DNA from: an uncultured Verrucomicrobiae bacterium
GTDB taxonomy: Bacteria > Verrucomicrobiota > Verrucomicrobiia > Chthoniobacterales > UBA10450
NCBI GenBank assembly: GCA_963756875.1
Contig: CAVWPA010000003.1
Location: 512,001-576,000, forward strand
Direction: 5' to 3'
Length of the DNA: 64,000 nucleotides
Made by a program: the position numbers and the translations under genes. Position 1 is the stretch's first letter. The number at the start of each line of letters is the position of its first letter. The notes under the pieces were generated by a model. The model saw nothing but the letters and a program-made list of their open reading frames with translations. It searched no databases and had not been told where the DNA came from. Of the stretch, positions 1 to 64,000 are shown piece after piece.

Positions 1-622
1 GATCGCCGGGCACGAAGGGTATATCACGGTGGGGTTGTATGAGGACGGTCAGCCGGGAGAGCTTTTCATCACGATGTCGAAGGAAGGAAGCACGATCGGT
101 GGATTGATGGACACGGTCGGCACACTCACCTCGATCGCGCTTCAGTACGGCGTGCCGCTCGAGGGCCTCGCCAAAAAATTCGCTTATCAGCGGTTCGAAC
201 CGAGCGGGTTCACAAAGAATCCCGACATTCGCAACGCAACCAGCATCACCGATTACGTGTTTCGCTGGCTGGCCTGCCAGTTCATCAAAGGCTACAAGGA
301 AGCAACTTCGCCCAGCCGCGGACAGGCAGAGCTGCCGTTAAGGGAAATTGCCGAAATGGAAAAGAAGGCGGTCAATCGTCCGGTCTCGGATTTGGCGCGG
401 ACAGGCGAAAAAGAATTGATCGATGTGATTACCAGTCACGTGCCTAACGACGGTTCGCCGCATGTCGCGACTAACGGCGGCAGCCACGCGGAGCGGGTGC
501 AGGAAGCGCTGGGCAGCATGTTCATGGACATCGTCTGCTCGCATTGCGGCAGCGACAAAGTGATCCGGGCGGGGGCCTGCGGCGTCTGCACCGAATGCGG
601 CACCAGCCAGGGCTGCAGTTAG
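1..622 (+). CDS. nrdJ: Vitamin B12-dependent (class II) ribonucleotide reductase, C-terminal part (5'-truncated by window edge)
   Basis: GLYEDGQPGELFITMSKEGSTIGGLMD...LQYGVPL...FEPSG...SITDYVFRWL (TSCPD-type C-terminal domain); terminal CxxC...CxxC...GCS Zn ribbon; frame open back to window start. Confidence 0.85.
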   Translation, partial: IAGHEGYITVGLYEDGQPGELFITMSKEGSTIGGLMDTVGTLTSIALQYGVPLEGLAKKFAYQRFEPSGFTKNPDIRNATSITDYVFRWLACQFIKGYKEATSPSRGQAELPLREIAEMEKKAVNRPVSDLARTGEKELIDVITSHVPNDGSPHVATNGGSHAERVQEALGSMFMDIVCSHCGSDKVIRAGACGVCTECGTSQGCS

Positions 623-739
623 AAAACCGGCGCGCGAAGCACGGGAAACGCCCGTGCCCGGGATCGGCGCGAGTGGACATGCGCGTGCTGTCTGGCTAGA
701 ATGGCGTGATTCGCCGTCGTTCCGGTGGAGAAAATTTCT

Positions 740-2524
740 ATGACTGAAACAGAAGCACAGCGACAGAAGGAAATTCAACAGGCGGAGGAACTCCTTTTTG
801 CCGGACCGCAGGCGCTCGGTCTGGCGAAGGGATTGTTTCAGGGACATTTCGTTTCGGACTGGGTGATGCCGTATCCGCGCATCCCCGCGACCCAACAAAA
901 GGAATTGGACATAACGTTGGGTGAGCTCCGCAAATTTCTCGATGAAAAGCTCGATCCCGCCGAGGTGGATCGGCAGGAAGATATTCCGCGCGAAGTCATT
1001 GACGGCCTTGGCCGCGTCGGCGTACTCGGCATGACCGCTCCCCCGGAGTACGGCGGCCGCGGATTTACGCAGATGGCGAACTGCAGAATCCTGGAGGAGA
1101 TCGGCTCTCGCTGTGCGTCCACTTCGGTTTTCGTCAACGCCCACCATTCGATCGGCATTCGCGCGTTGTTGCTTTTTGGGACGCACGAACAAAAGCAGAA
1201 ATGGTTGCCGAAGCTTGTGACAGGCGAATGGCTAGGCGCATTCGCCCTTACGGAACCGGAGGCCGGATCCGACGCGGCCAACGTGCAAATGACTGCGCGC
1301 CCGAGCGAAGATGGTTCGCATTTTATTTTAAATGGCGAAAAGCGCTACATCACGAATGCGGTGATCGGCCAGGTGCTGACGGTCATGGCGCGCACGCCCT
1401 TGCCGGGGAAAGAAGGCAAGACTGCGATCACCGCATTTTTGGTCACGCCAGACATGCCCGGATTTGAAATGATCGAGGGGCGGATGCGAAAAATGGGAAT
1501 TCGCGGCACGGCCACGAGTCGTTTTGCGTTGCGCGACGTCAAGGTCCCGAAGGAAAACGTCCTCGGTCCGATGGGCAAGGGGCTGAAAGTTGCGCTCACG
1601 GTGCTCGATTTCGGGCGCACCACGTTCGGGGCCTGTTGCACCGGCGCGGCCAAGACCTGTTTACGTCTGGCCGTCGAACACGCCAACACGCGCAAACAAT
1701 TCAACAAGACACTGGGCAATTTTCATCTGGTAAAAGAGAAAATCGCACGCATCGCTGCCGACGCTTATGCGATGGAAGCAATGACCACCATCACGGCGTC
1801 GCTGATCGATCGCGGCCTCGAAGATTACATGATGGAAACCGCGATGCTGAAAGTCTTCACGACCGCGCGGCTTTGGGAATGTATCAACGACGCATTCCAG
1901 ATCCACGGCGGCTCGGCCTATTTCAACGATCTTCCCCTGGAGCGCATGCTGCGCGACGCGCGTATCAATCAGATCGGCGAGGGAAGCAACGAAGTGCTCA
2001 CATCGTTCGTGGCGCTAGTGGGAATGCGCGGTCCGGGGTTGGAGTTCAAGGAGATTTACGACACGATGCTGAAGCCTTTGCGTGAAGGCGGAATCGGAAA
2101 AGCGTGGACCGCAGGGATGCATCGGCTCGGCTCAGCTGTCCGCGTCCCGGATGTGCCCGTGCGCAGCGAGAGCCTTCGCGGGCACGCGCGCGAGGTCGGA
2201 AGGTTGATTCGGCGTTTTAATTTCGCAGTCAATCGCGCGCTGATCACGTATCGCGAACCGATCCTCGACATGCAGCTCGTGCAGGAACGGATCGCCAACG
2301 CGGCAATGGATTTATTTGCGTCGACCTGCGTGCTGAGCAGATGGGATTCCGAATTGCAAGCCGCGCGACGGAACGGCGAAACCGCCGCCGCGCAATTTGC
2401 CGCGGCCGACCTTTTCCTGAGACAATCTGTCCGGCGGATCGGCCAGTTCCTTGGCGGTCTGGCCGCGAACGACGACAAAGCGGTGCTGGCAACAGCGGAT
2501 TCTGCCCTGGGCAAGGGGTCGTAG
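740..2524 (+). CDS. Acyl-CoA dehydrogenase (long VLCAD/ACAD9-like type)
   Basis: AFALTEPEAGSDA, LNGEKRYITN, KMGIRG, RKQF, QIHGG, RDARINQIGEG motifs plus C-terminal extension. Confidence 0.93.
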   Translation: MTETEAQRQKEIQQAEELLFAGPQALGLAKGLFQGHFVSDWVMPYPRIPATQQKELDITLGELRKFLDEKLDPAEVDRQEDIPREVIDGLGRVGVLGMTAPPEYGGRGFTQMANCRILEEIGSRCASTSVFVNAHHSIGIRALLLFGTHEQKQKWLPKLVTGEWLGAFALTEPEAGSDAANVQMTARPSEDGSHFILNGEKRYITNAVIGQVLTVMARTPLPGKEGKTAITAFLVTPDMPGFEMIEGRMRKMGIRGTATSRFALRDVKVPKENVLGPMGKGLKVALTVLDFGRTTFGACCTGAAKTCLRLAVEHANTRKQFNKTLGNFHLVKEKIARIAADAYAMEAMTTITASLIDRGLEDYMMETAMLKVFTTARLWECINDAFQIHGGSAYFNDLPLERMLRDARINQIGEGSNEVLTSFVALVGMRGPGLEFKEIYDTMLKPLREGGIGKAWTAGMHRLGSAVRVPDVPVRSESLRGHAREVGRLIRRFNFAVNRALITYREPILDMQLVQERIANAAMDLFASTCVLSRWDSELQAARRNGETAAAQFAAADLFLRQSVRRIGQFLGGLAANDDKAVLATADSALGKGS

Positions 2525-2566
2525 CAGTAGCCTGGCAAGGACGGCGCGCTGCGCTGTCTTCTGGTC

Positions 2567-2637
2567 CTGTAGCGGCGCTCTATGAGCGTCGCACTTTTTC
2601 TCGCAATATTTGCGACGGTCGTAGACCGCCGCTACAG
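2567..2637. repeat. GTAG-type REP doublet (REPIN-like inverted repeat)
   Basis: CTGTAGCGGCG-CTCTATGAGCGTCGC ... GCGACGGTCGTAGAC-CGCCGCTACAG. Confidence 0.75.
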
Positions 2638-2713
2638 CAATCCCCCCCCCAAAACAGACGGAAGAACGGCATGGAAAATGGTTCAAAGAGTGCACGGATC
2701 TATTCCGTTCGCG

Positions 2714-3680
2714 ATGGAAGCACCGACCCTTACTATTCTCGTTCCGTGCCTCAACGAAGAGCGCGGTGTCGCGTCGGTCGTGCGCGAGTACGCCACTGCG
2801 TTTCCAACTGCCGACATTCTCGTTGTAGATAACGGCTCGGAAGATGGAACCGCGGCCGTAGCCAAGGCTGCAGGTGCGACGGTGGTTACGGAAAGGCGGC
2901 GCGGGAAGGCGCGAGCGGTCGCCACAGCACTGTCGATGATCGACACCGATTTGGTGGTGATGGTAGACGGTGACGGAAGTTATCCCGCTGAAGGGGCAAA
3001 GCTCCTCTTGGCGGAATATCAGCGCGAGCCGGTCGATATGATCACCGGCATCCGCAGCGCGCAAAACACCACGCAGGCTTTCCGGCCGATGCATCAGTGG
3101 GGGATGTCGGTTTTTGCTTCGGTGTTGAATTTTGTTTTTCGATTTAACCCGCTGGACTTGTTCTCCGGGTTGCGGCTTTTTTCGCGCCGGTTTTACCAGC
3201 ACGTTCCGGTGCTTTCCCGTGGATTTGAGCTCGAAATCGAACTGACCATCCAGGCAATCGACAAAAGCTTTTCCATGAGCGAAACGCCGGTGCCATTTTG
3301 CAGCCGGGCGCAACGGTTCGGAATCAAAGCTCAAAACCGTCGGCGATGGTCTGCGTATTTTGCGGCTGTTCGTGGTCCTCTTTCGCGATTATCGGCCGTT
3401 CGCCTTTTTCGGGACGATCAGTGCAATCATCGCGGCGGGAGGGCTGATGGCAGGGTCGGTGCCGATCATGGAATATTTCCGCACGGGAATGGTGAATCGG
3501 TTTCCTCTGGCGATTCTTGCCGCCAGCCTGATGACGTTATCGATTCTAGTTGGCCTGGTCGGTACCCTTCTCGAGGCGAATCTGCGCTATCACCGTGAGG
3601 CCTATCACATTCAACTGCGAAAGTTCCGCGCGCCGGTCCAGAAACCATCGCGACCTTATCCGCGCGTGCTGGCGAGATAA
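2714..3680 (+). CDS. GT2 glycosyltransferase (polyprenol-phosphate sugar synthase-like, C-terminal TM helices); +1 frameshift near 3311-3314
   Basis: ILVPCLNEE, VVDNGSEDGT, DGDGSYP, DLFSGLR, GFELEIELT; removing one base gives CSRAQ-GSESKLKTVGDGLRILR, joining ORF 3360..3680. Confidence 0.85.
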
Positions 3681-3689
3681 CAGCGGGCG

Positions 3690-4706
3690 ATGGCCACGTT
3701 CCATATCCTCACTCAATATATCTGGCCGGATGCCGCTCCGACCGGACTTTACGCCGAGCATTTGGCGACGCGGTTACACGAGTTCGGTCATGATGTTCGG
3801 CTCGTTGGTGGTCAAGGCAGCTACCGGACTTTGCATCGTGACAAACCGCCGGTGCCGACTCTGCATCTTGAGCATTATCAGGGACGACGTGGCAAACTCG
3901 GTGAAACCTTTATTGAATACAGAGCGGTCAAACGCGGATTCGCCAATTACATCGACGATTTTGTAAAGCAAGGCGACGTTGTTGTTGTCACCAGCGCACC
4001 GCCAAACACAGTGGAACTGGCCTCCTGCATCAAGCGACGAAACGCGCGCGCGATCTATTGGTTGCAGGATTATTACCCGGAACTGATCCGCGGCATTCGC
4101 GAATATCCTGTCGTGTTCCGGCGCGCGTTGAGACGTTATTGGGATCGGAACCTCTCGCAGTGGGATCGCGTCGTGAAAATCGGCAGTAACCTCGGTGGTC
4201 CCAAGCACAACTCTATTATCATTCGTAATTGGCCAACCTTGAATTTTGATCACGATCTGTCGTGCGAGCCGCGCACGGCTCTGTACTCGGGCAATCTCGG
4301 TTACGGCCACGATGTCGGACTTTTTATTACGGCGTGCGAGCAGCTGCGCGATGCCGGCTATCGGATCACCGTCAGGGCGGACGGCCGCGGTGTGGCATAT
4401 TTGCCGAACTGGTTAAAGGCGCAGCCGCTGCACGCCGATCCGGAAAAACTAAAAGAGGACTTGCAGCGGCACGAAGTTCACGTGGTTGCGGCGCATCCAA
4501 AGATCACGCAAGCCATTTTCCCGTCGAAAATCTGGAACAGCATTGCGGCTGACCGCCGGCTCGTCTGCACCGGCTTCGCGGGCGAGATGGCTGACGAACT
4601 GGAATCGGCGTTGACCGCACGATCCGATCGCCATCTTGACCAGTGGTTGTCGCTGCTCCTCCCGATGGCGGAGCCGACTCAGGCTGGAATGGCCGTCGCT
4701 GCGTAA
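3690..4706 (+). CDS. GT4 glycosyltransferase (WcaI-like)
   Basis: ILTQYIWPD, TSAPP, YWLQDYYPE, IRNW, LYSGNLGYGH, FPSK motifs. Confidence 0.82.
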   Translation: MATFHILTQYIWPDAAPTGLYAEHLATRLHEFGHDVRLVGGQGSYRTLHRDKPPVPTLHLEHYQGRRGKLGETFIEYRAVKRGFANYIDDFVKQGDVVVVTSAPPNTVELASCIKRRNARAIYWLQDYYPELIRGIREYPVVFRRALRRYWDRNLSQWDRVVKIGSNLGGPKHNSIIIRNWPTLNFDHDLSCEPRTALYSGNLGYGHDVGLFITACEQLRDAGYRITVRADGRGVAYLPNWLKAQPLHADPEKLKEDLQRHEVHVVAAHPKITQAIFPSKIWNSIAADRRLVCTGFAGEMADELESALTARSDRHLDQWLSLLLPMAEPTQAGMAVAA

Positions 4707-7357
4707 GTAGAACCTGTTTGCAGCACTTCCGTGAGGTGCTGCGCGATCTGCTCCACGCCAATCTTGCGCATGCACCAGTTTTCCGGCTTTGCGCAACTCC
4801 ATTGAACACACGGATGAAACGGGCAACTTCGGTCGACAAACGGCTTCAGGCCGTATGGCGGGGCGAGCTTGTCCGGACTCGCCGGTCCAAACAAAACCGC
4901 GCCCGGTTTCCGGAACGCGCTCGCGATGTGCGCCGTGCTTGTATCGTTGGTCACGACGGCGCGTGCGTGCGCGATCAAACGAATCAGATCGGGGATCGAC
5001 ATGGAGTCGAATCTGGAAACGACGTTGTTTCTCGTAAGCAGCGCTTCAAGTGCAGGCCGATCTTCGCCGGCGACTTCCGACGTAAAGCCTGTCGCAACGA
5101 ACCGAACATCGGGAAATCGATCGACCAGCGCCAGAAAGTTTTCCATTGGCCAGTTTCGCCATCGACACACGGTCGTTAGGCATAACACAACGTGATCTTT
5201 TAATTCAGCAAGCGGTTCGCGGGCAAGCCGATCAAAGACCGTGTAGTCCAATTCGCATCCTAGAGCAGCCGCTGTTCGCTCGAGATCTTCATACTCATTT
5301 TCGCCAACGCGATGCGGGAGCGGATAGTTGGTCAGGCTACGACCTCCACGCGTGATCCGGCTCGCGATTTTTTTTGCTCCGGCGAATTTAATTGCAAGCG
5401 CACTGACCGCGCTTCCCGTTAAATCGATCCAGAGATCCGCCTTCGATTTGCGGGCTTCAGTGATTCGCCGCCACAACGCCGAAGGTCTGAGCGCAGACGG
5501 ATTCTTGAAGAAATCTTCGAGCGCATTGTCGAACGGTAGCACGTCCCAGCCGCAAGCTCGCCCGGTTTCACCGTGGGCCGGACGCAGCGCGACCTGGACA
5601 TTGATGCCTCTGCGACGGCCTTCATTTACGATTCCGGCGATCAGTGGCAGGTGCATGAAGAGATCGCCCAAACCAGCCGCGGAAGAAACAACGCAGCGGT
5701 CGGCCCAGGCAAATTGTTCCGCGCGCCGAAACGGACGAATGAGATCGACCGCTTTCATAATCAAAGCGCTTCGCAAGGAACGCGTGTCGTACCCGAGTCG
5801 CGAGTTGTTTTTCGTTGCGACGGATGTCTCCGCAGGCCGGAAGATGTGATGCGCGCAGATCAGCGCGGAAACGACGACGGCAATCGCGAAGGATAATCCG
5901 GTATGGATTCGGGCTGCGACCCACCAGATGGCAATGAGGACAAGCAGCCGCGGGGCAAATTGTGCTACTGGAGCGAGCCACATTCGGCCAAAGGTCGACC
6001 CAAGATCCCTGGCGATAAGTACCGCAGTTGGCAAAAGGAAGAGACCCGCGCCCGCGCCGATTGCCAGAATCAGCTCCGGACTGCCACGGCCGCGAACTGC
6101 GATGACAGATGCGGTGATTGTCGCCGCGCCGGCAAGCAGGCCGAGCGCGCTGGGGCGAGGCTTGGCCAAGCCCAAACTGGCCGCGGTTACCATTCGGCTG
6201 AAGCCGGTGGCGACTCCGAACAGTCCGATCAGTAACCCCGTGAAGGGGTTTTCAAGAGGCCGATGTAACCAAATTCGAAACAGGTCACCGGAGAAGAAAG
6301 TGTATGCGATGGCGCCGGTAAGGCAGAGAGCAATTGCGCTTTTGTAGCCGGTCGCGAAGTGGCGGCACCGATCGGATGCTGTTGGCGCCCCGGCGAGCGC
6401 GGCGATTGTTGGTTCACTGGTGCTGGCGCCCAGAACGCTGAGCAATTCCGAAAGCTTCAGATAGAGAAAAAAGGTGCCGGCCGCGGCCGGACCAAGCATC
6501 CAGGAGATAAGAAACACCAGGCCGTAGCTTTGAAAGATCCACGAAGCAGTAATGACATTGATCCAGCGGCCGACATGAAGAGCGGGCAAAATCTCCGCTG
6601 GGCGCAGGTGCGTTAGTTCGCGAACGAAAAGGCGCGGCTGCAAATTCGCGCGCGGCAGGAGAAAAAGCAGCGGAACCGCGAGCGCGGCAAAGTACGCAGT
6701 CGTTACGACCAGGACCGACGCCCCATTCATGAGCAGGGCAACTACAACACCAAATGCGAGCAGATTGCCGGCGAAAAGAGCTGCTTTGATTTGCGAAAGC
6801 CGGCCGGCGGCAGCGATTCGCTCGAGCAACAATTGCAACAACATTGAGACCGCCGTGAAACCGGCCGCCGTCACGATAATCAGATCGCCGATTGGCGGTA
6901 AATGAAGCCAGCGGTGCCAGCATCCGGCGAGCGAAAGCAGGCCAACGATGCCGACGGTACCGGCGGCTGCGACCGAAAAGGCTGCGAGATGTAAAGCATG
7001 CAGACGAATTTTTGCATCTTCAGGAAGACGCGGATTTGTTAGGCCGATGCGGGTCAATGTCCGTAATCCGAGATCGACGATTGCCATCAATGCGACGCAG
7101 GAATTCGCCACGGCAAACAAGCCAAACCGGTCCGCTCCCCATGCCGAGAGCATCAGCGGAGTGGCGACCGCAAAGAAAAGAATCTTTGCCGCGGCATTTA
7201 GCGATTCCCAGACGTGATTAAGGAAGAATTCGCGCCCCTGACGATCCGGCGCTTTCGTTTCAACGTTCGCGGGCGGCCCCACGGAGTGAACGCGCGGCCG
7301 CGGCAGGTTCACCGCACTTCGGGCGATTGATCCGGCTGACAACGACCCGGCCATCAA
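4679..7357 (-). CDS. Fusion of Wzx/MOP-type polysaccharide flippase (N-term) and GT9 heptosyltransferase-like domain (C-term)
   Basis: N-terminal multi-TM region (WGADRFGLFA, DLGL); C-terminal GLGDLFMHLPLI, RNWP, VTNDTSTAHIA, LFGP, CPFHPC...CM. Confidence 0.78.
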   Translation of the reverse strand: MMAGSLSAGSIARSAVNLPRPRVHSVGPPANVETKAPDRQGREFFLNHVWESLNAAAKILFFAVATPLMLSAWGADRFGLFAVANSCVALMAIVDLGLRTLTRIGLTNPRLPEDAKIRLHALHLAAFSVAAAGTVGIVGLLSLAGCWHRWLHLPPIGDLIIVTAAGFTAVSMLLQLLLERIAAAGRLSQIKAALFAGNLLAFGVVVALLMNGASVLVVTTAYFAALAVPLLFLLPRANLQPRLFVRELTHLRPAEILPALHVGRWINVITASWIFQSYGLVFLISWMLGPAAAGTFFLYLKLSELLSVLGASTSEPTIAALAGAPTASDRCRHFATGYKSAIALCLTGAIAYTFFSGDLFRIWLHRPLENPFTGLLIGLFGVATGFSRMVTAASLGLAKPRPSALGLLAGAATITASVIAVRGRGSPELILAIGAGAGLFLLPTAVLIARDLGSTFGRMWLAPVAQFAPRLLVLIAIWWVAARIHTGLSFAIAVVVSALICAHHIFRPAETSVATKNNSRLGYDTRSLRSALIMKAVDLIRPFRRAEQFAWADRCVVSSAAGLGDLFMHLPLIAGIVNEGRRRGINVQVALRPAHGETGRACGWDVLPFDNALEDFFKNPSALRPSALWRRITEARKSKADLWIDLTGSAVSALAIKFAGAKKIASRITRGGRSLTNYPLPHRVGENEYEDLERTAAALGCELDYTVFDRLAREPLAELKDHVVLCLTTVCRWRNWPMENFLALVDRFPDVRFVATGFTSEVAGEDRPALEALLTRNNVVSRFDSMSIPDLIRLIAHARAVVTNDTSTAHIASAFRKPGAVLFGPASPDKLAPPYGLKPFVDRSCPFHPCVQWSCAKPENWCMRKIGVEQIAQHLTEVLQTGSTYAATAIPA

Positions 7358-8052
7358 CTCCCTTTCTTTTCGTAAACAACCGCAAACGAATACGGTCCAA
7401 GCGACTCGTGCGACGCGATCTTTTGCAGGTTGCCAAGCTCAGCCGCCTTCCCGTCAACGTAACGAATGGAAAAGGTTGGAATCGCGTGATGCGCATTTCC
7501 CACGACGCCGTCGGGACTGATTTGCCCGGTCCAACGGCAGTACCGCAGATAACGTTGCTGGTCCGGCAGCAACAAAACCAGCTTTCCGCCAGGGCGCAGG
7601 ACGCGCACCCACTCGCGCAGAACACCGCTCGTTTCGGGCTCCGGAAAATCCTCCAAAACATGTGACGAGTAGACGTAGTCGAGCACGTCGTTCCGCAACC
7701 AGAATAAATTCCGGCAATCGCCGGGGAGCTGAACGGGTCTTCGACCCACCGCGGTATAAGGCATCGGAAGGTCCATTCCAATTGCGGAGGGTGTGATCGG
7801 ATCGCCGCCAAAGCCTATGTCGAGCCCGCAACCGACGCAGAATTTCTCGAGAACGGAGCGGTACCGCGATGTCTCGCTTCGAAACAGGACGACTCTGGCA
7901 ATTGCCGAGTATGCGTTGTCGCCAATGATGCCGCGAAGCGCGGCCTTCAAGTTCTTGATGAGGCGCCCGACGAACGGCGCCTTATCCGATTCATCGTTGG
8001 CCGGTGAGTGGAGTGCCGGTCGTTCTGTGAGTACAAAGCTCTCCGTTTTCAT
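7354..8052 (-). CDS. Class I SAM-dependent methyltransferase (Methyltransf_11-like)
   Basis: LDIGFGG, DYVYSSHVLED, LREWVRVLRPGG; stop overlaps start of downstream fusion gene. Confidence 0.85.
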   Translation of the reverse strand: MKTESFVLTERPALHSPANDESDKAPFVGRLIKNLKAALRGIIGDNAYSAIARVVLFRSETSRYRSVLEKFCVGCGLDIGFGGDPITPSAIGMDLPMPYTAVGRRPVQLPGDCRNLFWLRNDVLDYVYSSHVLEDFPEPETSGVLREWVRVLRPGGKLVLLLPDQQRYLRYCRWTGQISPDGVVGNAHHAIPTFSIRYVDGKAAELGNLQKIASHESLGPYSFAVVYEKKGS

Positions 8053-8080
8053 CTCTCTTCAACGGCACCCATGCTGAGCA

Positions 8081-9849
8081 TCACTTACCGAATCCAAGAT
8101 GGAACGGGTCGTATCCATAGCTTCTCCTGGGGTTCGTAAACATTCCGAGACGGGCGAGGGCATTGCTGCCGATAACAATGGCGCTGCCCTGCTTTTCAAG
8201 AACCGCAATTGCCTGAGGCGTCAATCGGTACAGAGAGACGATGATTGGTCTTTGCTCTAAAAATGGATCGTTGCGAACGAGATCCGCTGAGTACCAGGCT
8301 TCGCGCGGATCGATGGCAACGATGTTCGCGGGCACGGCACGCAACACCGCAGCGGCGCGCGCGTAGGGTCGGACAAATGTTTCGGCCTGGAAACAACGCA
8401 ATGGGAATTGGACCAGGATCGACGCCACAATTCCCGCGGCAACGAAGGCCAGCGCACGCCGTTGGCCGATGGCAACCGACAATCGATTGAATCCGACGAC
8501 GGCAAGCAGGATGAAGCAAACAATTACGCCGTGGAAATATCGGTAGCCCCAGCCGTGGGCTTGGTCGAGGTAGAAGAAAAAATAGAAACCGAACGTCACC
8601 AGGCAGCTGACCGCTGCATCCTGCAAAATCGGTGGAAGCCGGAAGAAACGGCCTGCGCCGAGAATGACCAGCAACGGCGTTGCCAGGCAGCTCCAACTGA
8701 TGATGAGCAGAAGATTCATCGGCTGAATGATCGCCATGCGCGGATTGAATAACCGAAACGTGCTTTCAACTGCGCCGGCTCCAAAGTGGGATCGAAACTG
8801 GATTGACCACCAGAGCCAGAGCGCGCATCCGCCAAGATAGATACCGGCAAAAATGAAGCTGGTCCGCCATCTTCGTTGCAAAACAAGGCGGAAGAGAAAA
8901 GGTGCGACGAAGAGCGCGTGAAAAACCGGCTGATGCAATCCCAGCGCTAGGAGACCGACGAAGGGCGCCAGAAAAAACCGGCGCCTGTCGGGCCGCGAAT
9001 AAAGCCACAACCAGATGGTGTTCAAGGCCAGATGGGCCGGCATCGCGTAGGACGTCATGGACATGAGCAGGAACTGCGATGAGCTGGCGAGCAGGCCGAC
9101 AGCAATCAGTGCGTTCATTTTCGCCTCCGGCCAGACGTTTCGCGCTATGCCGTAAACTGCCAGCACAGTCACGGCGGCGAGGAACGGATTCAGCAGAGTT
9201 TGCAGGTTGAAAAACTGAAAGGCGGCGCGCATCGCCGCGTAAACCGGCAGATAGGTTGCGTTCCAACGATGCGTCGCGGGGAAATAATCGACGTAGGTTG
9301 GCTTAATCACACGCACGGCGTCAACCCACGCCGCTGGAACTTCCGCCTGAAGTTCGTCCCCTCAGGAAGATCCTGGCTTGAAAGTCAGCCAGATATTCGT
9401 CTGCCGTCAGCGCATAATCGTGAAAGACAATTTGAGTCCCGACTACCGTAATGACGAACACGCCGATTGCGACGATTGCGAGGCCCCATTTTTCGCGGCC
9501 GACAATCCATTCCGTTACCCGTCGAGCAGCCACTTTCATCGGTTTGCGGAACATCCTCCAGGCAGCCGTGCCGGAGAAAAGAAAGACGACAACCAGGCCG
9601 GCTACTTCATTGCGCGCGAAAAGGACGTAAAAAACGTTGAACCAGAATCGCGGGTCGGGATTTCCGGCGGGAACGGTCCGCAGCCAGAGGGCGAACGCAA
9701 TTCCGATTACGGCAAGAGCAGCGATGGCTAAGAGAATGGTCGCTGGTTTGCGCTCCGGGCGCGCGCGCTGGTGCGTGAGCAGTCGTTTCTCCCGCAGTTA
9801 TCGCGAATTCGGGCAGGTTTTCCGCGATGGGCTCATACGTAGAAAGCAT
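8081..9849 (-). CDS. Multi-TM GT-C-like glycosyltransferase; interrupted by frameshift(s) near 9356 and probably 9760-9770; start uncertain
   Basis: LTADEYLADFQARIF (DE motif) joins ELQAEVP...VIKPT after removing one base; ORFs 9321..9554 and 8081..9316 plus upstream hydrophobic frame; many TM segments, GWGYRY. Confidence 0.6.
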
Positions 9850-9983
9850 TGGCGCAAGGGTTGATGCCTGATTGCGAAGCAGTCGCTGGGCCACCCCCTG
9901 CAGCGCAGAGCACGCAGACCAGGATCGATAATTCAAAGATCGACATCGTGAGCACAGGAATTGCACTCTGAGGCCGCGCGGAA

Positions 9984-11205
9984 ATGGACAAGCATGCTTC
10001 ATCACCCCGGCTGACAAAGTGGTCGCTGAGTCTCCTGATTGTTATCTTGGGCGCTGGAATTTTTCTGCGCGCGTGGCCAAGCACGGGCTTTAGGCATCTC
10101 GGCTACGACGAGGGAGTTTATGCCCGGTATGTTCAAACCGCGCTGAAGGAGGGGCTCTGGAGCTACCCGGAGATTGTGACTGCCTATGTGCAATGGCAGA
10201 AAGAACGACCCGACGCGGTGGTATCTCCAACGCGGGTTACTTTTCTGGTGCCGGCCGTCGTTTTAGCGGAACTTTTCGGGCTCCAACCCCTGACTGCTCT
10301 CCATGGCGTCGCGCTCGCTTCGAGCATCCTTTTACTTCTGGCAACCGCCGCAATCGGTTATCGTCTTGGCGGCACGAAACGCATGCTGGTTCTGACTGCG
10401 CTGATTGCTGTCGCGCCCCTCCAAATTCATCTGGCGCAGCGTTCGCTTGTGGACGGCTGCTTCGCTTTTTGGGCCGTGCTGTGTGCCTGGTTTCTTTGGG
10501 AAAATCTTCAAAAACCCGACCAGAGTGGATGGCTTCTTGCGTATGGAGCGAGCCTGTTCGCTCTGGTATTAACGAAAGAAAACGCGGCGTTCGTTTTTCT
10601 GGCACTGGTCGTGGTGTCGATCGTGTTTGCTCTCTGCAAACTCGGCAGACTGAATTGGCCCCTGGTTTTTGTAAGCGTGATCGCGCCGGGTCTCGCTGTT
10701 TTGTTTCTCGCCATGCTGGTTGGGGGAGTTGGAGAATGGATCTCATTTTACCGGGCGTTCGTTCAGAAATCGGCGACGCTTAGCTATGCAGCGCGGCTTC
10801 AGGATGGTGCGTGGTACCGTTACCTCGTCGATTTTACCCTCCTCTCGCCTTTGATCATTGCATTGGCGTTTGGCGCGCTTTTCCAGATCAAAAAGGAATC
10901 GAAGCCGGACATTTTCTGGTCTGTTTTTCTCGGGGCCAGTTTTATCGCGATGTCCAGCATTCCGCATGGAATGAGCCTGCGTTTTGCCGCGTACTGGGAT
11001 GTGCCGCTGCGCTGGCTGGCCGCCTCACAAGTCCTTCTACTTGCGGATCGTTTTCCGCGTATCAAAACGTGGACCATCTTGATCGGTCTCGTCCTGATTT
11101 TGACCACGGTCGATTTGTTGCAGGACCTGGCGCTTTTTCGTTCACGGAGGCATCTATGACCCCGTCAGCCTCCAACTCTTTCGCGCCTCGAAGTTAATCA
11201 AGTAA
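9984..11205 (+). CDS. GT-C glycosyltransferase (ArnT/PMT, GT39/GT83-like); +1 frameshift near 11124-11127
   Basis: GYDEGVY, SLVDG, LTKE motifs and many TM helices; shifted frame continues WRFFVHGGIYDPVS...LIK* to 11205. Confidence 0.75.
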
Positions 11206-11227
11206 CAGGCAGGAACACTTCTCGCAC

Positions 11228-11243
11228 TGGCACATGTGCTGCT
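11228..11243 (+). promoter_or_regulatory. Sigma-54 (-24/-12) promoter upstream of Dpm1-like GT2
   Basis: TGGCACATGTGCTGCT: GG and GC at canonical spacing. Confidence 0.65.
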
Positions 11244-11256
11244 CCTTTTTCGGGGA

Positions 11257-12096
11257 ATGTGCGACCCCATTGCATCTGCTGAAGTCGCGGGTCGTCTTTT
11301 CGCGACCGCTTGGGACCGCCACAAGGGTCAACACCACGAAAATGGCCGTGTTGATTTAAGTCTGGTTCTACCCACGTACAACGAGCGTGAAAATATGGGA
11401 GAACTTTTTGCTCGGATCGATCGCGCCCTAGCCGGTAGTTGCTTTGAAGTGATCCTGGTTGACGATGATTCTCCCGACCGGACCTGGGCCGTCGCGCAAA
11501 AATTTCAGAGACTTTACCCATGGCTTCGTGTGATTCGACGCCAGAACGCTCGCGGACTGGCGTCCGCCGTGATCTACGGCTTTCGCCATTGCCGCGGTGA
11601 GGTCCTTGGTGTCATGGATGCCGACCTGCAACATGACGCCGCACTGTTGCCCGCGCTTCTCGCGGAAATGGATTGCGCTGATTTCGCCGTCGCTACCAGG
11701 CGCGCCGCTGGCGGAAGCGACGGCAAGTGGTCGAAGTTACGCCGGCTCGCGAGTCTTCTTGCGACCGCTTTCGCTCGCTGGATGACAAGCATGCCTCTCT
11801 CAGATCCCATGTCGGGCTTCTTCCTCGTTCGACGCGAGATTTTTCAATCGATCGACGCCGATTTACGACCGCGTGGCTACAAAGTTTTGATGTACCTGTA
11901 CGCCAAGGCCGCGCAGCGATTCGGGGGAGGCGCGCTTCGTCTGGCAGAAGTCGGATATCAATTCGCCAAGCGGGCGCACGGGCGAAGCAAGCTGTCGCTC
12001 GCCGTGATCATTGATTATTTTCTGATGTTAATGGGGCTGCGCCTTCGGGGCAGAGCCGGCGCGCGTCGCCCTCAATGGTCGCACGCGGCGTTTTAG
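11257..12096 (+). CDS. Polyprenol monophosphomannose synthase-like GT2 (Dpm1/Ppm1 family); start uncertain
   Basis: LPTYNEREN, VDDDSPDRT, RGLASAV, MDADLQH, SDPMSGFF, GYK, R.HG.SKL. Confidence 0.88.
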   Translation: MCDPIASAEVAGRLFATAWDRHKGQHHENGRVDLSLVLPTYNERENMGELFARIDRALAGSCFEVILVDDDSPDRTWAVAQKFQRLYPWLRVIRRQNARGLASAVIYGFRHCRGEVLGVMDADLQHDAALLPALLAEMDCADFAVATRRAAGGSDGKWSKLRRLASLLATAFARWMTSMPLSDPMSGFFLVRREIFQSIDADLRPRGYKVLMYLYAKAAQRFGGGALRLAEVGYQFAKRAHGRSKLSLAVIIDYFLMLMGLRLRGRAGARRPQWSHAAF

Positions 12097-12141
12097 GAGA
12101 CGTTGCTCGGGTCGAGCGGCGTCTCGAGGGCGATACTGGTT

Positions 12142-14028
12142 CTAAGGATGCACCGGCTGCGTTCCGATTTGCTCGCCAAGTTCCAGGAACTCGTGCTGAT
12201 TTGGTTCAAGCGCAATTGCCCGTTCAATTTCGAGTTTTGCCTGCTCCCTCTCGCCAAGATCCAAAAGCGCTTTTGCGAGAAGGTAGTGGGCCTTGGCTTC
12301 GTACGGAGCTCGCGCAACCGCTTGCTCGAAAAAATGCCGGGCTTCGGAAAAACGTCCTGACTGCAGCATAATCACTCCGAGGTTGTTCAGCGCGCCCTTG
12401 TGCTGCGGATCGAATCGAACGACAGCGCGGTAAAACGCGGCCGCTTCATCAGGGTGTCCTTCCGCCAGTCGCAGGTTACCAAGCGCGAAAATGGTTTCAC
12501 TATTTCCAGGAACGTAGGCGTACGCGATGGCGAGCTTCTTCTCGGCAAGGGGAAGATTGTTCGACTCAAGCGCTTGCCACCCGGAATTGTAAGCATCCAG
12601 CGCCCATAACGACGGACTGCGCTGTGGCCACGCAACAAACAGCGTCGATCCGGCGAGAAGCGCGAAATAGATCGCGACCGTGGCGAGTCGATTGTTCGCG
12701 CAGGCTCGCCACAGCAGCGACAATCCCAACGCCGCGAAAATGAGCAAGCCCGGCACCGCCACGAGCCGATAGCGTTCGGTGATAAAAACTGGGAGAAGAG
12801 CAAACATCGACAACAAAATCGCCGCCGTGATCCAGCGGGATGCAGGGACAAATCGCCATCCGAGCACAATTCCCGGAAGTGCCAGGGCCGCGACAATGGA
12901 GAAATAGAGTCCCGGCAGAATAACGCCTTGCTCGCGCAAATTCGTGATGATGCTGAGATCGTCGTATTGGAAAGCGTTCCAAAAATTACGCAGCTTGATT
13001 GCAAGGAGTTTCACCCAATGTCCAAAGTGTGTTTGGATGTAATGGGTCGCTTTGGCAGACCAATAAGCCGACACGTCGGCGCGTTTAAGCGGATGTCCGA
13101 CAGCCGCCTCCGCTTGCGTAATCGAATCCTGAAGCATGGCGGCTTGTCCGGCGCGAAGGCCTGGCGGGAAACGGGGGTACCCGTTCGCTTCGGGATTATT
13201 GCCGATCCAGAAATTAATGCCGCTGTGCGCGGAAAGAAAAACCGGATCCCGCGCAATCAAATAGTTGTGAATCCAACAGGGCGAGGTGCCGAGGACGACG
13301 GCGCCAATCAAGATCGCGCCGCGCTTCGCGACCATGCGCCACCGATCGCTGATATCGAGATTCGATTGAATCGCTAGAGCGCCGAGAACGAGCGGGATGA
13401 TGACCAGGATTGTGGCAACGCCGGTTGCGACGATGCCGATGAGTAGTCCAAGCCAAAAGCATTCTTTCGCACTGGGCGCATCGTTGGTTCGAGTAACTCG
13501 CCAGACCACGAACCAAAAGAAGAAAACAAACCAGACCGTCGGCATTAGGATGACCGCATAAGCCTGCGCCGGAACAAAAAATGCCCAGCCGAGCGCCGCT
13601 GCGGCAGCTACGACTCTCGCGCCTCTCTTGTGGTCTATTTGAACGGAGGACAAAAACGATCGCGCCGGGAATAACTCGGCCGAATGCAACACTCGGAGGG
13701 CCATTTTGTAGACAAGAAACGCCGTGCCGGCGTCGAGTGCCGCCTGAAGGAGACCGGGGATCAGCAGGTTGTAACCAAAGAGCTTGTAAAGAAGTGCCAG
13801 CAGGTACGCGTAACCGGGCAATCCATAGAAGGCCAGCGTTGCGCCCACTTTCCCGTGCAGGATCCTCAGGGCCCAATCGTTGTAAAAATGCATGTCTCCC
13901 CGCGTCGGGACGAGAAACGGCGACGAGGCCAAGCGAGCGAGGACAAACATCCTCACGGCGAGGACCGTGGCAAAGATGAGGTAGTCAGGCCCAAGTGAGA
14001 GCCGTCGCAGCCGGGATGGGGTTTTCAC
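12142..14028 (-). CDS. GT-C membrane glycosyltransferase with C-terminal TPRs
   Basis: GDMHFYNDWA, PGYAYLLA, GINFWIGNNP, ERYRL; C-terminal TPRs (FALGNL, ALNNLG, AHYLLA). Confidence 0.75.
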   Translation of the reverse strand: MKTPSRLRRLSLGPDYLIFATVLAVRMFVLARLASSPFLVPTRGDMHFYNDWALRILHGKVGATLAFYGLPGYAYLLALLYKLFGYNLLIPGLLQAALDAGTAFLVYKMALRVLHSAELFPARSFLSSVQIDHKRGARVVAAAAALGWAFFVPAQAYAVILMPTVWFVFFFWFVVWRVTRTNDAPSAKECFWLGLLIGIVATGVATILVIIPLVLGALAIQSNLDISDRWRMVAKRGAILIGAVVLGTSPCWIHNYLIARDPVFLSAHSGINFWIGNNPEANGYPRFPPGLRAGQAAMLQDSITQAEAAVGHPLKRADVSAYWSAKATHYIQTHFGHWVKLLAIKLRNFWNAFQYDDLSIITNLREQGVILPGLYFSIVAALALPGIVLGWRFVPASRWITAAILLSMFALLPVFITERYRLVAVPGLLIFAALGLSLLWRACANNRLATVAIYFALLAGSTLFVAWPQRSPSLWALDAYNSGWQALESNNLPLAEKKLAIAYAYVPGNSETIFALGNLRLAEGHPDEAAAFYRAVVRFDPQHKGALNNLGVIMLQSGRFSEARHFFEQAVARAPYEAKAHYLLAKALLDLGEREQAKLEIERAIALEPNQHEFLELGEQIGTQPVHP

Positions 14029-14079
14029 AGGTTAGGCCCGACACGGTTGTCGGAAAATGTCTGATTTAATTGACCCGGT

Positions 14080-14095
14080 TGGCATCTACGCTGCT
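14080..14095 (+). promoter_or_regulatory. Sigma-54 promoter of pilin copy 1
   Basis: TGGCATCTACGCTGCT, 77 nt upstream of ATG. Confidence 0.75.
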
Positions 14096-14172
14096 GGAAA
14101 ACACGTGGTTTCCTGCGACAGACGTCGCAGGACGCAATCCAAACAAATCATAAATAAAGGGAAAGCAATAGC

Positions 14173-14577
14173 ATGTTAAACGCCATCAATAAACGCCGCG
14201 GGGGCTTCACGCTCGTGGAAATCATGATCGTGGTTGCGATCATCGCACTGCTTGCAGCGATCGCCGTCCCGGGGTTTCTCCGGGCGCGCAAACGCTCGCA
14301 AGCCACCCGAATTCTGAACGATCTGCGAATGATCGATTCAGCGGTTGACCAATATGCGATCGAGACCAACCGGAGCACCGGGAACACTGTTGCCGTGCAG
14401 GATTGGACGAACTACCTCAAAAAGGGAACTGCCCTCTACAACACCGGCAAAGACCTCCTTGGAAACACTTACGGTGCGCAGGCCGTGGATACTCTGCCGA
14501 AGGTTCCGACGGCCAGTTTCGCTGCCCTGTCGGACGTCGCTCCGGCCGTGTTTTGGTCTCCGTATTCGGCCAACTAA
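14173..14577 (+). CDS. Type IV pilin / prepilin-type protein, copy 1
   Basis: Basic leader, G|FTLVEIMIVVAII class III signal with E+5, hydrophobic helix, Pro at AVPG. Confidence 0.92.
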   Translation: MLNAINKRRGGFTLVEIMIVVAIIALLAAIAVPGFLRARKRSQATRILNDLRMIDSAVDQYAIETNRSTGNTVAVQDWTNYLKKGTALYNTGKDLLGNTYGAQAVDTLPKVPTASFAALSDVAPAVFWSPYSAN

Positions 14578-14588
14578 CGAATCTGACG

Positions 14589-14636
14589 ATTCATTCTCCT
14601 GTCATCGCCCCACGCGGGCAGTGGCAGAGAATGAGT
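14589..14636 (+). terminator. Stem-loop after pilin copy 1 (terminator or mRNA stabiliser)
   Basis: ATTCATTCTCCTGTCATCGCCC...GGGCAGTGGCAGAGAATGAGT; pairing conserved in copy 2; no strong U-tract. Confidence 0.5.
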
Positions 14637-14714
14637 TCTGAGGCAGACTAGGTTGGAGGGACATTTTGACCCGCTCCAAGTCCCCCCCGGCAAATGCATC
14701 ATAATTTTAAGAAT

Positions 14715-14730
14715 TGGCATCATCGCTGCT
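14715..14730 (+). promoter_or_regulatory. Sigma-54 promoter of pilin copy 2
   Basis: TGGCATCATCGCTGCT preceded by AT-rich tract; retained although surrounding sequence differs from copy 1. Confidence 0.75.
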
Positions 14731-14804
14731 CTTTAAAGGGCTGATCCGCGATCGGAATCGCGGGACGCAGTTAAACAAACCAGAGATAAAAGGAAAGCAA
14801 TAGC

Positions 14805-15209
14805 ATGTTAAACGCCATCAATAAACGCCGCGGGGGCTTCACCCTCGTGGAAATCATGATCGTGGTTGCGATCATCGCACTGCTTGCAGCGATCGCCGTC
14901 CCGGGGTTTCTCCGGGCGCGCAAACGCTCGCAAGCCACCCGAATTCTGAACGATCTGCGAATGATCGATTCAGCGGTTGACCAATATGCGATCGAGACCA
15001 ACCGGAGCACCGGGAACACTGTTGCCGTGCAGGATTGGACGAACTACCTCAAAAAGGGAACTGTCCTCTACAACACCGGCAAAGACCTCCTTGGAAACAC
15101 TTACGGTGCGCAGGCCGTGGATACTCTGCCGAAGGTTCCGACGGCTAGTTTCGCTACCCTGTCGGACGTCGCTCCGGCCGAGTTTTGGTCTCCGTATTCG
15201 GCCAACTAA
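14805..15209 (+). CDS. Type IV pilin / prepilin-type protein, copy 2
   Basis: Same as copy 1 except A87V, A118T, V126E. Confidence 0.92.
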   Translation: MLNAINKRRGGFTLVEIMIVVAIIALLAAIAVPGFLRARKRSQATRILNDLRMIDSAVDQYAIETNRSTGNTVAVQDWTNYLKKGTVLYNTGKDLLGNTYGAQAVDTLPKVPTASFATLSDVAPAEFWSPYSAN

Positions 15210-15220
15210 CGAATCTGACG

Positions 15221-15268
15221 ATTCATTCTCCTGTCATCGCTGCCAAACGGCGCTGGCAGGGAATGAGT
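15221..15268 (+). terminator. Stem-loop after pilin copy 2
   Basis: ATTCATTCTCCTGTCATCGCTG-CCAAA-CGGCGCTGGCAGGGAATGAGT. Confidence 0.5.
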
Positions 15269-15269
15269 T

Positions 15270-17426
15270 GTGAGAGCCGACTCAAAACAAACCCCACTGG
15301 CAACGAGCCCTTCGAACCGAACCGCCGTTTGCCAGCTTAAAAAGCTGAACCGGTATCTCTTTGCCGATTGGTTTCGCTGTCTGCTCCTCGCGTTGATCGG
15401 ATTCGTGGTGCGGTTGCCCGCCCTGCAAGGGGAGCGCATCTGGGACGATCAATACTTGGTGCACGACAATCCGTTTATCAAAAGTCCCCTTTTGATTCTG
15501 GAGGCGTTCCGGCACCCGCTGTTTCTGGACTCATTCTCGGGCGATTATCGGCCAATCCAGAATGTCTCCTATTTTATCGACTACTTTTTCTGGAATACCG
15601 ACACGTTTGGATTTCACCTGACGAATGTGCTTTTGCACCTGGGCGCGGGCATTTTGCTTTTCTTCCTGGTTAGGCAATTAGTCGGCTCCCTGCTTTTGCG
15701 TGGAGTTCGATTGCCGGCGCGCGATCGCTTTTTGAAAAGAATGCCATGGGTGTCGCATGCTGCTTTCCTGTTGGCGCTCCTTTGGATCGTGCATCCGGTA
15801 CAGAGCGCGGCCGTTGATTACATTTCGGGCCGGGCCGACAGCCTGGCCTTCTTTTTTGCAACCGCCGCCTGGCTGTTGTTCCTGCATGCCCAGCGCGGCA
15901 GGCGGCAGCTTGGTCGCGTCTCGCTGTATTGTCTGGCTGCGGTTTCGGCCTTGCTGGCATTGCTTTCGCGCGAAATCGCCCTTGTATGGATCGTTCTCTT
16001 TCTTGCTCACGTCTTTTTGGTCGAGAGAAACCTTGCATTGCGTACTCGGATGGCCGCATTGCTTTGTTGCGCGGCACTTGGCCTGGCTTATTTGGGCCTT
16101 CGCCAACTGCCGCACCAACCGTTCGTTCCCGCACCACAGCAAGACTGGCAAGGGCCTGTGCGGTCAGTCCTGATGGCGCGCGCGTTAGGCGATTACTGCC
16201 GCCTTATGATTTTCCCATCTAATCTCCACATGGAACGGACGGTGTTTGATCCGGCGAATTATCGTAATAACGCTGATTGGCGCACATCGATTGGTACGGA
16301 GTACCTGTCTATTTTAGGGCTGGTCTTTCTGGCAGTCCTCATTTTCGGGTGTGCCAAGCGAGGGCGCGGCCAGGCCGTCCGGATTTTCGGGGCGGGCTGG
16401 TTTTTGGCCGGTTATCTTCCGGTCTCGAATATTGTTCTTTTGAATGCAACCGTCGCTGAACACTGGCTTTATCTTCCCAGCGTAGGATTTCTCCTATTCT
16501 TGGCAGGTTGCATGTTCGAAGTCCGAGGGAAACATTTGAGAATCGCCGCAGCCTTGGTCGTCCTCTTTGCCGCTGCTGGCTTAAGCGCTCGCAGCTATCT
16601 GCGCAGCACCGATTGGATCAACGCCGAAACGTTCTATCGCCGGACGCTCGCGGCGGGCGGCACGAATCCCCGAATCGGACTTAATCTCGGCCAGATCTAC
16701 GCCAATCGCGGTGACTATGCTAAAGCCGAACGAGTATTTAGGGAGGTGCTCAAGGCGGCACCGGACTACCCCCTTGCTCAGAACAATTTGGCCAGCGCTC
16801 TCGCGCACGAAGGGAAAACCAAGGAAGCAGAAGCCCTTTTTTCTCTGCTGGAGAAAAACTCCCTTCGCAATCGCCAGGAATACCCTCGTACCTGGGTCGG
16901 CGTGTTGAACTTGGCTCGAACGCGTCACAACGCGGGAAACAACCAAGCCGCGTTCGCAATCCTGGAGAAAGCGCGAAAAGAGTATCCCCAGGTTTGGGAG
17001 ATCGTCAGCTTCGAATCGGAGCTCCTTCGCAAAGAGCGGGGGCCTGATGCTGTTTTGAAGCTCGTGGAAGACTTTGCGCATGACAACTGGTGGCATTATG
17101 ACGCGTACCTCGCATTAGGCCGGCTGTATGCCCAGGAAGGCGATGCAACTCGCGCGGAGGCAGCGTTGCGCCATGCCAGCTGGCTCGATATTCACAGTAC
17201 CGATGCCTTGCAGCTCATCGTGCTCATGCGACTGCGTCAGAATCGATTCGAGGAAGCCGCGCAAACACAGCGACGCGCCATCGCTCGGCAGCCCGACGAA
17301 CCGCACCAATACATCCTGCTCTCGAACATCCTGGAAAAAATGGGACGGGAGGATGAGGCCTGCGCCGCGCTCGCGCAAGCGTCGCGACTTCGTGCTTTGG
17401 CCACAGGCAAAGCAGTTGTGAATTAA
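15270..17426 (+). CDS. TMTC-like (DUF1736/GT105-like) membrane glycosyltransferase with TPRs; start uncertain
   Basis: IWDD...DN, YRP, FHLTNVLLH, HPVQSAAVDYISGRAD, SRE, AEHWLYLPSVG, R...W, followed by TPRs. Confidence 0.82.
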   Translation: MRADSKQTPLATSPSNRTAVCQLKKLNRYLFADWFRCLLLALIGFVVRLPALQGERIWDDQYLVHDNPFIKSPLLILEAFRHPLFLDSFSGDYRPIQNVSYFIDYFFWNTDTFGFHLTNVLLHLGAGILLFFLVRQLVGSLLLRGVRLPARDRFLKRMPWVSHAAFLLALLWIVHPVQSAAVDYISGRADSLAFFFATAAWLLFLHAQRGRRQLGRVSLYCLAAVSALLALLSREIALVWIVLFLAHVFLVERNLALRTRMAALLCCAALGLAYLGLRQLPHQPFVPAPQQDWQGPVRSVLMARALGDYCRLMIFPSNLHMERTVFDPANYRNNADWRTSIGTEYLSILGLVFLAVLIFGCAKRGRGQAVRIFGAGWFLAGYLPVSNIVLLNATVAEHWLYLPSVGFLLFLAGCMFEVRGKHLRIAAALVVLFAAAGLSARSYLRSTDWINAETFYRRTLAAGGTNPRIGLNLGQIYANRGDYAKAERVFREVLKAAPDYPLAQNNLASALAHEGKTKEAEALFSLLEKNSLRNRQEYPRTWVGVLNLARTRHNAGNNQAAFAILEKARKEYPQVWEIVSFESELLRKERGPDAVLKLVEDFAHDNWWHYDAYLALGRLYAQEGDATRAEAALRHASWLDIHSTDALQLIVLMRLRQNRFEEAAQTQRRAIARQPDEPHQYILLSNILEKMGREDEACAALAQASRLRALATGKAVVN

Positions 17427-17508
17427 GGGCGGACTGGCCGGGTTCATTCGACAGTCGTTTGACTTGGCGCGCTGATTCGTTAGCATCGGCGGCTCGCTTC
17501 GGCGACAT

Positions 17509-18510
17509 ATGGCCGCGCGCATTTATACCAATAAAGATGCCGATATTGGCTGGTTGAAGCGAAAGACGTGCGCGGTTGTCGGGTTCGGTGCGCAAGGCCG
17601 GGCGCATGCGCTGAATTTGCGCGACAGCGGAATTACCGTCGTGGTCGGTCTTTATCGCGCGAGCAAGTCGCGGGCGAGCGCCCGCAGGAACGGACTGAAA
17701 GTGTTTGATACGTCGGACGCGGTTCGTCGTGGGGACGTTATTTTTCTGGCGGTGCCGGACACGAAGATGCCGGCTGTTTACGAGCGCGAGATTGCGCCAC
17801 ATTTACGGCCCGGCCAGACGCTCCTCTTCGCACACGGCTTCGCCATTTACTATCGAACGCTGGTTCCTCCCAGGGAGGTGGATGTTGTAATGGTGGCGCC
17901 CAAGGGGCTCGGACCGATGGTACGTCGCGAATTTGTATGCAACCGTGGCGTGCCGGCGCTCCTTGCGGTTCACCGGGATTTTAGCGGGCATGCGAAACAG
18001 GTTGCGCTGGCGTGGGCCAAGGGCATCGGATGCACGCGCGCGGGCGTAATTGAAACAACGTTTCGCGAGGAAACCGAGACCGATCTCTTCGGTGAGCAGG
18101 CTGTGCTCTGCGGTGGAACGAGCGAACTAATCCGCGCCGGATTTGAGACGCTCGTCAGCGCTGGGTACCCGCCCGAGCTCGCCTATTTTGAATGCCTCCA
18201 TGAGCTCAAATTCATTGTCGATCTGATCCATGAGGCGGGACTGAGTGGAATGCGGGCTCTTATTTCGGAGACGGCGAAGTGGGGCGAACTGACTGTTGGC
18301 CCAAAGATTATCGACGCCACTGTGCGGAAACGAATGGAACGCGCGCTTGATGAGATTCGTTCCGGAAAATTTGCGCGCGGATTTATCCGCGAAATGGAAA
18401 GCGGTCGAAAACGCTACGCGAAGCTGCTGCGCGCGGCCGACCATCATCCAATCGAGAAAATAGGGCGCAAATTGCGACGCCGAATGCTTTGGAAAACAAA
18501 AAACCGTTAG
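17509..18510 (+). CDS. ilvC: Ketol-acid reductoisomerase
   Basis: GFGAQGRAHALNLRDSG, FAHGF, VAPKG, ETETDLFGEQAVLCGG, AYFECLHELK. Confidence 0.97.
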   Translation: MAARIYTNKDADIGWLKRKTCAVVGFGAQGRAHALNLRDSGITVVVGLYRASKSRASARRNGLKVFDTSDAVRRGDVIFLAVPDTKMPAVYEREIAPHLRPGQTLLFAHGFAIYYRTLVPPREVDVVMVAPKGLGPMVRREFVCNRGVPALLAVHRDFSGHAKQVALAWAKGIGCTRAGVIETTFREETETDLFGEQAVLCGGTSELIRAGFETLVSAGYPPELAYFECLHELKFIVDLIHEAGLSGMRALISETAKWGELTVGPKIIDATVRKRMERALDEIRSGKFARGFIREMESGRKRYAKLLRAADHHPIEKIGRKLRRRMLWKTKNR

Positions 18511-18569
18511 CTGCCGTTACCTGCGAACGGCAACCTTCTCAGGCGAGAATGGTCTCGTCAAAAACCGTC

Positions 18570-18842
18570 TTACCTTGGGTAATTCCCAAGTATTTCAATC
18601 GGTAGTGCAGTGGTCGGTATCGGGCCGGCGAACCTGTCGCACGGCACCGGAACGCCGGAGACGCCGGAAATCACATAGCACACTTTTCGCACGGCCTTCT
18701 TGGCCTGTTGCGTTTTCTGTACCTGTGTCCCGTTGCTATCCGCTCCAGCAAACGCCGATGCGCAAAACGCCAGAGAGAGCGCGACGCTCACGCACCGAGT
18801 CGACCAACCACGCAACCCGCTGGGTCGCAATGTAGTAGTCAT
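18570..18842 (-). CDS. Small putative secreted protein (~90 aa)
   Basis: Signal-peptide-like VALSLAFCASAFA; C-terminal CYVISGVSGVPVPC. Confidence 0.55.
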   Translation of the reverse strand: MTTTLRPSGLRGWSTRCVSVALSLAFCASAFAGADSNGTQVQKTQQAKKAVRKVCYVISGVSGVPVPCDRFAGPIPTTALPIEILGNYPR

Positions 18843-18901
18843 GGCTAAAATCTGCGCCTCTTCAGGCCCGGAAGCAAGGAAAAACGGCGACACCCGGAGG
18901 G

Positions 18902-21355
18902 CTATTCTTCCCAAAGAAAATGTTCCAGTCGAATATGATCGAGCCGTTGTTTTGCTTCCGCGCTCCGTGCGCCTCCGGCTGCAGCCAATTTCTGATAAAC
19001 TGTTACGGCCGATTGCCATTTCGCATCGTCTTCCAAGAGGCGACCAGCACTGAAACCCGCTTTATAAAACCAAAAGAGTTCGTGGGGGCGACTCGGAGGC
19101 CCTCCGTTCTCCAGAACTTTGTAGAACGCCGCCAACGCCGCCGGCCGCTCCGCCTCCTTTTCCAGGCACTCGCCCTTTTTGAAAAGCGCCTGATTGCGCC
19201 AGTGGGCCGCTCCGTCGCGATCAGCTGCGGCAAGTTGATCGTAAGATTCGATGGCGCGTTGATAGTTTTTGGGGTCGTTTACGCCCATCTCAAAAAAGAT
19301 GTCGCCTGTGCCGCAAAGTGCCTCGCGCTTTTCCGCCGGTCGCGCGTCTCCCTTCAAAACTTCGTCGTATAAGGCCAGAGCGTCCTGGGCCTTTCCCAGT
19401 TTACGCTCGATAACGGCCTGTTCATTTCGCGCGGCCCATTTGAGATCGCCATTCAGGTGAACAACGCGGTCGAAAAGAACGATCGCCTGCTCGAGCGAAT
19501 TGGCGCCCATGCTCGAAGCGGCGGATTTGGCTGCGAAGAAGAGGGCCTTCTCCGCAAGCACTCCTGTCGGATCCTGTTCGGCTAAAATCTCGAATTGAGT
19601 TTGCGCGTTTGCGAAATCCTGCCTGCGATAATAAGCCTCCGCCAGTTTCATCCGTACCGCCGGAACCAGGGCCGAAGTGCCGTGCTTGTGAAGAAAACGC
19701 TTGGCCAGTTCGATGACCTTGTCGCTACTGGCATCGGCCGCATCTTCAATCCAAATGGCGAGATAGTCGCCACGTTCTTCGGCTACCGGTGTTGGCTTGG
19801 ACGCGCGTGCCAGGTATTGACGGGCTTCGTCCAGTCGGGCCGGCGAGGCGTGAAACGCCAATTCGGCTAAAGCAACCCAGGCTTCCGATGCGCGTCTATT
19901 TTGAGGAAAGTCGCGCAGGAAATTTCGCAGCGAATCCGCCGCCTTTTGGTCGCCGTTTGCAGCCTGCAATAATCCTTCTTCCAGACGCAATTCAGCCTGC
20001 GATTCCTTGTCACCGCCTTTCTTTGCGAATTCCTGGTAGTCGGCGAGGAAATGGGTGTGATTTTCAAGCTGGAGCCAGCCCACGGACGCGTTGAACATCG
20101 ACATCGTCGCGAGCGGAGAAGAAGAATGAGCGATTTGCTCGAAACCGGCCGTCGCTGCGCCAAAGCGCCTGGCATGGTAGTCCGTTTCAGCGGCAAGCAG
20201 TTTGATTCGGTCGAGCACGGCGGATTCAGGCTTCAGGGCCTGCGCCTCGTTCAGGATTGCAAGCGCTTCATCAAAGCGCCGATCCTCGAGCTCGAGCCGC
20301 GCGAATTCGAGAAATGCCGGAGCCAGCGCAGCGGATTTAACGTCGCTGGCTCGTAAGGTGGTAAACGATCCAATCGCGCGTTCGCGATGCCCTGTCCGAA
20401 GCTCGTGGCGTGCGAGATACCATAGCGCAAATGCCTGCCTCGGCTGGGCCGGATCGTGCGTCCAGCGTTCCAATTCTCCGCGAGACGGTTTTCGCTCCGC
20501 GCGATAGAGCTCGTCCAATTTTGCAAAGACGCGCGCAAGGCCGGCATCGTGCGGATGATGTTCGATGAAATCCTCCAGCATGTCGTCGCCCCTCTCCGGC
20601 GTCTTTAATTGAAGATGCGCATCGGCAACGCCGAAGAGCGCAGCGAGCAGAATCGAGTGACTCGCGCCTCTGGGTTTGGTTAAGAGCGACTCGAAAAGCG
20701 GCACGGCGCGCCCGGGCCGGTGCAGAACCATTTCCAGGCGGCCACGCAGAAAGTGCCGTTCCTTCCTTTCAGCCAGGGACCCGGGCCTGATCTTATCGAG
20801 CAATCGGCGCGCGTTCGGGGCGTCGGACTTGTCGAGGTACAGTTCGACGGCGCGCAATCGGGCGCGCGTGTTCCATTGCCGATCGCGAAAGAGCGCGGAA
20901 AATCTTTGCAGCGCCTCGTCGTTTCGACCCAGGGCGCGCAACATTTCCCCCGCTCCGAAGATTGCAGCGGCGCGAAAGCCGGAACTTTCGTCGGCAAGCA
21001 GCTCTTCGTACAGCGGCAAAGCTTCGTTAGGCCGGCGCAGCATCACCAGCGCTTGTGCGCGCCAGAACTTTCCCGATGTCGTGTCGTGCAGGCGCGGATC
21101 CTGGAGCAGGTTGACGGCATTCGTTGGCTGGTGTGCCGCGATCAGTGCCTCGGCAAGTTTCTCGGCGACTGCGGCCCGCTCCTGGTCTGTCAGATTTTTG
21201 TTGAGCAAGTTTTGCAATCGCGTCACGGCCACTTCGGGGACCCCTTCTGCGAGAGGCTTCGCTGCTTGCGTCAACTCCGCCGAAGTCTGAGCACGCAGGA
21301 ATTGGGGCAGCAATGCGAGGAGTCCCGTAAGCCCGATGTATGCGATCCGCCTCAT
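18902..21355 (-). CDS. Large exported tetratricopeptide-repeat protein
   Basis: Signal peptide [22 protein letters not shown]; many TPR-like helical repeats; start overlaps uvrA stop. Confidence 0.8.
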   Translation of the reverse strand: MRRIAYIGLTGLLALLPQFLRAQTSAELTQAAKPLAEGVPEVAVTRLQNLLNKNLTDQERAAVAEKLAEALIAAHQPTNAVNLLQDPRLHDTTSGKFWRAQALVMLRRPNEALPLYEELLADESSGFRAAAIFGAGEMLRALGRNDEALQRFSALFRDRQWNTRARLRAVELYLDKSDAPNARRLLDKIRPGSLAERKERHFLRGRLEMVLHRPGRAVPLFESLLTKPRGASHSILLAALFGVADAHLQLKTPERGDDMLEDFIEHHPHDAGLARVFAKLDELYRAERKPSRGELERWTHDPAQPRQAFALWYLARHELRTGHRERAIGSFTTLRASDVKSAALAPAFLEFARLELEDRRFDEALAILNEAQALKPESAVLDRIKLLAAETDYHARRFGAATAGFEQIAHSSSPLATMSMFNASVGWLQLENHTHFLADYQEFAKKGGDKESQAELRLEEGLLQAANGDQKAADSLRNFLRDFPQNRRASEAWVALAELAFHASPARLDEARQYLARASKPTPVAEERGDYLAIWIEDAADASSDKVIELAKRFLHKHGTSALVPAVRMKLAEAYYRRQDFANAQTQFEILAEQDPTGVLAEKALFFAAKSAASSMGANSLEQAIVLFDRVVHLNGDLKWAARNEQAVIERKLGKAQDALALYDEVLKGDARPAEKREALCGTGDIFFEMGVNDPKNYQRAIESYDQLAAADRDGAAHWRNQALFKKGECLEKEAERPAALAAFYKVLENGGPPSRPHELFWFYKAGFSAGRLLEDDAKWQSAVTVYQKLAAAGGARSAEAKQRLDHIRLEHFLWEE

Positions 21356-24316
21356 TTTCTTTCCAGGAGCGGCTGTAGATACTTGCCAGTATGGCTTTCC
21401 GGAAGAGCGACAATCTCTTCCGGCGGCCCGGCGGCAATAACCATCCCGCCATGTTCGCCGCCTTCCGGACCGAGATCGACGATCCAGTCGGCGCATTTGA
21501 CCATCTCCAGGTTATGTTCGATCACGATGAGGGTATTCCCGGCGTCGCGTAATTTCATCAGCACCTGCAACAACTTCTCGATGTCGGCAAAATGCAGACC
21601 GGTGGTCGGCTCATCGAGAATGTAGATTGTCCGTCCTGTTGCCTTCTTCGCAAGTTCGGTTGCCAGTTTCACCCGTTGCGCTTCTCCCCCGGAAAGCGTC
21701 GTGCCGGCCTGGCCGAGTTGAAGATAACCAAGACCCACGTCGACCAGCGCATTTAATTTATCGGAGACGCTCGGCACGTTGCGGAAAAAACGGGCCGCCT
21801 CGTCAACCGTAAGATTGAGCACGTCGGCGATATTTTTTCCCTTGTAAGTAATCTCGAGCGTCTCGCGATTGTATCGCTGCCCGCGACAAACTTCGCATTG
21901 CACATAAACGTCCGGCAGAAAATGCATCTCGACTTTGATCAAGCCGCCGCCCCCGCAGTTCTCGCAGCGCCCGCCCTTTACATTGAAACTGAACCGGCCG
22001 GCATCGTAACCGCGCACGCGTGCAGCCGGAAGTTGGGCAAATAACTCGCGGATGGGTGCGAACGCGCCGGTGTACGTGACCGGATTGGAACGCGGCGTGC
22101 GTCCGATTGCGCTTTGATCGATCACGATCGCCTTGTCGATTTGTTCGACTCCGCGCAGCGCGCGATACGTGCCGGGTCTTTCCTTTGAATTGTAAAACCG
22201 GCGGAACAGCGCACGCCGCAAGATATCGTCGACGAGTGTGGACTTCCCGCTGCCGGAAACGCCGGTTACGCATGTGAAACAACCGAGCGGAAAAGCGACC
22301 TCGATGTCTTTCAAATTATTTTCCGATGCGCCTTCGATTACCAGCCAGCCTTCTTCGTTCTTCGTTTTTCGATTTCGGACCGAGCGCGGTTTGACGCGCA
22401 GTCTGGGAATCGGGATCCGGAGGCGTCCGGAGAGATAATCCGCGGTCAGCGAATTCTTCGCGTTCAAAATCTTTTCGAGTTTTCCCTGGGCCACGATTTC
22501 GCCGCCACGCGGTCCCGCGCCGGGGCCAAGATCGATGATATGGTCAGCGGCGCGGATTGTTTCTTCGTCGTGCTCGACCACAATGACGGAATTGCCAAGA
22601 TCGCGGAGACGCCGCAGGGTCCCGAGCAGGCGGGCGTTGTCGCGCTGATGCAACCCGATGCTCGGTTCGTCGAGAACGTAAAGCACGCCGGCGAGCCCGG
22701 ACCCGATCTGTGTGGCCAGGCGAATTCGTTGGGCTTCACCGCCGCTCAATGTGCCGCTTTCGCGATTGAGCGTGAGATAACCGAGGCCGACTTCGACCAG
22801 AAATTGCAGCCGCGATTGAATCTCGCGAAGGACGTCGGCAACGATCCGCTTTTGCTGCGCCGTTAGTTCGATGTGGTCGATGTAATGCGCCGCCGCTTCG
22901 ATCGTTTGTTCGCTGAACTGGTGAATGTTCAACTCGCGGCCGTGTCGATCCTTGATTGTGACGGCAAGAATCTCCGGCTTCAGCCGCGCGCCGCCGCAGG
23001 TTTTGCATGGCACCCGGGCCATGAAAGAGCGGATGCGATTGCGTGTGAACTCGCTACCGGTTTGCTCGTAGAGGCGTTGCATCTGCGGCACGAGGCCCTC
23101 AAACGGTTTGGCGAGTTTCTTTTCCCCCTCGCCGTCCAAATTCATTTCAATCGGATCGCCATTGGTGCCGAAATATAGCGCGTTCTTAAATGTATCGGGC
23201 AGGTCTGCAAACGGCACGTTGTCATCGATGTGAAAATGTTTCACCAGCGCGCCTTGCAAATGCCGGTAGTAAGCCTGCATTCGTTTCGTCCCTCGGCGCC
23301 ATGGCAAAACGGCGCCTTCGGCCAGACTCCGTTCCGGATCCGGAATCATTAGTTCCGGATCGCAAACCAGCTGCGTCCCAAGACCGTGACATGCCGGGCA
23401 GGCTCCAAAGTGACTGTTGAACGAAAAATGTTTCGGCGTGAGCTCGCCAAGAGTGAATCCGGTTTCCGCGTTGCCGTAATCGGTCGAATAACGCAGCTCC
23501 TCCCAACCTCCGACTGGTTTGGTGGAGTCTTGGAGCGATGGAGTATTGGCTTTTTCATTACTCCGTTTCTCCCTTACTCCATTACTCCGCTGCTCCCGCA
23601 GGTACAACGAGGCGGTTTCCTCCCCATTTCAGCGCGGTCTCTACGGAATCCGTCAAGCGAACGCGAACGCCGTCGCGCACAACGAGACGGTCCACCACCG
23701 CATCGATCGTGTGTCGCTCGTTCTTCTTCAGACGAATCGGTTCCGTGCGATCGAGTTCCACAAGTTGGCCGTCGAGACGCGCCCGGACAAATCCCTCCCG
23801 CCTGAGCTTTTCGATGACATCGCGGAATTCGCCGGTCTGATTTTGTACCAGCGGCGAGAGCAGAATAATTCTTGTTTCCGGCCCGTAGGCCAGGATTTGA
23901 TCGACAATTTGCTGCGGCGTTTGCCGATGAATGGCTTGGCCGGTGAGCGGATCGTGTGGCTGACCGATGGCCGAAAAAAGAACGCGCAGGTAATCGTAAA
24001 TTTCCGTGGTGGTCGCAATGGTCGACCGGGGATTTGCGCCGGCGCTGCGTTGCTCGATGGCGATGGCCGGGGAAAGCCCTTCGATAAAATCGACGTCGGG
24101 TTTTTCCATTCGGTCGAGGAACTGGCGGGCGTACGCCGAGAGGCTCTCCACGTAACGCCGTTGCCCTTCGGCGTATAGGGTATCGAAGGCGAGCGACGAT
24201 TTGCCGGAGCCGCTCAGGCCTGTGATCACGACCATCTTCTCACGCGGAACCTCCACGTGCAGATTTTTTAGATTGTGCTGGCGCGCACCACTGATCTTGA
24301 TAACTTCCGCAGGCAT
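21352..24316 (-). CDS. uvrA: Excinuclease ABC subunit A, split by one extra base at ~23601-23602
   Basis: [44 protein letters not shown] x2, [18 protein letters not shown]; ORFs 23582..24316 and 21352..23607 join on removing one base. Confidence 0.95.
23523..23596. repeat. 8-nt-period inverted repeat array inside uvrA
   Basis: TGGAGTCT-TGGAGCGA-TGGAGTAT-TGG ... ATTACTCC-GTTTCTCC-CTTACTCC-ATTACTCC-GCTGCTCC. Confidence 0.75.
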
Positions 24317-24385
24317 CTTGACGACGAGTGTCGAACCTGTAAGTCAAGCACAGCAGCCCGTTTTCTCCAGCGAAAATCCCCGATT

Positions 24386-24652
24386 ATGAGTGACGCCGCC
24401 CGTAGCATTTCGTCCGAAGAGCTGGTTCAGCTCCAGAAGAAGTTCAGCGAGATCAAACACTCAATTAATAATGCGCTGGCCGTGATGATGGCGCTTTCGG
24501 AAATGTCGCAGCGCCGCCCCGATTACGCCGAAAAGCTCGCCACTGCCGTGCTGAGCAAGGCGCCTCAGATCGTTTCCAGTCTGCAGGAGTTTACCAAAGT
24601 CTTGAACGAAAAGGCCGGGAGCCAGGGCGGCGCTTCCGGCGCGGCCACGTAG
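24386..24652 (+). CDS. Small stand-alone HisKA/DHp-like protein
   Basis: 88 aa, helical, [13 protein letters not shown] resembles kinase H-box (HxxNNxL); directly upstream of phoB. Confidence 0.6.
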
Positions 24653-24678
24653 CCGGGTCAAGAAATGCGCTGCAACCC

Positions 24679-25371
24679 ATGGATGCGGCCGGTAAGACCA
24701 TATTGATCGTCGAAGACGAACACGACGTTGTCGATCTTCTCAGCCTTAATTTGCGCAACGCAGGCGGTTTCGTCGTTTCAACCGCCAGGGACGGCGCAGC
24801 CGGCCTTACCAAGGCCCGCGCGGAAAAGCCTGCGTTCATTATTTTAGACCTGATGCTGCCGAAAATGCCGGGCCTGGAAGTTTGCAAACTTCTCAAGAGC
24901 GATCCGGCAACGCGCCATATTCCGATCATGATGTTGACGGCGAAAGCGGAGGAGATCGATCGCATCGTTGGTCTGGAGTTCGGCGCTGATGACTATGTGA
25001 CCAAGCCATTCAGTCCGCGCGAGGTTGTCCTGCGGATTCGCGCCATCTTGCGGCGCGGCGATGGCAAGCCGGAAGACGAACGCCTCACTGCGGGTCCGAT
25101 TACAATCGATCCGGCGCGCCATGAAGTTTCCGTGGGAGGAAAACGCGTTGCTCTAACCAGCATCGAATTTAAGCTTCTGCGCACACTGATGCAGCGACGC
25201 GGACGTGTTCAGGCGCGCGATCGGTTACTGAACGAGGTTTGGGGTTACGAGAGCGTGATCGACACGCGGACCGTCGATACCCATGTCCGGCGTCTCCGCG
25301 AAAAGCTCGGCAAAGCAGGCGATACCATCGAAACCGTGCGCGGTTTCGGATATCGTTTGCGGGAAAAGTAA
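24679..25371 (+). CDS. phoB: OmpR/PhoB-family response regulator
   Basis: ILIVEDE, LDLMLP, LTAK, GADDYVTKPF, wHTH RTVDTHVRRLREKL...TVRGFGY; pst context. Confidence 0.88.
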   Translation: MDAAGKTILIVEDEHDVVDLLSLNLRNAGGFVVSTARDGAAGLTKARAEKPAFIILDLMLPKMPGLEVCKLLKSDPATRHIPIMMLTAKAEEIDRIVGLEFGADDYVTKPFSPREVVLRIRAILRRGDGKPEDERLTAGPITIDPARHEVSVGGKRVALTSIEFKLLRTLMQRRGRVQARDRLLNEVWGYESVIDTRTVDTHVRRLREKLGKAGDTIETVRGFGYRLREK

Positions 25372-25377
25372 GCGCGG

Positions 25378-26658
25378 ATGTCCTGGATTCTGCTCAGCGC
25401 CATTGTTGCAGTGACGATTGCATTCTCGCTGGTTGCCTGGCGGAAGTGGATCGCGCCCTGGCGGCAAATCGAACGACTTGTTAGGCAAGTCAGCAACCGT
25501 GAACGGCCGGGGACTTTTCTTGTCGACGGCGGCAGGCGACCACAGCGCGTGGGCCTGGCATTGGAAAATATTTTAAACCGCCAACTGGAACTCGATAGGC
25601 AGTTAGCCGAACGCGCCGCTGGCGTGGAAACCATCTTCGCCGCAATGCAGGATGGTTTGTTAGTGGTCGATGCGCGCCGGCAAATCACGCTGGTTAACCA
25701 GACGTTGCGGAGCCTTTTTGCGCCGCGCGAGTTCGCCCTGGGCGCGCCGCTGCTTGACGCGATGCGCGATGCAACCGTAGACCAAGCCATTGCCGAAGCG
25801 CTGCGCACGGGCGAGGCGAGGCATGCCGAGCTGACATTTTCCGACGGACAAGCCGGTCCCAGTCGCCATTTGCAGGTGAGCGCGGTGCCGATGAAAAGCG
25901 ATCAGGGCGAAATCAGCGGCGCAGTCGTTTTGTTCCATGACATCACGGGACTCAAGCGCGCGGACCAGATCCGGAGTGATTTTGTCGCCAACGTTTCACA
26001 CGAACTGCGTACTCCGCTGGCGATCCTGCGCGGGTACATCGAGACGTTGCTCGATAATCCGGAGACTTCGCCGGATGAGCGGACGCGTATTCTCGAAGTG
26101 ATGGAACGCCATTCCAAACGACTCGGGCTGCTTGTCGAGGACCTCCTTGCTCTTGCGCGCTTGGAGTCGCCCAATCCCAGTCTGCAATGGAGCGAGGTCG
26201 ATCTCTCGACGGTATTTGAAGAAGTCGTTCGCGACTGGGAAAAGAAATTCGCGGAGAAACAACTGAAGATAATTGTCAATATTAAGGCGGATGAACCAAA
26301 AATCTGCGCCGACGAAGCGCGCTTACACGAGATTCTGTATAATCTGTTCGATAACGCTGTGAAATACTCGCGACAAAACGGCGAGATTCGTCTTCAGGCA
26401 GAAAGGCGCGATGGTGAGATGGCGCTGACTGTAAGCGACAGCGGTGCGGGGATTGGCAAGGACGATTTGCCGCGCGTCTTTGAGCGATTTTATCGCGCGG
26501 ATAAGGCGCGGAGTCGCGAACTGGGTGGAACCGGCCTCGGATTGTCGATCGTGAAACATATCGCGCAACTGCATGGCGGACGCGTCGAAGCCGAAAGTGG
26601 CCTCGGACAAGGAACGACGATCCGCGTGATATTGCCGGTCGATTCGACGAAGGTTTAA
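25378..26658 (+). CDS. phoR: Phosphate regulon sensor histidine kinase
   Basis: TM, PAS, FVANVSHELRTPL, NLFDNAVKY, FERFYRADKARSRELGGTGLGLSIVKH. Confidence 0.9.
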   Translation: MSWILLSAIVAVTIAFSLVAWRKWIAPWRQIERLVRQVSNRERPGTFLVDGGRRPQRVGLALENILNRQLELDRQLAERAAGVETIFAAMQDGLLVVDARRQITLVNQTLRSLFAPREFALGAPLLDAMRDATVDQAIAEALRTGEARHAELTFSDGQAGPSRHLQVSAVPMKSDQGEISGAVVLFHDITGLKRADQIRSDFVANVSHELRTPLAILRGYIETLLDNPETSPDERTRILEVMERHSKRLGLLVEDLLALARLESPNPSLQWSEVDLSTVFEEVVRDWEKKFAEKQLKIIVNIKADEPKICADEARLHEILYNLFDNAVKYSRQNGEIRLQAERRDGEMALTVSDSGAGIGKDDLPRVFERFYRADKARSRELGGTGLGLSIVKHIAQLHGGRVEAESGLGQGTTIRVILPVDSTKV

Positions 26659-26767
26659 CCGCGTAATTTTTCGCGGTGAAACGTCGCCACGACTCGAGGA
26701 ACAAGAGCTTTATCTGGCTGAAGTATCCCGGCAAATCCCGAAAGGATTACTCCAGGAGCGCTCGTTA

Positions 26768-26794
26768 GGCTTGACTGCTTAAAGCAGTCAAGCC
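26768..26794. repeat. Perfect inverted repeat in phoR-pstS intergenic region
   Basis: GGCTTGACTGCT-TAA-AGCAGTCAAGCC. Confidence 0.7.
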
Positions 26795-26911
26795 GAGTAT
26801 GCAGTCTCGAGCAGATGCGTAGGGGAAGGTTGGCGCAGACCCGTAAAACTGGCTCGTTTCCCAATCCACCGAACCGCGTGTAGTCCACTTCGCGAGCTTC
26901 ACCAGCGCTGG

Positions 26912-26931
26912 TCGTCACACAAACGTAACAT
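26912..26931 (+). promoter_or_regulatory. Pho box upstream of pstS
   Basis: TCGTCAC-ACAA-ACGTAAC: 11-bp-spaced direct repeats matching CTGTCAT-N4-CTGT(C/A)A(C/T). Confidence 0.75.
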
Positions 26932-26978
26932 TAAAAATTTTGACGCTTCCGAGCCGACTGCGGCAGGCTCGAAGTCAT

Positions 26979-27998
26979 ATGAAATCTCTCACATTCGGCC
27001 GCAAAATTTTAGCGAGCATGCTGCTTGTCGGAATCAGCGCGACAGCCTCAGCGCAGATGACGATCAACGGCGCTGGCGCCACGTTTCCTTACCCGATCTA
27101 CTCCAAGTGGTTCGACGAATACGCCAAAGTGGATCCCTCCGTCCGGTTCAATTATCAGTCAATCGGCTCTGGCGGTGGCCAGAAGCAGATCCTCGCTCAG
27201 ACTGTCGATTTTGGAGCGTCCGACGGGCCGATGAGCGATGCGAACCTGGCGAAAGCTCCCGGAAAGTTACTGCACATCCCGACGGTCGCCGGGGCGGTCG
27301 TTATAACTTCCAATTTGCCGGGGAATCCGACTTTGAAACTGGATGGAGAAACCATCGCCGATATCTTTCTTGGGAAGATCAAGAAATGGAACGATCCAGG
27401 ATTGACCGCACTGAATCCGGGCGTCAGTCTGCCCGATCAGGCAATCGTGGTTGTACATCGTTCGGATGGCAGCGGAACGACCTTCATTTTCACAGATTAT
27501 CTGAGCAAAGTGAGCCCGGAGTGGAAACAGAAGGTTGGCAACAACACCTCGGTAAATTGGCCGACCGGTCTGGGCGGTAAGGGCAACGAAGGTGTATCGG
27601 GTCAAGTGAAACAGACACCGGGTTCAATCGGCTATGTGGAATTGATTTACGCAATCCAAAACAAAATGCCCTACGCGGATTTGAAAAATGCCGCCGGGGA
27701 ATACGTTAAAGCGAGCCTGGAATCGGTGACGGCAGCCATGGCTACGGCGAACGTTCCGGACGATTTCCGCTTTTCCATGACGAATGCGCCCGGGAAGGAC
27801 GCGTATCCGATCGCCGGCGCCACCTGGCTGCTCGTTTATCAGAACCAGAAGGATGCGACAAAAGGGAAAAAACTGGTGGAGTTTTTGAGATGGGCGGAAA
27901 CCAAAGGCGAACAAATGGCCAAGGATCTCGATTACGCCCCGCTGCCTGAGAATCTTCAGGAGCGCGTGTTGAAACGCATTTCGGAAATCAAATATTGA
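26979..27998 (+). CDS. pstS: Phosphate ABC transporter substrate-binding protein
   Basis: GAGATFPYP, YQSIGSGGG, DFGASD, HRSDGSGTT, GKGNEGV. Confidence 0.97.
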   Translation: MKSLTFGRKILASMLLVGISATASAQMTINGAGATFPYPIYSKWFDEYAKVDPSVRFNYQSIGSGGGQKQILAQTVDFGASDGPMSDANLAKAPGKLLHIPTVAGAVVITSNLPGNPTLKLDGETIADIFLGKIKKWNDPGLTALNPGVSLPDQAIVVVHRSDGSGTTFIFTDYLSKVSPEWKQKVGNNTSVNWPTGLGGKGNEGVSGQVKQTPGSIGYVELIYAIQNKMPYADLKNAAGEYVKASLESVTAAMATANVPDDFRFSMTNAPGKDAYPIAGATWLLVYQNQKDATKGKKLVEFLRWAETKGEQMAKDLDYAPLPENLQERVLKRISEIKY

Positions 27999-28029
27999 GT
28001 CCTGGGCCGCTACCGGCCCTTTACCCGTT

Positions 28030-29007
28030 ATGGAAGTAGTCGTCAGCCCGGTCCTTCCCAGGCCGCGCGAGCAGATGGCGCCGCCGTCGCGTCTGGGCGA
28101 CAAAGCCTTTGAATGGCTGACGATGGCCATGGCGCTGGCCGTGGTTGTCCTTGTTTTTCTCGTCGGGTGGCAGCTTGCGCGCGGCTCCTCGCTCGCCATC
28201 CGGCGTTTTGGGTTTCATTTTCTGGTTACCTCGACGTGGAATCCGGTGACCGAGCAATTCGGCGCTCTTCCCTTCATCTATGGGACGGTCGTTTCATCGC
28301 TCATCGCACTAATTATTGCGGTGCCCTTGAGCATCGCCACGGCCATTTATCTGACCGAGCTTGCTCCGCTATGGCTTCGCCAGCCGCTCGTTTCCTTGAT
28401 CGAGATGCTGGCTGCGATCCCCAGCGTCATTCTCGGATTGTGGGGAATTTTTGTAATGATTCCGTGGCTGCGTGATTATCCGTTTCCGTTCCTGAAGGAT
28501 TCGTTCGGCTGGACCCCCTTTTTCCGCGGGCCGATTTACGGGGTCAGTATGCTGGCGGGCGGAATCATCATTGCGATCATGATTTTGCCGATCATTACGT
28601 CGGTCTCGCGGGAGATTTTGAGGAGTGTGCCGAATTTGCAGCGCGAAGCCGCCTATGCGCTCGGCGCAACGCGCTGGGAGGTGACACGCATCGCGGTTCT
28701 CAGCTACGCCAAGAAGGGATTGTTTGGCGCTGTGATTCTCGGCCTTGGCCGTGCCCTCGGGGAAACAATGGCCGTAACGATGGTCATTGGAAACACGCCG
28801 CAAATTTCCGCTTCCCTGTTTGCTCCCGGCTATACTCTAGCCAGCGTGATTGCGAACGAGTTCACGGAAGCGACCACCGACATGTATTTGCAGGCATTGT
28901 TTGAGATCGGGCTGGTTCTCTTTGGAATTACCGTGCTGGCGAACCTCCTTGCGCAACTGCTTTTGAAAACAATGGGGACGAAAATAACGGGGCGCGCAGT
29001 GCAATGA
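28030..29007 (+). CDS. pstC: Phosphate ABC transporter permease
   Basis: LAAIPSVILGLWG, REAAYALGATRWE, GRALGETMAV. Confidence 0.96.
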   Translation: MEVVVSPVLPRPREQMAPPSRLGDKAFEWLTMAMALAVVVLVFLVGWQLARGSSLAIRRFGFHFLVTSTWNPVTEQFGALPFIYGTVVSSLIALIIAVPLSIATAIYLTELAPLWLRQPLVSLIEMLAAIPSVILGLWGIFVMIPWLRDYPFPFLKDSFGWTPFFRGPIYGVSMLAGGIIIAIMILPIITSVSREILRSVPNLQREAAYALGATRWEVTRIAVLSYAKKGLFGAVILGLGRALGETMAVTMVIGNTPQISASLFAPGYTLASVIANEFTEATTDMYLQALFEIGLVLFGITVLANLLAQLLLKTMGTKITGRAVQ

Positions 29008-29867
29008 AAATCCGGGGCAGCTCTGCGAATCATCGATGGCGCAAAATAAAGAGCGCCGGGGCGTCCGCCTTGTCTTTTGTCGCTGCTGTCCTGGTCGTTG
29101 CGCCATTGGGCCTGGTCTTCTTCCATTTGCTAAAGAGCGGCGCCAGTTCGGTGAACTGGGCCTTCTTTACGCAACTGCCAAAACCGGTAGGAGCAGTTGG
29201 TGGAGGAATGGCCAATGCCATCATGGGATCGTTCGAGCTTCTCGGTCTGGCCGCTCTGGTGGGGGTTCCGATCGGAGTGCTGGGAGGCGTTTACCTCGCC
29301 GAATACGGTTCGGCGCGCGCCAACTCCATGCTGCGCTTCCTCGCGGACGTGCTCAACGGCGTTCCCTCGATCATTTGGGGCGTCGTGGTGTACGGGTTGG
29401 TCGTGCTTCGCTTCAAAAGCTTCTCGGCTTACGCCGGTGGTCTGGCGCTTGGCTTTATGATGGTTCCTTTGGTCATGCGCACGACGGAAGAAGTCATCCT
29501 TCTTGTTCCGAACGGTTATCGCGAGGCCTCTCTCGCGCTCGGAATCAGCCGGTGGAAAACCATTGCTTTCATTGTGATGAAGACCGCCTCGAAAGGAATT
29601 GTCACCGGCATCCTGCTCGCACTCGCACGTGTCGCGGGTGAAACAGCGCCCCTTCTTTTCACCGCTTTCGGAAATCACTTTTGGAACCGTAACTTAAGCG
29701 AGCCGATCGCAGCGCTCCCGCTGCAAATCTTTAGCTATGCCATCTCGCCCTACGATGACTGGCACCGCCAGGCGTGGGCGGGTGCGCTCGTGCTGGTAGT
29801 GGCAATTTTTGTCATCAACGTGGTGGTCCGTTTTCTGACTCGCGGCCGGACAGCTCGTGTTCTATAA
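29004..29867 (+). CDS. pstA: Phosphate ABC transporter permease
   Basis: GGMANAI, GVPSII, REASLALG, ARVAGETAPL, AWAGAL. Confidence 0.96.
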   Translation: MKIRGSSANHRWRKIKSAGASALSFVAAVLVVAPLGLVFFHLLKSGASSVNWAFFTQLPKPVGAVGGGMANAIMGSFELLGLAALVGVPIGVLGGVYLAEYGSARANSMLRFLADVLNGVPSIIWGVVVYGLVVLRFKSFSAYAGGLALGFMMVPLVMRTTEEVILLVPNGYREASLALGISRWKTIAFIVMKTASKGIVTGILLALARVAGETAPLLFTAFGNHFWNRNLSEPIAALPLQIFSYAISPYDDWHRQAWAGALVLVVAIFVINVVVRFLTRGRTARVL

Positions 29868-29885
29868 AGAATAGGGAATTATCGC

Positions 29886-30728
29886 ATGCTTGAGACTATG
29901 CCTCTGCAGGAATCAATTGCTGATGAGCGCGTGAAATCTGAAGCGATACCGGAAGAGTCGCCGCCTCCGCCGGCGCTTGAGTTTGCGGTGAGGAACCTGT
30001 CCCTTTGGTACGGCGAAAAGAAGGCGATCTCAAACGTCACCATTGATATTCCTGCGAAGACGATCACCTCCATTATCGGCCCCAGCGGCTGCGGGAAATC
30101 CACGTTTTTGCGCTGTTTGAACCGAATGCATGAGCTGGTGCCCAGCGCGCGCATCGAGGGGGAAGTGCTTTTTCACGGCGAAAATCTTTATGCGCCCAAC
30201 ACCGACCCGGCCGTAATTCGTCGTCAAATCGGAATGGTTTTTCAAAAATCAAATCCCTTCCCGACCATGTCGATCGCGGAGAACGTCACTGTCGGACTCC
30301 GATTGAATGGGGTCCGCAATCGCCGGTTGCTTCACGAGCGGCTCGAAAAATCGCTGCGCATGGCCGCTCTTTGGGACGAGGTAAAGGACGATTTGCATAA
30401 ACCCGGGATCAGCCTGTCGGGCGGTCAGCAGCAACGGCTTTGTATCGCGCGGGCCATCGCAGTGGAACCGGACGTACTTTTAATGGATGAACCGGCCTCG
30501 GCGCTCGATCCGATCGCGACCGCGAAGATCGAAGAGTTGATTCACGAACTCAGCACCAAGTATACGGTGGTCATCGTGACGCACAACATGCAGCAGGCGG
30601 GACGTTGTTCGGATTATACCGCATTCTTTTATCTCGGCCGGCTCATTGAGTTTGGATCGACCGGCAAAATTTTCACAAATCCGAGCGAACGGCAGACAGA
30701 GGATTATATTACAGGGCGATTTGGTTGA
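29886..30728 (+). CDS. pstB: Phosphate ABC transporter ATP-binding protein
   Basis: [42 protein letters not shown]. Confidence 0.97.
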
Positions 30729-30778
30729 TAATCACAGGGCGGGTTTTCCGCTCTCAGGATAAAGGTGAAAGAACGACG

Positions 30779-31462
30779 ATGATCGCTCAAAAACACATTC
30801 TTGGATCGTTTGACGAAGCGCTCGCTTCGCTGCGCAACAACGTGCTGATGATGGCGGGGTTGGCCGAGCGGAGTCTGGAACGCGCGGTCAAAGGATTGCT
30901 CGAGCGGGACGACGATCTGTGTGCGAACGCCATTGCCGACGACGAAGAGATCGACCAGCTGGAAAAGCAGGTGGACAAGGACGGCGTGGACATTCTGCTC
31001 CGTTTTCAACCGGTGGCTTCCGATCTGCGGCGCGTCGTTTCCGCGATGAAGCTCTCTCCCAATATCGAGCGCGTAGCCGATCAGGCCACAAACATCGCCC
31101 GCCGGGCGCGCAAGCTGAACCGGCATCCGCCCCTCCCGGAAATAGAATTGATTGTGCCTCTCCGCGACCGCGCCATGTCGATGTTCAGGGACAGTGTGGA
31201 TGCCTATGTGCGGGAAGACGCGGAACTGGGCCGCGCCGTGGTTCAACGCGATGCGGAACTGGACGAATTGAATCGCAAGGCAGGCCGTCAACTGATCCAG
31301 CGAATGGCCGAGGAGCCGGACCAGCTTCGCGGCTATTTGAATTTGATGTTTATCGCGCGACATCTCGAACGGGTAGGCGACCACGCCACCAACATTGCAG
31401 AGGACGCCGTTTACGCCGCCGCTGCCGAAGACATTCGCCATCAGCCTGTTGCGGGGACCTGA
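30779..31462 (+). CDS. phoU: Phosphate signalling complex protein PhoU
   Basis: QPVASDLR, IERVADQA, LERVGDHATNIAE. Confidence 0.95.
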   Translation: MIAQKHILGSFDEALASLRNNVLMMAGLAERSLERAVKGLLERDDDLCANAIADDEEIDQLEKQVDKDGVDILLRFQPVASDLRRVVSAMKLSPNIERVADQATNIARRARKLNRHPPLPEIELIVPLRDRAMSMFRDSVDAYVREDAELGRAVVQRDAELDELNRKAGRQLIQRMAEEPDQLRGYLNLMFIARHLERVGDHATNIAEDAVYAAAAEDIRHQPVAGT

Positions 31463-31554
31463 CGGCGCCGCTTGCCGGCTGCCGGAAGTCCGGCGAGAGT
31501 AATTTTTAGATTCGGGGGCAACGGCGCCTTCCGAGCGCTTTTATTTTGACCCAA

Positions 31555-33780
31555 ATGCAGCAAGCGACCGCGAAAGCAGGAGCGGAAGAGTCCGCGGAAA
31601 ACGGACAACCACTGCCCCCCGAAGCCGATGCGAAAAGAGAGCTTTCCGATCCCCGAAATTTCATCAACCGCGAGTTAAGCTGGCTCGAATTCAATCGCCG
31701 CGTTCTCGAGGAAGCGCAGGACCCGACCCAGCCACTCATCGAGCGAGTCAAATTCCTCACCATTTTCAGCTCGAACCTCGACGAGTTCTTCGAGATCCGA
31801 GTCGCCGGAATCAAACAACAGATCGAAAGCGAAACGAGCGACGTCGGGCCGGATGGGATGAGCCCGACGGAGACGTTCAATAACATTCGCCGTGTCGCCA
31901 GTGAGCTGGTCGCGACCCAGTATGCGCTTTGGAACAACGAGCTGCTGCCGCAACTGGCGAAAAATGGGATCCGCATTCGCGATGTGACAACATTGAGCGC
32001 GAAACGCGCGGCCTGGGCGGCGCGTTATTTCCAGGAGGAAGTTTTCCCCGTGCTTACGCCGCTTGCGGTCGATGCGAGCCATCCGTTTCCGCAGCTGCTG
32101 AACAAGAGTCACAATTTGCTGGTGCGCGCCAAGACGCAACGCGGCGGCGAGCCGTTGCATGCCATCGTCCAGGTGCCGCGCGTCGTGCCCCGATTGATTT
32201 TGCTGCCGCGAGGCAAGGGGGAAGATGAACCCTGGGATTACATCTATCTGGCTTCCCTGATCAAGCAGCATATCGGCGAGCTGTTTCCCGGCTTGATCAT
32301 TGACGACGCGCACGCCTTTCGCGTCACGCGGAACAGCGATCTCTATATCGACGACGAAGAGGCGGAGAATTTATTGCGTACCATCGAGCAGGAACTGCAA
32401 CGCTCCAGCCGGGGCGACGCCGTCCGGCTGGAAGTGGAAGCCGATTGCCCGAAGGATTTTCGCGAGTTGCTCCTCGAGTTTTTCGATCTGACGGATGCCG
32501 ACGTTTATAAGGTCGACGGTCCGCTTTCCATGACCCATCTCACGCCGCTCATTACCAATGACGCGTTCGCGAATCTGAAGGACCGTCCGTTTCAACCGGG
32601 CCGCGACCCGGCACTTCCGCCGCACGCGGACATCTTTGAAGTGCTCCGCCGGCAGGATGTTTTGCTCCATCACCCTTACGACAGCTTCGATCCGGTCGTG
32701 GAGTTCATCGAGGAGGCCGCTCAGGATCCTCAGGTGCTCGCGATTAAGATCACGCTTTATCGGACCAGCGGCGACTCGCCCATCGTCGGGGCGCTGATCG
32801 ACGCAGCGAATGCGGGCAAGCAGGTCACAGCCATCGTGGAATTGCGCGCGCGATTCGACGAAGCGGTGAACATTCAATGGGCGCGCCGTTTGGAGGAAGC
32901 GGGCGCGCACGTCATTTACGGCGTGGTCGGTCTGAAAACGCATTGCAAGGCGCTGCTCATCGTGCGGCGCGACACGGACCGCATCCGGCATTATGTCCAT
33001 CTCGGAACAGGCAATTATCATCCGCGGACCGCGCGCACCTACACCGATTTCAGCCTTTTTACGAGCGAGCCGAAGTTGACCGAAGAAGTCTCGATTGTCT
33101 TCAACACGCTGACTGGACTGGCTGGCTATCCCGGCTTGAAAAAGCTGATGGTCGCGCCGTTCGACCTGAAGCGGCGGCTGATCGGTTTGATCGAACGGGA
33201 ACGCGACCACGCGCTTGCCGGGAAACCAGCCCGCATCATCGCCAAGTTTAATTCGCTGGTGGATCAGGAGATCATCGAGAAACTTTACGAAGCTTCCTGC
33301 GCGGACGTGACCATCGATTTGATCGTGCGCGGCATTTGTTGTCTGCGTCCGAAAATCCCCGATCTAAGCGAAAATATTCATGTTGTCAGCATCGTGGGCC
33401 GTTTTCTCGAGCACAGCCGGATCTATCATTTTGCCAATGATGGGAAGCCCGAAGTTTTCTTGTCGAGCGCGGACTGGATGCCGCGGAACTTTTTGCGACG
33501 GGTAGAGGTGGCATTTCCGATCGAGACTCCTGCTCTTCGCGATCAAATCATCAACGAAGTGCTGCCGAGATTTCTGAACGATCGAGTGAAAGCGCGGGAG
33601 TTGCAGCCGGACGGAAGTTATCGCCGGCTGAAGCCTGAAGGCCAGGAGCCGCGCGCCCAGGCGCAATGGCATTTCAGGGAGCGTTCGCGAGAGCGGGCGA
33701 AAAAGCTGCGCCGTCCGAAAACGCCGCCGCGAGCTGATAAGTTGATCCCCATCACCGTTGTGCCGCCGAAACAATCGTGA
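31555..33780 (+). CDS. ppk1: Polyphosphate kinase 1
   Basis: INRELSWLEFNRRVL, SNLDEFFEIRVAG, HHPYDSF, KTHCK, GTGNY, GRFLEHSR, SADWMPRN. Confidence 0.97.
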   Translation: MQQATAKAGAEESAENGQPLPPEADAKRELSDPRNFINRELSWLEFNRRVLEEAQDPTQPLIERVKFLTIFSSNLDEFFEIRVAGIKQQIESETSDVGPDGMSPTETFNNIRRVASELVATQYALWNNELLPQLAKNGIRIRDVTTLSAKRAAWAARYFQEEVFPVLTPLAVDASHPFPQLLNKSHNLLVRAKTQRGGEPLHAIVQVPRVVPRLILLPRGKGEDEPWDYIYLASLIKQHIGELFPGLIIDDAHAFRVTRNSDLYIDDEEAENLLRTIEQELQRSSRGDAVRLEVEADCPKDFRELLLEFFDLTDADVYKVDGPLSMTHLTPLITNDAFANLKDRPFQPGRDPALPPHADIFEVLRRQDVLLHHPYDSFDPVVEFIEEAAQDPQVLAIKITLYRTSGDSPIVGALIDAANAGKQVTAIVELRARFDEAVNIQWARRLEEAGAHVIYGVVGLKTHCKALLIVRRDTDRIRHYVHLGTGNYHPRTARTYTDFSLFTSEPKLTEEVSIVFNTLTGLAGYPGLKKLMVAPFDLKRRLIGLIERERDHALAGKPARIIAKFNSLVDQEIIEKLYEASCADVTIDLIVRGICCLRPKIPDLSENIHVVSIVGRFLEHSRIYHFANDGKPEVFLSSADWMPRNFLRRVEVAFPIETPALRDQIINEVLPRFLNDRVKARELQPDGSYRRLKPEGQEPRAQAQWHFRERSRERAKKLRRPKTPPRADKLIPITVVPPKQS

Positions 33781-34466
33781 AGAAAAAGATTCTGGTGATC
33801 GATGTTGGCGGCAGCAACGTCAAGCTGATGATCTCCCGCGCCCGGAAACGAAAGTTCAAGTCCGGACCAAAAATGACGCCGCGGGAAATGGTTTCCCAAA
33901 TCAAATCAACCGTCGACGGTTGGAAATACAACGCAATTTCCATCGGGTTTCCGGCGCCTGTGCGTGACGGGCGCATCGCAGACGAACCGAAGCACCTTGG
34001 GAAAGGCTGGGTCGGATTCAATTTCGAAAGGGCTCTGAGGAAACCGGTACGTCTCATCAACGATGCAGCCATGCAGGCACTCGGCAGTTATCGCGGCGGC
34101 CGCATGCTTTTTCTAGGGCTTGGCACCGGCCTCGGCTCTACGCTGATCTGGAATAAAAACGTGCTACAACTCGAGCTGGGCGACCTGCCTTACTACAAGG
34201 GCGAAATCATCGAGAAATACCTCGGCAAATCCGGGCGGACCCAGCTTGGCCAGAAAGATTGGCGGCGGAGGGTGGCTTATACCGTCACACAGCTGAAAAA
34301 ATCGCTTATTGCCGATTACGTTGTGCTCGGCGGCGGCAACGCTAAAAAACTGGATTCGCTTCCACGCGGCGCCGAGCGCGGTCACAATCGCAATGCGTTT
34401 TTGGGCGGGACGCGGTTGTGGCAAAACGAACCCCGGACCGGCCGGCCGAAATGGCAGATCATGTAG
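33777..34466 (+). CDS. ROK-family sugar kinase (polyphosphate glucokinase-like), copy 1
   Basis: VIDVGGS, IGFP, NDAAMQA, LGLGTGLG, ELGDL, VLGGGN; coupled to ppk1. Confidence 0.8.
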   Translation: MKKKILVIDVGGSNVKLMISRARKRKFKSGPKMTPREMVSQIKSTVDGWKYNAISIGFPAPVRDGRIADEPKHLGKGWVGFNFERALRKPVRLINDAAMQALGSYRGGRMLFLGLGTGLGSTLIWNKNVLQLELGDLPYYKGEIIEKYLGKSGRTQLGQKDWRRRVAYTVTQLKKSLIADYVVLGGGNAKKLDSLPRGAERGHNRNAFLGGTRLWQNEPRTGRPKWQIM

Positions 34467-34482
34467 CGCTGAAAGCGCCAGA

Positions 34483-34573
34483 TGTTAAAAGAGTTGAAAA
34501 CTTACATGGTTACAACGTGGCGCCGCCGAGTTAGTGCCGTTTTAACCTTGTAACCCTTTTAACGTTTGTAACT
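34483..34573. repeat. Short-period GTTAAA/GTTACA array followed by its inverse
   Basis: TGTTAAAAGAGTTGAAAACTTACATGGTTACA ... TTTTAACCTTGTAACCCTTTTAACGTTTGTAAC; related copy at 48072-48169. Confidence 0.7.
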
Positions 34574-34582
34574 TCTCAAGTA

Positions 34583-35044
34583 GTGCGTCTTTATTTCCTC
34601 AGGCACGGCGACGCCGATTGGCCCGACTGGGACAAACCGGACGATCAACGGCCGCTGACTAAACGCGGTAAAAAGGAAATGCACGCGATCGGCAAGTTTC
34701 TGTCGAAGCTCCAGGTTCGGCCCGATCTCATTTTGACCAGCCCGCTCCCGCGCGCATCGCAAACCGCCGAGATCGCTGCCGAACATTTGGAAATGAAATG
34801 CCGCGAAGAAAAATTGCTCGCTCCCGGGTTTGGCAAAAGAGAACTCGAGCGTTTGCTCGAAAAGTATCCGGAAGAAAGTTTAATGCTGGTTGGTCATGAG
34901 CCGGACTTCAGTGGCGCGATCGCTGGACTGACCGGCGCGTCGCTCAAACTTTCCAAAGCCGGCCTGGCGTTGGTGGATGTCGATCTGCCATTTGGGAAGG
35001 GCCGGCTCCTCTGGCTTTTCCCGCCCAAGGTCATGAAGAAGTGA
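34583..35044 (+). CDS. sixA: Phosphohistidine phosphatase SixA
   Basis: LRHG, RPLT.RG, TSPLPRA.QT, LVGHEP. Confidence 0.88.
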   Translation: MRLYFLRHGDADWPDWDKPDDQRPLTKRGKKEMHAIGKFLSKLQVRPDLILTSPLPRASQTAEIAAEHLEMKCREEKLLAPGFGKRELERLLEKYPEESLMLVGHEPDFSGAIAGLTGASLKLSKAGLALVDVDLPFGKGRLLWLFPPKVMKK

Positions 35045-35050
35045 GCTGCT

Positions 35051-35968
35051 CTATTTTTCGGCCGGCGGGCGCTTTTTCTTTTTCGACTTCCAATCTTTGA
35101 TGAAAATCGAGATGCGTTTGGCAAACGCTTTCGGCGGCTCGGCGTAAAATCGTCTGCCGAGTTCGGTCGCATCGCGCTGCAGTTTTTGACTCCGTTTGCG
35201 GACCAGCCTGTCTAGTGCGGCGCGCTCATCTTGAAGCGTGGGATCCGTCGCCTCTTGATCGAATCGCGCAACAAGAAATGCGAGATCATGGTCGAGGCCC
35301 AGCAGCTCTCCCAGAGCTTTGGCGTCATTCGCGATTTTCTCCAAAACGACCCGGTTGAGTGGCCGAAGCAGGCGAAGTTGATACCATAATTCTTTCACTT
35401 TTTTTCGCCATTTGTGAAAATTTTCCGGGCTCGGTTTTTCCACTACCTTTGCCAGGGCCGCGCGCCCGCGTCTGTAGGATTTGGCGACAGATCCGCAAAC
35501 TTGTTTCCAGGTCAAATCGTCGAGCTGCCAGCTCGAGAGACGTTTTCCGACAGCTTCCAGCCGCGGCACGACTTGTTTTTGCCAATCGTCGAACGCCGCG
35601 GAAAAGCTTTCCCGTTCCATCGACAATAATTCCTCCAGTTTGGGAAATGGATTATGAGCCGGATCGTGCGCGACCTTAAGCTGAGTGAGTGTTTGCAGAC
35701 GAACGTGCGCATCGCGCAGATCCGAGAGGAGTTTCCCGACGTGGCTGATACAACGGTCCTCTCGTTCGTATCGCTCCTTTCCCTTGCCGTCCGACGTCAG
35801 GCGAAGCGCAGCTCTAAGTTTCTTCAGATGTTTGCGCGTCTCATGGACGGTTTCGCCGCGCTGCTTCGCCGGACGGCGCCCCAATTGAAGGGCCGATTGG
35901 ATCTCTTCACGAAATATTCGTTTCAAGCCTTGTGACGGGGACTCCTGCGACTTGAATCGGTAGCTCAT
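35051..35968 (-). CDS. CHAD domain protein (polyphosphate-binding)
   Basis: VHETRKHLKKLRA, RDAHV, FHKWRKKVKELWY, LGELLGLDHD. Confidence 0.9.
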   Translation of the reverse strand: MSYRFKSQESPSQGLKRIFREEIQSALQLGRRPAKQRGETVHETRKHLKKLRAALRLTSDGKGKERYEREDRCISHVGKLLSDLRDAHVRLQTLTQLKVAHDPAHNPFPKLEELLSMERESFSAAFDDWQKQVVPRLEAVGKRLSSWQLDDLTWKQVCGSVAKSYRRGRAALAKVVEKPSPENFHKWRKKVKELWYQLRLLRPLNRVVLEKIANDAKALGELLGLDHDLAFLVARFDQEATDPTLQDERAALDRLVRKRSQKLQRDATELGRRFYAEPPKAFAKRISIFIKDWKSKKKKRPPAEK

Positions 35969-35984
35969 CGCTCGAGCAGGATTG

Positions 35985-36458
35985 CTACTCGGTCGCCAGT
36001 CTCACATTGCTGTAGCGCTTTTCGCCCGTGACCTCGCGGCCGAACCAGGTGGGCGGCTTGAATTTCCGGCAGGCGGACTGAGTCGGGAATTCCACTTCTG
36101 CGACGACGAGCCCGGCGTGGGCCCCCCGGTAGGAGTCGATTTCGATGGTCAGGCTTTTCCACGGGATTTCGTGGCGCAGTTTTCGGAGTCTTCGCCCGAC
36201 CGTGGCCGGCCAAAGTGCGGCGAATTGTTTCGGACTAAGTTCGATCTCGCGTTCTTCGCGCGAACTGCCGCGGCCGACCTTGAAGGTAAGAGTGGCTCGC
36301 TTCCCTTTCTTGCGAAGGCGCACATGTCTTCCTCCTGCCTCGTTTGCCAGATAGCCCTGGGCAATCGGAAAACTACGGAAGTGGTTGAGCCCCGGCGGCA
36401 ATTCTTTGACGAGAAACTTACGCTCGATTTCGCGGCCGTTTTTTACCGTGGCGTTCAT
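35985..36458 (-). CDS. CYTH domain protein (triphosphate tunnel metalloenzyme)
   Basis: EIERKFLV, QGYL, VRLR, LTFK, EIDSY, VAEVEF, EVTG...YSN. Confidence 0.92.
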   Translation of the reverse strand: MNATVKNGREIERKFLVKELPPGLNHFRSFPIAQGYLANEAGGRHVRLRKKGKRATLTFKVGRGSSREEREIELSPKQFAALWPATVGRRLRKLRHEIPWKSLTIEIDSYRGAHAGLVVAEVEFPTQSACRKFKPPTWFGREVTGEKRYSNVRLATE

Positions 36459-36622
36459 CTCGTCGTGAAATTAAATCCTAGAGGCGATTAATTCCGCGGT
36501 CGAGCCTTTCGAGCATTACCATAATATCGGCGGATTGAACAAACGAGTCATTGCTCTGCAGACGCTTCCCTCCGGGAAAGGCGACGCTGAGGTGATCAAC
36601 GCACGCGGCCGGCCGCGGCCCG

Positions 36623-36653
36623 ACCCGCCTTCGCCACGCTTCGGCGCGGCAAG
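36623..36653 (+). repeat. 31-bp dispersed element, copy 1
   Basis: ACCCGCCTTCGCCACGCTTCGGCGCGGCAAG; copies at 42577 and 57778. Confidence 0.75.
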
Positions 36654-36702
36654 CAGAGCGAGGTGGCTATGGCTGAATTTGTGTGCAAGCGAATGGCCCG
36701 CT

Positions 36703-36933
36703 TCAACCGGCGGCGCCGCGTTGGAGCAATGTGCTCAATGCACCGGCGGCGACGAAAATCGGCCAGGCGGAAAGGGCGACGATAAGGGCGAAGAAAATTA
36801 GTTCGATGGCAAACTCCCAATTCCTTTCGCGCGCGAAATAGTCTCGGGTTAACTTGCGGAACGATCGGCGCACTGCGGGCGCTTCCTGTGGTGTCCGTCT
36901 GGTTACCGTTTTTCTCACTTTGATGATGCTCAT
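36703..36933 (-). CDS. Small single-pass membrane protein (76 aa)
   Basis: MSIIKVRK... basic N-terminus, DYFARE, hydrophobic FAIELIFFALIVALSAWPIFVAAGAL; preceded by Pho-box-like repeats. Confidence 0.6.
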   Translation of the reverse strand: MSIIKVRKTVTRRTPQEAPAVRRSFRKLTRDYFARERNWEFAIELIFFALIVALSAWPIFVAAGALSTLLQRGAAG

Positions 36934-36982
36934 AACTGAGCGTTGGATAATCCGATGAGCGGGAGGTGTCAGGTTACGAATT

Positions 36983-37011
36983 GTGAAGATCGCGTGACAA
37001 ACCGGTGACAC
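36983..37011 (-). promoter_or_regulatory. Pho-box-like direct repeats
   Basis: Minus strand TGTCAC-CGGTT-TGTCAC-GCGAT-CTTCAC, 11-bp period. Confidence 0.6.
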
Positions 37012-37122
37012 CCTGAAGCTCCTTAATTCTGACTCATTTTGTAGCGGGGGCGCGGTCAGCGGCTTGGGCTGCGGGTTGTTGGCTTGCGCTCGGGAGAGCG
37101 GCGTAGTTTGATCGGTCCGTAA

Positions 37123-37575
37123 ATGGTCGCTGAAACTCCCGATAAATCCCGAGGCGCGGATGTGATCGTCCATGGTAATGCAAAGGATTTCCGGCAGGAG
37201 ATTCAGGCAGGCCCGCACCGGCTGGTCGCGGACGAACCGGTAGCGGACGGCGGCGGCGCCAAGGGGCCGTCTCCCTACGGCCTTTTGCTGGCTGCCCTGG
37301 GATCGTGCACATCGATGACCATCGGATTGTATGCGCGGCGAAAAGGCTGGCCGCTCGAAGAGATCACTGTTTCGCTCCGGCACTCAAAAATCTACGCCAT
37401 GGATTGCGCGGAATGCGAGACGAAGGAAGGCAAGATCGACCGGATCGAGCGGGACATTCATCTGACCGGATCGTTGACTGACGAACAGCGCGCCAGGTTG
37501 ATGCAGATCGCAGATATGTGCCCTGTTCACCGGACTCTGACATCCGAGATCAACATTAAGACCCGCGCGGTTTAA
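37123..37575 (+). CDS. OsmC/YhfA family protein
   Basis: ADEP, GPSPYGLLLAALGSCTSMT, IADMCPVHRTL. Confidence 0.9.
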   Translation: MVAETPDKSRGADVIVHGNAKDFRQEIQAGPHRLVADEPVADGGGAKGPSPYGLLLAALGSCTSMTIGLYARRKGWPLEEITVSLRHSKIYAMDCAECETKEGKIDRIERDIHLTGSLTDEQRARLMQIADMCPVHRTLTSEINIKTRAV

Positions 37576-37602
37576 GGTCCCATCGTGGATGGGAGTTCCA
37601 TG

Positions 37603-37654
37603 GGTAGGGTCAGCGCTCTGCGCTGACCGGACGGCGCAGCGCGCCGTCCCTACC
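37603..37654. repeat. GTAG-type REP doublet between convergent genes
   Basis: GGTAGGGTCAGCGCTCTGCGCTGACC-GGACGGCGCAGCGCGCCGTCCCTACC. Confidence 0.75.
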
Positions 37655-37675
37655 AGATCGGGATCACGTCCGCGA

Positions 37676-38863
37676 TCAGCGTTCGTGCAGGGCGATGCTT
37701 GAGCCGACCCATGTTTTGCCCTTGTTGAAATCGACGCCCATCATTTTGCCCTGGCTCATCCGGGCGAGATTATTTACGAGAACGGGTTCGCCATTGGCCG
37801 GCCAGAGGAACATCATTCGCAACTCCGCTTTCGATTTGGAACCGTCCGGTGTCGGCACAAACGGCACATAATCGATCTTCCTTTGCAAAATCCATTCGTG
37901 CGGAGTTTTTAACGCAGAGATTTTTTCATGCGCCGGTTCCATGTCGACTCCGATTCCAGCGAAGGAGTAGAGCGGTTTTAAAACATAATCGGCGATGTTC
38001 TCGCCGGCCGGAAATTCATCGGCGAAGAATGCGGGCGCAGTGTGTTCGGTTTTGATGAAAGGCAACGAATGTTTGCTGATCCGGTAATACCAGTTGGGAT
38101 GCGTCACCCAGGTGACATCGAGATCGTCCTGGAAACGGAACGGCAGCTCAAGATCGGCGCGCCGCGCCAACTCGTCGAAAATGACCCGATTATAGATGCG
38201 TTCGATTCGCACATCGCGTCCGTCGCGCTCGTAGAATAGTTGCCGCCCCCGCTTTTTCACTTTCGTCAGGCAAACCGTCCGCACGCCGAGCAGCGACTCC
38301 GTGCAGGCAAAATCGGTCCGCGTTTTCTGTTTCTCCGGCTCGATCTCCAGCAGGACCACGTTCTCCGGTTTGGCGTCGGCCACAATGGTCCGCCGCAGCA
38401 ACTCGATGTAAGCCTCGTCCGTGATTCCGCCAAATGACGATGTCCAGTTCGGCGGAATGGCCGGATATGCTTTGCGCATGCAACCAAGCGAGAGAAATTG
38501 AAATCCGAACAAGCTCGGGAAAGCCTGCAACTCGATCAGTCGCGGGACCAGTCGACCGCCCTCCTCGCAAATGCCGAGGTCGACGAGCAAAAATTCCGGA
38601 TGCGCCGACTCGCCAGGCACTTCCGAGCCGGCTGGGATCGCCGACGCGGCGTGCTTCGCGAACGCCGCGGTTTGTGTTTGCGCCGCGATCTTGTTCGCGG
38701 CGTAAACGGCTTCATCCGTGAATTCGCGGGTCAGGAAAATTGGCGTTTCCGAAACGGAGAAGTCGGCCGGCCATCGTGTGCTCTCATTCACGCAACGCAG
38801 GAACGACGCGTACTTCTCCACTGTGAAATCGGCGTTAAATCGATCGCGAAGTTGGGGATGCAT
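37676..38863 (-). CDS. Putative circularly permuted ATP-grasp / GspS-like amidoligase
   Basis: VDLG...PRLIELQAFPS, RIYNRVIFDE, HPNWYYRISK, YVLKPLYSFAG, ILQRKI, ELRMM. Confidence 0.65.
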   Translation of the reverse strand: MHPQLRDRFNADFTVEKYASFLRCVNESTRWPADFSVSETPIFLTREFTDEAVYAANKIAAQTQTAAFAKHAASAIPAGSEVPGESAHPEFLLVDLGICEEGGRLVPRLIELQAFPSLFGFQFLSLGCMRKAYPAIPPNWTSSFGGITDEAYIELLRRTIVADAKPENVVLLEIEPEKQKTRTDFACTESLLGVRTVCLTKVKKRGRQLFYERDGRDVRIERIYNRVIFDELARRADLELPFRFQDDLDVTWVTHPNWYYRISKHSLPFIKTEHTAPAFFADEFPAGENIADYVLKPLYSFAGIGVDMEPAHEKISALKTPHEWILQRKIDYVPFVPTPDGSKSKAELRMMFLWPANGEPVLVNNLARMSQGKMMGVDFNKGKTWVGSSIALHER

Positions 38864-38900
38864 TCCGGGCGGGGACGGATCTCCGAGCCGTCCAGCTTAT

Positions 38901-39920
38901 CTACACCAGAAACTTGCCACGTTGCATAACCTGTTCGCCGTCAAACCAGATGTCAAAGTCGCGGCCAACGCAGTCGATGTGCGTTTTGGAGATCCAGTTC
39001 GCGCCGGTGTGCTCGGCGTACGGGTGGCCGAAGGCGATGTGAACCCCCGGAATCTTTTCGTCCTGCAAGATATGCCCGATCACGTGCGTGCACGCGATGT
39101 TCGTGCCAATGGCAAATTCGCCGACACGATTGCTGTTTTCATCCGTGCTGGTGTAAAGGCGGAAATCGTCGCGCAGGTCCTTATTTTCCGAACGGAGATC
39201 GACGATCCGGTTGTTCTCGACCTCGATGGTAAGCGGGCTTGCCTCAAGATCGCCGTAGCGCTCGCACAGATAATCGCCAACTACGCCGTCAACGACAAAT
39301 GTCCCGTTTGTGTTCATGGGGGAAGTGAAAATTTCGCCGCCCGGAAGGTTGCCCCATTTGTCCTTTGTGATGATGCCGCTGGTTTTGAGCCACTTGAGCT
39401 TTGGAGAGAACTCCCCGACAAATTCGGTGCCGTGCTGTGTCTTACATGTGATGCGCTCTGCCTGACGCGCGCGTTCGACCAGTCGCTGGCTTAAATCATC
39501 CACGGCGTGGAAATCCGCACGCATGCCTTCCAGCATGATCTGCCGGTTGATGTTCACCATGTGGGCGTGGCGGATCCGGTGGTGGTTGACTACCGCCGTC
39601 ATTTCCGTGCGGGAACCGAGTTCGCCCGGCTGGCTTTGCGCCGCGAAGATCGACGCCTGCGAGCAGGCCAGGTCGTCCAGGATGATCTCGGGCATGAACT
39701 GAAGCGGGCGCCGCGCGTGATGCTCCAGCACAAACAGGCTGTATTCGGAACCGACACGTTCCACCTCCGTTTGCAATGCCGCCGCGATTTCGCGGGTGGC
39801 GGAGTCGGTGATAATCGTCATCCGCTCCCGCGGCTTGAGTCGCAAACAAACATTGATGGCATTGTGCGCACCGGGCATCAGCTCCGGATCAATCGGGTGG
39901 AAGTAAGCGCGGTCTGGCAT
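38901..39920 (-). CDS. M29-family (AmpS/AmpT-like) aminopeptidase
   Basis: NLPGGEIF, GEFAIGTN, LQDEKIPGVHIAFG, THIDCV. Confidence 0.88.
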   Translation of the reverse strand: MPDRAYFHPIDPELMPGAHNAINVCLRLKPRERMTIITDSATREIAAALQTEVERVGSEYSLFVLEHHARRPLQFMPEIILDDLACSQASIFAAQSQPGELGSRTEMTAVVNHHRIRHAHMVNINRQIMLEGMRADFHAVDDLSQRLVERARQAERITCKTQHGTEFVGEFSPKLKWLKTSGIITKDKWGNLPGGEIFTSPMNTNGTFVVDGVVGDYLCERYGDLEASPLTIEVENNRIVDLRSENKDLRDDFRLYTSTDENSNRVGEFAIGTNIACTHVIGHILQDEKIPGVHIAFGHPYAEHTGANWISKTHIDCVGRDFDIWFDGEQVMQRGKFLV

Positions 39921-40046
39921 TTTCGAAAGTGCTCAGTTTTACGCTGAAACTTCGCGCGAGCAAATGGGCTTTGTCAGATCGGGGCCTGGCAAGGTCTCGA
40001 ATTTCTTGCGGCTGCGCTGTAAAAACAGGCCGACAAAGCTCGATCG

Positions 40047-41180
40047 TTACGCCGCCTTAACATTTGGAACATTCAACTGTTCGTACGTTTCGGCCACGAT
40101 TTGATCGACCACGGCATTGATATCGCCGGTCCGTTCCCACACTGCCAGCTGCCGGTCCGCTCCAGTGCCTTCGCGCATGATGCGTTCGATATGCGCCAGT
40201 TCGGCGTGACTGCCGAGCTCGTCGATCTCCGGCGCGATGAACTCGAGCATTTCGTGGAGTAGATCGCGCTCGTCCACCTCGCATTTGCGTCCGAAATCGA
40301 TCAACTTCCCGTCAAGCCCGTAGCGCGCGGCGCGCCACCGGTTTTCATCGATCAGACGGCGCGGATACATGCGGAAGGTAACGTTTTCCCGGCGCAACTT
40401 GTGTAATTTCACGACAATTGCCTGGATCAGAGCAGCGAGGGCGATGGTGTCGTCGACTCGCGACTGCGCATCGCAGATACGAAATTCGATGGTGTTAAAA
40501 AATGGATGGAGCCGAATATCCCACCAGATCTTCTTGGCATTATCGATGCAATTGGTGGAAACAAGCAGTTTCAGGTAATTGTCATAATCCGACAGCGACT
40601 CGAATACGTCGGGAATTCCAGTGCGCGGGAACCGCTCAAAAATCATTTGCCGATATGCCTTTAACCCGGTGTTCTGTCCCAGCCAGAAAGGCGAATTGAC
40701 CGAGAGCGCGTAAATGTGCGGGAGGAAATAGCGCGCCTGATTCATGACGTCGATCGCTTCTTCGCGATCCGGAATTCCCACATGCACGTGCAGCGCAAAA
40801 ATGAGATTGGCACGCGCAATCTGCTGCATGTCCTGTACGATCGTGGCATAGCGCTCGTCGGCCGTGATCAACTGGTCCATCCAGTGCGAAAACGGGTGTG
40901 TCCCGGCCGAGCCGATCTTTAGTCCATCATGCGCTGCGAGCACTGCCAACTGGCTTCGCAGTTCGATCACTTGTTGCCTCGCGTCGCACGTGTCTCTGCA
41001 GATCTCTGTATCCAGTTCGACGACCGACTGGTGCATCTCCGGTTTGACGTGTTGTTTTAAAATGATTTTTCCGTCCGCCAGGATTTCCTGAATGTGCGCG
41101 TGCAGGGCGCGCGTTTGCGGGTTGATGATCTGGAATTCCTCCTCGATGCCGAGGGTGAAGGTGTGATCGCGGTAAACCAT
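40047..41180 (-). CDS. Carboxylate-amine ligase (YbdK/GCS2 family), copy 2
   Basis: TLGIEEEF, EMHQSVVEL, AGTHPF, LHVHVG, IWWDIR.HP, IEFRICD, ENRWRAARYG. Confidence 0.93.
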   Translation of the reverse strand: MVYRDHTFTLGIEEEFQIINPQTRALHAHIQEILADGKIILKQHVKPEMHQSVVELDTEICRDTCDARQQVIELRSQLAVLAAHDGLKIGSAGTHPFSHWMDQLITADERYATIVQDMQQIARANLIFALHVHVGIPDREEAIDVMNQARYFLPHIYALSVNSPFWLGQNTGLKAYRQMIFERFPRTGIPDVFESLSDYDNYLKLLVSTNCIDNAKKIWWDIRLHPFFNTIEFRICDAQSRVDDTIALAALIQAIVVKLHKLRRENVTFRMYPRRLIDENRWRAARYGLDGKLIDFGRKCEVDERDLLHEMLEFIAPEIDELGSHAELAHIERIMREGTGADRQLAVWERTGDINAVVDQIVAETYEQLNVPNVKAA

Positions 41181-41280
41181 CGGTGTCAGACTAATTCCTA
41201 CTGGGCCGGCAGACTCTCCCTCGCTTGGCGTTTGCTTTGCAAAAATTGTTCAGATCGCGGGCGCCGCAACATCGCACCCG

Positions 41281-42405
41281 TTACGCGGCTTTCGTGTTCA
41301 ACCCTTCATAGGTTTCCGCAACGATCTGGTCGACCACGGCTTTCATGTCGTGTGTTCGCTCGTACGCGGCCAGTTGCCGATCTGCGCCCGTTCCTTCGCG
41401 CATGACCCGTTCGATGTGCGCCATTTCCCGCTTGCTGCCAAGCTCACCGACCTCGGTTGAAACGAACTCGAGCAGCTCCCCCAGCAAACTGCGCGCGTCG
41501 ACTTCGGCTTCCTTGCCGAAATCGATCAGTTTTCCGTCGATTCCGTAACGCGCCGCGCGCCAGCGATTTTCGTCGAGGAGGCGGCGTCGATAAACACGAA
41601 AAGTGATGTTCTGCCAGGTCAGTTTGTAAAGCTTGGCAATCACAGCCTGGATCAGCGCAGCGATGGCCAGGGTATCATCTATTCGTGATTGCGCGTCGCA
41701 TACCCGCACCTCAAGCGTGTTAAAAACCGGGTGAAGCCGAATGTCCCACCAGATCTTCTTTGGGTTGTCGATACAGCCGGTTTTGATGAGCAATTTGCAA
41801 TAATCTTCGTACTCGGAGAGCGACTCGAAGGAGTCGGGAATGCCGGTGCGGGGAAAACGTTCGAACACCTTCAGGCGATAACCTTTCAGGCCGGTGTTGC
41901 GGCCGACCCAGAACGGCGAGTTGACCGAAAGCGCATAAATATGCGGCAGGAAATAACGCACCTGATTCATGACGTGAATGGCCGATTCGCGATCGGGGAT
42001 TCCGACGTGCACGTGCAATCCAAAGATGAGATTGGCTCGTGCCAGCAACTGCATGTCTTTGACGATTTCCTGATAGCGCTCGCCTTCGGTGATCAATTGA
42101 TCGTGCCAATGGGAAAAAGGATGCGTCCCGACCGAGGCAATCTTGAGGCCGCCGCGTCCGGCTAGCTCGGCCAGTCTGCTGCGCAATTCGCCGACGTGCT
42201 CCCGAGCACACGAAATCGAATCGCAAATCTCAGTGCCCAGCTCGACTACCGATTGATGCATTTCCGGCTTGATCTGTTCTTTCAGTGTGACTTTGCCGCC
42301 TTCGAGAATTTCCTGAATATGCGAGCGCAATTCGCGCGAAACGGGGTCGATAATCGCAAACTCCTCCTCGATCCCGAGAGTGAACGTATGCTCCTTGGCG
42401 CTCAT
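41281..42405 (-). CDS. Carboxylate-amine ligase (YbdK/GCS2 family), copy 1
   Basis: Same motifs as adjacent paralog. Confidence 0.93.
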   Translation of the reverse strand: MSAKEHTFTLGIEEEFAIIDPVSRELRSHIQEILEGGKVTLKEQIKPEMHQSVVELGTEICDSISCAREHVGELRSRLAELAGRGGLKIASVGTHPFSHWHDQLITEGERYQEIVKDMQLLARANLIFGLHVHVGIPDRESAIHVMNQVRYFLPHIYALSVNSPFWVGRNTGLKGYRLKVFERFPRTGIPDSFESLSEYEDYCKLLIKTGCIDNPKKIWWDIRLHPVFNTLEVRVCDAQSRIDDTLAIAALIQAVIAKLYKLTWQNITFRVYRRRLLDENRWRAARYGIDGKLIDFGKEAEVDARSLLGELLEFVSTEVGELGSKREMAHIERVMREGTGADRQLAAYERTHDMKAVVDQIVAETYEGLNTKAA

Positions 42406-42439
42406 GGCGGACCACAAATGTCCTTCAAAAACAACACGC

Positions 42440-42660
42440 TGTCATCCCGAGTCGCGGAGACGACGAGGGACCTCGCAAAAACACAATGATCACACAGGTT
42501 GCCTTGTGTGAGGCCTCGCCGTTGCGAGATCCTTCAGCTGCGCTCAGAAGCACGAATTTCGAATCAATGACGAAGCACCCGCCTTCGCTGTGCTGCGGCG
42601 CGGCAGGCAAATGACGAATGCCCATTCGTGATGCGCAACGCGCTTGTTGATTTCGTCATT
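42440..42660. repeat. Cluster of palindromic repeats (TGTCATCCCGAG...GATCCTTC type, AATGACG array, 31-bp element at 42577-42607)
   Basis: TGTCATCCCGAG...GAGGGACCTCGC / GCGAGATCCTTC; AATGACGAA...TTCGTCATT; ACCCGCCTTCGCTGTGCTGCGGCGCGGCAGG. Confidence 0.65.
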
Positions 42661-43639
42661 TTTCTTCCAGCTCTTGTGCGAGTTCGCCTAACGAACGTTT
42701 CGTCACCGCGGCCTGCATGAACCTGCCCCAGCTCAAATTGTCACGGCCGGGAACGTGTTCGCGCGCTTTGCGTATGGCCATCTCCGAGACCGCTTCCACC
42801 ACCCATTCGAAGCTCGGCTGGCCGATCATGGCCGCTTCCGCGTCCGGGGCGGGGTTGCAAAAATCGATCGCGACCGGAACACCGTCGCGTATTGCAAACT
42901 CAACCGTGTTCAGATCGTAGCCGAGAAACTGATTCAGTTTAACCACGCCTTCTTCCACCTTTTCCACAACCTCCTTTGGCGCGTGCCATTCTGTTTGATA
43001 GCGCAAATGGTAGGGATGTCGCGGCTCATACGGCATGAGGCGAACATGGCGCTGGTCGATGGAGTAACAGCGAAAGTACATGTCGAATTTTACTTCCTCC
43101 TGCAGCATCATGACCAGTTGGCCGGTCTCGTTGTAAGCGCGAAAAAACTCCTCCCGGTTGTGTAATCGGTAGACATTTTTCCAGCCGCCGCCCGCGTATG
43201 GTTTGAAAAACGCCGGCCAGCCGACGTAGCTGAAAATTCCCTCCCAATCGAGCGGGTAACCGAGATTGCGAAACGATTTGTCGTTCGTGTCAGGCGGCGG
43301 TTGGTTGGACGGCAGCAAAACTGTGCGCGGAACGGCCACGTCGATTTTGGTGGCCAGGGCATTGTTAAAAAACTTCTCATCGGCGCTCCACCAAAACGGA
43401 TTGTTCACGACAGCCGTCCCGCTCAGCGCGGCGTTTTTAAGCCAGGCCCGATAGAAGGGCACGTCCTGCGAGATCCGGTCGATCACGACATCGTAGCCGC
43501 ATGGCTCGCCTTGAAGCACCTTCTCGATCTTGACGAACTCCGCGACAATCTCTTTGCCACCCGTCTTCTGGTTGACGCGATCGACGAACGCCGGAGGGAA
43601 ACTATGTTCCTGGCCAAAAAGGATTCCGATTTTTTTCAT
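42656..43639 (-). CDS. ATP-grasp amidoligase (RimK/GshB-like fold)
   Basis: VIDRIS, VVNNPF...DEKF, FFKPYAGGGWKNV, MLQEEV, TVEFA...IDFCNP. Confidence 0.85.
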   Translation of the reverse strand: MKKIGILFGQEHSFPPAFVDRVNQKTGGKEIVAEFVKIEKVLQGEPCGYDVVIDRISQDVPFYRAWLKNAALSGTAVVNNPFWWSADEKFFNNALATKIDVAVPRTVLLPSNQPPPDTNDKSFRNLGYPLDWEGIFSYVGWPAFFKPYAGGGWKNVYRLHNREEFFRAYNETGQLVMMLQEEVKFDMYFRCYSIDQRHVRLMPYEPRHPYHLRYQTEWHAPKEVVEKVEEGVVKLNQFLGYDLNTVEFAIRDGVPVAIDFCNPAPDAEAAMIGQPSFEWVVEAVSEMAIRKAREHVPGRDNLSWGRFMQAAVTKRSLGELAQELEEK

Positions 43640-43649
43640 AAATTCGTTA

Positions 43650-43744
43650 GGTAGGGACAGCTCTCTGAGCCGTCCGATTTATTCAGTCTCCGGTGCGCTG
43701 CGCAAGAGGAATTCGCCGGACGCTCACGAAGGTGCGTCCCTACC
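43650..43744. repeat. GTAG-type REP doublet
   Basis: GGTAGGGAC...CGTCCG ... CGGACG...GTCCCTACC. Confidence 0.7.
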
Positions 43745-43749
43745 ATTCC

Positions 43750-46137
43750 TTAAAATCGCTTCGGGTGCCAATTCGGCTTGGAGAGGCTGCCTTCGCCCTT
43801 GTATTCGAAAAGCTTGTAAACCGGCATGAGCAGGAGACCCGGCCCCTTCGGGCTGATGCGCACGTCGAAATCGATTCGATCGTCGAGAAAGTAAATATTT
43901 CCGTGGCCAACCATGTCGAAGAGTTTGCCCGCCACGTCGAAATCGTCGGTATGGATGACTCCATCCTTCACGGTAAAGCTGGCACTGGCTGTTCGGGCGA
44001 TGCTGTAGCCTGCGCCGGGCAGGAGATGATTCAAAATTCCCGATAGCGGGCCGAAAACCGGGATTGCAAAAACGTCGCCATTGGCCACTTCCAATTTTCC
44101 GCTCCCTTGCATCTTTCGCGAATCGCTGCCCAGTCCATCGAAATCGTAAACCGCGTTCAATTCGCCCTGCGCGGTCTTGTAGTTGTAATAGAGATCGGTG
44201 AGTCGCGGGAAATTGACACTTTTGACGGCGATGGTCGCGTGATAATGCGAATCGTTGTGCGCGAGGGAAATATCGGCGTGGCCGCGCACAGTTCCTGAAA
44301 AGAGCGTGCCGTTCAGATCGTTGATCTGCAAACGATCGGTCGTAAATAGCAGTTTGCTGGAAACACGGTCGAAGGGCAGCGTCTTTCCTAGGAAATCGTA
44401 AGCCATTCCCCCTGGAGAATCGACATGGATGTCCAGCCGTGTCTTCTTGCCGCCTTGAAACTGGTAAACGCCGTCGGCGGTAATATTCGGCGGCTGCCGG
44501 AACTTATAAGGCGTGACGGTTTTCCAAAGCTTCGGATCGATCCAGAAAATCACGTCCGCCGGCCACAACGCCGTCTTGATATTGGCAATCCGTACTTCGT
44601 GTTTCGCAAAGTCATAGGTGAAGCTTCCCGTGCCGACGCCTTCGTCGCGCGCCACCCGCAGATCGTCGTAAGTCACCGCGCCGTCGCCGAAGTGAATTTT
44701 CGCACTGGCACTCTTTGCCCACACTCCCCGGAACCGCGCCCGGCCCATGGTGACGGTTCCGTCGCCATGCCAGTCTTCCGGCTTCCGATCCGGACCGCGA
44801 ATGGCGAGGTGGACGGCGGGCGGACGTGGCCACTCCCACTCGCCCAAAAGCTCCTGTAACTCAGGCGAGACAAATACACGGAACACGGCCGGGTTTATTG
44901 TGCTGTCGATGTTGAGCCGAAAATCGCCCGGTGAATCCAGACAATCCGCCCGCAGTTCTCCGCTGGAGTGAGCAACATGGACGTCACGCAAAAGCGTGCG
45001 CTCGCCATCCCAGGAAAAACCGACATTGAAATTCGAAAGCGGCACCGTTTTGTAGGCGAAATTGTCGGCGCTGACATGGCCGATCACTTTTAGCTGAGGG
45101 CGTGCTTCGGTAAAATTGGCGGAGCCGGAGAGTTCGATTTGTGGCGGCGAATTAAACGTCGCGTCAGCCAGAAGACGGCCCATGCCGGCAGCTGCGAGAA
45201 ACGATTTGAGATCGAGGCTGCTGCGCGCCTGGAAATTGGCCAGCTTCTTTTGGCGGCTCCAATCGCCGCGCGCGGCAAAACTGCCGGCGCTATCCTTCCA
45301 TTCGCACTGCGTAATGTTGAGCGTCTGATCGCTCCATTCGGCGGCGGCAAATAAATCGCGCATCTCATAATTTTCCAGGCGCAACTGTTTCCCTCGCAGA
45401 GTCGCATCGACGTGTGCGTTCTCAATTTGCGCAAGATCGCCGCTGAATTTCACCTGCAGCCACGGCGGTCCGGCTGGAAAGCGGAACTTTTTCAGTTCGG
45501 CGGCTACCCGGCGCAGGATCGACAACCGTGTGTGCCATTCCTGGTCCGTTATCGGAGCCGACGGTTGATAATTTTCACGCTTGATCAGCTGGCCGCTCGC
45601 GGAAATGCGCACCCCGCAAAAAATCCCCTCGGCCTGACTGACATCGATTTGCTCCGGCGGAAAATAGACGTGAGCGTGGAAATTCGTCAGCTGCGCCTCG
45701 TCGCTTTTCCCCTCGGCCTCGTTGAGCGGCAGAGTGATTCGTGCGTTGCGGACATCGATTGCGTTCAGAAATGGCTGGTGATGAAAAAGCGCGGCGTAAT
45801 TAATATCGAGTGCGATCTCACTCACCACCGCGAGCGTCTTCTCACGCCTCTTGTAATCAAAGACACGAACATCCTGAGCGACGAGTCCGCGGAATGGATC
45901 GAGCGTAAGGCGTCCGATGGAGGCTTCGACACCGCGCTTGTGCAGCTCTTCCACCACCCGGTGCCGCCATTGCTGGCCGAAACCCTGGCGCGCCAGGTAC
46001 CAGCCGCCGCCAAGCGCGCCGGCGAGGACCAGAATGATAAAAAGACGAATTGCAACTTTTGCCCTGCGGCGCGCAGAAAGCGACCGCTTGTCTCGCGCGA
46101 GGGCGGCCGGTTGCGGTTCTTCGAGAACTTGCGACAT
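43750..46137 (-). CDS. AsmA-like (repeating beta-groove) envelope protein
   Basis: N-terminal TM anchor, long beta-rich body, C-terminal ...KLFEYKGEGSLSKPNW typical of AsmA C-termini. Confidence 0.75.
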   Translation of the reverse strand: MSQVLEEPQPAALARDKRSLSARRRAKVAIRLFIILVLAGALGGGWYLARQGFGQQWRHRVVEELHKRGVEASIGRLTLDPFRGLVAQDVRVFDYKRREKTLAVVSEIALDINYAALFHHQPFLNAIDVRNARITLPLNEAEGKSDEAQLTNFHAHVYFPPEQIDVSQAEGIFCGVRISASGQLIKRENYQPSAPITDQEWHTRLSILRRVAAELKKFRFPAGPPWLQVKFSGDLAQIENAHVDATLRGKQLRLENYEMRDLFAAAEWSDQTLNITQCEWKDSAGSFAARGDWSRQKKLANFQARSSLDLKSFLAAAGMGRLLADATFNSPPQIELSGSANFTEARPQLKVIGHVSADNFAYKTVPLSNFNVGFSWDGERTLLRDVHVAHSSGELRADCLDSPGDFRLNIDSTINPAVFRVFVSPELQELLGEWEWPRPPAVHLAIRGPDRKPEDWHGDGTVTMGRARFRGVWAKSASAKIHFGDGAVTYDDLRVARDEGVGTGSFTYDFAKHEVRIANIKTALWPADVIFWIDPKLWKTVTPYKFRQPPNITADGVYQFQGGKKTRLDIHVDSPGGMAYDFLGKTLPFDRVSSKLLFTTDRLQINDLNGTLFSGTVRGHADISLAHNDSHYHATIAVKSVNFPRLTDLYYNYKTAQGELNAVYDFDGLGSDSRKMQGSGKLEVANGDVFAIPVFGPLSGILNHLLPGAGYSIARTASASFTVKDGVIHTDDFDVAGKLFDMVGHGNIYFLDDRIDFDVRISPKGPGLLLMPVYKLFEYKGEGSLSKPNWHPKRF

Positions 46138-46151
46138 GTGTTGGTTACAGA

Positions 46152-46598
46152 ATGATCTCCATCTCCAGCCTTCCTGCAATAAACGCCTCGCTCAACTTTG
46201 TGAGTACCCTGTTTATTTCGATCGGCTGGTACTGGATCCGGAAGGGATTCTGGCGCCGCCACATGGTCTGCATGATCGCGGCTGTCACCTCATCGACACT
46301 TTTTTTGGTCGGCTATATCGTTTATCACGCGCACGTCGGCGAGAAATCGACGCATTTTGCGGCGGGCGGATTAGTCGCGTGGATTTACTTTCCGATGCTG
46401 ATTTCACACATCCTGCTGGCGTTTGTCACGCTACCGCTGGTCATCGTCACCCTGGTCCAGGTTTTTCGCCGGCGATGGGATCGGCACCGGGCCATTGCGC
46501 GATGGACCCTGCCGATCTGGCTTTACGTTTCCGTGACCGGGGTTCTCGTTTACCTCATGCTTTACCAATGGTTTCCGCCACCTGGCATTTCCAGGTAG
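46152..46598 (+). CDS. DUF420 (CtaM/YozB-like) membrane protein
   Basis: LPAINASLN, H...M, FLVGYIVYH, SHILLA, HRAIARWTLPIWLYVSVTG. Confidence 0.9.
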   Translation: MISISSLPAINASLNFVSTLFISIGWYWIRKGFWRRHMVCMIAAVTSSTLFLVGYIVYHAHVGEKSTHFAAGGLVAWIYFPMLISHILLAFVTLPLVIVTLVQVFRRRWDRHRAIARWTLPIWLYVSVTGVLVYLMLYQWFPPPGISR

Positions 46599-46685
46599 GG
46601 ATGGCTCTCCCTCGCTTCCCCATGTTGCAACTGCCGCGGAATTGATGTTTGATCACGGGACGCAGCGCCGCTGCCGAACAAATTT

Positions 46686-47141
46686 ATGGTGACGATCGCA
46701 ACGTTTAATGAGGCGGCCAAGGCCAAGAACCTCAAAGCGCGCCTTCAACAGGCGGGCTTGCATACCGACATTCATAATGAAGCTCCCTTGCAGCAGGTTG
46801 CCTTCATGTCCAGGCCGCATGCCAACGTCAAGGTGCTGGTCGAAGACAGCGACTTCGAGCGCGCCCAAAACCTGATGATCGAGTGGGAGGCGAGCGATCC
46901 GGACATCGCTTTGGCCCTGGTTCGTTGCCCACAGTGCGGCTCCTCGCGGATCCAATATCCTCAATTGACCCGCAAGTTTATCACGCCCGACATCGCCAGC
47001 GTTCTTCTTACACTCAGGATTTTTCCCAAGGAATTTTATTGCGAGGATTGCCACTTCACCTGGACCGAAGAGAAACAGCGAACGATCGGGCGGCTGTGGC
47101 ATCGCTTTTTTCCCGGAAACGAATCGAAACCCACCGGTTAG
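46686..47141 (+). CDS. DUF2007-like protein with Zn ribbon
   Basis: VTIATF...LKARLQQAG, VKVLV...DFERA, RCPQCGS, YCEDCHFTW. Confidence 0.7.
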   Translation: MVTIATFNEAAKAKNLKARLQQAGLHTDIHNEAPLQQVAFMSRPHANVKVLVEDSDFERAQNLMIEWEASDPDIALALVRCPQCGSSRIQYPQLTRKFITPDIASVLLTLRIFPKEFYCEDCHFTWTEEKQRTIGRLWHRFFPGNESKPTG

Positions 47142-47219
47142 GCCGGGCAACATTTGCCTGCGGCACGTCGCGGCTGAAAATTACGGGCCGGAAAGGTTCA
47201 TGATCGCGAATTCTCATCG

Positions 47220-48059
47220 ATGAAGTGGCTTTTTGCTCTACTGCTGGCGATCGTCATTTTTGGCGGCGCCGCCTGGTTCGGTTACAACTTTGTCTTCAAG
47301 CAGGACATCGAAGTCCGGAGGGAACAGCGCGGCGAAATCACGCCGGAACCCAGGGTCGATATTAGTCTGCCGGAGTTTCAGGCGGCCGCGAAGTTACGCC
47401 AGGAAGGCAAATTAAGTGAGGCCCGTGCGGCGCTCACCGCATTCATTCAAAAATACCCGGCCGGTCAGCACGTCGAGGAAGCGAAGGACCTGCTGGGCGA
47501 GGTCAACGTCGATATCCTCCTTTCTCGCACGCCTTCGCCGGAAAAGCAGGAATACATCGTTCGGTCGGGCGACGTGCTGCAGAAAATCGCCCGCAAGCTG
47601 AAATCGACGCCCGAACTCATCATGCGCATGAACAATTTGAGCGGCACCATGCTGCACATCGGCGATCGCCTGCTCGTTTCGCATCCGCAATTTTCGATGA
47701 TCATCGACCGAAAACCGAAATTGATCGTGCTGCTGGATCACGATGCGTTTTTCAAACAGTACCACATAAGGGAAGAAAAGCTGCCACCCAGGCGGCCCGC
47801 GAAGGTCACCACGAGGGTTTCTGAAGTGATGGCCTGGAAAAATGGCAAGCGGATCGGATTCGGAAGCAAGGATTACGTTAGCAGCACCCGCTGGATCCGG
47901 CTGGCCGCATCGATCTATATGATTTATTCTGTGCCCGATGCGACCCATCCCGAACTTGCGCAGCCGCCGCCGGCGTCGGGCTTTGGCCTCGACGCCAGCG
48001 ATGTCGAAGAGCTGAGCAGTCTTGTCAACAGCCGGACGCCTGTCACCATTACGGACTGA
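47220..48059 (+). CDS. Membrane-anchored LysM protein with degenerate L,D-transpeptidase-like C-terminus
   Basis: TM; YIVRSGDVLQKIA...LHIGDRL (LysM); C-terminal DVEELSSLVNSRTPVTI. Confidence 0.8.
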   Translation: MKWLFALLLAIVIFGGAAWFGYNFVFKQDIEVRREQRGEITPEPRVDISLPEFQAAAKLRQEGKLSEARAALTAFIQKYPAGQHVEEAKDLLGEVNVDILLSRTPSPEKQEYIVRSGDVLQKIARKLKSTPELIMRMNNLSGTMLHIGDRLLVSHPQFSMIIDRKPKLIVLLDHDAFFKQYHIREEKLPPRRPAKVTTRVSEVMAWKNGKRIGFGSKDYVSSTRWIRLAASIYMIYSVPDATHPELAQPPPASGFGLDASDVEELSSLVNSRTPVTITD

Positions 48060-48071
48060 GATTTGTGGAAA

Positions 48072-48169
48072 GGTTAAAAGAGTTACAAGTGTTACATTGT
48101 TAAAAATGGATGACCGGAGCTTGCTACGCCTGCAACCTTGTAACTTTTTAACGTTGTAGCCTTTTTAGC
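48072..48169. repeat. Short-period GTTAAA/GTTACA inverted array, copy 2
   Basis: GGTTAAAAGAGTTACAAGTGTTACATTGTTAAAA ... CAACCTTGTAACTTTTTAACGTTGTAGCCTTTTTAGC. Confidence 0.7.
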
Positions 48170-48177
48170 GTTTTCTC

Positions 48178-49164
48178 ATGGACCCGCAGCCGCTCGATTT
48201 CGAAAAGCCAATCTTTGAGCTGAAACGCCGGTTGGAGGACCTGAAGGAACACTCCGACCAGCACGACGTCGATCTCGACTCCGAGGTGGAAGCAATCGAA
48301 GCGAAGATTCGCGAAACGCGGCGTCAGATTTACGGCAACCTCACGGCCTGGCAGCGAGTGCAAATTGCGCGGCACGTGCAGCGGCCTTTCGCGCTCGATT
48401 ATATCGAACGTTGTTTCACCGGCTGGATCGAGCTGCACGGTGACCGGCATTTTGCCGACGACAAGGCAATGCCGTGCGGTCTGGCCATGCTCGGCTCTCA
48501 ACGGTGTGTCGTTATCACCCACCAAAAGGGCCGCAACACGAAAGAAAACGTAATGCGCAACTTTGGATGCGCGCATCCGGAAGGTTATCGCAAAGGATTG
48601 CGTTTAATGAAGCTGGCCGAAAAATTCAGAATGCCTGTCATTTCACTGATCGATACTCCGGGCGCGTATCCGGGCATTGGCTCGGAAGAACGTCACATTT
48701 CCGAAGCGATTGCGGTGAATCTGCGCGAGATGATGAACCTGCCCGTGCCGATTGTCGCCGCAGTCATCGGAGAAGGGGGCTCGGGCGGCGCGCTCGGGAT
48801 CGGTGTCGCCGATCGCGTTCTTATTCTGGAGAACGCCTATTACTCCGTCATCAGCCCGGAAGCCTGCTCCGCAATTCTCTGGCGCGACCGGCGTCACGCG
48901 CCGGAGGCAGCCGAAGCGTTGAAATTGACTGCGCAGGATCTGTTGAAACTCCATGTCGTGGATGAAGTTGTTGCGGAGCCCGAGGAAGGCGCGCATCGCG
49001 ATTACGATACAGCCGCGGCAAATCTTGGGACGGCGCTTCGTCAGAACCTGGAGCGGGTCATAAAAATCCCGGTCGAAGAATTGCTCGAGAGGCGCTATAA
49101 CAAATTCCGTGCCCTTGGCAATTTTGCCGAAGGCAGGGCCTCAACTTCATCGGCGCGCTCCTGA
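48178..49164 (+). CDS. accA: Acetyl-CoA carboxylase carboxyltransferase alpha subunit
   Basis: LDFEKPI, ELHGDR, PEGYRK, IDTPGAYPG, GEGGSGGALG, YSVISPE. Confidence 0.97.
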   Translation: MDPQPLDFEKPIFELKRRLEDLKEHSDQHDVDLDSEVEAIEAKIRETRRQIYGNLTAWQRVQIARHVQRPFALDYIERCFTGWIELHGDRHFADDKAMPCGLAMLGSQRCVVITHQKGRNTKENVMRNFGCAHPEGYRKGLRLMKLAEKFRMPVISLIDTPGAYPGIGSEERHISEAIAVNLREMMNLPVPIVAAVIGEGGSGGALGIGVADRVLILENAYYSVISPEACSAILWRDRRHAPEAAEALKLTAQDLLKLHVVDEVVAEPEEGAHRDYDTAAANLGTALRQNLERVIKIPVEELLERRYNKFRALGNFAEGRASTSSARS

Positions 49165-49166
49165 TC

Positions 49167-49964
49167 GTGTTTCGGCGACATCTTTATTCATCTGCATGGT
49201 TCGCCGGCCTGGCGTTTTTCTGCGCGGCCGCGTCGCATGATGCGGTCCGGCCAAAGTTCCGATTTGGCCGCGACACGTTCGCTTTCACAAATAACACCGT
49301 TTTCGAATACAAGGGAGGCCACGCGCACCTTCGGAAGAACGACCCGCAAGAACGCAAGCGCCGTTATACCCGGCGCTGTTTTGTGATGTGCCGCACCACA
49401 ATGCAGTTTTACAAATTCGCGCGCTTCGATCCTCACGGAGCGCCGTTGGACGATGAGCAACTTGCCGCGCGCATCCGCATGGTTACCAAGCGTGCCGCAT
49501 GGGATCCGCCACTGCCGGAGAATCGGCGGATCGTTTTTCCGGGCTACGCCAACCTTCATGCAATCAGCAAAGCGCGGCAGGGGGTCTTTCAGAAGAACAT
49601 CGGCCTTGGCTGGCCGACTTATTTTCGCCTCGGCAACAACCGAATGGTTTGGGATTACAGCCGCGGGTATCAAGAGCAGATGCACAGGAACATGGACGCG
49701 GCCCTGGAGCGCGGCCAGTTGTTTGTCGGTTATCTCACGACGTTTCCCAGCTTTACCATTAATCATTCCGTGCTGGTGTACGCGCACAAGCCTGGCGGCG
49801 CCGATGGTCGCGATCATTATCTCGTTTTCGATCCCAACCACAGCGATAAGCCGCGCAACCTGGCCTGGTCGCCACGCGACCGCGCGTTTTATTATGAAAA
49901 AGACTGGGACTTTGTGGGCGGGCGCGTTCGCCTGTTTCAAGTTTACGGCAAACCGTTGCAGTAA
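49167..49964 (+). CDS. Hypothetical exported protein, possible papain-fold enzyme
   Basis: Signal-like N-terminus; RCFVMC...INHSVLVY...YLVFDPN. Confidence 0.65.
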   Translation: MFRRHLYSSAWFAGLAFFCAAASHDAVRPKFRFGRDTFAFTNNTVFEYKGGHAHLRKNDPQERKRRYTRRCFVMCRTTMQFYKFARFDPHGAPLDDEQLAARIRMVTKRAAWDPPLPENRRIVFPGYANLHAISKARQGVFQKNIGLGWPTYFRLGNNRMVWDYSRGYQEQMHRNMDAALERGQLFVGYLTTFPSFTINHSVLVYAHKPGGADGRDHYLVFDPNHSDKPRNLAWSPRDRAFYYEKDWDFVGGRVRLFQVYGKPLQ

Positions 49965-50031
49965 AGCGTCATCCAATTAAAGGAACAAGCGCTGCCAGAC
50001 CCGCCCATTCCATTGAGCGGCAGGACGAAAA

Positions 50032-50093
50032 CTGTGGCGGCAGACATGTCGCCTGCGTCTGTCGCGATGCAGCCGGCACGGCTGCCACTACAG
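50032..50093. repeat. REP doublet (degenerate GTAG type)
   Basis: CTGTGGCGGCAGACATGTCGCCTGC ... GCAGCCGGCACGGCTGCCACTACAG. Confidence 0.6.
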
Positions 50094-50112
50094 AAATAGC
50101 CGCGAACGTAAC

Positions 50113-50910
50113 TCACGGCGGAAATAGAAACCGCAGAGCCGGCTCGACGCGTGCAGCCCACGCGCCTTCGCTGTGGTCTCCCCCTTCGGCTTCCATGTAA
50201 AGAAGGTCGTCCCCAACTTTCCAGCCTTTCTCGACCAGACGATTGCATAATTCGCGCGCCTGTTCCCAGCCGGGTTCATTGGTTCCGGTATCGAGCCAGA
50301 TTCTCACCGGCGGTTTTTGTTCGATTGAATCGACCAGCCGGTAGATGGCGAATTCGTCCCACCAGATCGATGGAGACATTACCATCAACCGCGTAAACGC
50401 GTGCGGATACAAAATTCCAATCGCCAGCGTGACCAGTCCGCCCAGCGACGATCCACCCAGGCCGGTAAACTCCGCTTCCGGCTTCGTCCGGTATTTATTG
50501 TCGATGTACGGTTTGAGTTCTTCCATCAGGAACCCGCCATATTGGCGCGCGAGCCCGCGGCTCCGTTTTTTCCGTTTTGCCTTGGCGTCGATCACTCCGC
50601 GGGTCGGCGCGTACTCGTCGATGCGATGCTCGCCCATGTTCGCGACCGCGACGACGATAAGTGGTTCGATTAGGTTTTCGCGAACCAGTCGCTCCACCGT
50701 TTCGTCAACGCCCCATTCCACACCCGCAAACGCTGTCGCGGCGTCGAAAACATTCTGTCCGTCGTGCAAATATAAAACCGGATAGCGTTTTCTGGGGAGA
50801 GATCGATAACCCGGCGGGAGGTATACCAGAACGTCGCGCCTGTTTCCCAGAATCGTGGACGGGAAACGGCGATGACGTTTGATGTTTCCGGTCAGGGTAT
50901 GTTTCGCCAT
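50113..50910 (-). CDS. Alpha/beta hydrolase (Fes/IroE-like putative esterase)
   Basis: VYLPPGY, YPVLYLHDGQN, GGSSLGG, SPSIWW, DHSE.AW. Confidence 0.9.
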   Translation of the reverse strand: MAKHTLTGNIKRHRRFPSTILGNRRDVLVYLPPGYRSLPRKRYPVLYLHDGQNVFDAATAFAGVEWGVDETVERLVRENLIEPLIVVAVANMGEHRIDEYAPTRGVIDAKAKRKKRSRGLARQYGGFLMEELKPYIDNKYRTKPEAEFTGLGGSSLGGLVTLAIGILYPHAFTRLMVMSPSIWWDEFAIYRLVDSIEQKPPVRIWLDTGTNEPGWEQARELCNRLVEKGWKVGDDLLYMEAEGGDHSEGAWAARVEPALRFLFPP

Positions 50911-51037
50911 GTAAAACCAGATGCTTGGTTGAAGTGGAATGGAGCGCAAGTCTCCGATGCGCGGTTCAGATGAATTCCTCTCCACGGCGAACTTGCGATT
51001 TAGACGGGTCGCAGCCAAACTGGCGGCCTTCAAACCG

Positions 51038-51748
51038 ATGAACGAACGCTACGTTAAGTGGTACACGCCTTATCTCAGTCGCGAGTTTGAAATGCTGATC
51101 TTTGGAAACGGCGGCGGTCTGCCGCTGCTTTTATTTCCCACGTCTAATGCGCGTTATTACGAGAACAAGGACTTTGGGCTGGTAGGCGCCATCAGCGGTT
51201 TCATCGATTCGGGCAGAGTGACCGTTTACTGCCCGGACGCCATCGACCGGGACAGTTTGTACAACAAATCGATTCATCCCGCCGACCGAATGCGGACGTA
51301 CAACGCCTATGAAAACGTGATCGTAAACGACGTGTTCGATCGGGCACGGCGCGAATGCAATTGTCAGCGCGTTGCAGTTTGCGGGGCGAGCCTGGGTGCC
51401 TATCACGCGGGCAACATCGCGTTTCGTCACCCGGATTTAGTCAGCTATTTCATCAGCTTGAGCGGTTCGTTCGATATCAGCTCATTTTTTGACGGCTATT
51501 ACGACGACAACATCTATTTCAACAGCCCGTTTCATTATCTGGCGAACTGCCCCGACCCCTGGAAATACAACCACATGGGCATCATCGTCAGCACCGGCGA
51601 ATGGGACGTGACTCGCCAGGAAAGCGTGCGGCTCTCGGAGATCCTCAACTCAAAAGGGATTCGCCATTTCTTCGACGACCGGAAATGGTCCGGCCACGAT
51701 TGGAATTACTGGGCCGATTCGCTGCCGTACTACCTGTCGCTGCTGTGA
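51038..51748 (+). CDS. Putative esterase (alpha/beta hydrolase)
   Basis: LFPTS, GASLGAYHA, DDNIYFNSP, GHDWNYW. Confidence 0.88.
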   Translation: MNERYVKWYTPYLSREFEMLIFGNGGGLPLLLFPTSNARYYENKDFGLVGAISGFIDSGRVTVYCPDAIDRDSLYNKSIHPADRMRTYNAYENVIVNDVFDRARRECNCQRVAVCGASLGAYHAGNIAFRHPDLVSYFISLSGSFDISSFFDGYYDDNIYFNSPFHYLANCPDPWKYNHMGIIVSTGEWDVTRQESVRLSEILNSKGIRHFFDDRKWSGHDWNYWADSLPYYLSLL

Positions 51749-51775
51749 GCGCGCTCCGCGCTTTTGATTTTTAAT

Positions 51776-51839
51776 TGTAGGGCGTTTCTGTGAAACGCCA
51801 ATTGTGATGAGCAGCGTCCGCCGCGGCGGACGCCCTACA
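51776..51839. repeat. GTAG-type REP doublet
   Basis: TGTAGGGCGTTTCTGTGAAACGCC ... GCGTCCGCCGCGGCGGACGCCCTACA. Confidence 0.75.
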
Positions 51840-51964
51840 CAATCCGATCCTTGGCTTCGCTCGGGACAACGCGTATCGCGGCATCAGAGAGGTCGGCGTC
51901 TACAATCTTGCTGTATGCGGGAAGTTGGCAGGTTTCGTATTGTTAGTCTGAACACACCTTGGTG

Positions 51965-52831
51965 ATGACAGAAAAACGAATCGTTCTTGGCGCGCACATG
52001 TCGATTGGCGGCGGCGCGCACATGGCAATAGAGCGTGCCCGCTCGATTCGCTGCAATGCCATGCAGATTTTCGTAAAAAACAACATGCAATGGTTCGCGC
52101 GCCCACTTACGCGCGACGAAATTTCCTCTTTTCTCGAACATCGGCAACGCGGCGAACTTTTGTCGGTCTTTGCGCATGCCAATTATCTCATCAATCTCGC
52201 CGCCACGAACCCGCGGTTTTACGCTAATTCGTTGCGCGCGTTGTCGGAAGAACTGATACGCGCCGATCAACTTGAATTGCCGTTCCTCGTTTTGCATCCG
52301 GGCGCGCATCTTGGCATGGGCGAAGAAGCAGGGCTCAACAAGATTGTCGCGTCCATCGACAAAGTGTTGCGCAAAATCCCAAAAGTGAAAACCCGCATTG
52401 CGCTGGAAACGACTGCCGGACAAGGATCGTGCCTGGGTCACACTTTCGAGCAGATCGCTTACATTATCGGCAACGCCCGCGAGCCGGAGCGGCTCTCCGT
52501 TTGCCTCGACACGGCACACGTTTTTGCCGCCGGTTACGATATCGGCAGCGAAGAGGCCACCCGGAAAACATTTCGCGAATTCGATCGTCTCATCGGACTG
52601 GACAGGTTGGTGGCGATCCACGTGAACGATTCCAAAACGGCGCGTGGCTCCCGTGTAGATCGGCACCAGCACATCGGCAAAGGAAAAATCGGGCTCGATG
52701 CTTTCCGTTTCATCGTACGCGACCGCCGCTTTGGGAAAATTCCGAAAGTGCTGGAAACGCCGAAGGGGAAGGAGCTGCGGGAAGATGTGATGAACCTAAG
52801 GACGTTGCGAGCGCTTGCCCGCAACAAATGA
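51965..52831 (+). CDS. nfo: Endonuclease IV
   Basis: GAHMSIGGG, HANYLINL, VLHPG, LETTAGQG, CLDTAH, HVNDS, DRHQHIG, LETP. Confidence 0.96.
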   Translation: MTEKRIVLGAHMSIGGGAHMAIERARSIRCNAMQIFVKNNMQWFARPLTRDEISSFLEHRQRGELLSVFAHANYLINLAATNPRFYANSLRALSEELIRADQLELPFLVLHPGAHLGMGEEAGLNKIVASIDKVLRKIPKVKTRIALETTAGQGSCLGHTFEQIAYIIGNAREPERLSVCLDTAHVFAAGYDIGSEEATRKTFREFDRLIGLDRLVAIHVNDSKTARGSRVDRHQHIGKGKIGLDAFRFIVRDRRFGKIPKVLETPKGKELREDVMNLRTLRALARNK

Positions 52832-52905
52832 CGAAGCACGAATGACCAATGACGAAAAAGAGGCGTTCTCTATTTCACTATCCGGAGTTTCGTGCATTCG
52901 TCATT
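52827..52905. repeat. 7-nt-period AATGACG array and its inverse
   Basis: AATGACGAAGCACGAATGACCAATGACGAA ... TTCGTGCATTCGTCATT. Confidence 0.65.
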
Positions 52906-53297
52906 TATTTGATGAACCGAATGGCGAGGGGATAACGGTAAAGTTTTCCTTCGCTCGCTTGAATGGACGCGATGATGACGAACACCGTGTTCAGCACCCA
53001 AAGCACGATCAGAATCGGGATGCCGATAAGAACGAGACAAAGAATCGCGGCGATTGCGTCGTAAATCAGCATGGAGATCTGAAAGTTGAGCGATTCCTTT
53101 CCATGCGCGTCGATCTCGGCCGAATCGCCGCGTTTGATCAGCCAAACGATGAGCGGGCCGAGAAGATGACCGAGAAAATGAAGAAACAATCCGAGCAACG
53201 CGCTTGCGTGGCAAAGCACGCACCAGAGACGGACATCGGAGGAGGTCGAAGGGGCAGTCGGCGATGGAAGCGGGGGCGGGGGCGGTGATTGGTCCAT
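52905..53297 (-). CDS. DUF4870 (Tic20-like) membrane protein
   Basis: LCHAS, GPLIVWLIK, HGKESLNFQIS, G..YRYP. Confidence 0.9.
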   Translation of the reverse strand: MDQSPPPPPLPSPTAPSTSSDVRLWCVLCHASALLGLFLHFLGHLLGPLIVWLIKRGDSAEIDAHGKESLNFQISMLIYDAIAAILCLVLIGIPILIVLWVLNTVFVIIASIQASEGKLYRYPLAIRFIK

Positions 53298-53310
53298 ATC
53301 TGTTTAAGTT

Positions 53311-53445
53311 TAATGACGAATGACGAATGTCTAATGACGAAAGGGAGACGCCACTTAATTCAGCATTCAGGTTTGGTCATTTTGCACCATCGTGGCATCG
53401 GCTTCCAGCCGATACGCTGCAAAATCGGCAGGATGCCGATTTCAC
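53311..53445. repeat. AATGACG inverted array followed by GTGG-type REP doublet
   Basis: AATGACGAATGACGAATGTCTAATGACGAA ... GGTCATT; GTGGCATCGGCTTCCAGCCGAT ... ATCGGCAGGATGCCGAT. Confidence 0.6.
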
Positions 53446-53446
53446 T

Positions 53447-54706
53447 TTATCCCTTTACTCGCTCGATGTGGGCGCCGAGTTCACTTAGTTTTTCATCGAG
53501 GTGTTCGTAGCCGCGGTCGATGTGATAAACCCGGCTGACCTCGGTGACGCCTTCCGCTTTCAGCCCGGCGAGCACGAGCGCGGCGGACGCGCGCAAATCG
53601 CTCGCCATTACTGGCGCTCCGAGGAGACGGTCGACGCCGCGAATCACAGCGGTGGCGCCTTCCAGGTCCATTTGTGCTCCCATGCGCTTTAATTCGGCAA
53701 CGTGCATGTAACGCTGCGGGAAAATATTCTCCGTGATTACGCTGGTGCCTTCCGTTGTGGAAAGCAACGCGCACATTTGCGCCTGCATATCTGTCGGAAA
53801 TCCCGGATACGGCTCAGTGCCCAGCTCCAGCGGGACGGCTGTGCCATTCGGTGAAATCGAGATCGTCTCTTTATCGATGCTTACTGGAAATCCACACTTT
53901 TTCAGGGCCTCTGTGACCGCGGTCAAATGCAACGGCTCGACGCGTTTGAGAGTAACGCCTGCCCCGGAAATCGCGCCTGCCACGAGAAATGTTCCGGCTT
54001 CGATCCGATCCGGAATAATATCGTGTTCGGTGCCATGCAGTTCGGGAACGCCTTCGATGATAATGCGGCGTGTTCCGGCGCCTTCGATTTTCGCGCCCAT
54101 TTTGTTCAGAAAGTTTGCCAGATCCACCACTTCCGGTTCCTGAGCGGCGCCTTCGATGACGGTTGTGCCTTCGGTCAGAACGGCGGCCATCATGATATTG
54201 TCCGTGCCGAGAACAGTCGGACCGAATTTGCCATGGGCTGTGACAATCGCTCCGGTAAGCTTCGGCGCGAAGACTTTGACGTTTCCACTTTCGACGCGCA
54301 CGGCGGCGCCGAGCGCTTCGAAGCCTTTCAAATGCAAATCGATCGGCCGATCGCCGATAACGCAGCCGCCCGGCATCGAGACCGTCGCTTCCTTGCAGCG
54401 GCCGAGTAACGGCCCGAGCACGCAGACCGAGGCGCGCATTTTTCGAACAACGTCGTATGGTGCGACCGAGGCCACGTTTTCGGCCGTCACGCTAACCGTG
54501 CCGCTGGCGCGTTCCACCTGCGCGCCGAGGTGCGTCAGGATTTGCAGCATGTAATGGGTGTCGCTCAGGTCCGGCACGCGCCGAATGATGCACGGCTCGC
54601 GCGTCAGCAGCGTGGCCGCCAGGATCGGCAGCGCGGAGTTTTTCGAGCCGCTAATCTTGATAGAGCCCGAGAGGGGATGGCCGCCGTGGATGCGTATCTT
54701 ATCCAT
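53447..54706 (-). CDS. murA: UDP-N-acetylglucosamine 1-carboxyvinyltransferase
   Basis: GSKNSALP, RKMRAS, PGGCVIGDRPID, PDRIEAGT, PGFPTDMQ, DLRASA, HIDRGYE. Confidence 0.97.
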   Translation of the reverse strand: MDKIRIHGGHPLSGSIKISGSKNSALPILAATLLTREPCIIRRVPDLSDTHYMLQILTHLGAQVERASGTVSVTAENVASVAPYDVVRKMRASVCVLGPLLGRCKEATVSMPGGCVIGDRPIDLHLKGFEALGAAVRVESGNVKVFAPKLTGAIVTAHGKFGPTVLGTDNIMMAAVLTEGTTVIEGAAQEPEVVDLANFLNKMGAKIEGAGTRRIIIEGVPELHGTEHDIIPDRIEAGTFLVAGAISGAGVTLKRVEPLHLTAVTEALKKCGFPVSIDKETISISPNGTAVPLELGTEPYPGFPTDMQAQMCALLSTTEGTSVITENIFPQRYMHVAELKRMGAQMDLEGATAVIRGVDRLLGAPVMASDLRASAALVLAGLKAEGVTEVSRVYHIDRGYEHLDEKLSELGAHIERVKG

Positions 54707-55541
54707 ACTTGGCAAAGAGGAACCGCGGAGTACCTGCATAATCCTTTTTCGACTCGATGTCGTGATAATTTTTTTGCGCGAGAAGGTCGCAGAGCGCTTC
54801 GCGCTGGCCGATCCCAATCTCCAGCGCGAGCAGGCCGCCCGGCTGGAAATGCACTGGCGCCCGCTCGATGAGCGCGCGGACCAGCTCGTCGCCGTGCTCG
54901 CCTCCGAACAGCGCGGTCTCGGGGTCCCGCAAAACCTCCGGCGAAAGTGATTGTCGATCTTGCATGGCGATATATGGAAGATTCGCGACAATCACATCGA
55001 ATCTTTCAGGATTTTTTTCGAGAAGGTTACTCTGAGTGAATTGGACCCGCGCGCTCAAGCCGAGCCGCTCCGCGTTCTCCCGCGCCAGGGCCAGCGCATC
55101 TTCTGAAACATCGACAGCAAAAATTTGCGCGTCCGGAAACTTGTTCGCCAGACTCAGGGCGATGACACCCGATCCGGTCCCCACGTCGACGATTCGAAGC
55201 CCGGAGCCCGGAGCGCGGAGCATGGGGCCCAGCGACTCGACGAGCTCTTCTGTTTCCGGCCGGGGAACCAGGGCTCGTTTGTCGCAAAGAAACGTCTGTC
55301 CGCAAAACTCGACCGTGCCCAGCAAATGCTGAAGAGGCTCGCCTTCACCGCGCCTTCGGACCAGCTCGCGCAGTGGCGCAAGCTCCGACTCGTTCAGCGG
55401 GCGCTCGAATTCCAGATAAAGTTCCATGCGCGTGCGTCCGAGCACGTGCGCGAGCAGATGCTCCGCGTTCAAACGCGGATTCTCGATCTTTCGTTTGTTC
55501 AAAAAATCGGCGCTCGCTTGCAGCACTTCGAGCAAAGTCAT
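54699..55541 (-). CDS. prmC: Release factor glutamine methyltransferase
   Basis: GEPLQH, LVPRPETE, DVGTGSG, NLPY; downstream of prfA. Confidence 0.95.
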   Translation of the reverse strand: MTLLEVLQASADFLNKRKIENPRLNAEHLLAHVLGRTRMELYLEFERPLNESELAPLRELVRRRGEGEPLQHLLGTVEFCGQTFLCDKRALVPRPETEELVESLGPMLRAPGSGLRIVDVGTGSGVIALSLANKFPDAQIFAVDVSEDALALARENAERLGLSARVQFTQSNLLEKNPERFDVIVANLPYIAMQDRQSLSPEVLRDPETALFGGEHGDELVRALIERAPVHFQPGGLLALEIGIGQREALCDLLAQKNYHDIESKKDYAGTPRFLFAKYG

Positions 55542-55544
55542 GGA

Positions 55545-55988
55545 TTACACGCCGATGTCTTCATTCCACAATTCCGGATTCTTCGCGATGAACTCACGCA
55601 TCATATCGATGCACTCCTGGTCCTCGATCAGGTCAAGGATCACGCCGTTGCTACGCAGCAAATCTTCGGGGCCCTTGAACGTGACATTCTCACCGATCAC
55701 CACTCGTGGAACTTGATAAAGCAGAATCGCTCCCGCGCACATGGCGCAAGGCGAAAGCGTCGTGTAGATCGTGCATCGGCGATACACCTCGGTCTTTTGT
55801 CGCCCGGCGTTTTCGAGGCAATTCATTTCGGCGTGATGAATGACGCTCCCTTTTTGCACGCGCTGATTGCGTCCGCGTCCAATGATTTCGCCGTCGCAAA
55901 CAAGCACAGACCCGATCGGTATGCCGCCTTCCCTGAGACCGCGCCTTGCCTCTTCCATTGCAGCGCGAAGGAAAACGTCGCCGCTCAT
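55545..55988 (-). CDS. Zn-dependent cytosine/nucleoside deaminase (fungal Fcy1-like)
   Basis: [31 protein letters not shown]. Confidence 0.88.
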
Positions 55989-57064
55989 GCGCTCAAAGAC
56001 GTTTCCTTCAGTCGCTCCGACACGTCTGCGATCTGCAGCGCGCCGATCAACTCCTCGAGGTCGCCCTCCATCACACGGTCCAGATTATAAAGCGTCAGAC
56101 CGATGCGATGATCCGTGACCCGGTTCTGCGGGAAATTATACGTCCGAATTTTCTCTTCCCTGCTGCCGGTACCGATCTGGCCGCGGCGCTGGGCGCTGTA
56201 TTTTTCCGCTTCTTCATGCTGTTTTCGCTCAAGCAGACGGGACCGTAGGATCGATAGCGCGCGTTCCTTGTTTTTGATCTGACTACGGCCATCCTGACAG
56301 CGAACAATCGTTCCCGTCGGGATATGCAGGACCTGCACCGCCGAATCGGTGGTGTTCACGCCTTGGCCGCCCGGACCGCCCGCGCGGGAGACTTCAATCC
56401 GCAAATCTTCCGGCTTCAGCTCAACATCGACATCTTCAGCCTCGGGCAGCACCGCAACGGTTGCAGTCGATGTATGAATGCGGCCCTGCGCTTCCGTTGC
56501 CGGGACGCGTTGGACACGATGCACGCCGCTTTCGTAGCGTAATTTGCGAAAAACCGACGCACCGGAAACGCGGAAGATCACTTCCTTGAGGCCGCCCAAT
56601 TCCGAAGGACTCGATTCCAGGTCCTCGACTTTTAACCCGGCCGATTCGGCATAGCGATTGTACATCCGGTAAAGATCGGCCGCGAAAATGGCGGCTTCGC
56701 TGCCACCTGTGCCGGCGCGAATCTCCACAATCGCGTCCCGGTCTTCGTTTTCATCGGGCGGCAGCAGCGCGATTTGCAATTCGCGCTCGAGGTCGGCGAC
56801 TCGCTTTTCGAGATCGGGGATCTCGTCATCGGCCATGGCCGCCATTTCAACGTCCGGGGAGGTGGCCAGTTCGCGATTATTGTCGAGCTGCTTTCGCGCC
56901 AGCTCGAGTTCGTTCCATCGGGCGAGCAAATTCTTGATGCCGGCGTGTTCGCGCATGATTTCGCCGGCGCGTTTACGATTGTCGAAAAGGCGCGGGTCGG
57001 CAATTTCGCGTTCGAGTTCTTCGAAGCGCTCGCGTTTGCGTTGGATGAGAAGATCAAAGTCCAT
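55985..57064 (-). CDS. prfA: Peptide chain release factor 1
   Basis: [22 protein letters not shown] (PxT), [22 protein letters not shown]. Confidence 0.97.
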
Positions 57065-57066
57065 AT

Positions 57067-57120
57067 TGTAGCCGCGGTCGCCGACCGCGGAGGAGGCCGG
57101 GGTTGACGACCCCAGCTACA
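57067..57120. repeat. GTAG-type REP doublet between rpmE and prfA
   Basis: TGTAGCCGCGGTCGCCGACCGCGG ... CCGGGGTTGACGACCCCAGCTACA. Confidence 0.7.
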
Positions 57121-57128
57121 CAATTCAG

Positions 57129-57356
57129 CTAAACTTTCTTGCCGACGCGCGCGGCTTTGGTGCTGCCGTAACGGCGCGCGAACTTCTCGACGCGACCGGC
57201 GGTGTCGATAAATTTTTGTTCGCCGGTGAAAAACGGATGACAAGCGGCACAAATACCGATTCTAATATCGCGGCGTGTGGAACGCGTGTGGTAAACCGCG
57301 CCGCATGCGCACACGATGTCGGTCTCGTGATATTCCGGATGGATACTCGCTTTCAT
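57129..57356 (-). CDS. rpmE: 50S ribosomal protein L31 (Zn-binding type)
   Basis: [33 protein letters not shown]. Confidence 0.97.
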
Positions 57357-57405
57357 CTTCAAAAAGGAGCGCGAACTTAACCGCGTGGGGCCTCTCGTGC
57401 AAGGG

Positions 57406-58860
57406 ATGAAATCGACCGACGCCCTGCTGGAGAGCTGGGGCAGAACCCTCTCATTAAAAAGGGCGGCGCCTGCTATTTTCAACACACGCGGCGGAATCGT
57501 GCGCACGTTTCAGGGGATAGAAACGCGCGCCCGCGAATTCGAACCGAAACTCAGACCGTTTGATGCCGGGAATGTGGTCGCGATCCAAATCGGCAACCAC
57601 GCGGATTGGCCTTCGCTCTTGATCGCCTGTCTGCGCCAGCGGCTTGTCGTTCTCCCGCTCGAGCGGTCGATTAGCGAAGGTGAGCGTCAGGCGGCGCTGG
57701 CAGTTTGCCGCGTGAAAGCTGTAGTGACCACCGTCTCTGGCGGCAAAGAGATCGGAGTTACAGAATTCCTGCCGGGGACCCGCCTTCGCGAGGCTACGGC
57801 GCGGCAAGCGGCGGCCTCTACAAGGGCGGCCACTACGGAAGAGGACTGGCGCGGAAATCCTCCGTCGCTCCTGAAATTAACTTCCGGAACAACGGCTGCT
57901 CCTCGCGCTGTCCGGTTCCGCAGCGAGCAACTGGTTGCCGATTGCGAGAACATTTGCGCGACAATGGGGATCGGCGATGCCGATCTCAATTTCGGCGTCA
58001 TTCCCGTTTCTCACTCGTACGGATTCAGCAACCTGCTGAGTCCGCTGATCGCTCGTGGCGTGCCGCTGGCATTGAGCCAGGACCGCACTCCGCGCGCGGT
58101 GCTGGCCGATCTTGTCCACAGCAACGCGACCGTTTTCCCGGGAATGCCTGTTTTTTACCAGGCGCTTTGTAAAGTAGAAGACGCTCCGGCTCTGCCGAAA
58201 CTGCGGCTCTGCATTTCGGCAGGTGCACCGTTGCCGAGGGCCGTAGCGCAAGACTTTCAGTCGAAATTCAAACTACGGATTCATTCCTTTTACGGTGCGT
58301 CGGAATGCGGCGGTATTTGCTACGACCGCCGGGCGGCAGACGGGAGCGAAGGTTTCGTGGGCGGGCCGATGAAAAACGTTGAGTTGGAGATTGTCGAACC
58401 GGATGCGGCGGCGAGCCAGGTTCGGGTGCGGAGCGCGGCGGCAGGCGACGGTTATTTCCCGGAGCCTGACGAAGAAAAACTCGGCAACGGAATTTTTGTT
58501 CCCGACGATCTGCTGACGCGGGAAGGCCCCGGATTCAAAATAACGGGTCGCATTTCAGACATGATCAATGTGGCAGGGAAAAAAGTAAGCCCGGCGGAGG
58601 TGGAAGCCCGGCTGCTGAGCTTTCCCGGGGTGCGGCAAGCGGTTGTCTTCGGTCGCGACTCCGCCCTGCGCAGCGAGGAAGTGGTAGCGTGCGTCGTGTC
58701 GGAGCCGGGCGTGCGGGAAAGCGATCTACTGGAGATCTGCCGCCAGGAGTTGAGCGCGTGGCAGGTGCCAAAGCGAATCCACATTGTGGATGCGATTCCG
58801 GTAAACGAGCGGGGCAAAATCAGCCGGCGGGCCCTGGCGCGTCAGTTTGCGCTGCAGTAG
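57406..58860 (+). CDS. AMP-binding (ANL) acyl-CoA synthetase-like enzyme
   Basis: [44 protein letters not shown]. Confidence 0.88.
57720..57822. repeat. REP doublet with nested 31-bp element, in frame within CDS
   Basis: Left TGTAGTGACCACCGTCTCTGGCGG; right GCCGGGGAC[31-bp element]GGCGGCCTCTACA. Confidence 0.65.
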
Positions 58861-58936
58861 TCGCGCCCTAAAGGGATGCACCTGCAAAAAAAGTATTTTG
58901 CATTTCGCGAGAAGCAGGCATCTCTAAGCAGCAACA

Positions 58937-61129
58937 GTGAGAGAAGAAACAACCAAACAGGATGCACGGATTCTGGTTTTAGAGCCGGACGAACAGTTGG
59001 CGTCCGCAATTCTAGGCGCCTTAAAGCAGGCCGCGCCCCAGGCACTGGTGCAGATGGCGCACAATCTGGGGGAAGCCCAACAGCTTGTTCTTGGGGTGAA
59101 ACCCGATCTTTTCGTTCTGGATGTCGATGCGACCGAGGATCTTGGGCAGGATTTTCTTTACGATTTACGCACGAGCCACCCCAATGCCCGCGCAATTATC
59201 CTGACCGGCATTCATTTGCCCGGTCATCGCGAACAGGTTTCCGGCCTGGGCGCAATTCATTTTCTCGAGAAGCCATTTTCGCACGCAGATTTTGTTGAGC
59301 TCGTCCAATCGTCGCTGAAGCCCCCGGCCGGCGCGGAGAGCGAAAAGTTCCAGGGGACGCTGCGCGATCTCCATGTCGCCGACATTATTCAGCTGAAATG
59401 CATGAGCGGCACGACATCGGTGGTCGAGTTTACCGGGCCACGCGGGGAAAAGGCGCGGGTTTTCTTCGAGAAAGGCCAGATCCGCCATGCGACTTCTCCC
59501 GGCAGGGAGGGACTGGCCGCATTCAACCAGATCGTGAACTGGAAGGGCGGCACGATTTCGGAAGTTTCGCAGCCGGGGCCGAGCCCGCGCACGATTACGC
59601 AGGACTGGCAGGTGTTGTTGATGGAAGCAGTGCGCAGCATTGATGAGACGAATGCAATCAGCCAACAGAAGGCCACTGGCGGTGCGCCGGGCCGCAAAAT
59701 ACTCGTGATCGACGACAGCCTGATGTTGCTCAGCTTCGTCCAGGAAGTCTTGATAGAAGCACATTACGACGTGACAACGGCGCCGACAGGCGAAGAAGGG
59801 TTGCGGGCCGCGAAAAAAACCATGCCCGACCTGATTTTGCTCGATTTTATTTTGCCGGATATTAAGGGCGACGAAGTCTGCCGAAGGCTGCTGGAAGATC
59901 CGGAGACCGCCGCTTTCCCGGTGCTCTATATGTCCGGATTTACCGCCCATATGCAGCCGGACGCGGCGGGTAGTCCGAATGTGATTGGGTTCTTGAATAA
60001 ACCGTTCACTTCGGATTTGCTTATAAAAACCGTGGAGACCCATATGCCGAAATCACCGGAAGAACCGGACCCAGTCGAACCGCAAGTTTCACCAGGCGAG
60101 CAACAAGCCGACGCGGCGGAATTTCCAGTTGAACAGGAAGCTAATTATCATGAAACAGCCCAGACCGAGCCGGAGCCTGAGGCACCGGTGGAGGCGGCAT
60201 GGTGGAGTGGCGCGCCTTCTCCTGACGAACCGGCGGTGGCCGGTCCGACCGAGCCCTTCGCCCCAATGACCGAGTTCGGGCCGGAGAGCGCGACATCGCC
60301 GGCGAATGTGGAAGAGAATTTGCCCGATGAATCGGTGACAGCAGGGTTTTTTTTCTGCGGTGACACCCGATTTTTCTCACTTCACTGGGCACTGCAGACG
60401 ATTGCGAAAGAAAAACTCACCGGCTGGCTGCGGTCCTTCTGGGAGAGGGAACCGGTTGATCTTCTTGCACGAGACGGGCAGATCGTGATCGCGACTACGC
60501 AAGATGTGGAGTTTTACTGCCCGGAAATACCGATCACGCTGGCCAACGTCGATTCCGAAAAGATTGCCAATGCTCGCAATGAGCAGCGAAAAACAGGCTG
60601 TCCGCTCTTTCTCACACTTGCTGAGGAGAACCTGATTTTGCAGGAACCGGCCGCCCAGCTGGTGCAGCATCACGGACAAAAACTCTTTGCGCAGCTTTGG
60701 AGCGCGCTGCGTGTGCGTTTCGTTTTCAATCAGGGCGATCTGCCATCTTACGCCGACAATATCCCGGGCGAAGCGGACGTCGATCAGTGGGCGCTTGCGA
60801 CGTTGCGCTTGGTTCAATTCCAGGAATTGGGAAACCGCGCGAATTACGATCCCACCTCGATTCCCGCTTATACCAAGGATGGCTACGAGCGCGTGCAGAA
60901 TCTGCGGCTCACCGTGGCCGAGGCGCAGTTTGCCTCGCAATTCAACGGTGCCCGTTCCATTCAACAGATCGCCAAGAATCTGCGGCTCGACTTCAAGTTT
61001 GCACGATTAACGCTGTTCCGCTTTCTGGCGCTCGAAATCATCGAATGCTGGCCCGCCAACACGGCTGCCGGACGGGAAAGCCAGGGCCTTTTCCAGCGCA
61101 TCGCTCATTCCATCGGCATCGGCGAATAG
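58937..61129 (+). CDS. Multidomain response regulator REC-DUF4388-REC-linker-DUF4388-wHTH
   Basis: REC1 (PDLFVLD, LEKPF), FQGTLRDLHVADIIQL, REC2 (ILVIDDS, LILLDFILP, LNKPF), Pro/Glu-rich linker, second DUF4388-like block, C-terminal NGARSIQQIA. Confidence 0.78.
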   Translation: MREETTKQDARILVLEPDEQLASAILGALKQAAPQALVQMAHNLGEAQQLVLGVKPDLFVLDVDATEDLGQDFLYDLRTSHPNARAIILTGIHLPGHREQVSGLGAIHFLEKPFSHADFVELVQSSLKPPAGAESEKFQGTLRDLHVADIIQLKCMSGTTSVVEFTGPRGEKARVFFEKGQIRHATSPGREGLAAFNQIVNWKGGTISEVSQPGPSPRTITQDWQVLLMEAVRSIDETNAISQQKATGGAPGRKILVIDDSLMLLSFVQEVLIEAHYDVTTAPTGEEGLRAAKKTMPDLILLDFILPDIKGDEVCRRLLEDPETAAFPVLYMSGFTAHMQPDAAGSPNVIGFLNKPFTSDLLIKTVETHMPKSPEEPDPVEPQVSPGEQQADAAEFPVEQEANYHETAQTEPEPEAPVEAAWWSGAPSPDEPAVAGPTEPFAPMTEFGPESATSPANVEENLPDESVTAGFFFCGDTRFFSLHWALQTIAKEKLTGWLRSFWEREPVDLLARDGQIVIATTQDVEFYCPEIPITLANVDSEKIANARNEQRKTGCPLFLTLAEENLILQEPAAQLVQHHGQKLFAQLWSALRVRFVFNQGDLPSYADNIPGEADVDQWALATLRLVQFQELGNRANYDPTSIPAYTKDGYERVQNLRLTVAEAQFASQFNGARSIQQIAKNLRLDFKFARLTLFRFLALEIIECWPANTAAGRESQGLFQRIAHSIGIGE

Positions 61130-61159
61130 GCGCCGACGCCGCGATGTCCGCCTGCGGGC

Positions 61160-61852
61160 ATGAAAAAGCATACTCTCGTTATCGACATCGGCGGCACTCA
61201 CGTGAAACTGATGATGTCAAACGGCGAGCAACAGCAATTTGATTCCGGACCAAAAATGCGACCGAAAGAGTTGGTCGCAGGCGTCAAAGAAACGACCAGG
61301 AGCTGGAGATTCGCCGCCGTCTCAATCGGGTTTCCTGCTCCGGTGCGGCAAGGCCGTATTGCCAGAGATCCGAAGCATCTCGGCCCCGGCTGGGTGGGAT
61401 TCAATTTTCGGAGGGCTTTAAAAAAGCCCGTGCACGTGATCAATGACGCCGCCATGCAGGCGCTCGGAAGTTACCGCGACAGGGGACGAATGCTTTTTCT
61501 GGGATTGGGCACAGGCCTTGGCTCCGCTCTGGTTTGGAAACAAACTTTAATGCCCCTCGAGCTCGGCGATCTTCCTTACCGCGACCGCAGGATCATCGAA
61601 GATTATCTTGGCATTCCCGGCCTGGAGTTACTCGGCGAAAAAGGATGGAAACGCGAGGTCCTCTACGCCGTCATGCAGCTGAAGCGGGCTTTCATCGCCG
61701 ATTACATCGTGCTCGGTGGCGGCAATGTGCATCGATTCAAAAAACTGCCCAAAGGGGTTGCGCGGGGCGCAAATGAAAATGCGTTTCGCGGCGGAGTTCG
61801 TCTTTGGGAAACCGAACCGCGCACCGGCAGTTTAACATGGCGCGTGATCTGA
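61160..61852 (+). CDS. ROK-family sugar kinase (polyphosphate glucokinase-like), copy 2
   Basis: VIDIGGT, IGFPAPV, NDAAMQALGSY, LGLGTGLG, ELGDLPY; paralog of 33777..34466. Confidence 0.8.
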   Translation: MKKHTLVIDIGGTHVKLMMSNGEQQQFDSGPKMRPKELVAGVKETTRSWRFAAVSIGFPAPVRQGRIARDPKHLGPGWVGFNFRRALKKPVHVINDAAMQALGSYRDRGRMLFLGLGTGLGSALVWKQTLMPLELGDLPYRDRRIIEDYLGIPGLELLGEKGWKREVLYAVMQLKRAFIADYIVLGGGNVHRFKKLPKGVARGANENAFRGGVRLWETEPRTGSLTWRVI

Positions 61853-62410
61853 AAAATCCGCCGGCTCGTTGAGATTGCGATAAAGCCCGGCGTCCCGATC
61901 CCCAACGCGGAAAACGCTTAACCGTCCCGCTCGCACCAATTTTTTGCTCAGTGTTTGGAACGAAAAGTCGTTTCCAGCCAGGGCCGCGAGCAGATCTTCA
62001 CGGCATTCCGCCGGATAGATCGCCGACAACGGCTCGGCACGGTCTCCGATCGTCGGAATCACGCCGCAGCCCGGCTTGATTTCGTCGCACAACAAGCGCA
62101 GGTGCGCTTCGGTCATTAACGGCATGTCGATGGCGAGAGCAAGGAGATGGTCGCTCCTCATTTGGACAAGCGACGCGGCCAGGCCACTTAACGGCCCGCG
62201 CGATGGCGGATCGTCCGCGACGAACCTGATGTCGCGCGGTCTCCAGATCGGCTCGGTTCGCGCGGAAATAAAAATTTCCGCCGGCTGCAATGCGCGCAAG
62301 AGATCGAGCTGAATTTGCCACAGCGGTTTCCCGCGAAAAAGAAGAGCAGCCTTATCGCTTCCCATCCGGCGCGATTCGCCGCCTGCGAGCAGCACCGCGC
62401 TGATGTTCAT
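61832..62410 (-). CDS. mobA: Molybdenum cofactor guanylyltransferase
   Basis: VLLAGGESRRMGSDKA, GPLSG, IDMP, EPL.AIY, NLNEP.D. Confidence 0.9.
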   Translation of the reverse strand: MNISAVLLAGGESRRMGSDKAALLFRGKPLWQIQLDLLRALQPAEIFISARTEPIWRPRDIRFVADDPPSRGPLSGLAASLVQMRSDHLLALAIDMPLMTEAHLRLLCDEIKPGCGVIPTIGDRAEPLSAIYPAECREDLLAALAGNDFSFQTLSKKLVRAGRLSVFRVGDRDAGLYRNLNEPADFSDHAPC

Positions 62411-62895
62411 CCAACCGATTCGAGAACGCGCGCGGTGGAAGCCATTTTGCCATCGCTTAAAATCTTCGCGCGCAATCCTCCGCGACCCTTGAGAAATTCT
62501 TCCGCGCCTGGCGCAACCGCGCGGTCCATCCAATAACATGGCGCGCATTCCTGGGTGCCGTGGAAACGGACCCCTTGAATTTCAAAATCCTGCCCGATCA
62601 GCTTATTCAGATCGGTATTGCGCGTGAACACATTGCGCCGCACCGAACCTGGCGAACAGTTCTGCACTCCGAGCGCGCCGCAGAGCTGATCGAACACTTC
62701 GAGCGAGAAAAATGTGATCTGCCCTTTGTAATCGTCCTTGAAATCGAAATACCGGTCACCGCGGATTCCTCGACCGGCCACGCATTCGATCATCGGCACT
62801 TCGATTCCCGGATACCGGTCCGGTTCGCGTCCGTGATGGGCCACAAAATTGTGGCCCTGTGAAATATAAAGATGACAGATTTCCACCTCGCTCAT
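62407..62895 (-). CDS. MOSC domain protein
   Basis: GRGIRGDRY, QITFF, RRNV, ECAPC..M, GRGGLRAKI. Confidence 0.88.
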   Translation of the reverse strand: MSEVEICHLYISQGHNFVAHHGREPDRYPGIEVPMIECVAGRGIRGDRYFDFKDDYKGQITFFSLEVFDQLCGALGVQNCSPGSVRRNVFTRNTDLNKLIGQDFEIQGVRFHGTQECAPCYWMDRAVAPGAEEFLKGRGGLRAKILSDGKMASTARVLESVG

Positions 62896-62921
62896 GGTAA
62901 CATCGGGAACCGCCGTTTCAC

Positions 62922-63734
62922 ATGAAAGAAGGAGGAATCGACTCGGGCAAAATCATCACGCGCAAGGGTGACGGCAAGCTGGAATATCATGCCGACGATC
63001 TCACCATCGAGGAACCGCTCGAGATCCGCGTCGGGAGCAAAGTGTTGGCCACGACCATGCGCACCCCGGGCCATGATGACGAACTCGCAGCCGGTTTCCT
63101 GATTTCGGAAGGGATTGTTCGGAAGCTCGATGAAATCGAAAAAATTTCGCCGAGTCGCGACAATGTGGTCAATGTTGATCCTGCCCTGGGCATAAAGCTG
63201 AAGCTGAATTCCACGCAGCGATTTGGAACGATCTCCAGTAGTTGCGGAATCTGTGGCAAAGCCGGGATCGACGCGATTCGCCAGAATTTTCCGCCGATTC
63301 ATTCCGCGAAAAACATTCGGATCGATGTCGACACATTGCTGTCGCTTCCGGAAAAATTACGGGAACGGCAGGGCGACTTTGCGCGCACGGGCGGGATTCA
63401 CGCTGCCGGAATTTTCGATATCAACGGGGGCGAACCGCAATTCGTTCGCGAAGACATCGGCCGTCACAACGCCGTCGACAAGGCAATCGGCCGCGCCCTT
63501 TTCGACGGGCTGCTGCCTTTGGATCGGCATGTTCTCCTGGTCAGCGGCCGTGTATCCTTCGAGATCGTGCAGAAAGCGCTGGCAGCCGGAATTCCGATTA
63601 TCGCCGCCGTTTCGGCGCCGTCCTCACTGGCGGTGAGTTTCGCCCGCGAAAGCAATCAAACCCTGATCGGATTCCTTCGTCCACCCTCGTTCAACATCTA
63701 TTCGCACACGGAACGCGTGATTTTGGAACGCTGA
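62922..63734 (+). CDS. fdhD: Formate dehydrogenase accessory sulfurtransferase
   Basis: EEPLEI, TMRTPG, SSCGICG, TGGIHAA, EDIGRHNAVDK, SGRVSFE, SAPSSLA. Confidence 0.95.
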   Translation: MKEGGIDSGKIITRKGDGKLEYHADDLTIEEPLEIRVGSKVLATTMRTPGHDDELAAGFLISEGIVRKLDEIEKISPSRDNVVNVDPALGIKLKLNSTQRFGTISSSCGICGKAGIDAIRQNFPPIHSAKNIRIDVDTLLSLPEKLRERQGDFARTGGIHAAGIFDINGGEPQFVREDIGRHNAVDKAIGRALFDGLLPLDRHVLLVSGRVSFEIVQKALAAGIPIIAAVSAPSSLAVSFARESNQTLIGFLRPPSFNIYSHTERVILER

Positions 63735-63761
63735 GCTCAATTGGCTCCGCTCAAACGCGAG

Positions 63762-63824
63762 TTGTCGGCCGTCTGTGTCAGACGGCATTTGCTTAGACCG
63801 GCGTCTGACACAGACGCCCTACAA
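63762..63824. repeat. REP doublet after fdhD
   Basis: TTGTCGGCCGTCTGTGTCAGACGGC ... GGCGTCTGACACAGACGCCCTACAA. Confidence 0.7.
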
Positions 63825-64000
63825 TTGATCTTGTTGCTTCCCCAGCAGGCAAACCGCAGACCATGGACGATTCGCGCGAAACCGGGTTGGCGAGATTTTC
63901 GCGATGAGACGCAGAAAGAACGGCAGCCGGTGTATTTCGGCTGCCGCGTGGAGAATTGGATGCGCCTCTTCAGGCTTCCAACCACAGTGTGTGAAAAATT

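Follow-up and report, generated by a model that had tools for sequence, protein, structure and literature searches.

Gene content of the locus

In a window of 64,000 nt (the whole stretch of DNA that was analysed) from an uncultured member of the Verrucomicrobiae, we find two tandem type IV pilin genes that are flanked on both sides by genes for membrane proteins with a predicted GT-C fold and a TPR tail, here called TPRA and TPRB. To their left lies an island of genes for glycosyltransferases and other proteins (Table 1).

Table 1. Features of the pilin locus, with positions counted within the window.
Feature	Position	Strand	Remarks
GT2a, AglJ/dolichyl-P-hexose-synthase-like	2582-3598	+	PF00535, 68.4 bits
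Weak GT4-like (GT-B) glycosyltransferase	3690-4706	+	PF13439, 22.2 bits, cut-off 28.5
892-aa fusion, N-terminal polytopic domain and C-terminal GT9	4679-7357	-	PF01075
SAM-dependent methyltransferase	7354-8052	-	PF08241, 33.2 bits, cut-off 21.2
Polytopic membrane protein, candidate GT-C, frame-split	8081-9849	-	Ortholog of a 602-aa ORF in related locus L002
391-aa PMT-family GT-C (indirectly supported), without TPR tail	9984-11159	+	Pfam matches in relatives
GT2b, DPMS/Dpm1 homolog	11236-12096	+	PF00535, 111 bits; 5mlz, E 1.2e-48
TPRA, 628 aa	12142-14028	-	Divergent from pilin 1; GT-C fold and TPR (model)
Sigma-54-like -24/-12 element	14080-14094	+	TGGCAT-N5-CTGC; ~79 nt before pilin 1 start
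Pilin 1, type IV, 134 aa	14173-14577	+	PF07963; leader, GFTLVEIM, no cysteine
Sigma-54-like element, second copy	14715-14729		Before pilin 2; pattern search
Pilin 2, type IV, 134 aa	14805-15209	+	PF07963; 60 nt upstream of TPRB
TPRB, 718 aa	15270-17426	+	GT-C fold and TPR (model); begins 60 nt after pilin 2

The tandem prepilins score 35.5 and 35.4 bits with the N_methyl profile of Pfam (cut-off 21.2) and are 97.8% identical, 3 residues being different; both genes are included in a 632-nt tandem duplication. For pilin 1 we also found TIGR02532 and an N-terminal similarity to PilA/GspG, and the profile of the pilin family matches solved type IV major pilins via the N-terminal helix only. Across the 2.69-Mb genome a strict prepilin motif occurs in only 8 ORFs, the window pilins included, which, like the conserved gene arrangement, speaks against chance; with a relaxed motif the background in this host genome is 24 ORFs per 2.69 Mb. 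The genome further holds pilus machinery, namely three long PilB/GspE-type matches and six shorter ATPase matches that we read as PilT-like. The two window pilins are the main pilus subunits of the host, which is a soil verrucomicrobium. The TGGCAT-N5-CTGC element resembles a sigma-54 -24/-12 promoter. The pattern search, in which two mismatches were allowed, found 58 such elements across the whole window where 73 were expected, and as this count is not above chance the two copies are notable only by their position before both pilins.

TPRA and TPRB

In the AlphaFold2 models of TPRA (pLDDT 86.9, pTM 0.86) and TPRB (pLDDT 78, pTM 0.74), a membrane domain of about 11 helices (residues 13–465 and about 26–450, respectively) is followed by a C-terminal TPR domain, at about residues 472–623 in TPRA and, as a long domain, at about 452–712 in TPRB. 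The high-scoring matches of both membrane domains in VIA-align are all GT-C enzymes (Z 17.5–21.6 for TPRA and 14.4–17.9 for TPRB). For TPRA they include AglB 3waj (Z 21.6, 305 aligned), ArnT 5f15 (Z 20.8, rmsd 3.9), ALG12 (Z 20.6), Pmt2 6p2r_B (Z 19.0, 364 aligned), Pmt4 (Z 18.3) and PglB (Z 17.5), and for TPRB AglB (Z 17.9, 331 aligned), Pmt2 (Z 17.3, 350 aligned), STT3B and Pmt4 (both Z 16.5), ALG12 (Z 16.2), AftB (Z 15.1), ArnT (Z 14.8) and PglB (Z 14.4). Residues D45, Y49, W52 and Y355-D356-D357 are invariant in TPRA (D45 in 46 sequences), as is W58-D59-D60 after the first helix in the TPRB orthologs (20 and 34 sequences). Indirect evidence thus supports a GT-C fold and an enzymatic function for both proteins, each of which has invariant acidic residues behind its first membrane helix. 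We read their TPR domains as lying in the periplasm, a prediction drawn by inspection of the DSSP lists, in which a basic N-terminus is followed by 11 long helices and then the TPR.

Although the fold agrees with the first-pass annotation, which had described two membrane glycosyltransferases with TPR tails around tandem pilins, its TMTC/PMT-like label does not hold for these two. Neither window protein gave a Pfam match to a named GT-C family at E ≤ 10, be it PMT_2 or DUF1736, and a profile search of PDB sequences gave 0 matches. PMT_2 was matched by 7 of the 46 TPRA orthologs at E ≤ 1 (best 3e-5), and PMT_2/PMT scored above cut-off in 3/40 distant representatives of the TPRB family. TMTC membership was rejected since DUF1736 was found in none of the window protein, 34 orthologs and 40 distant representatives; PMT proper, with its MIR domain, is not a fit either. 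Comparison of the three GT-C families by hhalign gave nothing significant and TPRA and TPRB have no detectable sequence similarity, which suggests that the two probably differ in site, sugar or step.

The glycosyltransferase island

GT2b aligns with Pyrococcus DPMS (169 bits, residues 40–265 against 24–243) far ahead of the runner-up PDB matches, ArnC and the GtrB-like sll0501 (~1e-12 to 1e-11), and is indeed the Dpm1/Ppm1-like synthase that had been proposed; from this homology it likely makes a lipid-phosphate-sugar donor. The 391-aa protein itself has no Pfam match. Its relatives of 35–42% identity exceed the cut-off of PF02366 (PMT; 31.3, 25.1 and 43.6 bits), PF02366-matching relatives at E ≤ 1e-6 occur in 9 loci, its ESM-Atlas neighbours are PMT_2/PMT clusters (0.99), and D42-E43 after its first helix is invariant in 31 relatives. 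This indirectly supports a PMT-family GT-C, a relative of which is found in 46 of 53 related loci. Three of the four GT-C enzymes originally proposed (TPRA, TPRB and the 391-aa protein) are thereby supported, and the fourth, at 8081-9316, is a lead. It belongs to a gene broken into at least three frames (8081–9361, 9321–9797 and an ATG at 9849) that is one continuous ORF in L002. PMT_2 is matched by one of eight orthologs (E 0.0046), and one Atlas cluster has PMT_2 in 40% of its members. The frame breaks are likely due to indel errors of the assembly, since uvrA, elsewhere in the window, is split as well.

Among the remaining genes, the second GT2 and the methyltransferase of the first-pass annotation are borne out by Pfam. 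GT2a matches the AglJ model TIGR04182 (E 1.1e-38, 133 bits, under the cut-off of 325) and has weak PDB matches only (GpgS and ArnC, ~1e-5). The methyltransferase gene shares 4 nt with the start of the 892-aa gene, and in many relatives a methyltransferase domain is instead fused to a GT2. The GT4 call falls short of the Pfam cut-off, with a match to the WcaI-family model NF007640 (E 4e-7). Of the proposed flippase-GT9 fusion, the heptosyltransferase-like GT9 part stands (residues 636–835 of the 892-aa protein, 54.4 bits) and the flippase part is a candidate. A hydrophobicity scan gives about 10 hydrophobic segments in the N-terminal half, residues 1–619 have no Pfam match even at E ≤ 10, and a JGI name including 'O-antigen/teichoic acid export membrane protein' is carried by 2 of 40 listed proteins, the window's own among them. 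We see no flippase gene of the GtrA, SMR or MATE type in the locus. A tblastn search (E ≤ 1e-5) matched GT2a in 11/53 related loci, mostly at 22–37% identity, and the GT4-like protein has a homolog in 2/53. Most of the genes from GT2a to the split gene occur in only 2–11 of the 53, and we therefore regard them as a variable accessory set and not as a fixed pathway. The locus has no Wzy_C/PglL-type gene, as had been noted before. Four Wzy_C (WaaL/PglL-type) genes lie elsewhere in the genome and could instead glycosylate the pilin en bloc.

Conservation of the pilin linkage

We compared 80 loci with TPRB orthologs of 52–68% identity, all from one order, the Chthoniobacterales. A pilin lies upstream of TPRB on the same strand in 69/69 loci whose flank is 700 nt or longer, being recognized by motif in 63 of these (1 copy in 18, 2 in 44 and 4 in 1), and the order TPRA/pilin(s)/TPRB with TPRA on the opposite strand is found in 57/57 loci whose flank is 4.5 kb or longer. 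Directly downstream, ilvC is kept in only 43/71 loci, and an 864-aa TPR protein is syntenic in 47/51. Since all the loci come from one order and these neighbours are often syntenic too, the conservation partly reflects plain descent. The left island, from an acyl-CoA dehydrogenase gene to TPRA, varies between loci and has one or more genes of GT2 or GT-C families in 20/21 loci with both flanks (GT2-methyltransferase fusion 13, PMT 9, GT87 5, PMT_2 2).

The linkage extends beyond the order: among non-orthologous TPRB-type loci in other Verrucomicrobiota, small pilin genes stand directly beside the GT-C gene in 6 of 39, a modest excess over the relaxed-motif background. These six represent three families with other gene orders, four of the six coming from one genus. 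Their neighbourhoods also hold regulators resembling PilR, an ATPase resembling PilB and, once, a Dpm1-like GT2. The label 'pilin-adjacent' takes four changes on a tree of 63 GT-C domains, all within one supported clade of 37 rows.

Discussion

The GT-C fold, the repeated linkage to pilins, and a DPMS-type GT2 together with GT-Cs alongside make a periplasmic, lipid-phosphate-sugar-dependent glycosylation of pilin the best reading of this locus, on indirect evidence. The closest known system, rather than TMTC or PMT, is TfpW of Pseudomonas. TfpW is a GT-C enzyme that has 11 membrane helices and, in the periplasm, a TPR tail; its gene stands beside pilA, and its DDX motif is required for pilin glycosylation (bioRxiv 10.1101/2020.04.19.049825). 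Architecture and gene position are thus shared, TPRB occupying the position after the pilin that tfpW has after pilA. What sets the locus apart is that its two GT-C/TPR enzymes are unrelated, that the predicted donor is of the mannose type and that the GT-C island varies. As TfpW is itself a TPR-tailed GT-C, the design is already known, and the first-pass suggestion of a eukaryote-like O-mannosylation route overstates its novelty. We lean towards reading the locus as a pilin glycosylation module of the TfpW kind, and the pili are probably sugar-coated by a variant of the known system; that the pilin is the acceptor we infer, as we do the sugar and the activity.

TPRA and TPRB could be active GT-C enzymes of a general O-glycosylation system, or of one that modifies polysaccharide or LPS, and act on envelope glycans or on periplasmic or surface proteins other than pilin, with the pilins as mere syntenic neighbours. 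The TPRB-type family is indeed very large (61,242 representatives at E ≤ 0.001, with 5 matches in the host genome), and most members stand away from pilins, namely in 33 of the 39 distant loci and at the other four host-genome matches. O antigens and other glycans are moreover known to be modified in the periplasm by sets of GT2 and GT-C (PMC11127046), and our 80 orthologous loci stem from a single order in which ilvC and the 864-aa TPR protein are also frequent neighbours. We nevertheless find this explanation unlikely, as the triad is intact in every informative locus although both flanks change, the gap between pilin 2 and TPRB is so short, three further families also have pilins beside such genes, in other gene orders and with regulators of pili, and TfpW is a direct precedent. 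Far less probable still is that TPRA and TPRB are non-enzymatic TPR scaffolds of the PilF/PilW/TadD kind, serving pilus assembly or pilin stability with a degenerate GT-C domain. Homologs bear the JGI names 'PilF', 'TadD' or 'TPR repeat protein', PilF 2fi7 (Z 13.5) and PilW 2vq2 (Z 13.3) are structural matches to the TPR part of TPRB, and the window proteins match no named GT-C family in Pfam, but such names track the TPR repeats only and the TPR matches are generic, whereas the membrane domains are the best conserved parts, have invariant acidic residues at GT-C catalytic positions, and are encoded next door to the GT2b donor synthase.

A narrower alternative, which we hold to be possible at somewhat less than an even chance, is that the pilin is served by the triad alone, or by the triad together with GT2b and the 391-aa GT-C, and that 2582-9849 is a separate envelope-polysaccharide or LPS-core module. 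This would account for the rarity of the outer genes in related loci and for the GT4 and GT9 proteins, which misfit a purely periplasmic stepwise route, GT9 enzymes being relatives of LPS-core heptosyltransferases that use cytoplasmic nucleotide sugars (NCBIfam matches and JGI names); at the corresponding site, L002 carries a GT4 and a Wzx-type Polysacc_synt gene. On the other hand, GT2 or GT-C genes are present in nearly all islands with both flanks, and apart from single extras the island encodes no other function.

If the locus is a pilin glycosylation module, GT2b, and in relatives also the GT2-methyltransferase fusion, would load a hexose, most likely mannose, on polyprenol phosphate at the cytoplasmic face, and a flippase, for which the membrane half of the 892-aa protein is a candidate, would carry the lipid-linked sugar across the membrane. 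Unassembled pilin, with its N-terminal helix in the inner membrane and its globular domain in the periplasm, would be held by the TPR domains of TPRA and TPRB, whose GT-C domains would transfer the sugar to Ser/Thr of exposed pilin loops, candidate sites being mature residues S/T58, S109 and S118. The GT-C proteins that have no TPR tail, which are PMT-like in this locus and of the GT87 and PMT_2 kinds in relatives, may then extend or cap the glycan together with the methyltransferases. If this is true, the variable content of the island would give lineage-specific pilus surfaces, for example against pilus-specific phages.

Gene content of the locus

The genome that carries the window amounts to 2.69 Mb in three contigs. 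A search of sequencing runs listed one DNA run, from a soil metagenome, with a 0.07 share of the words, and no RNA run. Gene order at the locus was taken from an ORF listing together with Pfam and NCBIfam scans, and is given in the table below.

Genes of the pilin locus and its surroundings (window positions)
Gene	Position	Strand	Remarks
Acyl-CoA dehydrogenase	725-2524	+	
GT2a, family-2 glycosyltransferase	2582-3598	+	AglJ-like but under the AglJ cut-off; weak against PDB
GT4-like gene	3690-4706	+	weak
892-aa membrane protein	4679-7357	-	C-terminal GT9 domain
SAM methyltransferase	7354-8052	-	
Polytopic membrane protein	8081-9316	-	main frame of the split gene
391-aa polytopic membrane protein	9984-11159	+	
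GT2b, family-2 glycosyltransferase	11236-12096	+	
TPRA	12142-14028	-	628 aa
Pilin 1	14173-14577	+	
Pilin 2	14805-15209	+	
TPRB	15270-17426	+	718 aa
ilvC	17509-18510	+	
864-aa TPR protein	18902-21496	-	

Two tandem pilin genes are bracketed by TPRA and TPRB, two membrane proteins that end in a TPR domain. TPRB starts 60 nt downstream of pilin 2, and TPRA is divergent from pilin 1 across a gap of 144 nt. This arrangement, from which the first-pass annotation set out, is real and not a product of chance. The analysis shows the gene content, the folds, the conserved residues, the homology of the donor synthase, and a linkage that is both conserved and recurrent. Intergenic gaps are short except at 9317-9983, where the start of the split gene is shifted, and at 14578-14804.

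Both pilins are 134 aa long and have a prepilin leader; they differ at three residues and belong to a 632-nt tandem duplication. The leader (G/FTLxE) is followed by a hydrophobic N-terminal helix (PF07963, TIGR02532), and the strict prepilin motif is found in 8 ORFs in the entire genome. A profile of the pilin family matches solved type IV major pilins (PilA/PilE) as well as GspG, through the N-terminal helix only (residues 1-70). Genome-wide, long matches of the PilB/GspE type number three; another six, shorter ones to T2SSE, we read as PilT-like. We do not favour the identification of these proteins as T2SS pseudopilins, as there are no gsp genes nearby, the genes occur in tandem copies, and pilus regulators are found beside relatives. 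The context thus favours a pilin, while the sequence by itself would accommodate either a major pilin or a pseudopilin.

Over 123 unique family members, residues 1-53 of the mature pilin are nearly invariant and cysteine is absent, with variability at positions 57-65, 99-107 and 113-115. Ser or Thr is kept at mature positions 31, 34, 58, 68, 75, 80, 109 (in LSDV) and 118 (in FWSPY), and position 58 is Ser/Thr in 100% of the members although it lies within an otherwise variable loop. These conserved positions are candidate glycosylation sites. Upstream, the sigma-54-like -24/-12 element TGGCAT-N5-CTGC is present at 14080-14094 and 14715-14729 (+), about 77-79 nt before each pilin gene, the second element lying outside the 300-nt repeat copy. 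PilR-like response regulators adjoin pilin-linked relatives in other families.

Conservation within the Chthoniobacterales

A scan of one genome per species returned 571 related stretches, the counts of this section being made on the best 80 of 571, which come from Chthoniobacterales MAGs and have a TPRB identity of 52-68%. A pilin was found upstream of TPRB on the same strand in 69/69 loci with at least 700 nt of flank, and TPRA on the opposite strand in 57/57 loci with at least 4.5 kb. When the pilin was called by its motif it was seen in 63 of the 69 loci, as one copy in 18, two in 44 and four in one. The 864-aa all-TPR protein is retained near the TPRA/pilin/TPRB triad in 47/51 loci, and ilvC follows TPRB directly in only 43/71.

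The region to the left of TPRA differs in both size and content. The space between the acyl-CoA dehydrogenase and TPRA measures 1.7-6.8 kb in 21 loci, against 9.6 kb in the window, and contains at least one GT2 or GT-C family gene in 20 of the 21. PMT genes were counted in 9 of these loci, GT87 in 5 and PMT_2 in 2, and an acyltransferase, an amine oxidase and a DUF7657 gene appear as single extras. Relatives of the 391-aa protein are present in 46/53 loci. The other window genes have few tblastn matches over the same 53 loci: 11 for GT2a, 7 for the split gene, and 2 each for the GT4-like gene, the 892-aa protein and the methyltransferase. From these presence counts we conclude that the triad and one PMT-like GT-C form a fixed core, and that the remainder is an accessory, fast-changing glycosylation island.

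The commonest island gene in the relatives encodes a 511-536-aa fusion of a GT2 and a SAM methyltransferase (13 of the 21 loci; for example 4376-5926, +, in the related locus L042). Its GT2 part is weakly DPMS-like (E 4.6e-9), and a PMT-family GT-C encoded on the other strand accompanies the gene. Such a fusion could mark a lipid-linked, methylated sugar donor.

Pilin linkage beyond the order

At E<=1e-10, a profile of the TPRB N-terminal domain matches 30 of the 151 Verrucomicrobiota genomes sampled, often more than once per genome. We examined 40 regions, one of which is an ortholog in a same-family genome with two pilins; the other 39 were counted. Small pilin genes stand directly beside the GT-C/TPR gene in 6 of these 39 distant loci, four from a single genus of one verrucomicrobial family (f17) and one each from two others (f25 and f38). 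Three gene orders were seen: pilin, GT-C and pilins, close to dnaG and a PilR-like regulator; pilin, GT-C and another membrane protein; and Dpm1-like GT2, GT-C, pilin, PilR-like regulator and PilB-like ATPase. In four loci from a verrucomicrobial family other than that of the window (L089, L100, L101 and L103, of genomes G017, G089, G038 and G092) the GT-C/TPR gene is shorter, 566-636 aa, and has 2-4 small pilin genes of the opposite strand around it; on one side of this cluster lie dnaG and a two-component pair, on the other a PilR-like regulator.

It counts against a pilin-related function that no pilin lies beside the TPRB-type gene in 33 of the 39 distant loci, nor beside the other matches in this genome, where the relaxed prepilin motif has a background of 24 ORFs per 2.69 Mb. 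In a maximum-likelihood tree built quickly from 63 N-terminal domains, the label for pilin adjacency has to change four times, each time within a single supported clade of 37 rows (SH-aLRT 96), and none of 500 label shuffles went as low as four; kin share labels in this tree and its root is arbitrary. The tree shows clustering and several separate pilin-linked branches, and does not give a number of origins. The linkage on which the first-pass annotation relied holds at all those of the best 80 loci within the order that have sufficient flank, and at a minority of the loci beyond it.

Four TPRB-type paralogs were noted in this genome, at C3:507160-508629 (-), about 3.4 kb before the start of the window, C1:551532-553316, C3:867245-870454 and C3:1624461-1625933. 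None of the four adjoins an ORF with a prepilin motif, and the paralog on contig C1 is sister to the pilin-linked TPRB clade on the tree.

Fold of TPRA and TPRB

Sequence searches gave little indication of what the membrane domains are. At E<=10 no Pfam family was found in the N-terminal domains of the window's TPRA and TPRB, including DUF1736 (PF08409) in residues 1-457 of TPRB; DUF1736 was likewise matched by 0/34 TPRB orthologs (E<=1) and by 0/40 full-length distant TPRB-type representatives (E<=0.001). Neither PF02366 nor MIR was detected by Pfam in the two window proteins. Searches of PDB sequences with phmmer and profiles returned TPR matches only, the N-terminal profile A3 had 0 matches there, and hhalign among the TPRB, TPRA and 391-aa families gave probabilities of 0.6-5%, with no significant match. 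A few relatives are more informative, as 7/46 TPRA orthologs match PMT_2 at E<=1 (best 3e-5), and 3 of the 40 distant representatives match PMT_2 or PMT above the Pfam cut-offs. The TPRB N-terminal profile recovers 61,242 cluster representatives at E<=0.001.

The fold question is settled by structure prediction. AlphaFold models were made for TPRA from a 46-sequence alignment (pLDDT 86.9, pTM 0.86) and for TPRB from 20 sequences (pLDDT 78, pTM 0.74). As a Foldseek search with the complete TPRA model was dominated by TPR matches, we used VIA-align over representatives. Residues ~13-480 of the TPRA model align with AglB (Z 21.6), ArnT (Z 20.8, rmsd 3.9, 305 residues), ALG12 (Z 20.6) and Pmt2 (Z 19.0, 364 residues), each of these alignments covering 305-364 residues, and further with Pmt4, GPI-MT-I, STT3 and PglB. 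Residues ~26-480 of the TPRB model align with AglB (Z 17.9), Pmt2 (Z 17.3, 350 residues), STT3B (Z 16.5) and ArnT (Z 14.8), and further with Pmt4, ALG12, AftB, PglB, AftD and DPY19. All membrane-domain matches of both models are GT-C enzymes or the GT-C-like PIG-U, and the remaining rows are TPR matches. The GT-C fold that had been proposed for the two proteins is thereby borne out, with best matches at Z 17.9-21.6.

Both models place about 11 long helices, within the range of 7-13 usual for GT-C membrane domains, before the TPR domain, which is assigned by Pfam. Acidic residues, which GT-C enzymes conserve in the first extracytoplasmic loop, stand just past helix 1, a position derived from the DSSP lists of the models and a hydrophobicity scan: W58-D59-D60 is invariant in TPRB, D45 is invariant in TPRA, with N50-D51 in the window protein where the consensus has DD, and D42-E43 is invariant in the 391-aa protein. 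Judged from the helix count and the basic N-terminus, the TPR domain would lie in the periplasm.

Other genes of the island

GT2b matches the dolichol-phosphate-mannose synthase of Pyrococcus (5mlz) with E 1.2e-48, residues 40-265 aligning with 24-243, and is by sequence a clear DPMS homolog, so that the Dpm1/Ppm1-like synthase previously suggested near the pilins is indeed there. Its presence would point, circumstantially, to a polyprenol-phosphate-sugar donor for the neighbouring GT-Cs.

The first-pass annotation had counted four GT-C enzymes. TPRA and TPRB stand by their models, the 391-aa protein through its relatives, and for the split gene there are leads only. The window's own 391-aa sequence has no Pfam match; its relatives (35-42% identity, about 400 aa, no MIR domain) match PF02366 (PMT) above the cut-off, and its Atlas neighbours are PMT/PMT_2 clusters. 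The split gene continues upstream of its main frame in other frames, at 9321-9797, with three hydrophobic segments and the sequence HDYALTADEY, and to an ATG at 9849 in a third frame; its ortholog in the related locus L002 is a single ORF of 602 aa. We rejected pseudogenisation as the cause of the frame breaks in 8081-9849, since the uvrA gene of the same window is split too, and this shared pattern makes us suspect errors of assembly: the breaks are probably assembly indels. In uvrA (21352-24343, -) the N-terminal 253 aa (23582-24343) are in another frame than the remaining 758 aa (21352-23628). Several related MAGs also give split matches.

The 892-aa protein had been described as a fusion of a flippase and a GT9. 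The GT9 domain is confirmed. The membrane half belongs to a small family, with 40 proteins listed including the window's own, and has no Pfam match; two JGI names among those 40 contain export-protein wording, which makes it a candidate flippase. None of 16 ORFs scanned matches a small flippase family (GtrA/SMR/MATE). There is no Wzy_C gene in the locus, in agreement with the earlier remark that no PglL/TfpO-type enzyme was recognised there, and four are found elsewhere in the genome. These four matches are at C3:477421-477864, C3:1011078-1011515, C3:837450-837887 and C2:18002-18433, in ORFs of 613-809 aa; this length is unusual and could reflect fusion to other domains.

Discussion

The closest known design is that of TfpW, the pilin D-arabinofuranosyltransferase of P. 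aeruginosa group IV strains (Pa5196 / PA7). TfpW is a GT-C of 646 aa whose N-terminus is cytoplasmic and whose 11 predicted helices are accompanied by a large TPR domain in the periplasm, and its gene follows pilA directly in Pseudomonas and other Proteobacteria (bioRxiv 10.1101/2020.04.19.049825). According to the same preprint, an acidic DDX motif in its first periplasmic loop is required for pilin glycosylation, the best structural template is ArnT, and the sugar comes from polyprenol-phosphate. TPRB, with 718 aa, a WDD motif and a place right after pilin 2, and TPRA, with 628 aa against 646, fit this published description, a likeness of architecture and gene position as described there and not of compared sequences. 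The motif YX6PFX7P, described near the TPR domain of TfpW homologs, was not found by regular expression in TPRA or TPRB. TPRB does contain Y274-X6-P281-X5-P287, a form of the EmbC-type proline motif discussed in that preprint (bioRxiv 10.1101/2020.04.19.049825), and Y274, L280 and P281 are invariant in the orthologs; as it lies mid-protein, far from the TPR domain, this may be coincidence. The present locus also differs from that of TfpW in several ways. The pilins are enclosed by a pair of GT-C/TPR enzymes that are unrelated to each other, a DPMS-like donor synthase (hexose/mannose type) stands next to these genes in place of a D-Araf pathway, a variable island supplies extra TPR-less GT-C genes and methyltransferases, and the host phylum is Verrucomicrobiota.

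Other known systems share parts of this design. The eukaryotic TMTC1-4 (GT105) have 11 helices and TPRs and are defined by a DUF1736 loop between helices 7 and 8 (PMC7801869). As described for TMTC1-4 and TMEM260, an 11-helix GT-C domain is followed by a non-cytoplasmic TPR domain, the donor is of the Dol-P-Man type, and a defined class of folded proteins is acted upon (PMC7801869, PMC10214176). The JGI name 'protein O-mannosyl-transferase' is carried by 14 of the 120 TPRB homologs listed, and the TMEM260-like PF11028 is matched by 1/34 TPRB orthologs (E 0.025) and once, in precomputed results, among 120 listed TPRA homologs. With DUF1736 missing and PF11028 sparse, the resemblance is one of architecture and not of demonstrated family membership, so that of the TMTC-like character first assigned to these enzymes the 11 helices followed by TPRs stand and the defining loop was not found.

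Actinobacterial protein O-mannosylation relies on Pmt (GT39) and the polyprenol-P-mannose synthase Ppm1, and the GT87 genes of relatives are reminiscent of the mycobacterial polyprenol-P-Man-dependent mannosyltransferases. The locus resembles this system and fungal PMTs in combining a homolog of a polyprenol-P-mannose synthase with PMT-family GT-Cs that would act outside the cytoplasm, and the models of TPRA and TPRB align with the structures of Pmt2 and Pmt4 at Z 16.5-19. Unlike GT39 enzymes, the proteins here have TPR tails in place of a MIR domain, and the presumed acceptor is pilin rather than Sec-translocated S/T-rich proteins. The PMT-like label of the first-pass annotation therefore holds for the fold and for the relatives of the 391-aa protein, and not for TPRA and TPRB by PMT and MIR domains.

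Three-component systems (GtrA/GtrB/Gtr*; GT136) pair a polyprenyl-phosphate sugar synthase with a periplasmic GT-C, and synthase, flippase and GT-C have been presented as a general paradigm of periplasmic glycan modification (PMC11127046). As described there, those systems act on O-antigen or other glycans and include a small flippase of the GtrA/SMR or MATE kind; none was found among the ORFs scanned at this locus, where the GT-Cs are TPR-tailed and flank pilin genes. Periplasmic glycosylation of type IV pilins is also carried out by PglL/TfpO/PilO enzymes, and tfpO too lies beside pilA (bioRxiv 10.1101/2020.04.19.049825), but these are Wzy_C proteins, not GT-Cs, and move a preassembled undecaprenyl-PP oligosaccharide en bloc.

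Taken together, the likeliest function of the locus is in our view that it O-glycosylates the pilin in a TfpW-like manner, on the periplasmic side and with a polyprenol-phosphate hexose, probably mannose, as the source of sugar; we hold this view with moderate confidence. Both of the unrelated GT-C/TPR enzymes would have the pilin as substrate, and the variable further GT-Cs and methyltransferases would carry out the remaining steps; the acceptor, the sugar, the order of the steps, the flipping and the biological role are what we infer. More tentatively, and with the odds in our estimate against it, the type IV pili of Chthoniobacterales may be O-mannosylated in the periplasm, dependent on polyprenol-phosphate-mannose, by the two unrelated pilin-specific GT-C/TPR enzymes, with the fast-turning island of GT-Cs (PMT, GT87, PMT_2) and methyltransferases building a lineage-specific, partly methylated oligomannose. 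If so, the fold-specific O-mannosylation by TMTC/TMEM260 in animals would have a bacterial counterpart, and part of a family that comprises more than 60,000 sequence clusters would receive its first assigned function.

Among the papers listed by our literature search, none deals with pilin glycosylation in Verrucomicrobia or with a mannose-type GT-C pilin system; for pilins together with GT-C and tetratricopeptide glycosyltransferases it found only the TfpW preprint, and for TMTC and bacterial O-mannosyltransferases the papers listed include nothing on bacterial pilins.

To our knowledge, TfpW has until now been regarded as peculiar to a few Proteobacteria and has received little study. Chthoniobacterales are among the most abundant soil bacterial lineages and mostly uncultured. 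Many phages use type IV pili as their receptors, and the same appendages serve in adhesion, motility and DNA uptake. Glycosylation of the pilin by TfpW or TfpO shields Pseudomonas from phages that are specific for the pilus (bioRxiv 10.1101/150227). Here a TfpW-like design is a constant part of the pilin locus throughout an order of very common soil bacteria, with double enzymes, a donor synthase of the mannose type and a changing complement of extending enzymes. The locus thereby offers a candidate function, pilin-specific protein O-glycosylation, for members of a huge unnamed bacterial GT-C/TPR family, and may provide a tractable bacterial model for how TPR-tailed GT-Cs such as TMTC and TMEM260 choose their folded substrates.
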